This document shows, one piece after another, positions 1 through 64,000 of a stretch of DNA of 64,000 nucleotides (its first letter is position 1; each line of letters opens with the position of its first letter). The position numbers and the translations under genes are program-made. Source of the stretch: Mustelus asterias (lineage: Eukaryota). The stretch spans positions 1 through 64,000 of the forward strand of contig NW_027590433.1 in assembly GCF_964213995.1 (NCBI RefSeq). The letters run 5' to 3'. Under the pieces are notes generated by a model. The model did no database searches, was not told the DNA's origin, and was given only the letters and a program-made list of their open reading frames with translations.

Positions 1-445
1 CCACACAGACAATGACCCGAGGCCAGAATTGAACCTGGGTCCCTGCCGCTGTGAGGCAGCATTGGCAACCACTCTGCCACCGTGCCACCCCCTAGGGCGG
101 CACGGTAGCACAGTGGTTAGCACTGCTGCTTCACAGCTCCAGGGACCCGGGTTCGATTCCCGGCTTGGGTCACTGTCTGTGTGGAGTTTGCACATTCTCC
201 TCGTGTCTGCGTGGGTTTCCTCCGGGTGCTCCGGTTTCCTCCCACAGTCCAAAGATGTGTGGGTTAGGTTGATTGGCTGTGCTAAAAATTGCCCTTAGTG
301 TCCTGAGATGTGTAGGTTAGAGGGATTAGTGGGTAAATGTGTAGGGATATGGGGGTAGGGCCTGGGTGGGATTGTGGTCGGTGCAGACTCGATGGGCCGA
401 ATGGCCTCTTTCTGTACTGTAGGGTTTCTATGATTCTATGATTCT
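1..445. mobile_element. Two head-to-head tRNA-derived shark SINEs (HE1-like): 5' part of a minus copy (1-92) and a full plus copy (96-445)
   Basis: A/B-box-like head (GGTAGCACAGTGG...GGTTCGATTCCC), conserved body GTGTCTGCGTGGGTTTCCTCCGGGTGCTCCGG, and a CR1-like tail ending in (ATTCTATG)n. Same family recurs across the window. Confidence 0.9.
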
Positions 446-552
446 AATTAAATTAAACAAATTGCCACAACAGACAGGTATTCATCCGATTGACAAGTTT
501 TCCCGGGTAAACAGTGGCTCAACAAACAATTCATTTTATTTCTACACTGCAG

Positions 553-872
553 ATTCCAGCTCAGCTGTGTCACCAAGTTCCCTTCTACAAACCTCTGCTG
601 CCGGTGACCGGTTATTTGAAGCTGCGAATATTCAGGTCTCTGTCAGTACACAGTACACGTACCCTCAGACCCCAGGACAGGCTCAGAAATACCTGCTTCA
701 GACACACATTTCTGGAGAGGAGAATAAATCAAACAGTGTCGCGGGGAGGATTTCTGCTTCTATCGATTCTTCCGTCAAAATCAGCCGGTTAAAGATCTCC
801 AAACTTTAACTGAGCGACTCCGCTGTTTATTACTGTGAACTGAGTTGGCGCACCGGGGATATACGGTGGAGC
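553..872 (+). pseudogene. TCR V-delta pseudogene, NAR-TCR supporting-V type, with a D-like 3' extension and 23-RSS (873-911)
   Basis: Acceptor CTGCAG ends at 552. Reconstructed across two small deletions: DSSSAVSPSSLLQTSAAGD/VI*SCEYSGLCQYTVH/YPQTPGQAQKYLLQTHISGEENKSNSVAGRISASIDSSVKISRLKISKL*LSDSAVYYC. Extra Cys in CDR1. RSS: CACAGTA (873-879), 23-nt spacer, ACAATAACC (903-911). Confidence 0.85.
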
Positions 873-1121
873 CACAGTAGCTGAATCTCCCTTAACGCCC
901 GTACAATAACCTCCCAGCCTCACAGGAGTGCACCAACCTCTCTCAATAGCACCCCTCTCAGCCCACTCCCAGCCGCTGACCCCCATCCCCACCGTGATGT
1001 TGACCGAGTTTATCATATTACTGGTCTGACCCAACCCTAATCAAATCAGTCGGACACACGACAGAGAGAAAGGGTGGTGAACGGGACCGCAATAGATCTT
1101 CTTATTGGATCAAACCCTGTG

Positions 1122-1181
1122 CAACATATGAAAAGGCTAAGCTCATCTTTGGCAACGGGACCAGGCTGATTGTGGAACCCA
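1122..1181 (+). CDS. TCR J segment J1, coding intact: TYEKAKLIFGNGTRLIVEP
   Basis: FGxG motif; donor GTAAGT at 1182; heptamer CCCTGTG (1115-1121), 12-nt spacer, weak nonamer AGATCTTCT. Confidence 0.9.
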
Positions 1182-1489
1182 GTAAGTAACTAATCCTGGA
1201 TAATGATCTCTCAACATGTTATTTTATCCCCTGTGACTTAATTGAGACATACAATTATTTTAATGATCACTGTTGTTTTATGGATGAGCAGGGATCTTTG
1301 GGAATTGGAAGCGTAGCTTGACTGGGCACTTAGATTTTCCGAAGTATTTCCTTTAAACATTTAACTGGCCTCTATCATGACAACACAAGTGCGCTGCCAA
1401 CAGGGAGATATGTCAATGATCTGGCTGTATGTAGTGCAATTAAGTGACACCTCGATAAATAGCTGGAAGAGACTCACCCAGATAGAGTC

Positions 1490-1895
1490 ATAGGGTCATA
1501 GAAGGAGACAGCACTGGAAAAAGCCCTTCAGCGTAATGAGTGGCATAGATAGAGAAGACAGGAATATACTTTTCCCGTTACTTGAGAGAGCAGAGAGCAG
1601 CCAGGGACATAGATTTAAGGTAGGGGCAGGAGATTTAGCGGGGATGTGAAGAAAACGTTTTGACCCAAAGGGTGATGGGCGTCTGGGACTCACTGCCTGA
1701 AATGGTGATGGAGGCCGAGACCCTCTCAACATTTAAGAAGTATTTAGATATACATTTGTGATGTCATATCATACACGGCAATGGGCCAAGTGCTGGAAAA
1801 TGGGATTAGAATAGTTATTTGGTTTGTCTTTGACCGGCGGAGACATGATAGGCCCAAGGGCGTTTTCTGTGCAGTGGACTTCTCTGACTTTATGA
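1490..1895 (+). mobile_element. CR1-clade LINE 3' fragment
   Basis: Degenerate ORF2 C-terminal motifs (GHRFKV-like) and CR1 3' end GGGCCAAGTGCTGGAAAATGGGATTAG. Confidence 0.75.
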
Positions 1896-2520
1896 ATCTT
1901 TGCCTCAGACTATGAATAAAGAATATTTCAAATATCACTTCAGTGTGCAAATGAATCCATTATTGTGTATGAATTCTAGTGGTAGGGAACCTGTCTGAAA
2001 TGCAAAGTCATGTTTGTGTTACCTATTTCAATGGAACCCAGAATTAGGACTGCAATCATCTATGCAGCCTTCTGGCATCAAAATCACAGTTCTGAGTTAC
2101 ACTTATAAAGGTGGGGTGAGTTGGGATTGGGGGGAGGGGGTGGGTTGGGGCTCAATGGTGTAGATTTCCTTTAGTTCCAATTCTGAACGAAATCCCAAAA
2201 GCAGCATTTTTGTATGGATTTGAAAATTCCGTTCGAAAGTGAGCCAGGGAATTCTCTGCACGTGTTACCTCGCTTGGATGTGTACATTGAGAACTCCCAG
2301 CCAGTCACGCTCTGACTTATTTTCCTGGGAAATTAAGAGATGGATGACTTGGAAGATTGTAAAGGTTTCTGACTAACTTTTGATCCAAACAAACTGCAGG
2401 AAATAGTATTCTGTAGCGAGACCTGCTTAACTGCCCTGAGCAATGACTAAAGCCCTTTTTGAATTTTGGCATGCATGCTCCATGTCTTTAGGTTCTGACA
2501 TGGAGAGTAATCGCAGTGTA

Positions 2521-2582
2521 CGCTCGTGCTTCTTACAGACCATTAATATGCGGTGGTGGAACCAAATTGAGCGTGGAGCCAA
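2521..2582 (+). pseudogene. J2, probable pseudo-J: ARASYRPLICGGGTKLSVEP
   Basis: F of FGxG replaced by C; donor GTGAGT intact at 2583; degenerate heptamer CAGTGTA and poor nonamer. Confidence 0.8.
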
Positions 2583-2610
2583 GTGAGTAGAATCTATTGG
2601 CATCAATTAC

Positions 2611-2947
2611 GGGTGGCACGGTGGCACAGTGGTTAGCACTGCTGCCTCACAGCTCCAGCAATCCAGGTTCGAATCCAGGCTTGGGTTACTGTCTGTGTGG
2701 AGGTTGCACGTTCTCCCCGTGTCTGCGTGGGTTTCCGCCAGATTCTCTGGTTCCTCTCACAGTCCAAAGATGTGCGGGCTATGTTTATTGGTCATGCTGA
2801 ATTGCCCATTAGTGTCAGGGAATGTGTAGGTTAGAGGGATTAGTGGGGTAAATTTGTGGGAATAGGTCCTGGGGTGGGATTGTTGTCGGTGCAGACTCGA
2901 TGGGCCGAATGGCCTCCTTCTACACTGTAGGGATTCTATGATCTATG
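2611..2947 (+). mobile_element. HE1-like SINE
   Basis: Same head, body and tail as 96-445. Confidence 0.9.
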
Positions 2948-3440
2948 AATTTGAGAAGATTCATTTTGCACTCAGAAGTTTTTGGCCTCATTGCAAAAGT
3001 GGGGAGAAAATTTGCCATTGTGACAAACGAACCTGATGAATTATACAATGATGAAGGAATGTGTCCTTTTCCACTTGCACATAAAGAAGTTCCTCACACA
3101 ACTAAGTATCTCACACGTACCAACTATTGATACCACAATACTTCAAAGAATAGTGATCCAACTTTTTTTTTAAAAAGAAAACAATATTTCCTAATGCCAG
3201 ACTGATTCCGGGATAGCAGGATTATTAGCTTTGTTTCTCTCTCTACACGTGCTGCCAGACGTACACAGTTTATCCAGAATTGTCTCTTTCTAATTTGCTA
3301 TTTAATCGGTCGCACCTGTTTTGAGGGCAGATCGGTCATAAAATTATGCTAAGAGCATGTACTCCCCAGGGTTTTGAAATAGCTGAAGTCTCTGTGGCCT
3401 GCCCCAGTGGAAGCTTTCTGCTTGGGCAATAGTCACTGTG

Positions 3441-3503
3441 TGTATATTGCTGATAATGAAAAACTGATATTCGGCAGCGGCACCCGACTGCAGGTTGTGC
3501 CAA
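3441..3503 (+). CDS. TCR J segment J3, intact: YIADNEKLIFGSGTRLQVVP
   Basis: Nonamer GCTTTCTGC (3413-3421), 12-nt spacer, consensus heptamer CACTGTG (3434-3440); FGSG; donor GTAAGT at 3504. Confidence 0.95.
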
Positions 3504-3849
3504 GTAAGTGCGAGTCCACCTTCATTTCCTCCCATTAGATACAGATTTCTGCTGAATGGTGTCGGGTGAAAGGCCGGTAAAGAGCCAAGGCAGTGCTTGG
3601 AATGAAGGAGAAGCCATTGCACCAATCAATTAAGCTATTAGGCACCGAGTATCGAGGTCAGCTCACTGTTCATTAAGCCGTGTCATCAACACCAGTTGAA
3701 ACATTAGGCATCAGTGATGTGACATCGAACTGAAATTGGGTTACTAATAGGATAGAAAATGCCCATTTAGCAGGTTGAGTCAAATGCCCACTGATTTGAG
3801 TAATTATCTACATATATTTCATTTTCAAGCTTGTCTTTGTTAAAACTAA

Positions 3850-4780
3850 TAATCTTGCTAAAACTATACAAGGTACGATTTAGACCACATCTGGAACACT
3901 GTCCCCTTACATTAGGAAACCTATACTGGCATTGGAGGCAGTTCAGGGAAGGCCACTACTTTGATCCCAGGTATGGATATGTTTTTTCGGAGAGTTTGAG
4001 TATGTTGGGCCTCTACTTAGTGGAGTTTAGAAGCATGCGATGTGACCTTATTGAGACTTATTGGATTCTCAGGGGACATGACAAGGTTAGATGCTGAGAC
4101 GTTATTACCTCTTGGAGGACCAGAGGTCATAATCCCAAAGTATGGGGTTGCCCATTTATATGATGAAGATTTTCTTCTTTCAAGCCAGCAGTGAATCTGT
4201 GGAATCATTTACCGCAGAGAGCTGTACAGGTTGAATGTTCAGATTTTTAACCCACAGGGCAATCGAGGGTTACGAGGATACAACGGGAAAGAGGTATTCA
4301 GAATTATCACATCAGCTAATTCATGATCTCATTGAATGACCGATGGGCCAAATGGCATCCTTCTGCCCCGTCGTCCTATGGTCTCCGGTCTTTGTTAAAC
4401 TGCTGACACGAATGCATGCTTGAAATAAGGCTTCAAAGTGAAATGTTGGTCAACGATTATCAACAACAGGTTGATGTTTTGAACCAGGTGTTATAGTTCA
4501 AATTAAAGGGTCACTCCTTTAAAGACAGATATGAGGAGACTTTTTTCTCTCTTAAAGAGTAGTGAGTCTCGTCATCTCTCTTCTTCAAACATCAAGGGGA
4601 ACAGGGCCTTTGATTATTTTAAACACAGCTAGATAGATTCTTGATTAACAATGGATAAACGGTGATCGGGAGTAGGCAGGAATGTGGGGATGAGGTTACA
4701 ATCAGATCAGTCATGATCTTACTGAATAGCGGTTAGGCTGGAGTGGCCAGTGCCTTACTCCGACTCCCACTTTGCATGTT
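3850..4780 (+). mobile_element. Degenerate CR1 LINE 3' fragments
   Basis: RPHLEHC...CDLIETY motifs and CR1-type 3' ends. Confidence 0.7.
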
Positions 4781-5062
4781 CGTATGTGTTGATGTCAAAC
4801 TTTTTTCCCAGGATTTGTGTCTCCTGGGTGTTCAGGGAGAAGTACCGGTGAAGATGGAAATTGTGAAACACAGTCAATTCATTATCCAAATATTGTTCCC
4901 TGATATAGTCAAAAAAACAGTGGGAGCTAAGTGTGAGGGAGAGGGAGGGAACGGTTATATTTGGTTCAGGAGAGAAGCTAATTAAAAGAAGTGACATGAT
5001 ACAAACTGAATGTGAGCTAGCCCTGTGTTCATATGGCTGGGTCGATATTTTGTTGTAGCTGT

Positions 5063-5120
5063 TACTACCGAACTGAGAAGCTTGTCTTTGGCAAAGGGAC
5101 CAAACTCACTGTGGAGCCCA
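5063..5120 (+). pseudogene. J4: coding intact (YYRTEKLVFGKGTKLTVEP), heptamer not recognisable
   Basis: FGKG and donor GTAAGT at 5121; nonamer-like ATATTTTGT (5045-5053) but no CACTGTG-like heptamer 12 nt downstream. Confidence 0.85.
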
Positions 5121-5772
5121 GTAAGTCCTCAACTATCTTCCATCATGATCTGCTTACATTAGGATGACAATCAATATTTACAGTTCCAAACATATCACCA
5201 AGTCGTGTTTTAAAAAAAAATCAGTACACGCTTAAAGGGAGGAGATGCAATATAATGGCCATTCATAACTTGGGGAGGTCTTGTGGTGCAATGGGCTAGA
5301 ATCCCTACCTCTGAGCTAGAAACGCCGGGTCCGAGTCCCTACCCTTGGACTTGATGAACAAGAAAGGTGAGAAAGCAACGCTGCCAAAGATTGGGAGTGA
5401 GAGGGAGACTCCTGCTCAGCCACGCTTGATGTGTAGTATGGCTCTCTCAAGCTCTAAACCCTTCGCAAAAGCCGAGCGACGTGTTGCAGCAATAGCTATC
5501 ACTGAAGGCAGAAGAATTCTGCCTAAATGCACCACTCGGTGCGGAGAGGCAACTTGGCTTTAAATTTGGCCTTGGATGTGCTTAGCTTTGTAGAATGTTA
5601 TCAGATGTATTGTTCATCTCTTGGCGATAGATAATTTTTAAGGTTTACCATTCGCAGTTGTTGAGGCTCCCACTGACATCAGTGAATATGCCAGTGTCCT
5701 TGCTGTGTATACTGGATGGAATCTGAATGAGCTGATGCACTGGTAGCTTTCTGCTGGTAACTAGTCACGGTG

Positions 5773-5838
5773 CTCATTACTATGACGGTACTTATAAACT
5801 CGTCTTTGGCTACGGGAAACAACTGAATGTTGTGCCAA
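5773..5838 (+). pseudogene. J5, pseudo-J: HYYDGTYKLVFGYGKQLNVVP
   Basis: GCTTTCTGC, 11-nt spacer, CACGGTG (5766-5772); donor mutated to ATAAGT. Confidence 0.88.
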
Positions 5839-6444
5839 ATAAGTGCCAGGTGATTTCTCTTTACCCTTCGATGGATATTTCTGCAGAATCCATGTCTGGC
5901 GAATGGTGACAAAGAGGGAAAGTAACGCTTAAAATTAAAAACAAGCTGTTAGATGGATTTATGTATCATTAGATAATTAATTAGAACGATAGAGATCCAG
6001 AGGATATAATCAGTAAATTCGTAGATGATACACAAATTGGTGGTGTGGTAAATAGCGAGGAGGAAAGCCTTACATGACAGGTCGATATTGAAGGACTGGT
6101 CAAATGGGCAGAGCAGTGGAAAATTGAAATTTAACTCTAAAAAGTGTAAGCTGATGTATTTTGGGAGGACTAACAGGGCCAGGGAATATACAGAAGTTAA
6201 TTGAAACTGCATGGAAGGAAAGTTAAACTGCTAGCTATGTCTTGTACTTTTTGAAATAGAGTACAGCAAATAAAGCAAAAGGGTTAAATGGGGATGGATT
6301 TCAGGGAGAGGAATAGTTCTATTTTTGCTTTGGAGATCACCTGGCATTACAATTTGAATCCCAATCTATGGTCAAATCACCAGGTCAAGCAGGTCAAAAA
6401 CAACCTCTTGCAATACTGTCAGCACGGGAGTTACGGATTTGTGT

Positions 6445-7078
6445 AGCATCTTCCATGATTGGCCAGAACATTGAATACAGGAGTTGGGACGTTTTGTTGA
6501 AGTTGTACAAGACATTGGTAAGGCCACATTTGGAATACTGTGTACAATTCTGGTCACCCGATTATAGAAAGTATATTATTAAACTAGAAAGAGTGCAGAA
6601 AAGATTTACTAGGATGCGACCGGGACTTGATGGTTTGAGGCTGGATAGACTGGGACTTTTTTATCTGGAGTGTAGAAGATTGAGGTGTGATCTTTAGCGG
6701 TTAATAAAATAATGAGGGGTATAGATCAGCTCGATAGTCAGTTTCTTTCCCCAAAGGTAGGGACGTCTAAAACTAGAGGGCATAGGTTTATGGTGAGAGG
6801 GGCGAGATACAAATGTGTCCAGAGCGGCAATTATTTCACGCAGAGGGTGGTGAATGTCTGGAACAAGCTGCCAGAGGTAGTAGTAGAGGCGGGTACAATT
6901 TTGTCTTTTAGAAAGCATTTAGACAGTTATATTGGTAAGATGGGTACAGAGGAATATGGGCCAAATGCAGGCAATTGGGATTAGCTTAGGGGTTTAAAAA
7001 AAGGCTTCATAGACAAGTTAGGCCGAAGGGCCTGTTTCCATGCTGTAAACCTCTATGAATCTCTGACTCTATGATTGT
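6445..7078 (+). mobile_element. CR1 LINE 3' fragment abutting J6
   Basis: LYKTLVRPHLEYCVQFWSP...TRGHRF...VWNKLP and an ACTCTATG-type tail. Confidence 0.9.
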
Positions 7079-7079
7079 A

Positions 7080-7139
7080 TCATCCCCAAATCTGAAAGGC
7101 CGATCCTTGGTACTTGAACAAAACTCACTGTGGAACCTC
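7080..7139 (+). pseudogene. J6, pseudo-J: PKSERPILGT*TKLTVEP
   Basis: TKLTVEP end; FGxG decayed with an in-frame TGA; donor GCATGC; the LINE tail occupies the RSS position. Confidence 0.75.
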
Positions 7140-7436
7140 GCATGCATCCTCACAAAGTGCAATGGTCTCACCCAGCATTTACAGAAAATCTGAACCATAT
7201 TTGCTGAGATTGTAAAGTGGATAGAAATATATGACATATGGAGCTAACAGGCAAGGAGTGGGAATTAAATGTAAATTGGTGGATGGGGCGAACATATTTA
7301 TTTCAGGATATAACCTGCCCTGGCTATTGAAGTCAGCAGAATCTGAAATTGAACTCAAAACTCAAACTCAGGATAAATAAAATATAAATGAATCTTATAT
7401 TTCTGCTCAGGTGTTTGTACTTTTTGCCGCATTATG

Positions 7437-7506
7437 TACACATGTACTAGCACCAGAACTTTGAATCTTATCTTTGGCAGAGGAAACAAATTCACTGCGC
7501 AATCCA
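7437..7506 (+). pseudogene. J7, pseudo-J: YTCTSTRTLNLIFGRGNKFTAQS
   Basis: FGRG; heptamer CATTATG (7430-7436); donor ATAAGT. Confidence 0.8.
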
Positions 7507-8040
7507 ATAAGTGGTTTTAAATTTTCAGTTTGGACCTGGTTAGAGTATGAGTAACTGAAGTTACCTAGTTTTTTTGTTGCGTAGGAAATGGGCATTGCTG
7601 GCTAGGCCAGCACTTACATAGCCTGTCCCTCAATGTGGAAGGCAGTGGTGAGCTGCCTTCTTGAACCTGCTGCACTCGTCCATGTGTTGTGTGTATCATT
7701 CCATTCCTGCCTACAAAACATTTCCATTCTGTACAGAGATTGTGGGGAGTGTGGTGGCCAATGGCTACTTGAAGTTAGCAAGTGCATTAAGTTTCTGACC
7801 ATTCTTTCCCTCAAAGTTCCTTTTTGCACGATGCAAGTAAATAATTTATTGACCTATTACGTTCAAATGGTTGGGAAGTGAGGGGGGAGACATTTATATT
7901 TTTCGCTGGATATAACCTGCCCTGGCTATTGAAGTCAGCAAAATCTGAAATTGAATTCAAACTCAAACTTAGGAGACATATAATATAAATAAATCATTCT
8001 TCTGCTCATGTGGTTGGGTTTAGTTTTTTGTCCCATTGTG

Positions 8041-8110
8041 TACAGATGTGCTGGCACCAGAACTTTGTACCTTGTCTTTGGCAGAGGCAACAAATTCACT
8101 TTGCGACCCA
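8041..8110 (+). pseudogene. J8, pseudo-J, duplicate of J7: YRCAGTRTLYLVFGRGNKFTLRP
   Basis: Heptamer CATTGTG (8034-8040); FGRG; donor ATAAGA; flank ~7870-8160 is homologous to ~7275-7560. Confidence 0.82.
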
Positions 8111-8311
8111 ATAAGACATTTGAAAACGTCAGTTTGGATCTGGTTGGAACATAAGTAATTGACCTTTCCTTAAAGGTTCTCAAGGGCTCACCCTCATGTG
8201 AACTTTGTATATTCCCCTGCCTCCGAATTAATGAGTATGCTTCATCATTACTAAAGGACATCTGCAACTTCACTCCAATGGAAGGTCTATGTCTGTGCCC
8301 TTTATACTATA

Positions 8312-8361
8312 CATTATGACTATACTGTGAAGCTGCGGCACCCAGTTGACAGTTGTGCCAA
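8312..8361 (+). pseudogene. J9, pseudo-J with FG deleted: HYDYTVKL/GTQLTVVP
   Basis: GGTCTATGT, 12-nt spacer, TACTATA; internal deletion relative to J10; donor GTGAGT at 8362. Confidence 0.8.
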
Positions 8362-8510
8362 GTGAGTACGATTGGAAGTTACTCTCATTCTGTTTCATGT
8401 CGATTATTTTTTCGCTATATTGTGTCTGACAAATAGCAACCAGGGCAACGATACAAAGTATTACATGAAATACAAGTGAAGGCATTCTGTCCGTAAAATG
8501 AACTTCAGAA

Positions 8511-11460
8511 AGATAGAACATGGAACATTACATCGCAGTACAGGCCCTTCGGCCTTCGATGTTGCGCCGACCAGTGAAACCAATCTAAAGCCCATCTATC
8601 CTCCACTATTCCAAAATCATCCATATGTTTATCCAATGACCATTTAAATGCCCTTAATGTTGGCGAGTCCACTACTGCTGCAGGCAGGGCATTCCATGCC
8701 CTCACTAATCTCTGAGTGAAGAACCTACCTCTGACATCTGTCCTAAATCTATCACCCCTCAATTTAAAGCTATGTGCCCTCGTGCTAGCTATCACCATCC
8801 GAGGAAAAAGGCTCTCACTATCCACCCTATCTAATCCTCTGATCATTTTGTATGCCTCTATTAAGTCACCTCTTAACCTTCTTCTCTCTAACGAATACAA
8901 CCTCAAGTCCCTCAGCCTTTCCTCATAAGACCTTCCCACCATACCAGGCAACATCCTAGTAAATCTCCTCTGCACCCTTTCCAATGCTTCCACATCCCTC
9001 CTACAATGCGGCGACCAGAACTGTACGCAATACTCCAAGTGCGGACGCACCAGAGTTTTGTACAGCTGCAACATGACCTCCTGGCTACGAAACTCAATCC
9101 CTCTACCAATAAAAGCGAACACTCTGTACACCTCCTTAACAACCCTATCAACCTGGGTGCCAACTTTCAGGGATCTATGCACATGCACACCGAGATTTCT
9201 CTGCTCATCCACACTACCAAGTATTTACCATTAGCCCAGTACTCTGTATTCCTGTTACTCCTTCCAAAGTGAATCACCTCACACTTTTCCGCATTGACCT
9301 CCATTTGCCACCTCTCAGCCCAGCACTGCAGCTTATCTATGTCCCTCTGTAACCTGCAACAACCTTCTGCACTGTCCACAACTCCACTGACTTTAGTGTC
9401 ATCCGCAAATTTACTAACCCATCCTTCTTCGCCCTCATCCAGGTCATTTATAAAAATGACAAACAGCAGTGGCCCCAAAACAGATCCTTGCGGTACACCA
9501 CTAGTAACTGAACTCCAGGATAAACATTTCCCATCAACGACCACCCTCTGTCTTCTTACAACTCGCCAATTCCTGATCCAAACTGCTAAATCACCCTCAA
9601 TCCCATGCCTCCGTATCTTCTGCAATAGCTTACCGTGGGGAAACTTATCAAACGCTTTACTGAAATCCATATACACCACATCAATTGCTTAACCCTCATC
9701 CACCTCTTTGGTCACCTTCTCAAAGAACTCAGCAAGGTTTGTGAGGCACGACCTACCCTTCATAAAACCGTGTTGACTATCCCTAATCAAATTATTCCTT
9801 TCTAGATTATTATAAATCCTATCTCTTATAATCCTTTCCAAAACTTTGCCCACAACAGAAGTAAGGCTCACTGGTCTATAATTACCAGGGTTGCCTCTAC
9901 TCCCCTTCTTGTTGTGGTGTATATGGATTTCAGCAAAGCGTTTGATAAGGTTCCCCGTAGTAAGCTTTTGCAGAAAATACGGACACATGGGATTGAGGGT
10001 GATTGAGTGGTTTGGATCAGGAATTGGCTAGCTGTAAGAAAACAGAGGGTGGTGGTTGATGGGAAATATTCATCCTGGAGTTCAGTTACTAGTGGTGTAC
10101 CGCAAGGATCTGTTTTGGGGCCACTGCTGTTTGTCATTTTTATTAATGACTTGGATGAGGGCGTGGAAGGATGGATTAGTAAATTTGCGGATGACACTAA
10201 AGTCGGTGGAGTTGTAGACAGTGCGGAGGGAAGTGACAGGTGACAGAGGGATATAGATAAGCTGCAGAGCTGGGCTGAGAGGTGGCAAATGGAGTTTAAT
10301 GCGGAAAGGTGTGAGGTGATTCACTTTGGAAGGAGTAACAGGAATACAGAGTACTGGGCTAATGGTAAGATACTTGGTAGTGTGGATGAACAGAGGGATC
10401 TGGGTGTCCATGTGCATAGATCCCTGAAAGTTGGCACCCAGGTTGATAGGGTTGTTAAGAAGGCGTATGGTGTGTTAGCTTTTATTGGTAGAGGGATTGA
10501 GTTTCTGAGCCAGGAGCTCATGCTGCAACTGTACAAATCTCTGGTGCGGCCGCATTTGGAGTATTGCGTACAGTTCTGGTCGCCATATTATAGGAAAGAT
10601 GTGGAAGTGTTGGAAAGGGTGCAGAGGAGATTTACCAGGATGTTGCCTGGTATGGTGGGAAAATCGTATGAGGAAAGGCTGAGGGGCTTGAGGTTGTTTT
10701 CGTTAGAGAGAAGAAGGTTAAGAGGTGACTTAATAGAGGCATGCAAGATGATCAGAGGATTAGATAGGGTGGATAGTGAGAGCCTTTTTCTTCGGATGGT
10801 GTTGGCTAGCACGAGGGGACATAGCTTTAAATTGAGGGGTGAGAGATATAGGACAGATGTTAGAGGTAGGTTCTTTACTCAGAGAGTAGTAAGGGCGTGG
10901 AATGCCCTGCCTGCAGCAGTGGTGGACTCGTCAACTTTGAGAGCGTTCAAGTGGTTAGTGGATAAACATATGGATGGTATTGGAATAGTGTAGATTAGAG
11001 GGGCTTTAGATTGGTACCACTGGTCGGCGCAACATCGAGGGCCGAAGGGCCTGTACTGCACTGTAATGTTCTATGTTCTATATTCTTGAACAAGGGGACA
11101 ACATTTGCTATCCTCCAGTCTTCTGGCACTATTCCTGTAGTCAATGACGACATAAAGGTCAAAGCCAAAGGCTCTGCAATCTCCTCCCTAGCCTCCCAGA
11201 GAATCCTGGGATAAATCCTATCCGGCCCAGGGGACTTATCTATTTTCACACTGCCCAGAATTGCTAACGCCTCCTCCTTATTAACCTCAATCCCGTCTAG
11301 TCCAATAGCCTGTATCTCAGTATTCTCCTCGACAACATTGTCTTTTTCCTGCGTGAATACTGACGAAAAATATTCATTTAGCGCCTCTCCTATCTCTTCA
11401 GGCTCCACGCACAACTTCCCATTACTGTCCTTGACTGGCCCTAATCTTACCCTTGTCATT
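8511..11460. mobile_element. Minus-strand CR1 LINE (8511-9911 and 11083-11460) interrupted by a plus-strand copy of the same subfamily (9912-11082)
   Basis: RT motifs ([15 protein letters not shown]) on both strands; the host frame VVPLFK|KGSRGNPGNYRP is split, with TTCTTG at both junctions. Confidence 0.92.
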
Positions 11461-11829
11461 CCCTAGTCATTACCCTCGATAGATGGATAGCGAGCTCAGA
11501 TCTCAATGCTTAGTTAGACATGCCGCAGGTGGCAGACCAATCTCTGGGCCTCAGCAATGTGACAGACATGGATGTGCGACTCACTGGGTGACCTTGCATC
11601 CTGGTGAAGTTATGTAACTGGAGGGAAGCGATGTCCTGCTCGTATAACCGCAAAATTATTAACTCCGAAACTCAGCGAATATGTGAGGGACCTGGGTTCG
11701 AATCCCGTCATGGCAGATAGTGGAATTTGAATTCAATAATCTGGAATTAAGAATCTACTGGTGACCAGGAAAACCATTGTCGATTGTCGGAAAAACCCAT
11801 CTGGTTCATTAATTTCCTCTCGGGAAGGA

Positions 11830-13000
11830 AACATAGGAACATTGAAAATGGGAGCAGGAAGGGGCGTTTGGCCTTTCAAGCATGATCTGCCATTTATTAT
11901 GATCATGGTTGATCATCCACTCAATAGCCTAATCCTGCTTTCTCCCCATTAACCTTTGATCCCATTCGCTTCAAGTGCTATATCCAGCCGCTTCTTGAAT
12001 ACATTCAATCTTTTGGCAACAACTACTTCCTGTGGTAATAAATTTCACAGGCTCACCACTCTTTGGGTTAAGAAATGTCTCCTCACCTCCGTCCTAAATG
12101 GTCTACCCGGAATCCTCAGACCCCTGGTTCTGGACTCCCGCACCATCGGGAATATCCTCTCTTCATCTACTATGCCTTGTCCTGTTCGAATTTTATAAGT
12201 CTCTATGAGATCCATTGTCATCCCTTTAAGTAAGTCTCCCTAATCTATGAAGGCCAAATCACGCCTCATATCTTCATAGTCTCCTTGATTAAGATTCAGC
12301 ACAGTAGTCTCCGAGTCAACTACTTCACTCTCCACCTTGATAAAAAATTCTCTCATGTTTTGTTCACTCATCCCCAAGGGGTCTTGCACAGCTCGATTGG
12401 CAATTATTACCTTCTCACGACACAGGACCCAGTCTAAGGTGACCTGCTCCCTCGTTGGTTCCTTCACATATTGGTCAGGGAAACTATCCCGTATCCGGTC
12501 CAGGAAATCCTTCTCTACAGCATTGTGGCTAATTTGATTTACTCAATCAACGTGCGGATTAAAATCACCCTTGATCACATGTATTTCTAATTTCGTGTTT
12601 AATGCCATTTCCAACATCACCACTGCAGTTTCGCGGTCTGTATATGACACCCACTGATGTTTTCTGCCCCTTGGTATCTCTCAACTCTACCCATATAGAC
12701 TCCACATTATCAGAGCTAATATCGGTTCTCACCAGTTTGTTAATTTCCTCTTTAACCAGCAGTGCCGCTCCACCACCTTTTCCTTTATGCCTGTCCTTCC
12801 TAAATACTGAATACCCTGGGACATTCAGTTCCCATTCTTGGGAACCCTGCAGCCGTGTCTCCATAATTCCAATTATAGCATGCCCATTTATATCTATCTG
12901 CAAGATTAGTTCATTCACTCTATTGCCAATGCTCCGCGCATTAAGGCACAGAGCCTTTCAGCTTGTCTTTTTAACATTAATTGTCTCGTTTTTGAATTTT
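11830..13000 (-). mobile_element. Older CR1 LINE fragments (endonuclease region and 3' end)
   Basis: APE motifs ELNVPGYSVFRKDRHKGKGGG...VIYRP in ORF 12565-12918. Confidence 0.8.
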
Positions 13001-14092
13001 GTCCTTGGTTTCTCTGTATATCATTTTTCGTATTCCCTTTTCCACCTCTTGATTTTATCCTTGTTCCCTCCTTCTCTGACTCCTTACATAATTTCCCAAG
13101 CACCTGGCATATTAGTTTCATTGGGTGACCTTGCAGTATTGTGAGGTGGTGAAACTGGGGGTAGACGATAGCCTAGTGGCGTTATCGCTAGATTATTAAT
13201 CCAGGAAATCAACTAGTGTTCTGGGGACCCTGCATTCAAATCCCTCCACGGCAGATGGTGGAATTTGAATTCAATAATCTGGAATTAAGAATCTACTGTT
13301 GACGATGCAAACCACTGTTGGAAAAACCCATCTCGTTGAGTAATGTCCTTTAGAGAAAGAAATCTGCCATTCTTATTAGATCTGGCCAACATGTGCAATT
13401 TGATTGACACTCAAGGGCAATTGGGAATGGATAATAAACTCTGGCCAGCCAACGGTGCCCATGTCCCACGAATGGACAAAAAATATCTCTCTTTTGGAAA
13501 ATGAGCCCGAGTAACTGTTGATTCAAGTAAACATAAACGCATCTTTCAGACTCAACATGTCTGTTTACCTCTTCGAAATATAACAGGATTATGACAATAA
13601 GAACAGATAATGCTGGGAAAAACCACAGCAGATCAGGCAGCATCTGTAAGGAGAGAAAGCTTAGCTAACAAATTAAAGACTATCCGTTGAATTGTATTTC
13701 TTTTCTGCCAGGTTTTGAGGCGTCACTGGCAAAGCCATGTTGCAAATTTCTGTTAAGCCATTTCAGAGATTGGCAGAGCAGGCGCAAAGGGCTGAATAGC
13801 CTTCCCTTGTTCCTATGTTAACTCGCAAAGTTTCAGAGTCAAAATATATTTGTTGTTATATTTGACCAGTGGCTACCTTGGCTCAGAAATTCTTCACTTT
13901 GATAGAATCTGAGAGCATCCAAGGAGGCTCTTCGGCCCATTTAGCCTGTGATGGTGGGGAAGGGGCAGATATGCAATGTCTGTTACCTGCAGCGAATCAG
14001 TGACTGTTCCAGCTTTTTCTTTGCCGTGAATTGTCTGAAATCTGAAACAGCTATCTCAATAGAAGGTTTCTGTCTGAGCAATTGTTACTGTG

Positions 14093-14142
14093 CTACGCAA
14101 AGCTAACGTTCGGCAGCGGCACCCAGGTGACAGTTGTACCAA
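14093..14142 (+). CDS. TCR J segment J10, intact: YAKLTFGSGTQVTVVP
   Basis: GGTTTCTGT (14065-14073), 12-nt spacer, TACTGTG (14086-14092); donor GTGAGT at 14143. Confidence 0.95.
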
Positions 14143-14930
14143 GTGAGTGTGAAGTCAGTGTGTTTCTATTCTTTCACTCCACATCTCCTCTGTGATCTAG
14201 TTTTCTGTTGTTAGTAGGCTAGTCAAGTTGGACAGAGTGCCAATATAATATGTGGCATGCAGGCGAAGAGATTGCACAGTTTTGAGTCAGTTTTGATCCA
14301 GCTCAGCTTACCCAGTCATTAGAGGTACATGGGACAGGAGTTGGGACTGCACGCCTCAGTAATATGGTATTGAACTGAGAAGCAGATTTGTGTACTGTTA
14401 GTGGGATAGGAAGATTCCATCCAGAGAGTTGATCGAAAAGAAAGAGGGGAGACGAATAAGTACCATTGTTCTGTTTAAACCTTTGTAATTGTGAATGACA
14501 CAGGCTTTTCATTTTCTTGTTGAAAAATAAATTCTCCTCATATCAGTCCCATATTCTTTGACTATGAACCCCGGTTCTGGACCCTGCTGCCATCCTGCAT
14601 TTACCGTGTCTAATCCTGCATTATGGGCTTTAATGAGATCTCCTGCTCCTGCCTCCCTTCTTCTGAACCCCAGACAATAAAATCCTAGCCGACTCAATCT
14701 CCCCTCATATGTCAGTCCTGCCACTCCATTATCTGTCCGGTGAACCTTTGGTGCACTCCCTCTTTAGCCAGAACATCCTTTCTTGGATATTGTTTTGCAT
14801 TTTTTTCTGGACGAAATAATGAACCAGCTGTGGAAGCAAATCGAATCTCAAAAACCTTAGCATGAAAAGCAATCCTTACATTGCTATTCATGTGGGTTAT
14901 GTCGATTTTGTACCATCTGGAATCACTGTG

Positions 14931-14990
14931 CAAACTATGCAACCAGAAAGCTTATCTTTGGCAGTGGAACCAAACTCACTGTAGAACCCA
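14931..14990 (+). CDS. TCR J segment J11, intact: NYATRKLIFGSGTKLTVEP
   Basis: CGATTTTGT (14903-14911), 12-nt spacer, CACTGTG (14924-14930); donor GTAAGT at 14991. Confidence 0.95.
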
Positions 14991-15758
14991 GTAAGTGAAA
15001 CTATTCTCTGCATTTTGTGTCTGGTTATAGTTTACGAAAGTAATGTCCGATTCTCATACACCTGTAAAGAATCTTTATCCTGTAATTGCTGCTGTTGAGT
15101 TGATTAGGAGGAGCAGGAGGCGAGAGGGTGGAGTGAAAAATTAAAACGTCCTCTGACAACTCTGTGTTAGAATTTACAAACAGCAAATTATTAGACTCCT
15201 GCAACGATGGAGGAGACCATTAAGCCCATCGCTCTTGCTTTGGGGACAGTAAAATCATCGTCATTGAATTTTACAGAACAGGAAGAGGTCCTGCGGCCCA
15301 TTGTGCCTGCTCCAGCCATTATAACCATATATATTCCAATCGCATTTTTCAGCACTTGGTTGTAGCCTTGAATGCTACAGCATAAATGATCTTTGGACTT
15401 GCATGCCAAGGTCCCTCTGGTCCTCTGCACTTTCTCGCGTCCTGCAGTTCATGGCGTATTCCCTTGCCTTCTTACCCCTCGCAAAATGCATCACCTCACA
15501 CTTTTCAGGTTTAAATTCCGTTTGGCACTGCTCTACCTGTCTGACCAGCTCGCCCATATCGTCCTGTAATCTTTGCAAGTCAGTGACACTTAACCTCACA
15601 CGAAAAACATGTGTGCATCCTTGGCTTGACTTTGTGTGAAATTTGTATACAGCGCTCCCGAAATAATGCAAATTAAATGTCTTTCTTCTGTCCTCTGTGA
15701 GGTAAATATGACTCAGCTGCTGCAATGCGAAGTTTCTGTCTTGGAAATTCTTCCTGCA

Positions 15759-15810
15759 TATTTACTAATCACAGTGAGACACCCACATTCAGCAGTGAAA
15801 TATGTGACCA
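15759..15810 (+). pseudogene. Possible heavily decayed J relic (TNHSETPTFSSEI...)
   Basis: Nonamer-like AGTTTCTGT (15731-15739), TFSSE resembling TFGSG, and GTAAGG at the expected distance; heptamer lost. Confidence 0.35.
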
Positions 15811-16743
15811 GTAAGGATAAGCTTACTTAATGTCATTATCTGCTGTGTGACAGACAGGGAGCCAGCATCATGTGGGAAGGTAATTGAGGACATTGCACTG
15901 ATATAATGAATTTGCGCAGCTGAATATCCACCTCAGCTCGTCCTAAATTGCAGTGTCCAGTCTTTTTTTAGCTCCAGTCCTTAGTAATGTCATATTGAAC
16001 TAAAAATATCATAATTTTACTTTTACTTCTTGGATGTGGGCATTAAATCAAATCAAATCAAATCAAATCCGAATTGCCCTCTGGGCAATTTCAGGTTCCA
16101 TGACATCGCTTCTTGGATCCAAACCACTGGACGACATATTTCCTTCTCCAAAGGACATTGTTGATCTAAATGGGCATTTACAACCTATGGCAGGAGTCCT
16201 GTTTTCATTCGCAAACTTGGCAATAATAAATTCACTTCCCTCGTCCAAGTCATTATGTATATTGTAAATAATTGTGGCCCGAGCATTGATCGCTGAGGCA
16301 CTCCACTTGTAACAGATTGTCATCCTGAAAATGCTCCTCTTATCCCAACTCTCTGTATCCTATCGATTGGCCAATCCTCTGTCCATGCGAATATATTACC
16401 CCAAAAAGCATGAACTCTGAATTAGCCCTTTGTCCGAGATCTTATTCAAAGCTTTCTCCTGCAAAGATAAAATGCCAACCATTGAACGGCAATGCTTTTT
16501 TACGGCAATCGTCGATAGTTCCCGTAGTTTTTACTAGAGGCTACACTTAGATCAATTTATTTGAAATTACTCCGAGTGCTGGGGTGGGAATTGAACCCAT
16601 TTCTTCAGAGAAATTAGCCCGGGGCTCTGCGCTGCTAATCCAATGACATTGCCATTTCACTTCAACCATCCCACAATGTTGCATGAAGAATGTTTAGTGA
16701 TAGTTTCAATCAAAAGTTTGTTACAGAGTCAGATATCACTGTG

Positions 16744-16810
16744 ATTAATTTCGTCTTGTGAGCTTTATGAAAGAATTAATATTCAGCGCTATCACCCATG
16801 GACTTCATGG
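16744..16810 (+). pseudogene. Possible decayed J relic (KELIFSAIT)
   Basis: Perfect CACTGTG (16737-16743) with a GTTTGTT-like nonamer 12-13 nt upstream, followed by LIFSAIT; no donor. Confidence 0.35.
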
Positions 16811-18164
16811 ACATATATAATATAGAGAAAGATAGAAAATAGGAGCACGAGTAGGCCATTCGACACTTAGACCCTGCTCTGCCATTCGACACGACCGTGG
16901 CTGACCCTGTAACTCAATACCATACTAGCCCTCTCCTCATAATTCTTGACACCTTGAGAGTATAGAAATATATATCCTTTTAAAATATATTCACTGATTT
17001 CGCATCCACAAACTTCTGTGGTAGAGAATTACAGTTTTACCAGCCTCTGAGTCAAGACAAAATGTCCTCATCTCAGAATTAAATGTCCAACCCTGAACAC
17101 TGAAACTTTGCTCCCTTTTTCTGGACCCCACCCCGCCAAAGGAAACAACATCCCTGCATCCAGTCTGCTCATCCCTGCTAAAATTCTGTATATTTCAAGG
17201 ACATCGCCTCTCATGTTCTAAACTCCAAGTGAATACAGATGCAGTCGCCTCTCCTGAAACGACAATCCTGCCATCCTAATAATCAGTCTGGTGTACTTTT
17301 TCTGCACTCTTTCTCTTGCAAGTGTATTTTTTCTTCGAAAGGAGACCAAAACTGCACACAATATTAGATTTCATCAAAAAAGGATTGGATTTAGGAAATG
17401 TCTTAATGGAGGAAAGTGAGGTATTAAGTTGAAAAATGTTTCCTGATTTCGCTCCTGAAAGTCTTAAACATTAAACATCGTCTAAAATCCAATTTGCTTG
17501 AATCTTGAACTCCCCAACCAGCAGCAAATGTTCCTGTTTATCAACCCTCTCCGTTTGGGAATGATTAAGTCACTCCTTAACTAAATTCCAGCGTTTTAGA
17601 GTTAAACATCATCTACACTGTTAATCGGGTACTCTGAACATACATACAGCTTACAGAGTAAAATTTCTTCTCCTCCTGCTCTGTTCAAGGAATTCTTAAA
17701 TGCTGATTTTTAATTTTATGAAAACCAGAACAAAAATGTTGCCGGTTCTGATTGCGGACTCTTCTTTATTTCAATCCTGATCTCAGATCTTTACATTCAA
17801 ACATGAATATTAAGCTCTGAATATATTTTTCGGTCTCTCAGTGTTTATGCATTCTGTCTTCTATACCTGTCTGAAGAATTTGAATAAAGACATTCGTTGA
17901 TCAATGCTTAGTCGTAGCATATGGACAATTATAAACAACATGGTTCATTGATTTTTAATTCTAAGGTGCGTTAACTTACATTTCCCTGCACTGAAAACAT
18001 CCATTAGTTTTATCCATTCACAAAATATTAATATTTCTTTGCAATTTGATGTTTCCAGCTACGCTGCTTACAATGCTGTTTATTGTGTCATTTGCATATT
18101 CAGCATTCTATCACATTTTATCACATTGTCTTAATAAACACGACTACACTGCATATCATTCTGT

Positions 18165-19514
18165 ATAGATATATATGTGCGTGCGTATTTGTGCGTGCGC
18201 GCGTGCGTGTGTGTGTGTGTGTTTATGTGTGAGTGTGTTTGTACGTCTGTATGTCCATACCTGTCTGTGTGAGTGTCTGCGGCGTGTGTATGTATTCAAA
18301 TCTCGAATCAACATAGGAGCAGGTATAGGCCATTTGGCCCATCAATACTGATCGAACATTCAAACTGATCATGGCACATTCACACACGTTCACAGACGTG
18401 CACACACGCACCCACCCATACAAAAGCACACACAGAAACACTCACACAGATGCACACAAACACACACACAAGCTACACGCACACTCACAGAATTTTGTGA
18501 CACAGAAACGTAGCATTTGCCTTCCTCATTGTTTGCTGTACATGAATGCTAGCTTTTAGTGAACAGGTCTCTCTGGAAGTCAACTCTTTTCAACCACGCA
18601 CCATGTAGGACATATTCTGTATTTCTGTTCTTTTTCCCCCCAACCAGAGTGGATAACTTCATACTTAGTTACTTTTTATTCCATCTGCTATGTCTTTGCG
18701 CATTCACTCAGCCTGTCCAAATGTCCTTGAAGCCCCCATTGCATCCTCCTCTCCATTATGTCTGTGCCATCAGCAAGGTTTTACCTATTTTATTTGGTCC
18801 CCACATCAAGTTTCTGGGTGTGTTCCAGTCACTGTGTTTGTTTCTGGGCATGTCTGTCTCTCAATACCTCCGTCTGATTGTCTCTCGATCTGTGCGTGTG
18901 TGTGTTTGTATGTGTGTGTGTGGGTGTGTGTACGCCTGTGTGCCTGTACGTCCATGCTTGCCTGTGTGTGTCTGCGGCGTGCAAAAGTATTTCAGTCTCA
19001 AAGGAACACAAGAGCAGGAGTAGGCCATTTGGCCCAAAAATAATGCTCCAACTTTCAAACAGATCATGGTACACGCACACACACACACACACACACACAC
19101 GCTCTCGCGCTCCTATTTGATTCCACAAATATGTAGCATTTGCCTTCCACATGTCTTGCTGTGCCGACATGCTAATTTTTACTGACCCATGAACAAGGAC
19201 ATCCAGCTCTCTCTGGCAACAACCCTGTCCAATCTCGCACTGTTTAGGAAATACTCTGCTTTTCTGATGTCTTTTCTTTCTGCCAGAATGGATAACTTCA
19301 CACATATTCAGTTTTATTTCATCTACCATGTTCTTGCCCATTTACTCAGCCTGTCCCAATTCCCTTCAAGTCCTCCTTGTATCCTCCTCACCATTAGTTG
19401 TGCTCATCAGCAAGACTGGAAATATTTTATTTGGTCCCCAAATCCAGTCTCTCTGTGTTTGTGTGTGGTGCTGGGTGTGTGTGTCTCTCAATGTCTCAGT
19501 GTGTGTCTGTGTGT

Positions 19515-19548
<34 letters not shown>

Positions 19549-19605
19549 GGGAGGGGGAGGGGGGCGGGGCGGGGGTATACATGCTTCCAGATGCATGTGT
19601 GTGTC
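18165..19605. repeat. Degenerate TG/CA microsatellite mosaic with LINE fragments, roughly two tandem 630-700 bp units, plus a poly-G run (19515-19547)
   Basis: GTCTGCGGCGTG, TAGGCCATTTGGCCC, TAGCATTTGCCTTCC and TTTTATTTGGTCCCCA each occur twice about 630-700 bp apart. Confidence 0.8.
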
Positions 19606-19612
19606 ATAGTGT

Positions 19613-22032
19613 CATAGAATCATAGAGGTTTACAACTTGGAAACAGGCCCTTTGGCCCAACTTTTTCATGGCGCCTTTTTCATAAACCCTAAGCCAGCCC
19701 CAAATGCCTGCATTTGGCCCATATCCCTCTAAACCCATCGTACCCATGTAACTGTCCAAATGCCTTTTAAAAGACAAAATTGTACCTGCCTCTACTACTA
19801 CCTCTGGCAGCTTGTTCCACACTCACCACCCTCTGTGTGAAAGAAATGCCCCTGTGGACACTTTTGTATCTCTCCCTCTCACCTTAAACCTATGCCCTCT
19901 AGTTGCAGACTCCCCTACCTTTGACTATCTGACTGATCTATGCCCCTCATTATTTTATAGACCTCTATGAGATCACCTCTCAGCCCCCTCAGAGAAAAAA
20001 GTCCCAGTCTATCCAGCTTCTCCTTATAACTCAAACCATCAAGTCCCAGTAGCATCCTGGAAAATCTTTTCTGCACTCTTTCTAGTTTAATCATATCATT
20101 TCTATAATAGGGTGATCAGAACTGTACACAGTATTCAAAGTGTGGCCTTAACAATGTCTTGTACAACTTCAACAAGACGTCCCAACTCCGATATTCAATG
20201 TTCTGACCAATGAAACCAAGCATGCTGAATGCCGTCTTCACCAATCTGTCCACCTGTGACGCCACTTTCAAGGAGCAATGAACGTGCACCCCTAGATCTC
20301 TTTGTTCTGTATGTCTCCCCAACGCCCTACCATTAACTGAGTGAGTCCTGCCCTGGTTCAATCTACCAAAATGCCTCACCTCGCATTTGTCTAAATTAAA
20401 CTCTGTCTGCCACTCGTCAGCCCACTGGCTCAATTGATCAAGATCCCGTTGCAATCCGAAATAACCTTCCGCACTGTCCACTATGCCACATATCTTGGTG
20501 TCACCTGCAAACTTACCAACCATGCCTCCTATATTTTCATCCAAATCATTAATATAGATGACAAATAACATTGGACCCAACACTGATCCCTGAGGCACTC
20601 CGCTGGTCACAGGCCTCCAGTTTGAAAAACAACGTCTACAACCACCCTCTGGCTTCTGTGATCAAGCCAATTTTGTATCCATTTGGCTTCCTCACGCTGG
20701 ATCCTGTGAGATTTAACCTTACAATCAACCTACCATGAGGAAACTTGTCAAAGGCCTTGCCAACTTCCATGTAGACAACATCAACTGCCTTCTTGGCTAT
20801 CCCTTCAAAAACTCAAACTCACAAGGCCATGCTGACTGTCCCGAATCAGTCCTTGCATTTCTAAATGCCTGTAGATCCTGTCTCTCAAAATACGTTCCAA
20901 CAACTTACCCACCACAGATGTGAGACTCACTGGCCTGCAGTTCCCAGGCTTTTCCCTGCAGCCCTTTTTAAACAAAGGCACAACATTTGCCACCCTCCAA
21001 TCTTCAGGCATCTCACCTATGACTAACAATGATTTAAATATCTCTGCTCGGGAACCCGCAAATTCCTCCCTAGCCTCCCACAATATCCTGGGATACACTT
21101 CATCAGTTCTCGGGGATTTATCTACCTCAATGCGCTTTAAGACTTCCAGCACCTCTTTCTCTGTTATATGTACACTCCTTAAGACATCACTATTTATTTC
21201 CCCAAGTTCCCTAACAACCATGCTTTTCTCAACAGTAAAGACTGATGAGAAATATTCATTTAGGATCTCACCTGATAAATGTGAGGTGATTCATTTTGGT
21301 AGGACTAATTTAAATGTGGATTACGGGGTCAAAGGTACGGTTCTGAAGACTGTGGAGGAACAGAGAGATCTTGGGGTCCATATCCACAGATCTCTAAAGG
21401 TTGCCACTCAAGTGGATAGAGCTGTGAAGAAGGCCTATAGTGTGTGGAGTTTAAGAGCCGTGGGGTTATGCTGCAACTGTACAGGACCTTGGTGAGACCA
21501 CATTTGGAATATTGTGTGCAGTTCTGGTCACCTCACTATAAGAAGGATGTGGAAGCGCTGGAAAGAGTGCAGAGGAGATTTACCAGGATGCTACCTGGTT
21601 TGGAGGGTAGGTCTTATGAGGAAAGGTTGAGGGCGCTCGGGCTCTTCTCTCTGGAGCGGAGGAGGCTGAGGGGAGACTTAATAGAGGTTTATAAAATGAT
21701 GAAGGGGATAGATAGAGTGAACGTTCAAAGACTATTTCCTCGGGTGGATGGAGCTATTACAAGGGGGCATAACTATAGGGTTCGTGGTGGGAGATATAGG
21801 AAGGATATCAGAGGTAGATTCTTTACGCAGAGAGTGGTTGGGGTGTGGAATGGACTGCCTGCAGTGATCGTGGAGTCAGACACTTGAGGAACATTTAAGC
21901 GGTTATTGGATAGGCACATGGAGCACACCAGGATGATAGGGAGTGGGATAGCTTGATCTTGGTTTCAGATAAAGCTCGGCACAACATCGCGGGCCGAAGG
22001 GCCTGTTCTGTGCTGTACTGTTCTATGTTTCT
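19613..22032. mobile_element. Head-to-head 5'-truncated CR1 LINEs (minus 19613-21270; plus 21271-22032)
   Basis: RT and C-terminal ORFs 20116-20610(-), 20805-21221(-) and 21444-21887(+); outward-facing tails. Confidence 0.92.
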
Positions 22033-22182
22033 ATTTTCACCCGTGTGTGTGTGTATGTATATGTGTGCGCGCGCGTGTGTGTGTATGTGTGTGTGTGTTT
22101 GTGTGCATATGTGTCTATGCATGTCCGTCTATCTGCTTATATGCCTGGGCATGTGTGCGTGTGCATGTGAGTGTGTGAATGT

Positions 22183-22238
<56 letters not shown>

Positions 22239-22440
22239 AAGAGAGGCGTCACTCCTCAGCCTTCTCTGTGCCAAGCGAAAAAGCCCTAATTATCCAGTCT
22301 CAGCATTCGGTAAATTAATGGAGAAAATCACATAGGGTTAAGACATAGAAAAAATGCGGGTCTAATCGAATGGCTCAGCAGGTTGGAGGAGGTCACTCTG
22401 TTGGATTCTGATTATTTCCTTTTATTTATTAAATTTTCAG

Positions 22441-22752
22441 AGGCGAAAGGCCCGGTAGAACCAAAATTGAGCGTCTTTTACCCGCCAGTGCCACGGGGAG
22501 CCACCGGCACCGACACAGCTGCAGTATGCTTGGCCTCGGACTTCTCGCCCAACGCAATCCAGCTCTCCCTGTACACGGGATCCGGCCAGGAGGCCAATGT
22601 GACAAGATCCAGTGTCCTATTGGAGAGCGGGAATTACAGGAGCTCGGGTTTTCTCTCTTTCCCCCAATCCGAGGAATCGCCAAACATCACGTGCAAGGCA
22701 TTTCACGATAATCGAAATTACTCAGTAAACATCCCGCCCACAGCTGAAATTG
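22441..22752 (+). CDS. TRDC: TCR delta constant region, exon 1 (C1-set Ig domain)
   Basis: Acceptor TTTTCAG at 22440 and donor GTAAGT at 22753, phase 1/1 compatible with the J donors. AKGPVEPKLSVFYPP...TAAVCLASDFSP...NVTRSSVLLESGNYRSSGFLSFP...NITCKAFH has both Ig cysteines and matches my recollection of skate/shark C-delta rather than C-alpha. Confidence 0.9.
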
Positions 22753-23199
22753 GTAAGTTTATTTTATTTTCGTTCACGTGATGTGGGTGTCCTTGGCTTG
22801 GCCAACATTTATTGCCCGTCCTAAATTGCCCTTCAGCAGAGGACATTTAAGAGTCACTTGCCGGCCAGACCATGTAAGGACGGCAGATTTCGTTCGCTAA
22901 AGGAAGTTAGTGAACCAGATGAGTTTTAATGATAATCGACAATGGTTTCAGGGTCATCATGAAACTTTTAATTCCAATTTTTAAAAAAATGTTCAAATTT
23001 CGCAGCTGCCATCCCCAGGTCAGCATTCTGGGTCGTTGGATTACCAGTCCAGTGACAATGCCACTGCGCCACTGCGTCCTCTCAGAATGTTTTATGACAG
23101 GAAGAACTTGCTCTAAATATTATCCATCCTCTTAACGACCTAAGGACTCTCGGTGTCATCGTCACTCAAAGTGTAGTCTTTTTGAAAGGTTAGCTGACT

Positions 23200-24990
23200 A
23201 ATGATTGACGGTCAATTATCCTAGTCTGGGGACTTCACTGCAGGAGTTCCTCAGTGTGTCAGGCCTAACCAGCTTCAGTTGCTTCATCAATCACCTTCAA
23301 TCCATTATAAGGTCAGAAGTTGGGATGTTCGCTGATGACTGAACAATTTTCAGCACCATTCGTGACACCTCAGATCTTGAAGTAGTGCATTACAAATGCA
23401 GCAATAGCTGGACAATACCTAGGCTTTGACTGACAAGCTACAAGTAACATTTGCGCCACACATGTTCCAGGCAATGACCAACTCCAACAGGAAAGAAGCT
23501 AACAACCGGCTCTTGACATTTAATGGCATTACCATGACTGAAACAAAGAACAAAGAAAATTACAGCACAGGAACAGGCCCTTCGGCCCTCCAAGCCTGCA
23601 CCGACTATGCTGCCCGACTTAACTAAAACCCCTTTCCCTTCCGGGGACCATATCGCTCTATTCCCATCTTATTCATGTATTTGTCCAGATGTCCCTTAAA
23701 ACTCACTATCGTATCTCCTTCCACTACCTCCCCCGGCAACGAGTTCCAGACACCCACCACCTTCTGTGTAAAAACTCTGCCTCGTACGTCTCCTTTAAAC
23801 CTTGCCCCTCGCACCTTAAACCTATGCCCCCGAGTAATTGACTCTTCCACCCTGGGAAAAAGCTTCTAACTATCCACTCTGTCCATGCCTCTCATAATCC
23901 TGTAGACTTCTATCAGGTCAACCCCCACTATCAACATCCTGAGGGTTAACGTTGCTCAGAAACTGGACTGGACTATCCATATAAGTGCTGTAGCTGCAAG
24001 AGAATGTCGGAGGTTGGGAATCCTGTGGTGAGTAACGTATCTCCTCATCCCCCAAATCCTCTGCCCCATCCACAAGACATAATCATGACTGTGGTAGTGT
24101 ATTCGCCACTTGCCTCGATGAATGCAGCTCCAACAACACTCAGACATTTGACACGACCCAGGACAAAGCAGCTCCGCTTGATTAACAGTGTGTTTATGAG
24201 TGTCACAAGTCGGCTTACATTAAAACTTCAATGAATTTATTGTGACAATCCCATAGTCGCCACACTCTGTGCCTGTTCGGGTTACACTGAGGGAGAATTT
24301 AGCATGGCCAATGCATCTAATCAGCACGTCTTTCGGACTGTGGGAGGAAACCGGAGCGCCCGGATCAAACCCACGCTGACACGAGGAAAACGTGCAGACT
24401 CTGCACAGACAGTCACCCAAGCTGGGAATCGAACACAGGTCCCTGACACTGTGGGCGGGGGGGAGTGGCGGGGGGGGGGGGGGGCGGAGGGGAGTGGCGG
24501 GGCGTTGGGGGGGGGGTGGCGGTGCAGCAGTACTAACCACTGTGCCACTGTGCGGCTCAAGCATTAAGTACTCTATTCACAAACATCCACTTCTTCCACC
24601 ACCGAAGCACAATGGCAGCAGTGTGTGCCATCCACAAGATACACAGCAGTAACTCTCCAAGTCTCCTTCCGCTGAATCTTCCAAACTCACGACCGTTATC
24701 ATCTCGGAGGACAAGGGCAGCAGATACCTGGGAACACCATCATCTGGACGTTACCCTCCATGTCACTCAGCATCCTGACTTGGAAATGTTTCGGCAGTTC
24801 CTTCACTGTCGCAGAGTCAAAATGGTGGAACTTCTTCCCTAACAGCACTGTGTGTGTACGTACCCCTGACAGACTGCAGAGGTTCAAGCAGGAGACTCAC
24901 AACCATCTTCTGAAGGGGGCAATTAGGGATTGGCAATAAATGCTGACCTGCCAGTGATGTCCACATTCCGTAAATGAATAAAAATAATAA
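23200..24990. mobile_element. Old LINE (+) with a nested CR1 3' fragment (23541-23920, -) and a SINE (24220-24556, -)
   Basis: MFADD-like RT remnant near 23326; TRGHRFKV ORF 23623-23850; SINE body on the minus strand. Confidence 0.75.
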
Positions 24991-25472
24991 GAGCTAACTA
25001 TTATAATTCAGGGCAGTGTGCAGGACCCGTAACTGCTGGTACATCACCGAATTTAGGAACGTATTAAATACTAACCAGGGTACTGGAGAATCCCGTTCCT
25101 CTGGAGAAATGCCCTGATATCATTTAATCCACTGCAGAGCTGAAATCAGGCCTCGGTTTCACGACGTTTTCGGAAGACAGTGAAATACTGCACTGATGGA
25201 ACGGCTCTGGATCCTGGGTTTTAATCCCTGATGGGGAATCTACCCTGCACTCTTTGAACTCAGAATTGGGACGAACTAAATGGCAGAGCTACCAATGTTT
25301 CTCCGTTGTGAATAATCAAGTGAACAAGTCCAATCGTGCTGTTTGATTCTTACTTTCTTCGTGGCTTTTGGTTATGACAACAACATTATTCAAAGTGATA
25401 TTGAGAACAAACATGGTTACAGTAATGTCACTTGCTCACTTAATAAGTCAAATGTCATTTTTGCCCTTCCAG

Positions 25473-25535
25473 ATAAACCTAAATGCCCTACAGGTCGAAG
25501 TGATTCCTTGACAGAATCAAGTGACACGGAAAACG
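25473..25535 (+). CDS. TRDC: TCR delta constant region, exon 2 (connecting peptide DKPKCPTGRSDSLTESSDTEN)
   Basis: Acceptor CCTTCCAG at 25472, donor GTATGT at 25536, 63 nt, phase 1/1, one Cys for the interchain disulfide. Confidence 0.85.
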
Positions 25536-25977
25536 GTATGTGCTTTATTCAACATTTATCAAAGTAAAATACTTGCAAATAGACGGATTGATAAGTGGAC
25601 AAATAGGCACGGATACAGACCCGGAGATTGAATGATAAACATATAGTGAGATGGGGAAAAAGATAGATTGTCACACAGAGTGAGGGAGAGAGATATATCA
25701 ATCGAGTGGGATAGCGAGAGAGGAGGAGAGGCGGGGAGAGAGAGAGAAACTCAGAGTGAAAGAGAGATGAAGATAGATAAACAGGCAAGCAGACGGTCGG
25801 ACGGACGGACTGACAGAGATGGACAGACGGACGGACGGACAGGGATGGACAGACGGACGAAAGTCAAGCTGTTAGATAATGGAAAAAATATCACATTAGA
25901 GGTATACAGTTGTTTTTCAATACCAAATCATATATCCATTAAACCAGATCTATCATTTGTTTCTCTTATTTTGGCAG

Positions 25978-26088
25978 ATCGACTGAGGGTGAACTTTTTG
26001 TCTTTGACGGTGATGGGGCTAAGAATTTTGTTTTTCAAGAGCATTGTCTTCAATGTCATGATGACGGCCAGGGTGTGGCTATTTTGAG
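25978..26088 (+). CDS. TRDC: TCR delta constant region, exon 3 (transmembrane and tail DRLRVNFLSLTVMGLRILFFKSIVFNVMMTARVWLF*)
   Basis: Acceptor TTGGCAG at 25977; alpha/delta-type TM with R and K (GLRILFFKS); TGA 26085-26087 followed by donor GTAAGG at 26089, implying an untranslated exon 4. Confidence 0.93.
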
Positions 26089-26667
26089 GTAAGGTCGGTC
26101 ACCTGAATGCGTGCCAAGAAAGACAAACTGTGATGAACAATGACCATTGACGGGATCTCGCGAGGCCACTGTTCAGGCAGACGCTGAAACTAACCCGTGG
26201 AGTGAGCATTAACTTGGATGCATTTAGACAAACGAACTCTTACTCCAGTGCCCCATCTCATCGCTTTTCATCCCTCCCTTGCCACCGCACCACCGCCCCC
26301 CCCCCCCCGCCCCCGCCGCCCCCCCCCCCCCCCCGCCCCCCCCCGCCCCCGCCCGCCAACCCCCGCTCCCAATCGCAGCCTTGACTTCTTAAACCTCTCC
26401 AGATTTTTGTTTAATTATGGGTGTCACTGACTAGCCTAACTTTTTCCGCCCATCCCTTGGTCTTGAGCTGCGTGGCTCTTTCGGAGAGTCGGTGCAGACT
26501 CTATGGGCCAAATCGCATCCTTCTGCACTGTCGGGGTTCTTGTGCAATTGCAGTGGCTTCTGAGAATATTATTGGAGAATGTTAATGGAGACCCTAAAGA
26601 TACAAGGTGTTCTTTGCTTGCTGACTCTTTGATGTGCTACTACTGTTGTTCCTTCCATTCCAAACAG

Positions 26668-27751
26668 AACTGCATTGGACGATGAAATGGATTCAGGTGT
26701 GAACTCATTGACTGGGGCATCAAAATCCAGAGGCTTCCTGATCAGAAGTTCCGCTTCAAGCAATTCAATCTCGCTTGTTTTAAATGGCGACTTAACTTTA
26801 AAAGACCCTCATTTCGGTAACTTTTTTCCACTGTTATTTTGATTTGAAACTCGCGGTTCTGCGTGAATTCTACTGCTTATGCTACATAAACATTTCAATT
26901 ATGCATTTCAGCAACAGCGTGGAGCTAACATTTATATGGTTTCTGCCTGCATTAGTGTCGGAGACATTTTTGAAAACAGCATTTTCAATTTTAGGACGTA
27001 TAGAACTTCGATTTTTATATTCTTTGCTTAGAATAGTAGAATCCTATTCCAGAGAAAGCAGCCAATCAGCCCATAGTGACAATGGCAGCCCTTTTACAGG
27101 GCAATCTAGGTAATGGCACGTCACATGTTCCTTTTGGTTGTTTTACTCTGGTAGTTATTTTAAACATTGCATTTTAATGCATGCAATTTAAGAGCGTAAG
27201 ATACATTAAACCAGCAAGGATCTGACTGGATTTTCATCAAACTTTTAGATTGTTGCCAAGGTGATATTCTTTCTCCTGTACTTAATCTTGGACTCCAGAT
27301 TTTCCTCCCAGTGCCACGGAGGCACCAAACCCCAGCCTGTACATCTGGACCCTTAGAGATAATCGAGCAACCACTTGCCACCGTGCAGAGCTTTATCATG
27401 ACACGGCATTTCACAAGTAAGATGAACAAGAGTTTTTGAACATCTCGCCATGAGCTTAGCCTAAAATCAGGTTATTGCTCTCAAGTTATTTTACAGATGG
27501 GACATTCGTACACATTTAAGATCATCCGGTTAGTCAGGGGAAGCGAGAGTTATGGGGCTAAGGTGGTAAAGTGGAGTTGAGGATAATATCAAACCAACCA
27601 TGATTTCATTGAAAGGCGAAGCAGCTCCTGTGGGCCGAATGGTCTACTTCTACTCCTCCGTCTTATGCTCTTCTGGTTCGTTAATCACACCTTTGTGCAT
27701 ATCTGTCACCTTGTTATTTTTTCATATGCATCGCTTATAATATTGAATAAA
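26668..27751 (+). other. Candidate untranslated last exon of the constant gene
   Basis: Pyrimidine tract and AAACAG at 26667; AATAAA at 27746-27751. Boundaries are inferred. Confidence 0.4.
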
Positions 27752-27940
27752 TTTGCAGTCTTTAATGAAGGGTGTCTTCTGCTTCTTTGTTAAAGCGATG
27801 GCAAGACATGCATTTGGTTTGGTTGACAGAGAGCTCTTGTAGTCGCGCAGCACAAATGGAGGCCACTGAGCCCATCATGAGGATACCAACTCCCCATGGC
27901 AGATCCCGCCAATTGGAGCCAATTTATTTTTTAAAGTCTC

Positions 27941-30900
27941 TCATAGCAGGAAAGGCTTGGCTCTTAGTGAGCAATTAATGGAGGGGTCACCTGTGGTTGT
28001 CCCCCTCCAAAACAAGTATATTGCTTTGGATAGTGTGGAGGAGGATGACTCTCCAGGAGTAAGCCACAGTGACCAGGTCACTGGCACAGAATCAGGTTCT
28101 GTGGCCCGGAAAGGAAAGAGAGGAATTCGGAGAGCAATAGTGGTGGGGGATGCGTCGGTTCGAGGCATGGACAGGCGATTCTGTGGGTGCGAACGGGACT
28201 CCAGGATGGTAGTCTGCCTACCTGGTGTTGGGGTACTGGATGTCTCCGAGCGGATAGGAGGCATATTAAAAGGGGAAGATAAAGAAACGGATGTCGTTGT
28301 ACACATTGGTGCAAATGACGTAGATAGGAAGAGCAGGGGGATCGTACGAGAGCAATTCAGGGAGTTGGGAAATAGGCGAAAAGGTAGGGCCTCCAGGGTG
28401 GCAATAGCTGGGCTGCTCCCAATGTCTCGTGCCAGTGAGGCTAGGAATAGGGAGTTAATACAATTGAACGCTTGGCTAAAGGACTGGTCCAGGAGGGAGG
28501 GCTTCATTTTCCTGGATCATTGGGAAGTTTTCAAGAGAGGATGGCACCTGTACAAGAAGGATGGGTCACAATTAAATTGGAAGGGCACGAATATCCTGGC
28601 TGGGAGTTTTGCTCGTGCAGTTCGGGTGGGTTTAAACTAATATGGCAGGGGGGTGGGGACCAAAAAATTAGGTCTACAAGTGTAGAGGCTGGGGACGAGC
28701 TTGGGGCCAGGACAAGGCTGGCAAAGAAGAAGAGCACTCTGGGGGAGGATGAATTCACTGGGCCTGGAGGTCTGGAGTGCATCTACTTCAAAGCAAGGAG
28801 CGTAGCAGGTAAGACAGACGAACTTAGGGCCTTAATGCTTACGAAGAATTTGGATGTAGTTGCGGTGACAGAGACTTGGTTGAAAGAGAGACAGGACTGG
28901 CAGCTGAATATTCCGGGGTACAAGTGTTTTAGGCGAGACAGAGGAGGGGCCAAAAGAGGTGGGGGAGTAGCAGTATTAGTTAGAGAACATATTACAGCGG
29001 TGCAGAGGGAGGACAATTCAGAGGGGTCGTGTAACGAGTCACTGTCGGTGGAGCTCAGAAACAGGAAGGGCGCAGTCACTATGTTGGGGATATACTACAG
29101 GCCCCCCAACAGCCCAAGGGAAGTGGAAGAACGGATATGTCAGAGGATACTGGATAGGTGCAGGAAAAAATAGGGTTGTTGCAGTGGGAGACTTCAATTT
29201 CCCTGGTATAGAATGGAAATCGCTTAGAGCTGGGACTCTGAATGGGGAGGAATTTGTAAAATGCGTACTGGAAGGTTCTTTGGAACAATATGTAGATAGC
29301 CCGACTAGAGAGGGGGCTATACTGGACCTAGTACTGGGGAATGAGCCCGGTCAGGTCTTCAAAGTTTCAGTAGGGGAACATGTGGCAAATAGTGACCACA
29401 ATTCTGTTAGCTTTAGGATAGCGATGGAAAAGGATGAGTGGTGTCCCAAGGGTAAGGTGTTGAATTGGGGGAAGGCTAACTTTAGTGGGATTAGGCAGAA
29501 ATTGGCAGTTGTTGATTGGGAGAGGCTGTTTGAGGGTAAATCCACAACTGGCATGTGGGAGTCTTTTAAGGAACAGTTGTTAGGGCTGCAGGACAGGCAT
29601 GTGCCTGTAAAAAAGAAGGATAGGAAGGGTAGGATTCGAGAACCATGGATAAACAGGGAAATTGAGGGACTGGTCAAAAAGAAAAGGGAGGCGTACGTTA
29701 GGTCCAGGCAGTTAAAAACGGAGGGAGCTCTGGAGGAATACAAAGAAAGTCGGAAAGAACTCAAAAGAGGAATTAGAAGGGCAAAAAGGGGTCACAAAAT
29801 TTTCTTGGCAGACAGGATTAAGGAGAATCCCAAGGCATTTTATTCATACGTTAGGAACAAACGGGGTGTCAGGGAAAAAATCAGACCTCTCAGGGACAAA
29901 AGTGGGGAATTATGCTCAGAGCCCAAGGAAGTAGGGGAGATCCTAAATGAATACTTTGCGTTGGTATTCACAAAGGAGAGGGATGTGTTGACTGGGAGTG
30001 TCTCGGAGGGGAGTGTTGAACCATTGGAGAAAATCTCCATTACAAGGGAGGAAGTGTTAGGTTTGTTAGAGAATATAAAGACTGACAAGTCCCCAGGGCC
30101 TGATGGAATCTATCCAAGGCTGCTCAGGGAGACGAGAGATGAAATCGCTGGGCCTCTGACGCAAATCTTTATCTCATCACTGGACACAGGTGAGGTCCCA
30201 GAGGATTGGAGGATAGCTAATGTGGTCCCGTTATTTAAGAAGGGTAGGAAAGATAACCCGGGTAATTATAGGTCGGTGAGCTTGACGTCCATGGTAGGGA
30301 AGTTGTTGGAGAGAATTCTTAGAGATAGGATGTATGCACATTTAGAAAGGAATAAACTCATTAACGATAGTCAGCATGGTTTTGTGAGAGGGAGGTCATG
30401 CCTCACTAACCTGGTGGAGTTTTTTGAAGAAGTGACTAGAATGGTTGACGAGGGAAGGGCCGTGGATGTCGTCTCTATGGACTTTAGTAAAGCGTTTGAC
30501 AAAGTCCCTCATGGTAGGCTGGTGCAAAAGGTTGGATCTCATGGGATAAAGGGGGAGGTGGCTAGATGGGTGAGGAACTGGCTTGGTCACAGAAGACAGA
30601 GGGTGGGAGTGGAAGGGTCTTTTACCGGCTGGAGGCCTGTGACGAGTGGTGTTCCGCAGGGCTCTGTATTGGGACCTCTGCTGTTTGTGATTTACATAAA
30701 CGATCTGGAAGAAGATGTAACTGGGGTGATCAGTAAGTTTGCGGACGACACGAAATTGGCTGGAACTGGCGATAGTGAGGAACATTGTCAGAGACTACAG
30801 ATGGATATAGATCGGCTGGAAATTTGGGCAAAGAAATGGCAGATGGAGTTCAAACCAGATCAATGCGAAGTGATGCATTTTGGTAGAGCTAATGTAGGGG

Positions 30901-31645
30901 GGAGCAATGCGATAAATGGCAGAACCATAAAGGGTGTAGATACGCAGAGGGACCTGGGTGTGCAATTCCACAGATCCTTGAAGGTGACGTCACAGGTGGA
31001 GAAGGTGGTGAAAAGGGCATATGGCATGCTAGCCTTTATAGGACGGGGTATAGAGTATAAAGGTTGGGATCTGATGTTGCAGATGCATAGAACGTTGGTT
31101 CGGCCGCATTTGGAATACTGCATCCAGTTCTGGTCGCCACACTACCAGAAGGACTTGGAGGCTTTAGAGAGAGTGCAGAGGAGGTTTACCAGGATGTTGC
31201 CTGGTTTGGAGGGGCTTAGTTATGAGGAGAGATTGAGTAAACTGGGGTTGTTCTCACTGGAAAGACGGAGGATGAGGGGAGACCTAATAGAGGTGTATAA
31301 AATTATGAAAGACATAGATAGGGTGAACGGTGGGAAGCTTTTTCCCAGGCCGGTGGTGACGTTCACGAGGGGTCATAGGTTCAAGGTGAGAGGCGGGGGG
31401 GAGGTTTAACATGGATATCAGAAGGACATATTTTACACAGAGGGTGGTGGGGGCCTGGAATGCGCTGCCAGGCAAGGTGGTGGAGGTGGGCACACTGGGA
31501 ACGTTGAAGACTTATCTCGATAGCCACATGAACGGAGTGGGTATGGAGGGATACAAAAGAATGGTCTAGTTTGGACCAGGGAGCGGTGCGGGCTTGGAGG
31601 GCCGAAGGGCCTCTTCCTGTACTGTATTGTTCTTTGTTCTTTGTT
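27941..31645 (+). mobile_element. Near full-length CR1 LINE: ORF1 SGNH/GDSL esterase-like (27957-28640), ORF2 APE endonuclease plus RT with frameshifts near 29170 and 31395
   Basis: ORF1 VVGDASVRG...VHIGAND...YKKDG; ORF2 [28 protein letters not shown]; (TTCTTTG)n tail. Confidence 0.95.
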
Positions 31646-32375
31646 GAAAAAAGCTTCTGACTACCCACTCTGTCAATGGCCCTCATAATCTTGCACATTT
31701 TTATCAGGTCACCCCTCAACCTCCGTCGTTCCAGTGAGAACAGCGCAAGTTTCTCCAACCTCCCCTCATAACTAATGCCCTCCATACCAGGCACCATCCC
31801 GGTAAATCTTTTATGTACCCTCTCCAAAGCCTCCACATCTTTCTGGTAGTGTAGCGACCAGAATTGAACACTATATTCCAAGTGCGGCCTAACTAAGGTT
31901 CTATAAGCTGCAACATGACTTGCCAATTTTTAAATTCAATGCCCCGGCTGATGAAGGCAAGCATGCCGTATGCCTTCTTGACTACCTTTTCCACCTGGGT
32001 TGCCACTTTCAATGACCTTTACACCTGATCCCTCTGCTATCAATACTCTTCAGGGTTCTGCCCTTTACTGTATATTTCCTATCTGCATTATACCTTCCAA
32101 AATGCATTACCTCACATTTGTCCGGATTGAGCTCCATCTGCCATCTCTCCGCCCAAGCCTGTAACCGAACTATATCCTGCTGCATCCTCAGATGGTCCTC
32201 ATCGCTATCTGCAGGTCTACCAATCCGCAAATCTACCAACCTTTGTTTCGTCTGCAAACTTACTAATCAATCCAGTTACATTTTCTTCCAAATCATTTAT
32301 ATATATTACAAACAGCAAAATCCCAGCACTGATCCCTGAGGAACGCCACTTGTCACAGCCCTCCATTCAGAAACG
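31646..32375 (-). mobile_element. CR1 LINE RT fragment, tail-to-tail with the preceding element
   Basis: RTLVRPHLEYSVQFWS and WAERWQMELNPDKC on the minus strand. Confidence 0.88.
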
Positions 32376-33054
32376 CTTTTATTTTGGTGGTCTAACCATT
32401 ATAATGCCGTCCCCCCACTCACATCCTCCCCCACCCCCACCCGCCCCACCCCCCTCCCCAACCCGCCGAAAAATATAACAACGAAAAACAATGCAAGTTA
32501 AGGTAATTCCTGATCGGAATAACGAATTGAAGAGCTAACTGGTCACCTGGAAGCGAGAAGAACCCAAAAATGTTCCCAATACCCAAAGCGAAACGCTGCT
32601 CCTGTGCCTGGTTTGACTACATTGGCTGCAGCAGTGATTAGGGCCATTTGGAATGGGCTATAAACGTTAGCCAGGCCAGCGACTCCCACACACAATGTAT
32701 TTGTTGCTTCACCCAGCGGTACGTGCATTTCCGGCAGGGCCAGAATGTATTTCCCATCCCGAATCACCATTGAACCGCGTGGCTTGCATTGACCATGGTG
32801 TTGTACTTGAAGTCTCATGCAGTGAACCAGATGGGTTTTAACAACAATTGACTCATGGTTCGATTGTTGAATTCCAGGTTGCTTTTATTGAATTCAGATT
32901 TCTCCAACTGCCATGGCAGGAATGCAATCCTCATGTGTGTCCAAAGCTTTAGCCCTGGCTTTCTGGATTCATCGTCATGCCGTTACAACACCCCTGAAGG
33001 GGGAGGGAGGAACAATTGATCATGATGGGTTTTGTGCCCGTGTTCACCATAGAA

Positions 33055-33378
33055 TATAATAATAGAATCGTAAAAACCATACACTGCAGAAAGTGGCCGT
33101 TCGCCCATCGAGTCTGCACTGATTCTCCGAAAGAGAAATCAACCCAGACCCTCCCCTCTGCCCACGGTCAATCCACCTAACCTGCACATCTGTGGGCACA
33201 AAGGTGCATTTTGCCATGGCCAATCTACCCAATCTGCACATCCTTGGACTGAGGGAGACCAGAGCACCCGGATGAAACCCACGCAGACACGGCGAGAACG
33301 TGCAAACTCAACACAGGCAGCCACCCAAGGCTGGAATCGAACCCGTACCTCTGGCACTGCAGAGCTAACCACTGTGCC
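33055..33378 (-). mobile_element. HE1-like SINE
   Basis: Reverse complement of the SINE head, body and tail. Confidence 0.8.
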
Positions 33379-33609
33379 GAGGACTCTGGATGACTTGCCC
33401 AGAGACCGCTCCCCCGAGCAACAAACCCATAAAACTTTCGTGTGACTTCTCAACCTGTACTTGATATTTTAAGAGGAATGATCCAGCTCTCTAACAGGAA
33501 TGGCACAAATTACACTTCTCAGTCTCGAAGTCCATGCTCTGAATTTCCTATCAGGTGTTGATTTTCTTTTGCTTCTCGGCAGTAGGGGGGTTAATCGACT
33601 TTGGCTTGC

Positions 33610-33870
33610 TTATTTTGATAGAAACTGTTGAGATAAAATGATACATGCGTTCACTGCTGATTGGGGGAACCAGGGTCTGGTTGACAAGGCGACCAACGGC
33701 AGCAGGAAGTGGGCCGAGTGTGCGGTTTCAGTCAAGAGGTCGCTGAGCCTCTCAGTTTACTCAAAGACCAGAACGTGTGGTTTAATCACCCGGGACTGGA
33801 AACTCCAGCAGCGAGGTGGCAGTTAGGCAGTGCGGGGGGAGGGGTGAGAGGCCAGATGTTGCCAACTGTC
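33610..33870. promoter_or_regulatory. Candidate T-cell enhancer with CTCF-like site
   Basis: GATA (33616, 33631), MYB CAACGG (33694), ETS CAGGAAGT (33703), RUNX TGCGGTT (33721) and TGTGGTT (33776), CTCF-like CAGCGAGGTGGCAG (33809-33822), in sequence that does not look repetitive. Confidence 0.45.
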
Positions 33871-34682
33871 GACAAGCATGAATCTTTTCAGAGACTTTCC
33901 CAGCGACTGAAGCTGCAGTAGATTTCTGCAGACGACAGTTCCAAAGGCATACAGGCATCTGAGAGAAGAAACAATTATTTTCTTCGCCCTCTTTCCTATC
34001 TGTCCCGCAAAGGTTAAACATTCCGTCAGCTTCCACCCTCACACCGCTGGCCCCATTACCCCTCCGAACCCCCACCTCCCCACAACAACCGCCCCCCCCC
34101 CCCGCCCAAAAAAGATCATATGTGTTTCAAAAAATCATCACTCAATCTTCTGCACTCCAATGGACTCTGTCCGATCTTTCCTCGTATAACCCCATTCCAA
34201 CTCCCCAATTCAGTCGAGCTTCCCCGCCTTAAGAAAGAAAATCTGCGGTCTTTACGCCGTCTGGCTTTCATGAGACTCCTGACACGCAGTATTGTTTATT
34301 CATTCATGGAACATGGGCGTTTATTGCCCATCTCCAGTTGCCCTTGGAGGGCAGGTGACAGTCAACCACATTGATGTGGCTCTAGACTCACGTGTTGGCC
34401 AAACCAGGTAAGCACGGCAGATTTCCTTCCCCAAAGGACATAGTGACCCAACTGTTTTTTCTGACAATTGGCAATGATTTTACTGTCATCAGTAGATTCG
34501 AAATTTCAGATAATTTTATTGGATTGTGTTTCAAACACGGGACCCCAGAACATTAGCTGAGGTTTTGGATTGATACTCCAGCGATAATATCACTCGCCAT
34601 TCCCTCCCCTGGTTGACTGTGAACTATCATCTGAGATGGCCATTAGCAAACTGTACTGTTCAAGGGCAATTAGCAAGAGCAA

Positions 34683-34870
34683 CACAAAACCAGAAAATAC
34701 TGGAAAAGCTCTGCAGCTCTGACATCATCTGTGAAGAGAGAATAGTGTTAGCGTTTCGAGTCCGGATGGCCCTGACGAATCGTCATCGAGACTCGAAACT
34801 TCGGCTCTATTCTCTCTCCGCAGATGCTGTCACACCCACTGAGATATTCCAGAATGTTTTGTTTTTGTTT
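34683..34870. mobile_element. Palindromic non-autonomous element, probably Penelope-derived
   Basis: Imperfect inverted arms around CTGACGA...CGAAAC (34772-34799); half-copies near 13595 and 50317. Confidence 0.6.
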
Positions 34871-36099
34871 TGGATTATAGAATCCGCAGTAATTTGCGTT
34901 TCGGACTCGCAACAATTTTTGGCCTTGCGAATAATACTCATCGCCCAATGAATGAAAATTATTGAGAAAGAATCCAAGAATTAACAAGTATCTGTTTAAC
35001 CGATTCTTCAGGCAGCAACTATTAGTGAATCAAATGAAAGTGTTGCACTCCAGTCAATCATGTCACTCATCCGGTTCATACATTAAAGAACGAGGCAATT
35101 CGGCCTAACGAGCGCATGCTTGCTATCTCAATGAGCTAAAAAAAAACCCACTGCATTTGCCGTTGGCACATGTCCCTCGACATGTTATACTTTGGATTTT
35201 GTAATCATTCTCTTTTGAAAATCACCACGGAAAATGTTTACTCTGGTCTTTGAGACAATGAATCCCAAACCCTAACAATTGGCAATGTAAACCCGACTTG
35301 CTCATCTTCGATTCCAGGAACAGTTCTTGCTACGTCTCTTACACGTGCACCTTACCAAGCCACCGCGAAATTTTAATATGTATACAGTAACATACAGGCT
35401 ACTGAGAAGTAGGAGTTGGTCACTTCCGGCCTGCTCTGCAGTAAATAAGATTATGGCTGATCTTATTATAAGCTTCTGCCAACACTGATCACCTTTCACC
35501 CTCCTTGTTTACTAAGAATCTAGCTCCTTCTGCCTTTAAAAATATTGAAAGACTGCTTCCACTGCCTTCTGAGGAAGGGACTTCCAGCGACACATGACCC
35601 TCTGAGACGAAAACCTCCCCACTCTTCCTCTCCTAAACGTGCGACCCCTTATTTTTAAAGAGTGCCCTTGGGGCTTCACTGGAGCATTGCAGCAGGCTAA
35701 GGAGGGACTCGTAGGCAGGAAGAGTGAAGATGAAAACAGGCTGCGCGTTGGAATTCTCGAAATGAGCCACACATTTCTTTTCAGCGAAGAAACCAGCGTG
35801 AACGTAAGAGGCCAAAGTGCAGCATTTCAGACAAAAACAGGAAACGCTGCTTGCATCATGCCAGCCAGTAACTGTGCAAGTGAGAAACCGAGTTAAGGTT
35901 TCAGATTGATGTCTTTGCCTGAGGGCTGGAAGATGTAAGAGATGACGAGTTATTTTTATTCTTCCGCCCTATGTGGTTGCTGCAGCCTCTCGCCTCTTGT
36001 CTCACTAAACATTTCAGAAGATAGCTAAATGTCGGCCACATTTCTCTAGGTCTTGTCTCACACATAGTCCAGGTTGTAGGCAGATTTCCTTTCTGAAAG

Positions 36100-37505
36100 A
36101 ACATAAAAACTAGAAGCAGGAATAGGCCATCTGGCCCTCCGAGCCTGATCCGCCATTCAATAAGATCATGGCTGATTTTTTCATGGGCTCAGCTCCGCTT
36201 ACCCGCCCGCTCACCATAACCCTGAATTCCTTTACTGCTCAAAAATCTATCTTTACCTTAAAAACGCTTAACGATGTAGCCTCAACTGCTTCACTGGGCA
36301 GGAATTTATACACATTCACCCATTTAGGTGAAGAGGTTCCTCCTCAACACAGTCCAAAATCTCCTCATCTTTATTTTGAGGTCTTGTCCCTTAGTTCTAA
36401 TTTCATTTGCCATGGAAACAACCTCCTTGCTTCTATCTTATCTATTCCTTTCATAATTGTATGCGTTTCTATAAGAACCCCCATTTTCTTCCAAACTCCA
36501 ATGGGCATTGGTACAACATTGGTGCGCAGAATGTGCTTCTGCAACAACGGATGGCAGTTTTCTTAAGTTCTCTATTATTCAGCCGAATTTTCAATTCTAC
36601 ATTTTTATTAATTAATTTTAAATTCCACCTGTTACCGTTGGTGGGATTTGAACTCGTGTTTCCAGAGCACCAGACAATACTTCCACGAGCCACAGCCATT
36701 ACCGCGATAAAATCACAAGGGCAGCAGATACCTGAGGACACCATCAAAAGGAAATTCAGCCTCCAAGTCACTCACCATCCCGACTTGGAAATATATCGGC
36801 AGTTCCTTCAGTACTGCTGGGTCATAATCCTGGAATTGTCAGAATTTTATATCTTTCAATGAGATCTCCCATTCTTAAGAACATAAGAACATAAGAAATA
36901 GGAGCAGGAGTAGGCCATCTAGCCCCTCGAGCCTGCCCCGCCATTCAATAAGATCATGGCTGATCTGACGTGGATCAATACCACTTACCCGCCTGATCCC
37001 CATAACCCTTAATTCCCTTACCGATCAGGAATCCATCCATCCGCGCTTTAAACATATTCAGTGAGGTAGCCTCCACCACCTCAGTGGGCAGAGAATTCCA
37101 GAGATTCACCACCCTCTGGGAGAAGAAGTTCCTCCTCAACTCTGTCTTAAACCGACCCCCTTTATTTTGAGGCTGTGTCCTCTAGTTTTAACTTCCTTAC
37201 TAAGTGGAAAGAATCTCTCCGCCTCCACCCTATCCAGCCCCCGCATTATCTTATAAGTCTCCATAAGATCCCCCCTCATCCTTCTAAACTCCAACGAGTA
37301 CAAACCCAATCTCCTCAGCCTCTCCTCATAATCCAAACCCCTCATCTCCGGTATCAACCTGGTGAACCTTCTCTGCACTCCCTCCAATGCCAATATATCC
37401 TTCCTCATATAAGGGGACCAATACTGCACACAGTATTCCAGCTGCGGCCTCACCAATGCCCTGTACAGGTGCATCAAGACATCCCTGCTTTTATATTCTA
37501 TCCCC
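36100..37505 (-). mobile_element. CR1 LINE 3' fragments (36100-36500; younger copy 36876-37505)
   Basis: ORF 37136-37477 LYRALVRPQLEYCVQYWSP; (CATAAGAA)n tail seen on the plus strand. Confidence 0.88.
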
Positions 37506-37659
37506 CTCTTCAGAATTTAATTGAATGCACACCTCAATCTCTCCTCAAAGGACAATGCTTACATCCCAAGTATCAGTCTGGTGAACTTTTGGTGCACCCC
37601 ATCTATAACAAGTATGTTCTTTCTCGCCTTCCTATCTAAACCCAGATTGGCGGGACATT

Positions 37660-37955
37660 GACATAGTGGTTAACACTGCTGCATCATAGCACCAGGGACC
37701 CGGGTTCGATTCCTGGCTTGGGTCACTGTCTGTGCGGAATGTGCATGTTGTCCCCGTGTCTGCTTAGGTTTTCTCCGGGTGCTCCGGTTTCCTCCCACAG
37801 TCTGAAAGATGTACTGGTTAGGTGCATTGACCAAGCTAAATTCTACATCAATGTACTGGAACAGGCACCGGACTGTGACGACTAGAGGATTTTCACAGTG
37901 ACATTATTGCAGTATTAATGTAAGCCTACCTGTGACACAAATAAATAAACTTAAA
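37660..37955 (+). mobile_element. tRNA-derived SINE with AATAAAC-type tail
   Basis: B-box GGTTCGATTCC and conserved body; same tail family as 24220-24556 and 60888-61178. Confidence 0.85.
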
Positions 37956-38186
37956 AGTTATTGTTGAATGCAAAAATTCAAATTGCATTCGGTGCACTGA
38001 GGGTGCTGGGTGGGGAATTGGATTGAATCCGTGTGCCCAGAATATTAGTCTGGGACTCTCCAGTGACATGGTCATTGTCCTACGATCTGCACCTTCCAAA
38101 TATGTTATTCAGATTTGAATTAATTATTGAGCAACCTATATGAATGCATGAACATTTCTGTTTCAGTGTCCAGATGCGCCCTACGT

Positions 38187-38200
38187 CCGCCCCCTGCTGA
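38187..38200 (-). promoter_or_regulatory. CTCF motif
   Basis: Minus strand TCAGCAGGGGGCGG, preceded by a TGCAAT upstream module. Confidence 0.6.
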
Positions 38201-38564
38201 CTGTCCATTGCACAGCGGGAACAGGCGGATGCCACGATTCTCTCTGTCTTTCCTCTGGATGACCAGAGGTGCAGAAAATAATACAACTCAAACATTAGGC
38301 TGCAAACGGCAAGAACCAAAAGTACAACTGCAGAGTCCAAAAGCAGAAAGAAAGGCACATTCTGGGCTGTTTCGACGCTTTCAGGGCATGGAAATCAATC
38401 TGTTCTTATGTGTGCTGTAGATTTGAACCTAACGGCTCAGCGCTGAAAGAGTAAATCGAAAAGTGAGCATGCGATGAGCAGGAGCTACTGTAAGTGCTTC
38501 AGTGCAAGGGAGCCCCATCAGTAAGACCAGAACCTTGCAGTCATGGAGTATAGTGAGGAATCTC

Positions 38565-39330
38565 ACTCTCTCTCTCTCTCTCTCACTCTCTCTCACGCAC
38601 ACATACTCTCACACACGCACATACACACACGCAAATAAACACGCACACAGGAAAACGCACACTCAGACATGCACACACACTCAGGTAAACGCGCACACAC
38701 ACTCAGACAATCAGAAACAAACACACATACAAACACGCACCCAAACGCTCAGACAAATACACGCACACAAACACACACCCATAGGCATACACACACACTC
38801 AGACAGAAATGCAAACTCTCTGAGACAACAGCTGACACACACACAATCACAGACGTAGACAAAGACACACAGATTACCTCAGGCAAAATAACACACACAT
38901 ATACACACGCACACACACAGATACATACATGCACACAAGCACACGCATAGATGCACACACTGTCAGATAAACACACACACAGGCACGCACACACACATTG
39001 ACAAGCAAACACAAACACACTCTCAGACAGCACAAATATACACACACTCAAACAAGCACAAAGAAACACACACACTCTCAGAGAGCAGACACAAATGCTC
39101 AGACAATCTCAGACACACATACACACACGCTGCCTCTCAGCTAAATACACACACTCAGACAAACACAGACACACACAAACAGAATCTCAGAAATCATACG
39201 CACGGATACACCCACACAGAGCCCCAGACAGACACACACATGCAGTATCAAAAGAACATGCAGAGAAAGATATACACTGTTGCTCAGGGAAAACAAAAAA
39301 CATACACAGACCCACACACACAGAAACAGA
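38565..39330. repeat. Degenerate CA-rich low-complexity tract
   Basis: Interrupted (CA)n/(CAGA)n; gives spurious His/Thr and Cys/Val ORFs. Confidence 0.9.
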
Positions 39331-39481
39331 AAAAAAAGAAACCGGAAAAGACCTTTCGGCCTTTCGAGCCTTCTTCGCCACTCGTTATGATCATGGATGA
39401 TCATCAAATTGAATGTCCTGATCGTGCCTTCCCTCCAAATCCCTTGATCCCTTTAGCCCCAAGAGCTATGTCTAATTTCTA

Positions 39482-41555
39482 ATGTTTGTCTGGAGCTCTG
39501 CATGACAACGTTCCGATGAGACAGGGGGGTGTTGGTAGGGTACGGGAACCGTGGTGCACGAAGGTTGTGATGAACCTGGTGAATAAGTAGAGAGAGGCGT
39601 ACAGAAGGTTCAGAGAGCTAGGAGGTGTTAAGGATTTAGAGGAGTATACGGGATGTAGGAAGGAGCTTAAGAAGGAAATTAGGAGAGCGAGAAGGGGTCA
39701 TGAGAAGGCCTTGGCGGGTAAGATTAAGGAGAATCCCAAGGCTTTCTACAAATATGTCAAGAGTAAAAGGATGAGATGTGAAGGCATAGGACCCTTAAAA
39801 GGTGAAGGGGGAAAAGTTTGTGCGGAACCGTTAGAAATGGCGGAGCTGCTTAATGAATACTTTACCTCGGTATTCACGGTGGAAAGGGATCTGGGTGGTT
39901 GTACTGCTGGTTTGCGGTGGACAGAAAGGATCGAGCATGTGGACATAAAGGAAGAGGATGTGTTGGAACTATTGAACGGCATCAAGGTTGGTAAGTCGCC
40001 GGGACCGGATGGGATGTACCCCAGGTTACTGTGGGAGGTGAGGGAGGAGATTGCGGAGCCTTTGGCGATGATCTTTGCATCGTCGATGGAGACGGGAGAG
40101 GTTCCGGAGGATTGGAGGATTGCAGATGTGGTCCCTATATTCAAGAAAGGGAACAGGGACAGCCCGGGAAATTACCGACCGGTGAGTCTAACCTCAGTGG
40201 TTGGTAAGTTGATGGAGAGGATCCTGAGAGACAGGATTTATGATCATCTAGAGAAGTTTAGTATGATCAAAAGTAGTCAGCACGGCTTTGTCAAGGGCAG
40301 GTCGTGCCTTACGAGCCTGGTTGAGTTCTTTGAAAATGTGACCAAACACATTGACGAAGGAAGAGCGGTGGATGTGGTCTATATGGACTTCAGCAAGGCG
40401 TTCGATAAGGTCCCCCATGCAAGACTTCTTGAGAAAGTGAGAGGGCATGGGATCCAAGGGGCTGTTGCCTTGTGGATCCAGAACTGGCTTGCCTGCAGAA
40501 GGCAGAGAGTGGCTGTGGAGGGGTCTTTCTCTGCATGGAGGTCAGTGACCAGTGGAGTGCCCCAGGGATCTGTTCTGGGACCCTTGCTGTTTGTCATTTT
40601 CATAAATGACCTGGATGAGGAAGTGGAGGGATGGGTTGGTAAGTTTGCTGACGACACCAAGGTAGGTGGTGTTGTGGATAGTTTGGAGGGATGTCAGAAG
40701 TTGCAGCGAGACATAGATAGAATGCAAGACTGGGCGGAGAAGTGGCAGATGGACTTCAACCCGGATAAGTGTGTGGTGATCCATTTTGGCAGATCCAATG
40801 GGATGAAGCAGCAGTATAATATGAAGGGTACCATTCTTAGCAGTGTAGAGGATCAGAAGGACCTTGGGGTCCGGGTCCATAGGACTCTTAAATCGGCCTC
40901 GCAGGTGGAGGATGCGGTCAAGAAGGCGTACGGCGTACTGGCCTTCATTAATCGAGGGATTGAGTTTAGGAGTCGGGAGATAATGCTGCAGCTTTATAGG
41001 ACCCTGGTTAGACCCCACTTGGAGTACTGCGCGCAGTTCTGGTCACCTCATTACAGGAAAGATGTTGAAGCCATTGAAAGGGTGCAGAGGAGATTTACAA
41101 GGATGTTGCCTGGATTGGGGGGCATGCCTTATGAGGATAGGTTGAGGGAGCTTGGTCTCTTCTCCCTGGAGAGACGAAGGATGAGAGGTGACCTGATAGA
41201 GGTTTACAAGATGTTGAGAGGTCTGGATAGGGTAGACTCTCAGAGGCTATTTCCAAGGGCTGAAATGGTTGCTACGAGAGGACACAGGTTTAAGGTGCTG
41301 GGGGGTAGGTACAGAGGAGATGTCAGGGGTAAGTTTTTCACTCAGAGGGTGGTGCGTGAGTGGAATCGGCTGACGTCGGTGGTGGTGGAGGCAAACTCGT
41401 TGGGGTCTTTTAAGAGACTTCTGGATGAGTACATGGGATTTAATGGGATTGAGGGCTATAGATAGGCCTAGAGGTGGGGATGTGATCGGCGCAACTTGTG
41501 GGCCGAAGGGCCTGTTTGTGCTGTGGCTTTCTATGTTCTATGTTCTATGTTCTAT
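39482..41555 (+). mobile_element. Young 5'-truncated CR1 LINE with an uninterrupted 584-aa RT ORF (39711-41465), inserted in an older minus-strand LINE (39360-39481 and 41556-43050)
   Basis: Complete RT motifs without stops; (TTCTATG)n tail; ATTTCT at both junctions; host sequence resumes afterwards. Confidence 0.95.
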
Positions 41556-43109
41556 TTCTTCTTGAAATCCCGCAACGTTTTGGTCATAATCACTTCCTGT
41601 GGTAGTGAATTCCACAGATTCACCGCTGTCTGGGTGATGAAGTTTCTCTTCACCTCAGTTCGAAAGGTTTTACCCCTTATCCTCAAACTATGACCCCCAT
41701 AGTTCTCGACTCCCCAGCCGTCTGGGATATTCTTTCTGAATTTACCCTGTCTAATACATTTAGAATTTTATCAGTCTCTATGAGATTCCCTCTCACTCTT
41801 CTAAACTCCAAATAATATAATCCTAACTGACTTCGTCTCTCCTCACACGACAGACCAGGAATCAGTCTGGTAAATCTTCACTGCCCTCGCTCTGCAGTAA
41901 GGACATCCTTCCTCAGATAAGGACACCAACACTGCACACAATACTCCAGTTGTGGGCTCACCAACGCCCTATAAAATTGCAGTAAAATATACCTATCCTT
42001 ATACTCAAATGCTGTCGTTATGAAGGCCAGCATACCACTTGCCTTCTTTACCGCCTGCTGAACCTGTGGTGCTTTCTTTCAGCGCCAATACACGTGGATG
42101 CCAAGCTGTCGCTGAATATTCACCTCTCAGTTTATTCAAATAATAATCTGCCGTCCTATTGTTGCCACCGAAGTGGATGATCTCGCATTTGCCCACATTA
42201 TACTGCATCTTCTATGCATATGCCCATCCACTCTGCCTGTTTAAATCACGCTGAAGCATCGCTGCATCCTTCTCAGAGCTCAGCCTCTCACCTAACTTTG
42301 CGTCACCTGCAAATTGGAGAAAACACATTTAGTTCCCTCTTTGAAATCAATTATGCATAACATGAACAGTTGGGCACCTAGCATGGATCCCTGCGGTACC
42401 CCACTGGTCACTACCAGCCAATTGGAAAAACACTCATTTCTGCCAACTCTTTGCTTCCTACCTGCTAAGCAGCTTTCTATCCAGCTCAAGACACTATCCA
42501 GGCCACTTTTATGGTCGTACGCTCTATGAGACCTTGCCGAAAGCCCTTTAAAGTCTAAATAACCCATGCCCACCAGTTTTCCTTGGTCACCTCTACTAGT
42601 TACATTCTCACACAATTCCAATAGATTTGCCAAGCATGATTTCCCCTTTGCAAATCCATGTTGACTTTGTCTGATTTTACCACTGCCTTCCAAATGCTGA
42701 GTTATGAAATCCTTAATAATTGATTCGAGCAATTTCCTAGTTCTAATGTTCGGCTCTTTGCCTTATGGTTCACCCTATTTCTCTCTACCTCCCTTTTTGA
42801 ATGACGGGCGTATATTAGCAACCCTCCAATCTGTAGGGACCAGTTTAGAGTCTAAATATTTTTTCGAAAATGCCCACAAATGGATCAGCTATTTGTTATG
42901 TTTCCCGCCTTCTTACTTTCATACTCTATTTTTTCCCTTCCTAATCAATTCCTGGGTCCTTTTGTGCTGAATTGAAACTGCTCCAATTTCTCAGGTCTAT
43001 GTATTTATTTGCCAATTTGTATGTTTCTTCTTCCCTTGTAAGCGATGGCTTGGCCACAGTTCCCTTACCAGTCTTCCACATCCTCTGTGCTAATATCTTT
43101 CTTCAATAT

Positions 43110-44112
43110 CACATACGATCCCTACAGTGCAGAAGGAGGCCATTCGGATTATTGAGTCTGCACCGGCCACAATCCCAGACCCTATTTCCGGAACCCAAAT
43201 TATTTACCCTCAATCCCCTGACACGAGGGTCAATTTCGCATGGCCAATCAAGCTAACCCACACATCTTTGGACTGTGGGAGGAAACCGAGGCACCCGGAG
43301 GAAACCCAAGCAGACACGGGGAGAATGTGCCAACTCCACACAGTGATCCGAGGTCGGAATTGTACCCGGGACCCTGTCATTGAGGCAGCAGTGCTAACCA
43401 CACTGCCACCGTGACGCCCCGCTTTAAGAAACAATGTACTCCATTTTTTTTGCTTTCTGTCTGTCCTTCCTCAACATCGAATGGCCCTCAATGTTTAGTT
43501 CCCATCCTTGCTAACCTTGGAGCCATGTCACCATAATGCCAAGTATATCATACATTTTGATATATTTCTGCGCAACAACATCATCCTTTTTTTCAAATGT
43601 TCACACACACACACACACATTCCGAGACCAACACACATGCACAACACACACACACATTCAGAAAAACACACAAGATCTGAGACAAGCAGACACAAGCAAA
43701 CTCGCAAACGCATACACACAGACACACGCACCTCTGAAAAACACACACACACAAACAGACAAATGGGCGGCACGGTAGCGCAGTGGTTAGCATTGCTGCT
43801 TCACAGCTCCAGGGACCTGGGTTCGATTCCCGGCTTGGGTCACTGTCTGTGTGGAGTTTGCACATTCTCCACGTGTCTGCGTGGGTTTCCTCCGGGTGCT
43901 CCAGTTTCCTCCCACAGTCCAAAGATATGCGGGTTAGGTTAATTGGCCATGCTAAAAATTGCCCCTTAGTGTCCTGAGATGCGTCGGTTAGAGGGATTAG
44001 TGGGTAAATATGTAGGGATGTGGGGGTAGGGCCTGGGTGGGATTGTGATCGGTGCAGACTCGATGGGCCGAATGGCCTCTTTCTGTACTGAAGGGTTTCT
44101 ATGATTTCTATG
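43110..44112. mobile_element. Two HE1-like SINEs (43110-43420 minus; 43764-44112 plus)
   Basis: Close matches to the 96-445 copy. Confidence 0.9.
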
Positions 44113-45150
44113 AAACAGTCACGAGCACGCACACACAGAAACACACACACAGGATCTCACAAAAACCGATACAGGCAAATTCGCACACACAGGCCCATAC
44201 ACGGATATACACGCTCAGACAAACACACGCACGCACACGCACACACATACTTTCTCTCTCTTTCAGACACGCAGACACGCTGTCAGACAAATACATGCAC
44301 ACACACACAGACAACCACACAGACACAAACACACACACGCATTTAGACAAGTACAGAAAACATACACGCAAACACACAGGCAAATGCAGGCTCACGTATT
44401 TCTTAGACGGACAGACACAGGACAACTCGCAAACACAGAGACACTCTCAGAAAAACACAGGCACACAGTCACAGACAAAGATACAATCACAAGAACACAC
44501 TCAGACAAACACACACAAGCAAACGCTTGCACACAGAAATATATAGAGAAAAACTCAGACAAACAGACAAAGAAAACATACACTCTCAGACATGCATGCA
44601 CACACACAGACACACTCGCTGGCAAATATACACACACAGACCCACACACAGCTGTACTATCAAACGAACACACAGGCACACACATACAAATTCACTCTGA
44701 TGCAAACACACAGATACACACAATCTCTCACACAAAACACACACACTTAGAGACAAACACATAAGCACTCAGTCAGCACTCAGGCATGCATACAATCACA
44801 GAAAAGCACATAGGCACCAACACACACACACAAACACCCAGGCAAACACAGTCACGTACACAGAAACACACGCACACAGTCCAACATAGGCACACATATG
44901 ATCTCAGTCAAGCAACATAGGCAAGGTTGTAAACTCACAGACCCACACTTTCAGCATAATACACACACATACACACACATGAACAGACAAGCAAACAGAC
45001 ACAAGCACACGCATACACAGACTCAGGAAACAACAGTCACGATCTCAGAGAAATAGACACAAGCAAAGTCGCACATACGGACACATACTAATAAATACTC
45101 AGACAAAAGCAAACACACACACACTCTCAGATAAACACAGAGACAAACCA
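44113..45150. repeat. Degenerate CA-rich low-complexity tract
   Basis: Interrupted (CA)n with ACTCTCAGA/CAGACA motifs. Confidence 0.9.
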
Positions 45151-46449
45151 AAAAAAATCAAGATGGCGTCGGACCATAGCGACTTATTGCATGCTGTGCC
45201 CCGCATCTCTCTAATGCTATCTTTTACTCTCGGTCTTTGCTTCTAAAACTCTATTCTAATTCTTTTGAAATCGATAACAATGTTTTAATTAAATTGACCT
45301 TTCTCTACCCCCTAGCTATGACTGTAACATTACATTCTGCAATCTCTCCTTTCCTTCTCTATGTGCGTGTAATGCCGTGTTTTTGAAACCTACTTTTCCA
45401 CTCACGTAATGAAGGAGCAGCGCTCCGAAAGCTCGTGATTCCAAATAAACCTTAACCTGGCGTTTTGAGCCTTCTTACTGTTCTCTATGTGCGGTATGGG
45501 TTTTTTGTATAGCGCGCAAGAAACAATACTTTTCACTGGATACTAATACACATGACAATAATAAATCAAATACAACAAAATCAAAAACATATACTCTCAG
45601 AAGAACACACAGAGACACACACACACAGACATACACACTATTACGGACAGTCTCACAAACACAGAGACAGACAGAGACCATAAAGTGTTGATGTCAATTT
45701 CAGTTTACTCAACCTGCTGGGTAACGGAAGCAAACTTAAAACCGGTGTGTGGGTTTTATTGTGTGATGAGATAATGTATAAATGTATCACCATAGCCCAG
45801 GGTGGGGTTGTAGTTGATCATTTATCTGCTGTCTGTACTCCTGAACAAATGTCAAATTGGAGAGGTTATCAAGTTTGTATTATAATGTAATGATGTGAAA
45901 CATGTGGGAGAAGAATTGGAGTGATAAAGGGTGGAAAACAAACTTGGGGAATGAGACTGAAGCTGCTGTGCAGACTGAATAGTTCTTGTTGTGTGAATGG
46001 AGGGACACATGGAGGGACGGATGGAGGGAGGAAGGGATGGACGGATCGAGGGACCGATCGAGGGAGGGAGCAATGGATGGAGGGATGGATGGGGGTGACC
46101 TGGGGGAAGTCATTGGGCAGAGACTGTGCTTGCTGCTGTTTCCCCTCCTGGCGCCAGGGGTCACTGGGACACTCCCTGCAGCTGCTGCTGCTGCTCCTCA
46201 CAATGTCACATCTTGGCCGTACCCTGGACCAGCTGCAGCTCTTTGGCGGAACATCAGGAGCCAGTGGTGGGGAAGGACTGGCCGTCCTATTCCAGTGACG
46301 TCACCACCAGCCCCGACACCCGCCGTTTATTTTAAGAAAGAAAAAAAACGACTATTCAGAAATGGAGAAAGTGACTGAAATTCTGAACCAGACAGGCCAC
46401 CGGGAGGTGATTTATATGTAAATAAAAATACAATTATTAATTTAATATG

Positions 46450-48332
46450 GAAGATGCCGCGACCAAAGCCATCCTAGACCTTAGGACGGTCGTGCTCGGC
46501 CCCGAAACTGCACGCAAACTTGAGACGGCGCAGGCGTGCGGTGGGATCCCGCCCGAGCGTTCCCCTGTTCGGGCGGAATTCCACATTGGCCCAAAGCCTC
46601 AGCCCCCTCCCCTGGGTGAGGTGCCCCACAGCCTGAGCCGCCTCGCGGAAATGCCCTCCGTGCCTTTTTCTACCGCGCGGAGGCGTTTCCTGTGCGGGCT
46701 GCTGCTGCACACCCTCCACTACCGCCTCCTCGCCTGTCGCCCGGATACACCTTGGCGGGCCTTGTTGCCGCCGGGCGGCGGAGGTCCCCGCTGGAGGTCC
46801 CTCTACGGAGGGATCTCCCCCAGTTACGTCGGGGACCTGGGGTGGAGGGTGATGCATGCAGCAGTTCCGCACAACCGTAGGATTCACTGGTTCACGGCCT
46901 CCGAAGACTGCCCTTTCTGCGGCCTTGTGGAGTCCGTGGACCATGTCTATGTTGAGTGTCTTAGGCTGCACTCCCTTTATGTTTTCCTGAAGAACCTTTT
47001 ATTGATGTTCTGTTTGCACTTCAGTCCCACGCTCCTGATCTACGGACACCCGGTGCGGAGAGGGGAGGGTCGGGATGGCGACCTCCTCGTGAACCTGCTC
47101 CTGGGCCTGGCGAAACGCGCCATTTACCGGTCCAGGCAGCGGGCGATCGAGGGGGCCGTCCATCCTGACTGTCTTCCCCTCTACCGCGGCTACGTTCGCG
47201 GCCAGGTGTCCCTGGAGAGGGAGCATGCGGTGTCCACGGGCGAGGTTGACGCTTTCCGCGCCCGCTGGGCACCGCAGGGGTTGGGGTGCATTATTGACCC
47301 TAATAATCACATTTTAATTTGATGTTTTTAAGTTTCCTTTGTATTTTGATTTCCGTTCGGGCTGTTCCCCCTCCTTTTTTGGGGAGCTGCCCCTTTTACT
47401 TTGTCCTGATTTAATCTGAGTTTGTTTACTTGGTTTGACCTAAAAAGAGGTCGGGCGGAATTCCACATTGGCCCAAAGCCTCAGCCCCCTCCCCTGGGTG
47501 AGGTGCCCCACAGCCTGAGCCGCCTCGCGGAAATGCCCTCCGTGCCTTTTTCTACCGCGCGGAGGCGTTTCCTGTGCGGGCTGCTGCTGCACACCTTCCA
47601 CTACTGCCTCCTCGCCTGTCGCCCGGATACACCTTGGCGGGCCTTGTTGCCGCCGGGTGGCGGAGGTCCCCGCTGGAGGTCCCTCTACGGAGGGATCTCC
47701 CCCAATTACGTCGGGGACCTGGGGTGGAGGGTGATGCATGCAGCAGTTCCGCACAACCGTAGGATTCACTGGTTCACGGGCTCCGAAGACTGCCCTTTCT
47801 GCAGCCTTGTGGAGTCCGTGGACCATGTCTATGTTGAGTGTCTTAGGCTGCACTCCCTTTATGTTTTCCTGAAGAACCTTTTGTTGATGTTTTATCTGCA
47901 CTTCAGTCCCACGCTCCTGATCTACGGACACCCGGTGCGGAGAGGGGAGGGTCGGGATGGCGACCTCCTCGTGAACCTGCTCCTGGGCCTGGCGAAACCC
48001 ACCATTTACCGGTCCAGGCTGCGGGCGATCGAGGGGGCCGTCCATCCTGACTGTCTTCCCCTCTACCGCGGCTACGTTCGCGGCCAGGTGTCCCTGGAGA
48101 GGGAGCATGCGGTGTCCACGGGCGAGGTTGACGCTTTCCGCGCCCGCTGGGCACGGCAGGGGTTGGGTGCATTATTGACCCCAATAATCACATTTTAATT
48201 TGATGTTTTTAAGTTTCCTTTGTACTTTGATTTCTGTTCGGGCTGTTCCCCCTCCTTTTTGGGGAGCTGCCCCTTTTACTTTGTCCTGATTTAATCTGAG
48301 TTTGTTTATTTGGTTTGGTTTGACCTAAAAAA
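46450..48332 (+). mobile_element. Tandem pair of Tx1/L1-clade LINE 3' ends (46450-47450 and 47451-48332)
   Basis: C-terminal CCHC zinc knuckle CPFCGLVESVDHVYVEC in both copies; T-rich 3' UTR ending TTTGACCTAAAA; copies nearly identical. Confidence 0.85.
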
Positions 48333-49384
48333 AAGAGGACAGAGGGTAGCGGTAGAGGGGTGATTTTCTGACTGGAAGACTGTGACTAGCCATGATCCAC
48401 AGGGATCAGTTCCGGAACCTTTGCTGTTCGTAGTATATGTAAATGATTTGGAGGAAAATGTAGCTGGTATAATTGTAAGTTCACGGACGACACAAAAATT
48501 TGTGGAGTTGCGCAGAGTGAAGAGGATTGTCAGAGGATACAGCGACAGCAAAAGATAAACCGGTTGGAGACTGGGGCGGAAAAATGACAGATGGAGTTTA
48601 ATCTGGACAAGTGTGAGATAATGCATTTTGGAAGGTCCAATGCATGTCGGGATTATATCGGAAAGGTAGAACCCTTAGGCGTATTGATAAGCAGAGAGAT
48701 CTCGACGTACATATCCACCGATCACTGATAACATCAAGGACAGTGGCTGAATGACAGACTCTCCAAGGTTCAAACCCGAAAAAAAAGAAATAAGACGGTA
48801 GTGGGTTTAAATTTGTGATTCAAACCATGCTTGCGAACAGAGAGAAAATGTGCGACATGTTTTGTCCACAATTCCCAGTCTGGTGAGGTGACTGCGAGTA
48901 AATGGAAGAACACTGAACTGGGATATAATTAATGTCCTTATCGGGGCAAGGTGTCCTTTGGTGATATTCACATCAGAAGAAAATCCTGATCTAGTTATGG
49001 TAAGGCAGAGATTCTGGTCCGTAAAAGGTGTCAGGAAACAACAAAGCTCGAAAATTACGCCCGAAATGACAGTGGCATTGTGGGGAAATTCAGTAATATT
49101 CGCAAAAAAGCATTCTGATCACACACTCGCTGTGTACCGACTGTGATCAAATGGACCGAGAAACGGAAAGGGGAGATGGGAAAGGGCTGGCCAATAATTG
49201 ATACAGACTAGGAAATAACACCAAAGACAAAATGTCAGCTGACGCACCACTAACTCACTTTGGTGAGTGCCTTCGCTCGGAATTATAATACATTTCTGTT
49301 ACTCTCACTGTTTTTCGGGTGAGCGCGCCCTCTGCTGATCACGAACTGGAACTATCAGTGCGGTGCTTTTGTCCGGGATCCGCT

Positions 49385-49648
49385 CTATCTCTGCAGCAGA
49401 AACACAAGGCGGTATCGGAGAGAAGCGTCCTGGTGACATTTGAGGAACAGTGTTCCTTTGTACAAAGTAGGCAATATTTTTCCACATCCTCCGGGCTATA
49501 AATCCTCATTAAATATCTCGGAGTTTCGCTGGGATACAGGAACAGAGTAGGGAGAGTAGCTGTCGAGTATTTACAATCCAGCATTATGCTCTGTGTTTGG
49601 AGAACGCTTAATTCAGATTGATCATTGGACACAGAATCATCACTATTT
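49385..49648 (-). pseudogene. Inverted TCR V alpha/delta pseudogene with internal deletions
   Basis: Acceptor TTGCAG; NSDDSVSNDQSELSVLQTQSIMLDCKYS...LFLYPSETPRYLMRI...LLSDTALCFC; Trp and part of FR3 missing; nonamer ACAAAAGCA (49372-49364) with heptamer lost. Confidence 0.8.
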
Positions 49649-50712
49649 CTGCAACAAAACACAGAATGTATCAAATATCTGCGAGTGAAAATAACACTTG
49701 GAACAAATATTCCCCATTTTTTAGTTCGTATATGTCTGTTTTGCTGCAGCTGTTTCTCTGATTGTATCTTCCTCTAAATCTATTCCTCATTCATTCATTT
49801 ATATCACCGGTTCTTGCTCTGCTTAACTCCAGGTCTCGCCTCCAATTCCAATTATTCAATCCCTCTTGTTTTCTTCCCATATCTCCACCTACATTTCTCC
49901 CTTGTCTCTCCCTTACAGGTTTCAATAACAGATATCCCGCATAATGGACCATCAGCTGGTGCTCAGGTCCATCGTAATATTTTGATACTTTGAAAAAATT
50001 CCAGTAGTCATTTTACATTCCACTCCATGGAAGTACTCCAGAATGTGATGCATGTTGCTGTTATTAGGAGTGAGATTAATCAACAACTTGCAGCCAATGC
50101 ACATAGTACAAATCATGTATATCCAACGCCCAACATATCGACAGACATATCAAACACTCCCGCATTAATATCAAATATTAATTTCCACACCAAATGCCGT
50201 TATTAGTCATTTCCTTGGATATAATGAAACACAGGAGGAATTGCAACCGACAGGAATGTTCTCGGTGCCAATATGAAATAATGCATGTCTATGTGTACAT
50301 ATGATAGGGGAGATCTGAAATAAAAACAGAAAATTGCTGGAAAGACTCTGTGGAGAGAGAAACTGAGCTAAACATTTGCGACTTTGAAACTCCGAGTTGG
50401 CTGAGCAAAGGAGATAATTCTGCCTTTTACTGTCAAGGATATATGAAAATTCTGTCCCAAGGCAACTAATCGAAAACCATACATCAGTGTTGCATTTCTA
50501 CTTTGTCTTCGGTGACGATATGAAAGATATTTACCATGGAAGTAATATATATGATTACGTATTCCATTAAACCTCCATTGACGTAATTCTCCTTTAATAT
50601 TCTGGATCGAGAGAATGCCGAAACCAGGAAACGGCAATTAGTGGAATTGCAGCTTCCCGTTTTGATTTTAAGTGAGCAATTTTTGAAGGAGAGTGTTGAC
50701 CATAAAAAACAA

Positions 50713-51027
50713 CTTTCTTTTGCATGGACAATTATCGGTGGAGTGTCTGCGATCTCTCAATCACAGCAGATATTAACACAAAAGAGACAATCGATTGAAA
50801 TCCAATGAAATACAATCACCTGATGCCCTGAGAGCATCCGCTCGTTCAGCATGCAACAGAACCGTGGCCTGAAATTTGTCATTTCATCTGTTAGCAGAAA
50901 CACCACAGACTCTTCAAACTCTTCATTCACTCAACAAGACCTTTGACCAGTCCTAATGGAGATAGCACATCGGTATCAGGCGCTGGGGTGTGTTACTGTG
51001 TCAGTGAGTCACTGAGACACAAAACCC
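50713..51027 (+). pseudogene. Decayed atypical V-set relic with contiguous leader-like peptide and a 12-spacer RSS-like signal
   Basis: LSFAWTIIGGVSA-ISQSQQILTQKRQSIEIQ*...SIRSFSMQQNRGLKFVI...VLMEIAH/SVSGAGVCYC, then GTCAGTG, 12 nt, ACAAAACCC. Confidence 0.4.
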
Positions 51028-51336
51028 GCACGTAGCAGATAAACTATCCAGTTATATCCCGAGGTGATGAGAAGCTTTTTTTATTGGTCGTGGTTCATCT
51101 TAAGCAACTCCGTGACGAAGGACTCTGTGCTCTACGGGCTGTTCCCAGGGACAAACCGAGACAAGCACCAATTGCTGTTGGAGAATTTTCAACTGGGTAA
51201 AATACACCATTTGCCTTCCCGAAACCAGTTGATCTTCATGTGCAAAGAATTGTCCTCGATCGAGTGTTGCAGACAACACATTCCAGGGCACAGGGCTACC
51301 GATTGAGGAACGCACTAAACCTTGGGGCTGTTGCTG
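51028..51336 (-). pseudogene. Possible decayed V-set exon, tail-to-tail with the previous relic
   Basis: Acceptor-like CCTTTGCAG; QQPQGLVRSSIGSPV/LECVV.../MKINWFREGK.../DITG*FICYV, requiring several frameshifts. Confidence 0.3.
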
Positions 51337-51999
51337 CAAAGGCGCAATGAGGAAAACTGCGACCTTTCGGCCATTGTGATCTGAGGGGAGCAGAACTCTA
51401 TATGAACGCCCCGTGCTGTTGGACTCACATTGAATGAATGCAGTGAATATTACACGTCTCGCAATTCTACTGAAGCACCTGAGAGTGTAACTTGTTCAAT
51501 GTAGACAACCTAAATAACATCGCCCCTCCTGTATTGACGATCTTGAAATATGTATTATGTTCCATTGATTGCACTGAAGCTCTTCAATGTGCAACATTAT
51601 CTTTGCAGAAAACTTCAGTATCACTGCACTTTCTGAAATGACCATTTTGCAACGTTCTGTAATGTTTCATTGAATGCGTTGAAGCGCGTCAGAGTGCAAA
51701 ATTATCTGTGTCCGAAACCTAAACGTTATTGCACTTTCTGTAAAAACCGTTCTGAAAAATTCTGTAATGTTCCTTTAATTATACACAGAGTGCAACAGCT
51801 TCATTGTCGAAACCTTGAATGTTATTGCACTTGCTGTTATGGCCATTTTGAAGTATTTTGTAATGTTCTTTCAGATACTTTATGAATAAGTTTTCTTTTG
51901 GAAAAAAGCACAACGTCCCAGTTTGCGAGTTCACAATCCTCACAGCTGTCACTGCTCCCTTCAGTAAGTTGACTACATTGTGAACTACTGGTGAATACA

Positions 52000-53843
52000 A
52001 AGAGCTTCTACAAATACATAAAAGGCAAAAGAGTAACAAGGAAGAGAGTAGGGTCTGTTAAGGATCAACTAGGTCATCGATGTGCGGATCCACAACAGCT
52101 GGGTCAGATCCTAAATGAATATTTCTTATAAGTATTTATTGTTGAGAAAAGCATAGATGTTCGGGGCCTTGGGGAAATAAATAGTGATGTCTTGAGGAGT
52201 GTACATATTACTGAGAAGGAGGTGTTGGAAGTCTTAAAGCGCATCAAGGTGGATAAATCCCCGGGATCTGATTAAATGTATCCCAGGACATTGTAGGAGG
52301 CTAGGGAGGAAATTGCGAGTCCCCCAGCAGAGATATTTGAATCATCGACAGTCACAGGTGAGGTGCCTGAAGATTTGAGGGAGGCAAATGTTGTGCCTTT
52401 GTTTTAAAAGGGCTGCAGGGAAAAGCCTGGGAACTCAGGCCAGTAAGCCTCATACCTGTGGTGGGTAAGTTGTAAGGTATTTTGAGAGGCAAGATCTGCA
52501 GGAATTTAGAGACGCAGGAATTGATTAGGGACATTCAGCATGGCTTTGTGAGTGGAAAATCATGTCTCACAAACTTGATTGAGCTTTTTGAAGGGGTAAC
52601 CAAGAAGGTAGATGAGGGCAGTGCAGGTGATGTTGTCTACATGGACTTTAGCAAGGCTTTTCACAAGGTACCGCATGGCAGGTTGTTGCATAAGGTTAAA
52701 TATCATGGGATCCAGGGCGACGTAGCTAAATGGATACAAAATTGGGTTGATGACACAAGCCAGAGGGTAATTGCCGAGGGTTGTTTTTCAAACTGGAGGC
52801 CTGTGACCAGAGGTTTGCCTTCGGGATCAGGACTGGGTCCGCTGTTATTTGTCATTTATATTAATGATTTGGATGAGAATATAGGAGGCATGGTTAGTAA
52901 GTTTCCAGATGACACCAAGATTGGTGGCATAGTGGACAGTGAAGAAGGTTTTCTCGGATTGCAACGGGATCTTGATCAATTGAGCAGTGGGCTGACGAAT
53001 GGCAGATGGAATTTAGTTTAGATAAATGCGAGGTGATGCATTTTGGTAGATTGAACCAGGGCAGGACTTACTCAGTTAATGGTAGGGCGTTGGGGAGAGT
53101 TACAGAACAAAGACATCTAAGGGTACATGTTCATCGCTCCTTGAAAGTAGAGTCACGGGTGGATAGAGTGGTGAAGACGGCATTCAGAATGCTTGTTTTC
53201 TTTGGTTAGAGCACTGAATACAGTAGTTGGGATGTCTTTTTGAAGTTGTACAAGACATTGGTAAGGCCACACTTGGAATACTATGTACAGTTCTGGTCAC
53301 CCTATTATAGAAAGGATATCATTAAACTAGAAAGGTTGGAGACAATGTTTGCTAGGATGCTACCGGGACTTGATGGTTTGAGTTATAAGGAGAGGCTGGA
53401 TAGACTGGGACTTTTTTTCTCTAGAGTGTAGAAGGCTGAGGGGGGATCTAAACTAAATTCCATCTGCCATTCGTCTATAAAATAATGAGGGGCATAGATC
53501 AGCTAGATAGTCAATATATTTTCCCAATGGTGGGGGAGTCTAAAGCTAGAGGCATAGGTTTAAGGTGAGAGGGAGACGTACAAAAGTGTCCTGAGGGGCA
53601 ATTCTTTCACACAGAGGGTGGTGAGTTTCTGGAACAAGCTGCCAGAGGTATTAGTAGACGCGGGTACAATTTTGTCTTTTGAAAAGCATTTAGAAAGTTA
53701 CATGGGTCTGATGGGTATAGAGGGATATGAGCCAAATGCGGGCAATTGGGACTAGCTTCAGGGTTTGAAAAAAAGGGCAGCATGGACAAGTTGGGTCAAA
53801 GGGCCTGTTTCCATGTTGTAAACCTCTATGACTCTATCACTCT
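52000..53843 (+). mobile_element. Degenerate 5'-truncated CR1 LINE
   Basis: RT ORFs 52482-53021, 53006-53209 and 53240-53431; same subfamily as 19613-21270. Confidence 0.92.
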
Positions 53844-54159
53844 ATGGTGCTATCCATTCCTCAGGAAAATGGTTACTCGGGTCGGCTGAAGCATGTTAGC
53901 ATTTTACTGCTCTTTATTTCTATGCATTTTGTTAACCTTGAGCTCTTGACTGTTGTGCGGGAAAGGTTAATCCAAATTAATATCATCACCGCGATATTGA
54001 GCCTGGTCTGCACCGACAGCAGTTATTAGTTCAGTCACTTCAGTTGCAGACGGAGATCTGTACACCGTACAGACAAGGAGGAGTCTGTTGACCTATTGTG
54101 CCTGTGCCAGGACTTCGCATGGGCTATCCAAATAAGTCCACATCCCTGCTCTTTACAAA

Positions 54160-54570
54160 GAGTCCTGAAGGAAACTTGGTCCATCACGCAAACCAGCCTC
54201 CCATCCATTGACTCTGTCTACACTTCCCGCTGCCTCAGAAAAGCGCCCGGCATAATCAAGGACCCCACGCACGCCGGGCATACGCTTCTCCACCTTATTC
54301 CGTTGGGAAAAAGAAACGGATGTCTGAGGTCACGTACCAACCGACTCAAGGACAGTTCCTTCCCTGCTACCATCGGACTTTTAAATAGATCTACCATACA
54401 TTAAGCTGTTATTTCTCTACACCCTGGTTTTATTTGTAACACTGCATCCTGCACCCTCACCTGTCCTTCTCCCCTATGTTCTCTATGTATGGTAAGCTTT
54501 GTCTGTATAGCATCCAAGAAACAATACTTTCCACTGCATACCAGTGTATGTGAAAATGCTAAATCAAATT
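54160..54570 (+). mobile_element. Rex1/Babar-type LINE 3' end (related copies at ~45310-45585 and ~61700-62025)
   Basis: IIKDPTHAGHTLLHL...RSRTNRLKDSSFP and an (AAATC)n tail. Confidence 0.7.
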
Positions 54571-55030
54571 TATACAAACCCAAGACAATTCCTCCTTTAC
54601 ATCTTTTGAAACAATATTCAGTTATTTCATTCAGAAAAACAATGAGAGAAATAAAACCTGAAATAGAGGCATGCATTCTAATGAGCATTTTCTAAAATTT
54701 TATACTGTTGACGGATTGCTGAAAATTTATTGTACTGAGCTGGTGCTCCCAGTTTGTCTGATTCTAGGAGCAGCGCTCCGGAAGCTTGTGCTACCAAATA
54801 AACCTGTTGGACTTTAACCTGGTGTTGTGAGAGTTCTTACTGTCATGAATTAGAGCAGAAAGGAGCTCTCAGCTAATTGGATGAATCCAGAGCAAAGAGC
54901 CCAGGAGCTTATTGGATATCAGCTGATGACGCTGCCAGGAATAAACCAATTTGTAGATTGTGGTATCCAATCAGCTCTTTATTCTCTAATCAGTGATCTC
55001 CACTCTTCCGACCATAGGTTCTGTAGGGTG

Positions 55031-55038
55031 TGACGTCA
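55031..55038 (+). promoter_or_regulatory. CRE element of the V promoter
   Basis: TGACGTCA about 90 bp upstream of the leader ATG, followed by CCAAT; CRE is a known TCR V promoter element. Confidence 0.7.
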
Positions 55039-55129
55039 GATCAGCCACAGCCAATGCTCTCAGCTTTATCTTGTTCAACCTTCTGCAGCTGTCGGAGAAA
55101 CAAGTCCCTGGAATCCAGGAGCAGCAGCA

Positions 55130-56186
55130 ATGCGGCTCCCCGTTTTCACTCTGATCTGGGTGACATTCATTGTTGGTAAGGTTAACACTTTAAAAATGAG
55201 TTATTTTCTGGAGGAATAAAGTTGAAAAGCAGGACATTCGTGTTATACAGGTATTGGACATGCCGTAGAACACAAATGAATTCCTGCGAGTGGTTTTAGT
55301 CTTTTGAAAATAGATTTGAAAAGCACACTGAAAAGGCGATTTCGAGAAATGGTACTCGGATTGGGAGGTGAGAGCTATCAGAATGCAAGATTATGATTAC
55401 TTTCTCGACTGACCAAAGAAACTAACGCAAACCTGACTGATCTATTTATAATGATAACGAGGATTGGTGTGGTGGACGGGGAGAGGATGATTCCACTTGT
55501 GGGAGAATTCCAAATATATGTCCCACAATTCCAATGAAACAAAGAGATCAACTGGGAATCGGAGAGAAACAGCTTTAGAAAGAGTTGGATAGAATGTGAC
55601 TCATGTTAACACAATGAACACTTGAGGAGAGGAGCAAAGACTAATTTAAAGGTAAACTAAACTAAACAGCTGAGGAAGAAAGGGACAACTGCATTGAGAA
55701 GAGGCGAGAGGGAGAAATCTCCAGGGGATTGTAAACGGGAACATAGATCAGTTGGAGAGAATGTGGTATGATTCAATACATTCAATACATATTTTTACGT
55801 TACACTGTCAGTGAATTTTCTCCCTTAGTTCAATTGAACTTTTAATCAATGTTTTCTTCCTTTCTTTAACCGTGTGTTTCAGATCTGAGCGATGGAGATT
55901 CTGTTACTCAGCGGGAATCCTCACTCACACGGACAGAGGGAGAAGATGTCACTTTAAACTGCACCTTTACCGACGATGCTTATTATTTATTTTGGTATCG
56001 TCAATACCCAGGCAGACAGCCCGAGTTTGTAGTCCGGAGAGACAAGAACGGCGGTTTTGAATTAAAGGCGGATTTCGCTCGGACCCGGTTTTCTGATTCA
56101 GTCCAGCAGTCAGACAATTTGTACCGAGTGACTATTTCGGAGTTGCGGCTGTCTGACACTGCGGTCTATTACTGTGCACAGAGACT
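55130..56186 (+). CDS. Intact TCR V alpha/delta gene (leader 55130-55175; V exon 55883-56186; 23-RSS 56187-56225)
   Basis: Leader MRLPVFTLIWVTFIV with donor GTAAGG. V: DLSDGDSVTQRESSLTRTEGEDVTLNCTFTDDAYYLFWYRQYPGRQPEFVVRRDKNGGFELKADFARTRFSDSVQQSDNLYRVTISELRLSDTAVYYCAQR. RSS CACAGTG, 23 nt, ACAAAAACT. Confidence 0.95.
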
Positions 56187-57628
56187 CACAGTGATGAGAA
56201 CGAGTGAAATCCTCGTACAAAAACTGCCGCAGGTTTCTGAGTCACAGCTGCTGTCTGTCGAGTGCTGTTTCTAACAGAGGGTTATACACTAACGCGTCAA
56301 TACATTCCTGTGAACGCAAACCAGACCACAATTCACACAAACATCATCTAAAATCGTTCACAGATTCTGTCTGATTATTACATTCACTGTGCAAGGGAAG
56401 AATTAGCTGTTGTTTATTTGGAATCACCGGGAAATCGGCACGAACATTGAGAATTCAAAATGCTGCAGGTAGCCTTGAACTAGTTGTACCCTTGTTCTGA
56501 TGTTTCAAAGAACACTCGGGGCAAAGAAACCAATACTGTTCGGTTTGATATGTCAGTCAATAGTGTAAACTGATGCCCGCCTGCTGAGGCAAATCCTCAT
56601 AATCACAACAGCCTGATTAAACATCTCTCAATGTTACAGTAATGAAATAAAAATATCAACTGGGAATCGAAGAGAAACTTCATTGGAAAGAGTTCGGAAG
56701 AATGTGACTCATATTAACACAATGAACACTTGACACATATTAAAACTAAGAATTCTTAACAGTAAAGGTACAAAAGTTTATTTCAATACATGCTTAGAAT
56801 CCAATGAACAATGATTAATATCTCTATTAATAATCTCTAAGAACAGGTTTGGTGTACTCTAGAGACTGGAACATTTGGTAAGAAAATCGACTGAATGCAA
56901 AAATCTAATTGAGAAGAGCGTCAGAAAGTTCCTGAAGGACAACTAGGGATGGGCAATAAATAGCGGCCGAGCCCGCGATGCCCACATGCCCGAAAGTCTT
57001 TCTTTAAAAGTCTGCTGTAATCACCAGAAGTGCTATGGGAAATCGAATCCGCGGGATAAGTCTTTATGCTCAGACAAATATTTTGTTGGGATATGGGCCA
57101 AATGCGGGCAATTGGGACTTGCATAGTGGTTAGAAAAGGGTAGCATGGACAAGTTGGGCAGAAGGGTCTGTTTCCATGCTGTAAACCTCTATGACTCTGT
57201 GACTACTTCCATATCCGTTATTTCCCTGAATATCCACAAATCTATCAACTGCCTTCAAGAAATCAAACGACTGTACAATCATTGCTCTCTTTGACACATA
57301 GAGTGCATTAAAGCGAATGTATGGTTTTTGACTGAGATGATTTTTGAGATATGACTCTGATGAGTTTTATTTCATGTTGTAATAACAGCACCAGAGTCTC
57401 CTATTCAGAGTTGCTCGTAAACGACAGAAACTACTATAAAGAGGGATTTTACATACACTGACAGACATTCAGCACAAAGAACCTGATCATTCGGTTTAAT
57501 TGGTTTTAATGAGATGATTTTGTTTCTATTAACTGTTCACAATCCAGCTCAGAGATCGGATTCAGTGAGAGGAGGTGAGAATGCCTTTGCTGGTTTTTGT
57601 ACGGACTAACTGCGTCTCTGTAACTGCG

Positions 57629-58068
57629 GTTCAGCGCACACTGTTACAGATACACGGCAGAGTCAGAGACACGGACCCCGGTGATATTTAATGAAGCTGT
57701 TTTCTTGTCTCTGTCCAAATTAGCAGAAAACTGGTCCGAAAAATCAGGAGACTTATCCCCCTTCCCCTGGCCGTAACTTTTCAATAAATATCTCGGAGCT
57801 TCTCCGGGATACAGGATGTACCAGAATAGAGTTTGGTCAACGTACTTATCTTTATAACTGCAGTTCAAAATTACCGTCTGTACTTCCTGAACCGTTAATT
57901 CAGGCGGCTCCTGGGAAACTGAAGTTTGGCCATTGGTTCCTGTAACAACATATAGACTGTGTGAGAAATCTGTGAGTGAATATAACCCATTGAACACACA
58001 CTGAGGATTTGAGCTCAGACTCACGGGGCAGCATGTCCATTATTATCAGTAGAACACGCAGGGAACAT
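57629..58068 (-). pseudogene. Inverted TCR V alpha/delta pseudogene (leader 58068-58025; V exon 57939-57629)
   Basis: QTSVSQEPPELTVQEVQTVILNCSY...FWYILYPGEAPRYLL...VSDSAVYL*QCAL; stop before the second Cys; frameshifted leader; RSS CGCAGTT, 21 nt, ACAAAAACC; CRE TGACGTCA at 58223-58230. Confidence 0.9.
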
Positions 58069-59033
58069 GTGGTTCCTGAATGGACAGTAAACAGCGACAC
58101 TGTTTAAAATATGTTGTTGCTTCTAGTCTTATATCACGGAGTAAACTCAGATCAGAGGCAGCTTCAATCATTGGCAAATTGGGGGGTTTTCCCAGTGTTG
58201 CAATTGGCTGGTCGCCTTGAGATGACGTCAGCTGTGGACCAAACACTGCTAGTGGTGGACTAAACACAGCTGGCTCCCTCCAAACACATTCCATCCCGGG
58301 CTGTGTGTGTTTTTCTCACTCTCTTTCTCTCTCCATGAAAGGTGAATAACGTTATCAGTTACACTGTCTCTTTCTCGGTTAACCCTCTTTCGTTCGAACT
58401 CAATATCCCCCTTTTTATAGATAGATTTTTCTTTCTAAATAAAGTTAAAAATGAAATAAATAATTTACCCTCATTTACTCTGTAGGTATTAATGAGTGCA
58501 TCCACTGCATGAACATAATAGTAGTTACTGCTTTATTTATACCGGGGATAAGTAATCACCCAAGTCCACATTGACTTGCGTTTCCACTGGAATTACTCTT
58601 ATACTGGGAAAGTACTGATTCAATCAGTCATTATTTCTGTCCAGAAACTTCAAAATGTGACAAGTCTCAGTGTGCCTTTAATATTGGATCACATTTAACA
58701 GGTTCCCCTGACAGATAGGCATCTGATACAGAAAGATTGGAAGTACTGATTTATTAAGTTATTCACTCGGGACATCTGTGGGTTTTGTGATTGGGATCAG
58801 GAAATGATTGGATTTATCCAGGAATAATCTGAGCGCCAAATGTCACATTTCCCCAACAGTGACAATCACTGACGTTAGGGAGGGAAAGCCACTCAGCTGG
58901 GGCAGCATTGTCAGGTTCATCATCTGTACATTTTCTCTGAAATTCAATGCAATGTGTTTTGCGGACAAGGAACCATTGATTGAGGACCTGCGCCAGTTTT
59001 TGTACGAAGCCCGCGGGATCCTCATTCAGTGTG

Positions 59034-59343
59034 GGTCTCAGTGCACAGTAATACACGGCGTTATCTGTCATCTTCAAATCTTTCATGGACAAGTGAAAAG
59101 TGTTTTGTGTCTCGCTGAGATTCCAGCTGAAATGTTTAAAGCCGGGAGCCGTATCGGTAAATCCATAACTCTCGGCTCTGAGCAGATACTGAGGAGCTCG
59201 GTGTGGATACTGGCGATACCAGAACAGGACATAGACTGTCGGTAAACCCTATACAGAGTAACTGCAGGGTATTGCTGAATCTTCACCCTCTGCTGCTTCA
59301 ACTCTTGGTTCTGACTGGGACACTGAGTCGCCGTTACTCATCT
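59034..59343 (-). pseudogene. Inverted TCR V alpha/delta pseudogene with one CDR1 stop and a good 23-RSS (59033-58995)
   Basis: DSVSQSEPRVEAAEGEDSAIPCSYSV*GLPTVYVLFWYRQYPHRAPQYLL...TDNAVYYCALR; CACACTG, 23 nt, ACAAAAACT; leader-like sequence near 59745-59798 appears out of phase. Confidence 0.92.
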
Positions 59344-59478
59344 CTGAAAATAGACAACAGACACGCAGCGGTTTAGAAGGAGTAACAACAACGGAATAAT
59401 CGCCTAGAAATGGAAATGGGCAATTAATATGGTGATTGGCGGATTTCAGTCAAAGGTTCAAAATGACCGTCCTGTGAT

Positions 59479-59722
59479 CAGGACAATAAGAAGTTTAACA
59501 ACACCAGGTTAAAGTCCAACAGGTTTATTTGGTAGCAAAAGCCACACAAGCTTTCGGAGCTCCAAGCCCCTTCTTCAGGTGAGTGAAGGGGCTTGGAGCT
59601 CCGACAGCTTGTGTGGCTTTTGCTACCAAATAAACCTGTTGGACTTTAACCTGGTGTTGTTAAACTTCTTATTGTGTTTACCCCAGTCCAACGCCGGCAT
59701 CTCCACATCACCAGGACAATAA
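59479..59722. mobile_element. Palindromic Penelope-like terminal fragment with a minimal hammerhead motif, in the V leader intron
   Basis: 91-bp inverted arms (59483-59573 and 59585-59675, one mismatch); CAGGACAATAA duplicated at 59479 and 59712; related fragments at ~45400 and ~54767. Confidence 0.75.
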
Positions 59723-60024
59723 CCAGAGACAGACAGACTTTCACCTCCATAGTTCCAGTCTGAACACCAGAAACAGAGGCAGTGATCACTGTCTGCATAA
59801 GACCTGGAAATGGAGAAGTTGAAACAGTCAGTGGAATGGTATGAGGCCGAAAGTCACTTCGTCTCTCCGCCCATTTTTACATCTTCAAACAGACGCTTCC
59901 TCTCGAAGGGAATCGTGATTTTTCATAAGTGATCAGAGAGCGCCCTCCCGTGGACAGCAATGCCGCATATTGGAAACAGATACACACACGGTCACCTGTA
60001 AAGGCTGATAGATAGATATCTAGA

Positions 60025-61178
60025 TCATAGAATCATAGAATCATAGAATTTGTACAGTACAGAAAAATGCCATTCGGCCCAACGAGTCTGTACCGATCAC
60101 AAACCTACCCAGGCCCTCTTCCCGTAACCTCATACATTAACCCCGCTAATCCCCCTGACACTAGGGTCAGTTTATCATGGCCAATCAAACTAACCTGTAC
60201 ATCTTTGGACTGTTGGAGGAAACTGGAGCACACGGAAGAAACCCACGCAGACACGGGGAGAGCAGATACACACACGGCCACGTGCAAAGACCAACACGTG
60301 TCAGGATATATAAACATATAGATAAAAGCCCAGACACAGACATCAATTCCAATGTCCCTCGTTATAAATCCGGAATTATTCTGTAGATTTCTGACACATT
60401 AGTCTGAGTTGCTAACTATGAAAACACACGAATAACTCCAACTCCGTGTTCACTAGAAGCCTCGTGAACCGCACAGAATCAACAAAAGCATAGACACAGG
60501 GACAAGTAAACACAGTGATCGATTCTCAAACTGATCGACTCAAACATAGACACACAGACAATCACTAAGGAAGATAAACAAACAGACTAAAACAGCCACT
60601 GACACACTCAAGAGAAGTTCACCCATGGACAATGTCAAAAGCGTACTAGCTCCAGAGTAAACTTCCTGAACTGGAATTCCCTGGGGTCGTGTCAGTGCGG
60701 CAATATCGTGTTAGATATTCATTGCGATGGAACTGCCCATTTTAACAACAGGAACAGCCAGAAATCTATTTCTCATCAATGGTGATCATTAATTGATGAC
60801 TCAACAGTGGACACTTTTGGAGAATAAGCAATAATGGATGTATTTATTTTTACAGCCAGACATATTCTGGATGTGTCCATATCATGTTTAAAGTTTATTT
60901 ATTAATGTCACAGCTGGATTACATTAATACTGCAATGAAGTTACTGTGAAAATCCCCTAGTCGCCACACTTCGCCACCTGTTCGGGTACACGAAGGGAGA
61001 AATTTAGCATGGGAATGCACCTAACCAGCACGTCTTTCGGACTGTGGGAGGAAACTGGAGCAAATCCACACAGACACAGGAAGGACGTGCAAACTCCACT
61101 CAGACCCAAGCCAGGAATCGAACCCGAGTCCCTGGCGTTGTGAGGCAGCAGTGTGCCACTGTGCTACCGTGCCACCCC
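60025..61178 (-). mobile_element. Two SINEs (60025-60262 partial; 60888-61178)
   Basis: Reverse complement of the SINE body, head and tails. Confidence 0.8.
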
Positions 61179-62111
61179 GTGTGAGGTCAGTGTAGGTAAG
61201 ACAGATTCCCCACCCATTCTCGAGGTTGCCAGATCGGATGTTTGGGACACAGGAGGACAACACAAGGAGACTGCTTCAGGTATAGGTGATTAATTCTCCT
61301 CTGTTATATTCCACACTCTGGAAAGTTGTGGAGTTAATTAGTTATATTATATATAATTCAGAAATAATGGGGAGATGCTTCATCCGATTAAACTCGTTTT
61401 GTAAATTTTGTAAATTTGTAAATATATGTTTACATTGAAAACTATATTGGGAAGCTATATCCAATACTTCATGCCATTGGGTCAGGGAAACGTTGTTACT
61501 TAAAGCAAACTGTACATGGATTCCACAGAAACTCCTTCTTCAAATGGGGATTGGACAATGACTTGAAAGGGAGAAAAATCAGCTTCATGGAATGAGAGAA
61601 GGAAATTGAAATGAGAACAAAGAACAGTGCAGCACAGGAACAGGCCCTTCGGCCCACCAAGCCCGCACCGATACATCAGTTTGGTAGCTCATCATAATAT
61701 AACTGGCAGAGGCATTAAGGACCCCATGCACTCTGGACATTCTCTCCTTCACCTTCTTCCTTCGGGAAAAAGATACAAAAGTCTGAGGTCACGTACCAAC
61801 CGACTCAAGAATAGCTTCTTCCCTGCTGCTGTCAGACTTTTAAATAGATTTACCTTGCATTAAGTTGATCTTTCTCTACACCCTAGCTATGACTGTAACA
61901 CTGCATTCTGCACACTCTCATTTCCTTCTCTATGAACGGTTTGTTTTGTCTGTATAGCGCAAGGAACAATACTTTTCACTGTATGTTAATACATGTGACA
62001 ATAATAAATCAAATCAAATCAAAATCATTCTTGGATCAATATGTCGACAGCAGTCCCAATGAGTGTTGCAACATTTCAAGAGAGTCCCATTGGGTCCTAC
62101 GGACGCCAGCA

Positions 62112-62190
62112 GTTTCTGTAGTGTATTCACCTCATTGGTTGCATTCACCTCACACACAAAAGGTCCCTAGTTCAAAACCATGCCGAATTA
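62112..62190 (+). pseudogene. tRNA-Val(CAC)-derived pseudogene
   Basis: GTTTCTGTAGTGTA...TTCACCTCACACACAAAAGGTCCCTAGTTCAAAACC matches vertebrate tRNA-Val with CpG decay and a disrupted D-arm. Confidence 0.75.
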
Positions 62191-62995
62191 TTAAAATTTG
62201 TTCATTAAGGGTGAGGGAGGTTTACATGATTGAAATTTGTTGCTGAACATTATCCGAAACTCAATATTAAAGCCATGTTATCTTTGCTCTGACCTCGGCC
62301 TCAAAATCTTTCAGCAAAATCAGAGATCTTGTATTTTTATGACGCAATGAGAGGAAATAGATGTTCCTGTTTTGACACCATGGACATATCAGCAACTCAT
62401 TCAGTCCACGACAGAATTTAATGGCTTTGTTGATGCAGACTAACAAAGTGAATCATCACCTGAACCATGTCTAATAGTATTGTGTGCTCAAAAAGGCAGA
62501 CACAAGTGAAACTGTAACTGAACTAGAGGAAATGGCGCACATTGCGCGGAACCATTATTTTAACGTCGTTCTTCAGAGTAAAGAAATAGGGAAAACCACT
62601 CAGACAGTTGAGGAAATCGAGAATCAGTGCGGATCTACTGGACTTTCCTGCAGCTGAACGGGATTTAGACGCCTGAGTGTTTCACACACAGAATAAAGGG
62701 GGATCAAGTATAACTAACAAGTCATTCTTAAATCTATTCCCTTTAAAGATATTTAATTTTGTTTAAAAGCTGATTGTGGTCAATCTCAATGAAGCACCGT
62801 GACATGTGTATTACCCAGTGACTCGATTCCTTTTGTTGGTCAGTCATGTTTGCAATTCAATGTTGCCTATTTCGGAGACATTTCATTCAGAATGAGGAGA
62901 TATGTAATGAATAAAAATATATTAATATTAAACATTGAACAGCGAATAAATATTGGGTAGAACTGGTTGAAATTATTCGAAGGAAGATGAGAATG

Positions 62996-64000
62996 ATAGA
63001 ACATAGAACATAGAACAGTACAGCACAGAACAGGCCCTTCGGCCCACGATGTTGTGCCGAGCTTTATCTGAAACCAAGATCAAGCTATCCCACTCCCTAT
63101 CATCCTGGTGTGCTCCATGTGCCTATCCAATAACCGCTTAAATGTTCCCAAAGTGTCCGACCCCACCATCACTGCAGGCAGCCCATTCCACACCCCAACC
63201 ACCCTCTGCGTAAAGAACCTACCTCTGATATCCTTCCTATATCTCCCACCATGAACCCTATAGTTATGTCCCCTTGTAATAGCTCCATCCACCCGAGGAA
63301 ATAATCTTTGAACGTTCACTCTATCTATCCCCTTCATCATTTTATAAACCTCTATTAAGTCTCCCCTCAGCCTCCTGCGCTCCAGAGAGAACAGCCCTAG
63401 CTCCCTCAACCTTTCCTCATAAGACCTACCCTCCAAACCAGGCAGCATCCTGGTAAATCTCCTCTGCACTCTTTCCAGCGCTTCCACATCCTTCTTATAG
63501 TGAGGTGACCAGAACAGCTCACAATATTCCAAATGTGGTCTCACCAAGGTCCTGTACAGTTGCAGCATAACCCCACGGCTCTTAAACTCCAACCCACTGT
63601 TAATAAAAAGCTAACACACCATAGGCCTTCTTCACAGCTCTATCCACTTGAGTGGCAACCTTTAGAGATCTGTGGATATGGACCCCAAGATCTCTCTGTT
63701 CCTCCACAGTCTTCAGAACCCTACCTTTGACCCTGTAATCCACATTTAAATTAGTCCTACCAAAATGAATCACCTCACATTTATCAGGGTTAAACTCCAT
63801 TTGCCATTTTTCAGCCCAGCTTTGCATCCTATCTATGTCTCTTTGCAGCCTACAACAGCCCTCCACCTCATCCACTACTCCACCAATCTTGGTGTCATCA
63901 GCAAATTTACTGATCCACCCTTCAGCCACCTCCTCTAAGTCATTAATAAAAATCACAAAGAGCAGAGGCCCAAGCACTGATTCCTGTGGCACTCCGCTAG
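62996..64000 (-). mobile_element. Young CR1 LINE 3' part, continuing beyond the window
   Basis: ORFs 63080-63592 and 63600-63992; near-identical to 21271-22032. Confidence 0.93.

What the first reader, a model, noticed from the sequence alone, without database searches (positions are those of the whole stretch)
553..911. Apparent germline-joined V-D(-D) segment that keeps a 23-RSS at the head of the J array
Seen: 36 nt separate the conserved Cys codon (834-836) from the heptamer (873), against 11 nt in the V genes at 56.2 kb and 59.0 kb. The extra sequence (...TTGGCGC ACCGGGGATATACG GTGGAGC) contains a close match to the D-delta core (human TRDD3 is ACTGGGGGATACG). The 23-RSS ends about 180 bp before the J1 12-RSS, a D-to-J-like distance. 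Known: D-delta segments carry 5' 12-RSS and 3' 23-RSS, and sharks have germline-joined Ig genes attributed to RAG activity in germ cells; I am not aware of this being well documented for shark TCR. Inference: a fossil V-to-D(-D) rearrangement was fixed in the germline, removing the 5' RSS of the J-proximal D, and the V then decayed.
Basis: partly seen in the sequence, partly recalled or inferred. Interest (0 to 1): 0.88.

Follow-up and report, generated by a model that had tools for sequence, protein, structure and literature searches.

The report
Pre-joined V-D segment, shark NAR-TCR
A decayed shark T-cell-receptor V gene sits already fused to a D segment just upstream of the J segments, which suggests that the cut-and-paste enzyme of lymphocytes once acted on a T-cell-receptor gene in the germ line.

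Summary
A V exon (553-853) is followed by 36 nt and then an intact 23-RSS (873-911), which ends 182 nt before the 12-RSS of the first J.

The V is a pseudogene of the NAR-TCR "supporting" V-delta family. It has two frameshifts and two stop codons. The C downstream is the delta-type C found in Mustelus asterias NAR-TCR gene models.

Reads of the same species show both unjoined parents. V copies match through 853 and then run into their own heptamer. One contig carries a canonical 12-RSS directly in front of 855. So 855-872 is one D, 854 fits a P nucleotide, and "TTGGCGCAC" belongs to the V. There is one D, not D-D.

Supporting-V models from many sharks show the same V-encoded tail. One M. asterias model (XP_078061836.1) carries the same D and heptamer fused to an intact V, while its near twin is unjoined.

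What is not shown is that this junction is inherited. No listed contig bridges it, and an unjoined D with identical flanks occurs in the same samples.

First-stage notes on other pieces of this genome also flag possible germline joins in NAR-TCR cassettes. None of them has been checked.

Verdict: a real V-D coding joint, probably germline. Moderately interesting.

The parts
553..853 (+). Pseudogene V exon of the NAR-TCR supporting V-delta family. There is no leader: the exon opens right after a splice acceptor (AG at 551-552).
   Evidence: 64% and 63% identity over 100 aligned residues to the supporting V of P0008 and P0009. The third frame reads SCEYSGLCQYTVH, which holds C23 and the CDR1 Cys. 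Lesions seen: 1 nt missing after 608, TGA at 617-619, 2 nt missing after 658 (this removes W41), and TAA at 806-808. V copies in reads match through 853.
854..854 (+). Single junctional C. It fits a P nucleotide of the untrimmed D 5' end (C before GGGG), or an N nucleotide.
   Evidence: V copies diverge after 853 and the unjoined D copy matches from 855. The reading as a P nucleotide is inference.
855..872 (+). D segment (GGGGATATACGGTGGAGC), joined at full length at its 5' end.
   Evidence: a 12-RSS lies directly before 855 in one contig each of X1, X2 and X4. A second D variant lies before 872 and has the same 3' RSS; 857-880 translates to GYTVEPQ*, the tail of M. asterias P0030.
873..911 (+). 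The D segment's 3' 23-RSS (CACAGTA, 23-nt spacer, ACAATAACC).
   Evidence: unjoined D copies continue into this same RSS, whereas V copies have a different spacer (ACACAGAACACGG...).
912..1093 (+). D-to-J1 spacer, 182 nt.
   Evidence: one paralogue (X1 record 6) runs RSS, then 97 other letters, then J1. Contigs of X2 and X4 show a 5-difference variant of 941-1064.
1094..1121 (+). J1 12-RSS, weak: nonamer AGATCTTCT (5 of 9), 12-nt spacer, heptamer CCCTGTG.
   Evidence: The same stretch appears translated in P0006 and P0010.
1122..1181 (+). J1 coding segment (..KLIFGNGTRLIVEP), with the splice donor GT at 1182-1183.
   Evidence: 15 of 16 residues match P0058.
22440..22757 (+). C-domain exon of the delta-type constant region served by this J array (context only).
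   Evidence: 103 of 106 residues match P0058. Further exons lie at 25472-25561 and 25977-26084.

Best explanation
This is a RAG-type V-to-D coding joint carried in the genome of a smooth-hound-like shark, inside a NAR-TCR / TCR-delta cluster. A supporting V-delta (23-RSS) was joined to the J-proximal D (5' 12-RSS, 3' 23-RSS). The V lost its last 2 nt, the D stayed full length, and one C lies between them. The V's RSS, the D's 5' RSS and everything between them were deleted. The hybrid VD keeps the D's 3' 23-RSS, 182 nt from the 12-RSS of J1, so by the 12/23 rule it could still join a J in one step. The V now has two frameshifts and two stops, so the element is an inert relic. Shown here: the anatomy, both unjoined parental forms, and the pseudogene state. 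Inferred: that RAG made the joint, and that it happened in the germ line and not in a lymphocyte clone of the sequenced animal.
For: One search shows the unjoined V end: it matches to 853, then reads AG + CACAGTG + a V-type spacer (2 contigs in X1, 3 in X2). One search also shows the unjoined D: a canonical 12-RSS directly before 855, one contig each in X1, X2 and X4. Both RSSs are missing exactly at the coding borders, which an assembly error or homologous exchange would not produce.

30 of 44 supporting-V models from many shark species end xLSxxxAQ-stop or read on from there, and 2 more end EMSWRTA. So ELSWRT is V-encoded.

M. asterias XP_078061836.1 ends GLSRH-RYTVEPQ-stop. That is the same D and the same D heptamer, in another frame and with another junction. 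Its near twin XP_078059704.1 (219 of 222 residues identical up to the Cys) ends in the unjoined form, GLSRH-IAQ-stop.

The junction needs no N region. Passages of PMC2193156 say shark germline joins show trimming and P nucleotides but little sign of TdT. An assembly consensus will rarely follow one lymphocyte clone.
Against: No contig listed bridges 837-858 (73 records were not shown). So the junction itself is not confirmed in any run, tissue or second individual.

In X1 the contig 858-1189 is unbranched and has depth 12.2. That is the same as the neighbouring single contigs (8.7-13), although the unjoined-D contig also feeds into it. The unjoined D may therefore be the other allele, or the true germline state, of this very locus.

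The kind and tissue of runs X1-X4 are not on record, and all four belong to one study. If the window and the M. asterias models come from one animal, the second case is not independent with respect to tissue.
Confidence: 0.72

Rival explanations
1. The joint is a somatic V-to-D rearrangement of a T-cell clone that the assembler built into the contig. The germline state is the unjoined V and D seen in the reads.
For:: an unjoined D with identical letters from 855 on is present in X1, X2 and X4. The shared downstream contig in X1 has only single-copy depth. No listed contig bridges the junction. V-to-D joins without D-to-J joins are known intermediates at TCR-delta loci (general knowledge, recalled).
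Against: Lymphocyte joints are polyclonal, so a consensus assembly should not follow one of them. The junction has no N region (against the passages). A second VD-joined supporting V with a different junction stands in the annotated M. asterias genome. First-stage notes report further joins in this genome, but they are unchecked.
Confidence: 0.13
2. No D is involved: this V family simply has a long V-encoded 3' tail.
For: Supporting V genes do have a longer tail than the other V genes of the window, about 19-20 nt against 11 nt.
Against: The family tail ends at 853-855 and is followed by its own heptamer. Positions 855-872 occur elsewhere behind a 12-RSS. The spacer of the RSS at 873-911 is that of the D copies, not of the V copies.
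Confidence: 0.02
3. The fusion arose without RAG, by unequal crossing-over, gene conversion or an assembly misjoin between paralogous clusters.
For: The region has many near-identical paralogues, and that favours misassembly and exchange.
Against: The breakpoints lie exactly at the two coding/RSS borders (V minus 2 nt, D intact). There is no shared sequence at the joint. Exchange or collapse would happen within homology, for example between heptamers, and would keep one of them.
Confidence: 0.05

Closest known systems
Germline-joined (VD, VDD, VDJ, VJ) immunoglobulin clusters of sharks and skates, attributed to RAG activity in germ cells (Lee et al. 2000, PMC2193156; passages read)
   Same: Coding segments are fused in the genome with the intervening RSSs gone. 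Closely related split copies exist. The junction shows trimming, a possible P nucleotide and no N region. Partly joined VD forms are known there.
   Different: Here the gene is a T-cell receptor: the supporting V-delta of NAR-TCR, not an Ig. This copy is a pseudogene, and inheritance is not yet shown. My searches of the held library found no paper that describes a germline-joined TCR segment in a cartilaginous fish. The main NAR-TCR papers were not held.
Supporting V of mammalian TCR-mu: a germline-joined V exon in marsupials, and D segments lost in platypus (PMC3457774; passages read)
   Same: Both are three-domain receptor chains whose second, supporting V has lost junctional diversity through changes in the germ line.
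   Different: TCR-mu arose independently. The marsupial exon is a complete VDJ, thought to have been made by retrotransposition. Here only V and D are joined, the 23-RSS is kept, and the copy in the window is dead.
NAR-TCR supporting V-delta genes (Criscitiello et al. 2006, not held; described in PMC1845163, passages read)
   Same: No leader, an opening splice acceptor, a Cys in CDR1, and strong similarity to the second V of two-V gene models.
   Different: This copy has frameshifts and stops and is fused to a D. Its NAR V partner, if any, lies upstream of the window.
Unjoined D-delta segments (5' 12-RSS, 3' 23-RSS)
   Same: The unjoined copy in the reads has exactly this layout, and the window keeps the 3' half of it.
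   Different: In the window the 5' 12-RSS is replaced by a V.

Membership tests
NAR-TCR supporting V-delta | Sequence kinship with the second V of two-V (NAR V + V-delta) chains | tested here: met
   64% and 63% identity over 100 residues to P0008 and P0009 despite the frameshifts; closest to the P0059 type (SPSSLLQTSAAGD ... EMSWRT).
NAR-TCR supporting V-delta | No leader exon; the V exon opens at a splice acceptor | tested here: inconclusive
   AG at 551-552 lies right before the exon, and the reading TAD|SSS matches the gene models. Upstream there is a SINE-like repeat and then the window ends, so a distant leader or NAR V cannot be excluded.
NAR-TCR supporting V-delta | Conserved Cys in CDR1 (PMC1845163) | tested here: met
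   the third frame reads SCEYSGLCQYTVH, with TGT at 641-643. It is out of frame with the rest of the exon.
Functional V gene segment | Open reading frame with C23, W41 and C104 | tested here: not met
   1 nt lost after 608, TGA at 617-619, 2 nt lost after 658 (W41 gone), TAA at 806-808.
D-delta gene segment | Short coding core flanked by a 5' 12-RSS and a 3' 23-RSS in the unjoined state | tested here: met
   loose letters (G)GTTTTTGT - 12 nt - CACTGTG lie directly before 855 (X1, X2, X4). The window supplies the 23-RSS at 873-911.
Germline-joined antigen-receptor gene | Segments fused at their coding ends with both intervening RSSs absent, and split relatives present | tested here: met
   no 12-RSS of the D type is left in the window. 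The split forms are, and as P0031 against P0030.
Germline-joined antigen-receptor gene | The junction is present in non-lymphoid DNA and is inherited (found in several individuals) | tested here: inconclusive
   X1, X2 and X4 (three samples of one study) hold 70-89% of the sampled words, but no listed contig bridges 837-858. Run kind and tissue are unknown.
RAG-mediated coding joint | Trimming or P nucleotides at the coding ends; breakpoints at the heptamer borders | tested here: met
   The V lacks its last AG, the D is untrimmed, and one C sits between them (window compared). That RAG was the agent is inference.

The most novel reading that the evidence does not exclude
Germline V-to-D joining of the NAR-TCR supporting V may be recurrent in this shark lineage, and at least one joined copy may still be in use. 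XP_078061836.1 is an open two-V model with the same D fused by a different junction. Selection would then be fixing the CDR3 of a domain that serves only as a scaffold. That would be a convergent parallel to the pre-joined or D-less supporting V of mammalian TCR-mu, and direct evidence that RAG has acted on a T-cell receptor locus in shark germ cells. The copy in the window could still be polymorphic (joined and unjoined alleles), which would mean a recent event.
Probability: 0.3. Interest if true: 0.8.

Novelty: new variant of a known kind. Interest (0 to 1): 0.6.

Why it matters
Germline joining is a classic oddity of shark immunoglobulin clusters, and it is the main genomic evidence that RAG can act in germ cells. 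The papers I could search did not describe it at a shark T-cell receptor gene. A VD-joined supporting V would extend germline joining to the TCR-delta / NAR-TCR system. It would also echo what happened independently to the supporting V of mammalian TCR-mu. The joined and split pairs found here, some nearly identical, could be used to date such events and to test whether they still occur. The copy in the window is itself a dead relic, so its value is as evidence of the process, not as a working gene.

Tried and rejected
I looked for a free D (12-RSS, short core, 23-RSS) in the window and found none. One search shows no such pair. One search covered a 12-RSS motif of the D type with up to 3 mismatches and gave 2 hits, both chance-level (10 of 100 shuffles give 2 or more).

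I looked for a NAR V in the window and found none. In one search, residues 1-124 of P0004 have no hit, and the N-terminal V of P0005 gives only a weak V-like hit at 55.9 kb.

Paralogue comparison therefore rests on predicted proteins and on contig loose ends.

I tried to read Criscitiello 2006, Ott 2021 and Criscitiello 2010. None is held. No published shark D-delta sequence could be compared, and supplements were closed, so a published germline join in NAR-TCR may have escaped me.

Literature searches gave no paper on germline-joined TCR segments in cartilaginous fish.

The search of earlier findings by sequence was blank, which means nothing.

I tried to decide joined against unjoined from the depth bins. 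The sums fit both readings, so I draw no conclusion beyond the caveat stated above.

Organism B (X5) has an unjoined homologous V (match to 842, then its own RSS-like letters) and a homologue of 932-1088, but no contig over 857-928. It therefore gives no cross-species evidence on the joint.

I rejected the D-D reading, because the first part of the tail is V-encoded. I also rejected calling the C 'alpha' on the strength of NCBI's automatic names, because the two-V models mark it as the NAR-TCR (delta) C.

Full report
**What is in the window.** The window has no N. A V exon opens at 553, right after a splice acceptor, and its conserved Cys codon is at 834-836. Thirty-six nt follow (837-872). 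Then come heptamer CACAGTA (873-879), a 23-nt spacer and nonamer ACAATAACC (903-911). My RSS scan gave 46 rows. Only three are 23-spacer sites scoring 14 or more of 16, and each lies directly behind a V (873, 56187, 58995). The V genes at 56.2 kb (+) and 59.0 kb (-) have 11 nt after Cys.

Eight J-like segments (FGxG followed by a splice donor) lie at 1148, 3470, 5087, 5805, 7473, 8077, 14109 and 14957. The J1 12-RSS is at 1094-1121, 182 nt after the 23-RSS. A constant region follows at 22440-22757, 25472-25561 and 25977-26084. The window starts 552 nt before the V, so I cannot say that nothing lies upstream of it.

**What locus this is.** The C exon is 92-94% identical to predicted proteins of Mustelus asterias. 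A wider search with P0001 gave 12 proteins. Besides the query itself, six are M. asterias C copies on six different contigs, at 84-97% identity. Four of these (P0004, P0005, P0007, P0009) are chains made of NAR V + second V + J + C. That is the NAR-TCR architecture as described in passages of PMC1845163 and PMC12227049. So this C is the delta-type C of NAR-TCR clusters, and NCBI's automatic 'alpha chain-like' names should not be trusted here.

The closest model is P0058 (XP_078060020.1). In one search it matches J1 at 15 of 16 residues, two small exons at 2038-2118 (26 of 27) and 2492-2581 (30 of 30), the C domain at 103 of 106 and the TM exon at 36 of 36. The window therefore comes from M. 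asterias or a very close relative.

**What the V is.** It belongs to the supporting-V family, with 64% and 63% identity over 100 residues to P0008 and P0009. It is nearest to the P0059 type. It is a pseudogene. The third frame still reads SCEYSGLCQYTVH, which holds C23 and the CDR1 Cys. That agrees with the first-stage note s1-893759. Compared with paralogue contigs and the models, 1 nt is missing after 608, TGA stands at 617-619, 2 nt are missing after 658 (removing W41), and TAA stands at 806-808. Contigs of X2, X4 and X5 carry the two letters after 658. That lesion is therefore either polymorphic or absent from a near-identical paralogue.

**What the tail is.** Laying contigs of four runs on 425-1490 at 90% likeness (4 of the 17 runs listed) gave loose ends that show the unjoined parents.

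- V copies match the window through 853 and then read AG, CACAGTG and a spacer beginning ACACAGAACACGG (2 contigs in X1, 3 in X2). Another type matches through 845 and carries its own 10 nt and heptamer.
- One contig in each of X1, X2 and X4 has GTTTTTGT, 12 nt and CACTGTG directly before 855, and then follows the window. That is a canonical 12-RSS whose nonamer is cut by the contig end. No difference from the window is listed between 855 and 902.
- A paralogous D (GGGATATCGTGGGA, behind the same 12-RSS letters) lies before 872. It continues into the same 23-RSS with 3 differences, then 97 other letters, then J1 (X1 record 6).

So 855-872 is a D, 873-911 is that D's own 3' RSS, and the D normally sits a short way upstream of J1. 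The V contributes 837-853, having lost its last AG. Position 854 is a single C, which fits a P nucleotide of the untrimmed D end or a single N nucleotide. There is one D, not two.

**Independent support from annotated genomes.** Of the 59 proteins held, 44 carry the supporting-V motif before the Cys. Sixteen stop exactly 8 residues after Cys (xLSxxxAQ-stop, that is, V end plus heptamer). Fourteen have the same start and read on. Of the remaining 14, eight are spliced by the model to J or C, two end EMSWRTA, three are otherwise odd, and one is P0030.

P0030 (XP_078061836.1, M. asterias) ends GLSRH-RYTVEPQ-stop. Window 857-880 translates to GYTVEPQ-stop. P0030 therefore carries the same D and the same D heptamer fused to an open supporting V, in another frame and with another junction. 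Its near twin P0031 (XP_078059704.1) is identical at 219 of 222 residues up to the Cys, and fully identical in the supporting V, yet ends in the unjoined form GLSRH-IAQ-stop. This joined and split pair resembles the nearly identical pairs described for nurse-shark light chains (PMC2193156, passages).

**Is it germline?** This is the weak point. In favour:

- Both RSSs are missing exactly at the coding borders.
- The junction needs no N region. Lee et al. contrast this with lymphocyte joints.
- A consensus assembly should not follow one lymphocyte clone.
- A second joined copy with a different junction is annotated in M. asterias.
- First-stage notes on other pieces of this genome flag further apparent joins in NAR-TCR cassettes (s1-892780, s1-892771, s1-893513). 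These are unchecked.

Against:

- No contig listed bridges 837-858 (73 records were not shown).
- The kind and tissue of X1-X4 are not on record, and all are from one study.
- In X1 the unbranched contig 858-1189 has depth 12.2, no more than its single neighbours (8.7-13), although the unjoined-D contig enters it. The unjoined D may therefore be an allele of this very locus (a polymorphic join), a very recent duplicate, or the true germline state.

The depth sums fit all of these. I put inheritance at roughly 0.8 given that the joint is real, and the whole reading at 0.72.

**How it works.** The hybrid VD keeps a 23-RSS facing the 12-RSS of the J segments, so it remains a formal substrate for one-step VD-to-J joining. 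Its products would be out of frame and stopped. J1's own nonamer is poor (5 of 9). If this D was the cluster's only D, then V genes further upstream could reach the J segments only directly. The unchecked first-stage note s1-892779 reports such a D-less layout on another piece of this genome. That point cannot be tested from this window.

**Comparison and novelty.** The nearest known things are two. One is the germline-joined VD, VDD, VDJ and VJ immunoglobulin clusters of cartilaginous fish. The other is the pre-joined or D-less supporting V of mammalian TCR-mu (PMC3457774, passages). I found no paper in the held library on a germline-joined TCR segment in a cartilaginous fish. The primary NAR-TCR papers were not held and supplements were closed, so prior description cannot be excluded. 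I rate it a new variant of a known kind. It is of moderate interest as it stands, and of higher interest if inheritance and use of the intact M. asterias copy are shown.

Noticed in passing
window 22440-26084; M. asterias proteins P0001-P0009 and P0058: The delta-type C of NAR-TCR exists in at least seven distinct copies on different M. asterias contigs, several with their own NAR V, supporting V and J. NAR-TCR therefore looks cluster-organised, with a private C per cluster, and not like one C behind a translocon.
   Followed up: partly
proteins P0052, P0033, P0036, P0046, P0049, P0050 and the N-terminus of P0006: Gene models that read on past the supporting V pass through repeated RSS-like translations (..TV..TERAVQKPE..). 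This fits the tandem 23-RSS arrays behind supporting V genes that first-stage notes report in this genome, and it is seen here in several shark orders.
   Followed up: partly
protein P0010 (Scyliorhinus canicula): An Ig-heavy-chain-like V is followed in the model by about 66 nt. That is the right length for a 23-RSS abutting the 12-RSS of a J1-like segment with nothing between them, and it then runs into the delta-type C.
   Followed up: no
window 658-659, 737, 742; Contigs of X2, X4 and organism B carry TG after 658, which would restore W41; X2 and organism B also read G at 737 and 742. X1 agrees with the window there. X1 in turn has an extra T after 640. These are either alleles of the pseudogene V or a near-identical paralogue.
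   Followed up: partly
window 1094-1121: The J1 12-RSS has a poor nonamer (AGATCTTCT, 5 of 9). A variant contig in X2 reads G at 1094 and at 1101, which brings the nonamer closer to consensus.
   Followed up: no
window 2492-2581: A J-like exon reads ..ICGGGTKLSVEP, with Cys in place of the Phe of FGXG. Even so, it is used in NCBI models P0001 and P0058.
   Followed up: no
window 22246-22308: A short exon just upstream of the C domain matches 21 of 21 residues of P0004 and P0005 (EREASLLSLLCAKRKSPNYPV). It is probably an artefact of the gene models or an unusual extra exon.
   Followed up: no
window 49342-49773 (-), 57647-58039 (-), 58817-59248 (-), 55883-56225 (+): V genes of the ordinary alpha/delta type lie downstream of the C in both orientations. 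The one at 57.6-58.0 kb has a stop just before the Cys and no good heptamer, and the one at 49.3-49.8 kb is decayed.
   Followed up: no
window 1-420 and 43.9-44.1 kb: Copies of a tRNA-derived SINE-like repeat. One abuts the upstream side of the pseudogene V, about 130 nt before the exon.
   Followed up: no

Follow-up and report, generated by a model that had tools for sequence, protein, structure and literature searches.

A probable copy of a multicopy NAR-TCR-type TCR-delta gene cluster in the houndshark Mustelus asterias

A delta-type constant gene that is preceded by a series of J segments and by no free D segment could belong to several kinds of T cell receptor locus, and we ask which of them is present in a 64-kb stretch of Mustelus asterias DNA (hereafter, the window). 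In the window, a dead, leaderless V-delta, probably a supporting one, is followed about 210 bases on by a J array and then by an intact C-delta gene, which starts about 7.5 kb past the last good J. Downstream of C-delta lie LINE debris and four V segments, not all in the same orientation. The window probably holds the 3' portion of a single copy of a NAR-TCR-type TCR-delta gene cluster that the houndshark has in multiple copies.

The constant gene and its class

The preliminary description of this DNA reported an intact three-exon constant gene of delta type. Its three coding exons, all on the + strand, are confirmed, with open frames and intact splice sites. Exon 1 (22441..22752), which is phase 1 in and out, encodes an Ig C1-set domain (Pfam C1-set, E 1.3e-05; no other Pfam family is found in C at E <= 10), and its AF2 pLDDT is 86. 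Exon 2 (25473..25535) encodes the connecting peptide with one cysteine. Exon 3 (25978..26088) encodes the transmembrane region with Arg and Lys and ends with a stop at 26085-26087, followed by a donor to a 3' exon. Contigs of the public run X2 skip from 22751 to 25472 and from 25534 to 25977 with GT..AG ends, although with the letters of a paralogue; the joints confirm the 3' border of exon 1 and both borders of exon 2. Record 16 of the same run extends 551 letters past 26088, the 3' exon lying outside the aligned stretch. The exon 2 cysteine would serve chain pairing, and the Arg and Lys of exon 3 would serve assembly with CD3.

The sequence of the gene supports its assignment to the delta type. 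According to Giorgetti et al. (2023, PMC10322711), the exon-1 signature is CLXXXFXP in trd, and CLXTD followed by F or XF in tra. Exon 1 reads CLASDFSP, which matches the trd signature exactly and does not match CLXTD. It is 83% identical to P0001 (phmmer) and 93-94% identical to six M. asterias models (BLASTP). The nearest proteins point in the same direction: P0001, P0042, P0046, and P0050-52, which are gene models and not cDNA, carry NAR-TCR-type and supporting V on C regions of 83-94% identity, and P0003, likewise a gene model, has a VH-like V joined to a related C. NCBI gives the relatives in batoids (skate, stingrays) the name 'T cell receptor delta constant'.

It is highly improbable that the gene is instead a C-alpha at the tail end of an ordinary J-alpha array. 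NCBI automatic names do read 'alpha chain MC.7.G5-like', a single conservative change separates CLASDF from the tra signature CLXTDF, and exon 3, with Arg and Lys kept, scores alike against the human alpha (30.6 bits) and delta (30.2 bits) transmembrane regions. However, the connecting-peptide cysteine and the Arg/Lys transmembrane exon are common to alpha and delta and are therefore not discriminating, whereas the exact trd signature, the delta names of the skate and stingray orthologues, the V pseudogene 210 bases ahead of the first J, and the NAR-TCR V of the relatives, which the literature assigns to delta, all argue against C-alpha. An alpha constant gene with its J-alpha array was likewise rejected as a candidate, on account of CLASD in place of CLXTD and of three canonical J in place of the tens expected.

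The supporting V and the J array

The V segment before the J array (553..872, + strand) is probably a pseudogene of a leaderless supporting V-delta of NAR-TCR type; compared with the supporting V in the NAR-TCR models of M. asterias, its identity is 64-68%. It has a splice acceptor at 552/553 without a leader, two frameshifts, and a TAA stop, and, as befits a pseudogene, its CDR1 stretch with Cys is visible only in a shifted frame. Past the Cys codon region, 28 extra bases precede the 23-RSS found by the RSS scan at 873..911 (+ strand; CACAGTA, spacer 23, ACAATAACC). The extra bases may represent a germline V-D join. The segment had been described as a dead V-D fusion; the V is certainly dead, and the fusion is plausible if the 28 bases derive, as we infer, from a D. 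Since its own supporting V is dead, the window copy would be unable alone to make a NAR-TCR chain. The NAR V of the unit, should it have one, would be placed upstream of base 1.

A strict scan for F/W-G-x-G-T/S/A-x-L/V in six frames gives five matches, all on the + strand (1148, 3470, 5087, 14109, and 14957). A profile made from six J gives 11 + strand matches with E <= 0.005, between 1081 and 15001, and weaker profile matches, once inspected, add four relics. In total, 15 J-like elements (Ja to Jo) lie on the + strand between 1,095 and 18,836. The array is old and mostly decayed, with three canonical, three doubtful, and nine dead elements.

The canonical elements Jc, Jk, and Jl are the only ones that combine a 12-RSS, an open frame with FGXG, and a phase-1 GT donor. 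Jc (3413..3503) has the heptamer CACTGTG, a spacer of 12, FGSG, and GTAAGT. Jk (14065..14142), which is short, has GGTTTCTGT, a spacer of 12, TACTGTG, FGSG, and GTGAGT, and is identical to P0050 at 17 of 17 residues. Jl (14903..14990) has CGATTTTGT, a spacer of 12, CACTGTG, FGSG, and GTAAGT. Ja, Jb, and Jd possess these features in part. Ja (1095..1181) has a weak 12-RSS (heptamer CCCTGTG, spacer 11, nonamer with four mismatches), FGNG, and GTAAGT; models P0048 and P0009 join it to C. Jb (2491..2582) has a weak RSS (CGCAGTG), CGGG in place of FGGG, and the donor GTGAGT; it is identical to P0049 at 29 of 29 residues, in another frame. Jd (5057..5120) is open, with FGKG and GTAAGT and no usable heptamer or spacer, and 20 of its 22 residues are identical to P0049 and to P0051. 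In these six of the 15 elements, the frame is open and GTAAGT or GTGAGT directly follows the first codon base. The coding length of the five J having both an RSS and a GT donor is 50-64 nt, which is ordinary.

The dead elements are dead in different ways. Je (5746..5838; RSS CACGGTG, FGYG) and Jg (7410..7506; FGRG, heptamer CATTATG) have AT where the GT donor is expected. Jg is a duplicate of Jh (7294-7566 versus 7896-8170, 80.6%); Jh (8023..8110; FGRG) has no donor, and matches P0049 at 26 of 28 residues in another frame. An in-frame stop interrupts both Jf (7087..7137), which has no donor either, and Jj (13470..13526), where it follows FGK. The FG codons of Ji (8323..8361) are deleted and its GTGAGT donor is retained. 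Jm (15726..15815) is a decayed J-like relic with a profile E of 0.77, Jn (16715..16800) is a 12-RSS-like site (heptamer 16737-16743) with a decayed J (FSAI), and Jo (18803..18836) is a lone 12-RSS-like site with no J behind. Hence, of the earlier claim that at least 11 J splice in phase, the existence of the array stands, but not the number of usable segments. Nor is the notion of an expanded alpha-style array supported: three canonical and three doubtful J are within the usual J-delta range, and the J of the window match those joined to C-delta in other sharks.

On the usual rules of V(D)J recombination, RAG would link a 23-RSS V to Jc, Jk, or Jl, and maybe to Ja; the join would be direct or would include a D, which would have to sit outside the window. 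The J donor would then be spliced to C exon 1 in phase 1. The window copy is either fed by other V segments or a decaying copy with its C still intact. The latter, a silent copy whose V and most of whose J are dead and whose C is intact only through recent duplication or gene conversion, is possible, but we consider it rather unlikely. The death of nine of the 15 J-like elements and of the sole adjacent V is consistent with decay, as are the seven letters at which exon 1 of a spliced contig (run X2, record 10) differs from the window; on the other hand, the reading frames and splice sites of all three C exons are intact, and three J are fully canonical. The exon-1 variant of the window is absent from the contigs of four public runs, and position 22510 has another letter in all contigs of all four; however, contigs drop rare variants, and cannot prove absence.

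D segments and the region beyond the constant gene

A scan of both strands of the 64 kb for 12-D-23 and 23-D-12 arrangements finds no D. The single place that it returns, once on each strand, coincides with the TAT-TAC-TGT codons in a V at 56177, and twenty shuffles gave 0-2. The absence of a 12-D-23 segment from the window, as noted before, is thereby borne out. In addition, the 23-RSS on V and the 12-RSS on J permit direct joining, and the V adjoining Ja, with its 28 extra bases, has maybe captured a D. These observations would fit a working D-less delta unit, in which V joins Jc, Jk, or Jl directly to give a short VJ-type CDR3; precedents are the D-less TRD loci of newt and axolotl (PMC12698447) and the supporting V without D of platypus TCR-mu (PMC3457774). 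Such a unit is compatible with the cluster reading, but we regard it as doubtful. A D may lie upstream of base 1, no transcript of the window copy is found among the contigs of the four runs, and the long CDR3 in cDNA-like delta chains of other elasmobranchs (P0018, P0020, and P0053) suggests D use. The V-J junctions of the NCBI models look like J-flank read-through (P0048 versus window 1016-1222) and are therefore uninformative on D.

The strict scan finds no J after C, and the J profile past 19 kb, up to 64 kb, gives only matches with E 3.8, 18, and 22, in agreement with the earlier statement that no J array follows in the 38 kb after C. These 38 kb contain V, not J, so the canonical order 5'-trdc-(traj)n-trac-3' is not seen within the window. 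The V segments, which the preliminary description did not mention, comprise one open segment on the + strand and three decayed ones on the - strand. The open V-alpha/delta exon (55883..56225; Pfam V-set, E 5.5e-15) has a 23-RSS with a perfect heptamer (CACAGTG, spacer 23, ACAAAAACT); no convincing leader exon was found for it. On the - strand, the V pseudogene at 57592..57990 (Pfam V-set, E 2.7e-14) is interrupted by an in-frame stop ahead of the Cys region and its RSS is disturbed, the V pseudogene at 58995..59340 has a stop in CDR1 and a good 23-RSS, and a decayed V-like open frame at 49339..49674 is 24% identical to P0005 (tblastn, E 1.3e-04). The V segments beyond C-delta probably belong to a neighbouring unit, and no J-alpha array takes their place within the window.

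Copy number and comparison with known systems

The NCBI gene models of M. asterias include 11 C-delta-bearing products on 11 contigs of differing size, a count that is read from the models and their contigs, not from paralogous cluster DNA, and in which some could be haplotigs or assembly duplicates. Nine of the 11 span all of exon 1 and give eight distinct exon-1 sequences, none identical to that of the window. Among the copies, the differences in exon 1 concern a handful of positions, and the transmembrane exon does not vary. With the mustelid C and the catshark C as seeds, each search returns eight M. asterias models, versus one from catshark, one from whale shark, and one or two from sevengill. 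Exon-1 letter variants also coexist at unequal shares within single runs (for example 48.3/189.3, 100/250, and 288.3/451.8 in X3). In model P0049, Jb, Jd, Jh, Jk, and C follow one another as they do in the window, and P0048, P0049, and P0052 have a common J-to-C junction (VEPK/VVPK, then AKGPVEP). The models thus support the view that the C-delta cluster is multicopy in M. asterias. A duplicated or second delta locus had been suggested, with a count of C-delta copies as the check; the count supports the suggestion and shows it to be an understatement. What makes the locus interesting above all is the apparent presence of many delta constant genes in Mustelus asterias; with its dead segments set aside, the J array is ordinary.

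In mammals, too, V segments are found 3' of C-delta. This would suit a single canonical D-J-C-delta region of an alpha/delta translocon with its J-alpha array more than 38 kb downstream, as would the description of shark TCR genes as a mammal-like translocon, with only Ig genes in repeated clusters (PMC12227049, PMC6795676). Such a region is nevertheless improbable, given the 11 models on 11 contigs, the + strand V with a 23-RSS and the three - strand V relics after C, and the lack of a D ahead of the J in the window. Unlike the translocon so described, the C-delta and J array of the window apparently exist in many copies.

The multicopy cluster resembles the NAR-TCR/TCR-delta of nurse shark and elephant shark (Criscitiello 2006, cited in PMC1845163 and PMC12227049) in its leaderless, probably supporting V-delta with an acceptor, its FGXG J with 12-RSS, and its C1-set C-delta with a connecting-peptide Cys and an Arg/Lys transmembrane region; its nearest proteins carry NAR-TCR V, as there. 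In contrast to those loci, the window copy has a dead supporting V and no D between V and J.

Each cluster would carry a delta-related C of its own, as in the TCR-mu of monotremes and marsupials (PMC3457774). TCR-mu clusters are tandemly duplicated, whereas the shark copies are known from separate contigs. The TCR-mu supporting V is of low diversity, being D-less in platypus and germline-joined in marsupials, to which the window can be likened (PMC3457774). The two systems differ in lineage and in N-terminal V type, and PMC3457774 treats them as convergent. Shark Ig miniclusters (PMC6795676) likewise consist of many repeated V-(D)-J-C units, some of them germline-joined (VD-J), but they are Ig genes with one J per cluster, whereas the window is a TCR-delta unit with a J array.

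Tentatively, and as a joint proposal, houndshark NAR-TCR/TCR-delta may have left the translocon plan for an organisation in at least ten self-contained units, every one of them having a separate J array and a slightly different C-delta. The supporting V would face J without D and yield a VJ-encoded supporting domain, in convergence with monotreme TCR-mu and shark Ig miniclusters, and the V-D relic of the window would be a germline RAG join that removed the D. If so, a dozen slightly different C-delta copies with their own J would blur the distinction between TCR translocon and Ig clusters and would be a second independent case of TCR-mu style organisation. Because the copies vary in exon 1 and not in the transmembrane exon, it would also be asked whether they differ in function.

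The lack of D alone is already known from the delta loci of salamanders (PMC12698447). The D-less TRD of axolotl and newt resembles the window in its V with 23-RSS, its J with 12-RSS, and its lack of D, direct V-J joining obeying the 12/23 rule, and it too contains a pre-joined V region (PMC12698447). The absence of D in newt is backed by CDR3 data, whereas that in the shark is read from one 64-kb window starting 550 bases before V. Finally, the TCR-delta-2 of duck and chicken (PMC5278385) is an extra V-(D)-J-C-delta cluster beside a conventional locus, as the window probably is too; unlike the window, it is single and about 16 kb long, with one VH-delta, one D, and one J. The conventional duck locus has two D-delta, two J-delta, and at least 68 J-alpha (PMC5278385).

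The constant gene and its type

The best reading of the window is a single copy from a multicopy NAR-TCR/delta cluster, and the supporting V of this copy is dead. The constant gene of this copy lies on the + strand. Exon 1 (22441-22752) encodes a C1-set domain (Pfam, E 1.3e-05) and is followed by exon 2 (25473-25535) and the transmembrane exon 3 (25978-26088), in which a donor follows the stop at 26085-26087. All junctions are in phase 1. Contigs of X2, one of four public sequencing runs compared with the window, join 22751 to 25472 and 25534 to 25977 exactly, with GT..AG ends. The run is not recorded as RNA; it is RNA-like by its spliced contigs and low intron depth. The three exons, their phase and the matching joints bear out the intact three-exon gene of the preliminary description. 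One X2 contig runs from exon 2 into exon 3 and then into 551 further letters absent from the stretch compared, implying a further 3' exon. Between the exon-1 contig of X2 and the window, 7 of 286 positions differ. Therefore, expression is evidenced for a close paralogue, not for the copy in the window. Just 5' of exon 1, beside a GA-repeat, a 63-base stretch (22246-22308) serves as an extra exon in the NCBI models P0050 and P0051 (21/21 residues identical); this is an alternative exon or else an artefact of annotation.

The constant region carries the signature CLASDFSP, which matches the published trd pattern CLXXXFXP, the tra pattern being CLXTD(F) (PMC10322711). Among 1.84 billion representative proteins searched, 41 match at E <= 0.001. 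The top match, a Mustelus asterias model with 83% identity, joins a NAR-TCR V and a supporting V to a constant region like that of the window. Relatives in skate and stingray bear the name 'T cell receptor delta constant'; the NCBI name 'alpha chain MC.7.G5-like' is automatic. The delta-type prediction, which agrees with the proposal, thus rests on this signature, on the V partners, and on how the batoid relatives are named.

Other comparisons are neutral on this point. In a PDB sequence search with exon 1, the best 60 of 5,624 matches include no TCR, being antibody chains throughout, and therefore do not discriminate between alpha and delta. The AF2 model of exon 1 (pLDDT 86.3) has a generic C1 fold; Foldseek places MHC class II and light-chain constant domains at the top of generic, non-discriminating C1-set matches, and the ESM Atlas returns generic C1-set clusters only. 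Exon 3 scores about equally against the human transmembrane segments of alpha (30.6 bits) and delta (30.2 bits), with Arg and Lys kept. A shark C-alpha was sought through the transmembrane region of a stingray delta constant, and both matches are delta. The weaker matches inspected from the 1.84-billion-protein search comprise light chains, another delta-like chain, a gamma-like chain, and a repeat protein, with no C-alpha.

Copies of the J-C unit

Protein look-ups give 11 M. asterias products ending in this constant region (NCBI models P0001, P0002, P0042, P0043, and P0046-P0052), on 11 contigs that all differ in length, from 34 kb to 20.4 Mb. The suggestion of a duplicated or second delta locus is upheld by this count, and C-delta is, on this indirect evidence, probably multicopy in M. 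asterias. Exon 1 is complete in nine models, which hold eight distinct sequences of two subtypes, none equal to the window: six models are 93-94% identical to it (6-7 of 103 residues differ) and three are 82.5-83.5% identical (17-18 residues differ). The changes recur at a small number of positions, after G-x-D, in N-A-I-x, and in F-x-Q-S-E-x. The transmembrane exon, by contrast, is 100% identical to the window (36/36) in nine of the 11 models, with 91% in P0001 and 97% in P0046. Some non-coding pieces are also identical among the paralogues. Diversifying selection or patchy gene conversion could underlie this difference between a variable exon 1 and a uniform transmembrane exon. Model P0049 contains, in window order, pieces of the J elements Jb (29/29 residues), Jd (20/22), Jh (26/28), and Jk, then the constant region, indicating that the entire J-C module was duplicated.

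Within single runs, several exon-1 positions show two letters in unequal shares (in run X3, 48.3 of 189.3, 100 of 250, and 288.3 of 451.8), which fits more than two copies, such depths not being copy numbers. At position 22510, all contigs of all four runs carry a letter other than that of the window. Further exon-1 letters that distinguish copies lie at 22560-61, 22583, 22663, and 22674. The same searches return one model in catshark, one in whale shark, and two in sevengill shark, a comparison weakened by model length limits and annotation differences. None of the full-text papers covered by a literature search describes C-delta as multicopy in sharks. Shark TCR genes are called translocon in published accounts (PMC12227049, PMC6795676), and Table S1 of PMC12227049, which holds TCR gene coordinates of four elasmobranchs, could bear on copy number. 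The multicopy C-delta, seen indirectly, is the part of the finding that merits pursuit.

An eroding J array

A strict six-frame motif scan gives five matches, all on the + strand (1148, 3470, 5087, 14109, and 14957). A profile built from six J gives 11 + strand matches at E <= 0.005 between 1081 and 15001, and only noise beyond 19 kb (E of 3.8, 18, and 22), in agreement with the proposed absence of a J array after the constant gene. The heptamer CACAGTG occurs 21 times in the window versus 11.8 expected, a count reached in none of 100 shuffles. Reading each match yields 15 J-like elements, named Ja to Jo in window order, all on the + strand from 1.1 to 18.8 kb.

Only Jc (3413-3503), Jk (14065-14142), and Jl (14903-14990) are fully canonical. 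In each of them the spacer is 12 bp, the heptamer ends in GTG, the J motif is FGSG, and a codon's first base is followed by GTAAGT or GTGAGT. Ja (1095-1181) remains intact, although its nonamer is poor and its spacer is 11 bp long. In Jb (2491-2582) the RSS is weak and the motif reads CGGG; Jd (FGKG at 5087) no longer has a heptamer or spacer. The remaining nine are dead: AT replaces the donor GT in Je and Jg, Jh has no donor, Jf and Jj contain stops, Ji is without FG codons, and only relics or a bare RSS are left of Jm, Jn, and Jo. Thus, of the claim that at least 11 J splice in phase, the J-like array stands and the number of working segments does not.

Coding length is 50-64 nt in the five J that combine an RSS with a GT donor. 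In a self-comparison of 1-20000, the Jg/Jh pair (80.6%) and a match of 75% confined to Ja/Jl are all that appears; apart from Jg/Jh, the array therefore did not arise by recent tandem duplication. Since most J are also dead, the array is old and eroding, not the expanded alpha-style array first described, and is ordinary after the dead segments are discounted. An interspersed repeat is present in two copies, 95-441 (before the dead V) and 2611-2948 (between Jb and Jc), 84% identical over 350 bases.

Supporting V, joining, and downstream sequence

The supporting V-delta (553-872, + strand) is leaderless and is interrupted by two frameshifts and a TAA stop codon. With the supporting V of M. asterias NAR-TCR models it shares 64-68% identity, and a 23-RSS (873-911, + strand) follows it; Ja starts about 210 bases past this V. 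Between its Cys region and heptamer lie 28 bases absent from functional relatives, which would fit a germline V-D join. A lenient scan for 12-D-23 and 23-D-12 on both strands of the 64-kb window hits one place only, once per strand (shuffles gave 0-2). This place is the TAT-TAC-TGT codons of a V at 56177, not a D, so the window holds no 12-D-23 segment, as had been noted.

Three or four usable J would permit standard V(D)J joining, and a rearranged J would splice in phase to the constant gene to give a delta chain. The RSS spacers also allow direct V-J joining, which would give a candidate D-less chain. Precedents are described in the newt and axolotl TRD loci, without D (PMC12698447), and in platypus TCR-mu, with supporting V without D and clusters in tandem (PMC3457774). 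The second, single delta cluster of duck is a further precedent; the conventional locus of this bird has 2 D, 2 J-delta, and at least 68 J-alpha (PMC5278385). The V-J junctions of NCBI models are rejected as evidence for germline-joined or D-less genes: P0048 reads through the Ja flank, and the junctions therefore look like prediction artefacts. Taken as a whole, the preliminary observation is confirmed in part, and its interpretation is supported in part.

Downstream of the constant gene lie LINE reverse-transcriptase frames and V segments, an order that departs from the canonical trdc-(traj)n-trac. About 30 kb past C-delta is an open V-alpha/delta exon (55883-56225, + strand) whose heptamer CACAGTG is perfect, whose spacer is 23 bp, and whose nonamer is near-perfect. 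This exon is oriented away from the J-C unit, placed as if part of a next unit. The search for its leader exon gave a single weak candidate, none convincing. Two V pseudogenes (57.6-58.0 and 59.0-59.3 kb, - strand) and a V-like relic (49.3-49.7 kb) are also present.

Long LINE frames with RVT_1 (Pfam, E about 1e-34) occupy 29184-31409, which adds an endonuclease piece, and 39711-41465; many shorter fragments lie inside the J-C intron and C intron 1. Extended CA/GT-rich low-complexity tracts (18.1-19.6, 22.0-22.25, 38.5-39.4, and 43.5-44.8 kb) produce many false RSS-like matches and long spurious open frames, and 18203-18883 is duplicated at 18892-19508. A GC-rich open frame occurs in two tandem copies, 46447-47322 (291 aa; no Pfam match at E <= 0.001 for this first copy) and 47422-48198 (258 aa), where local G+C is 0.59 versus about 0.45 elsewhere.
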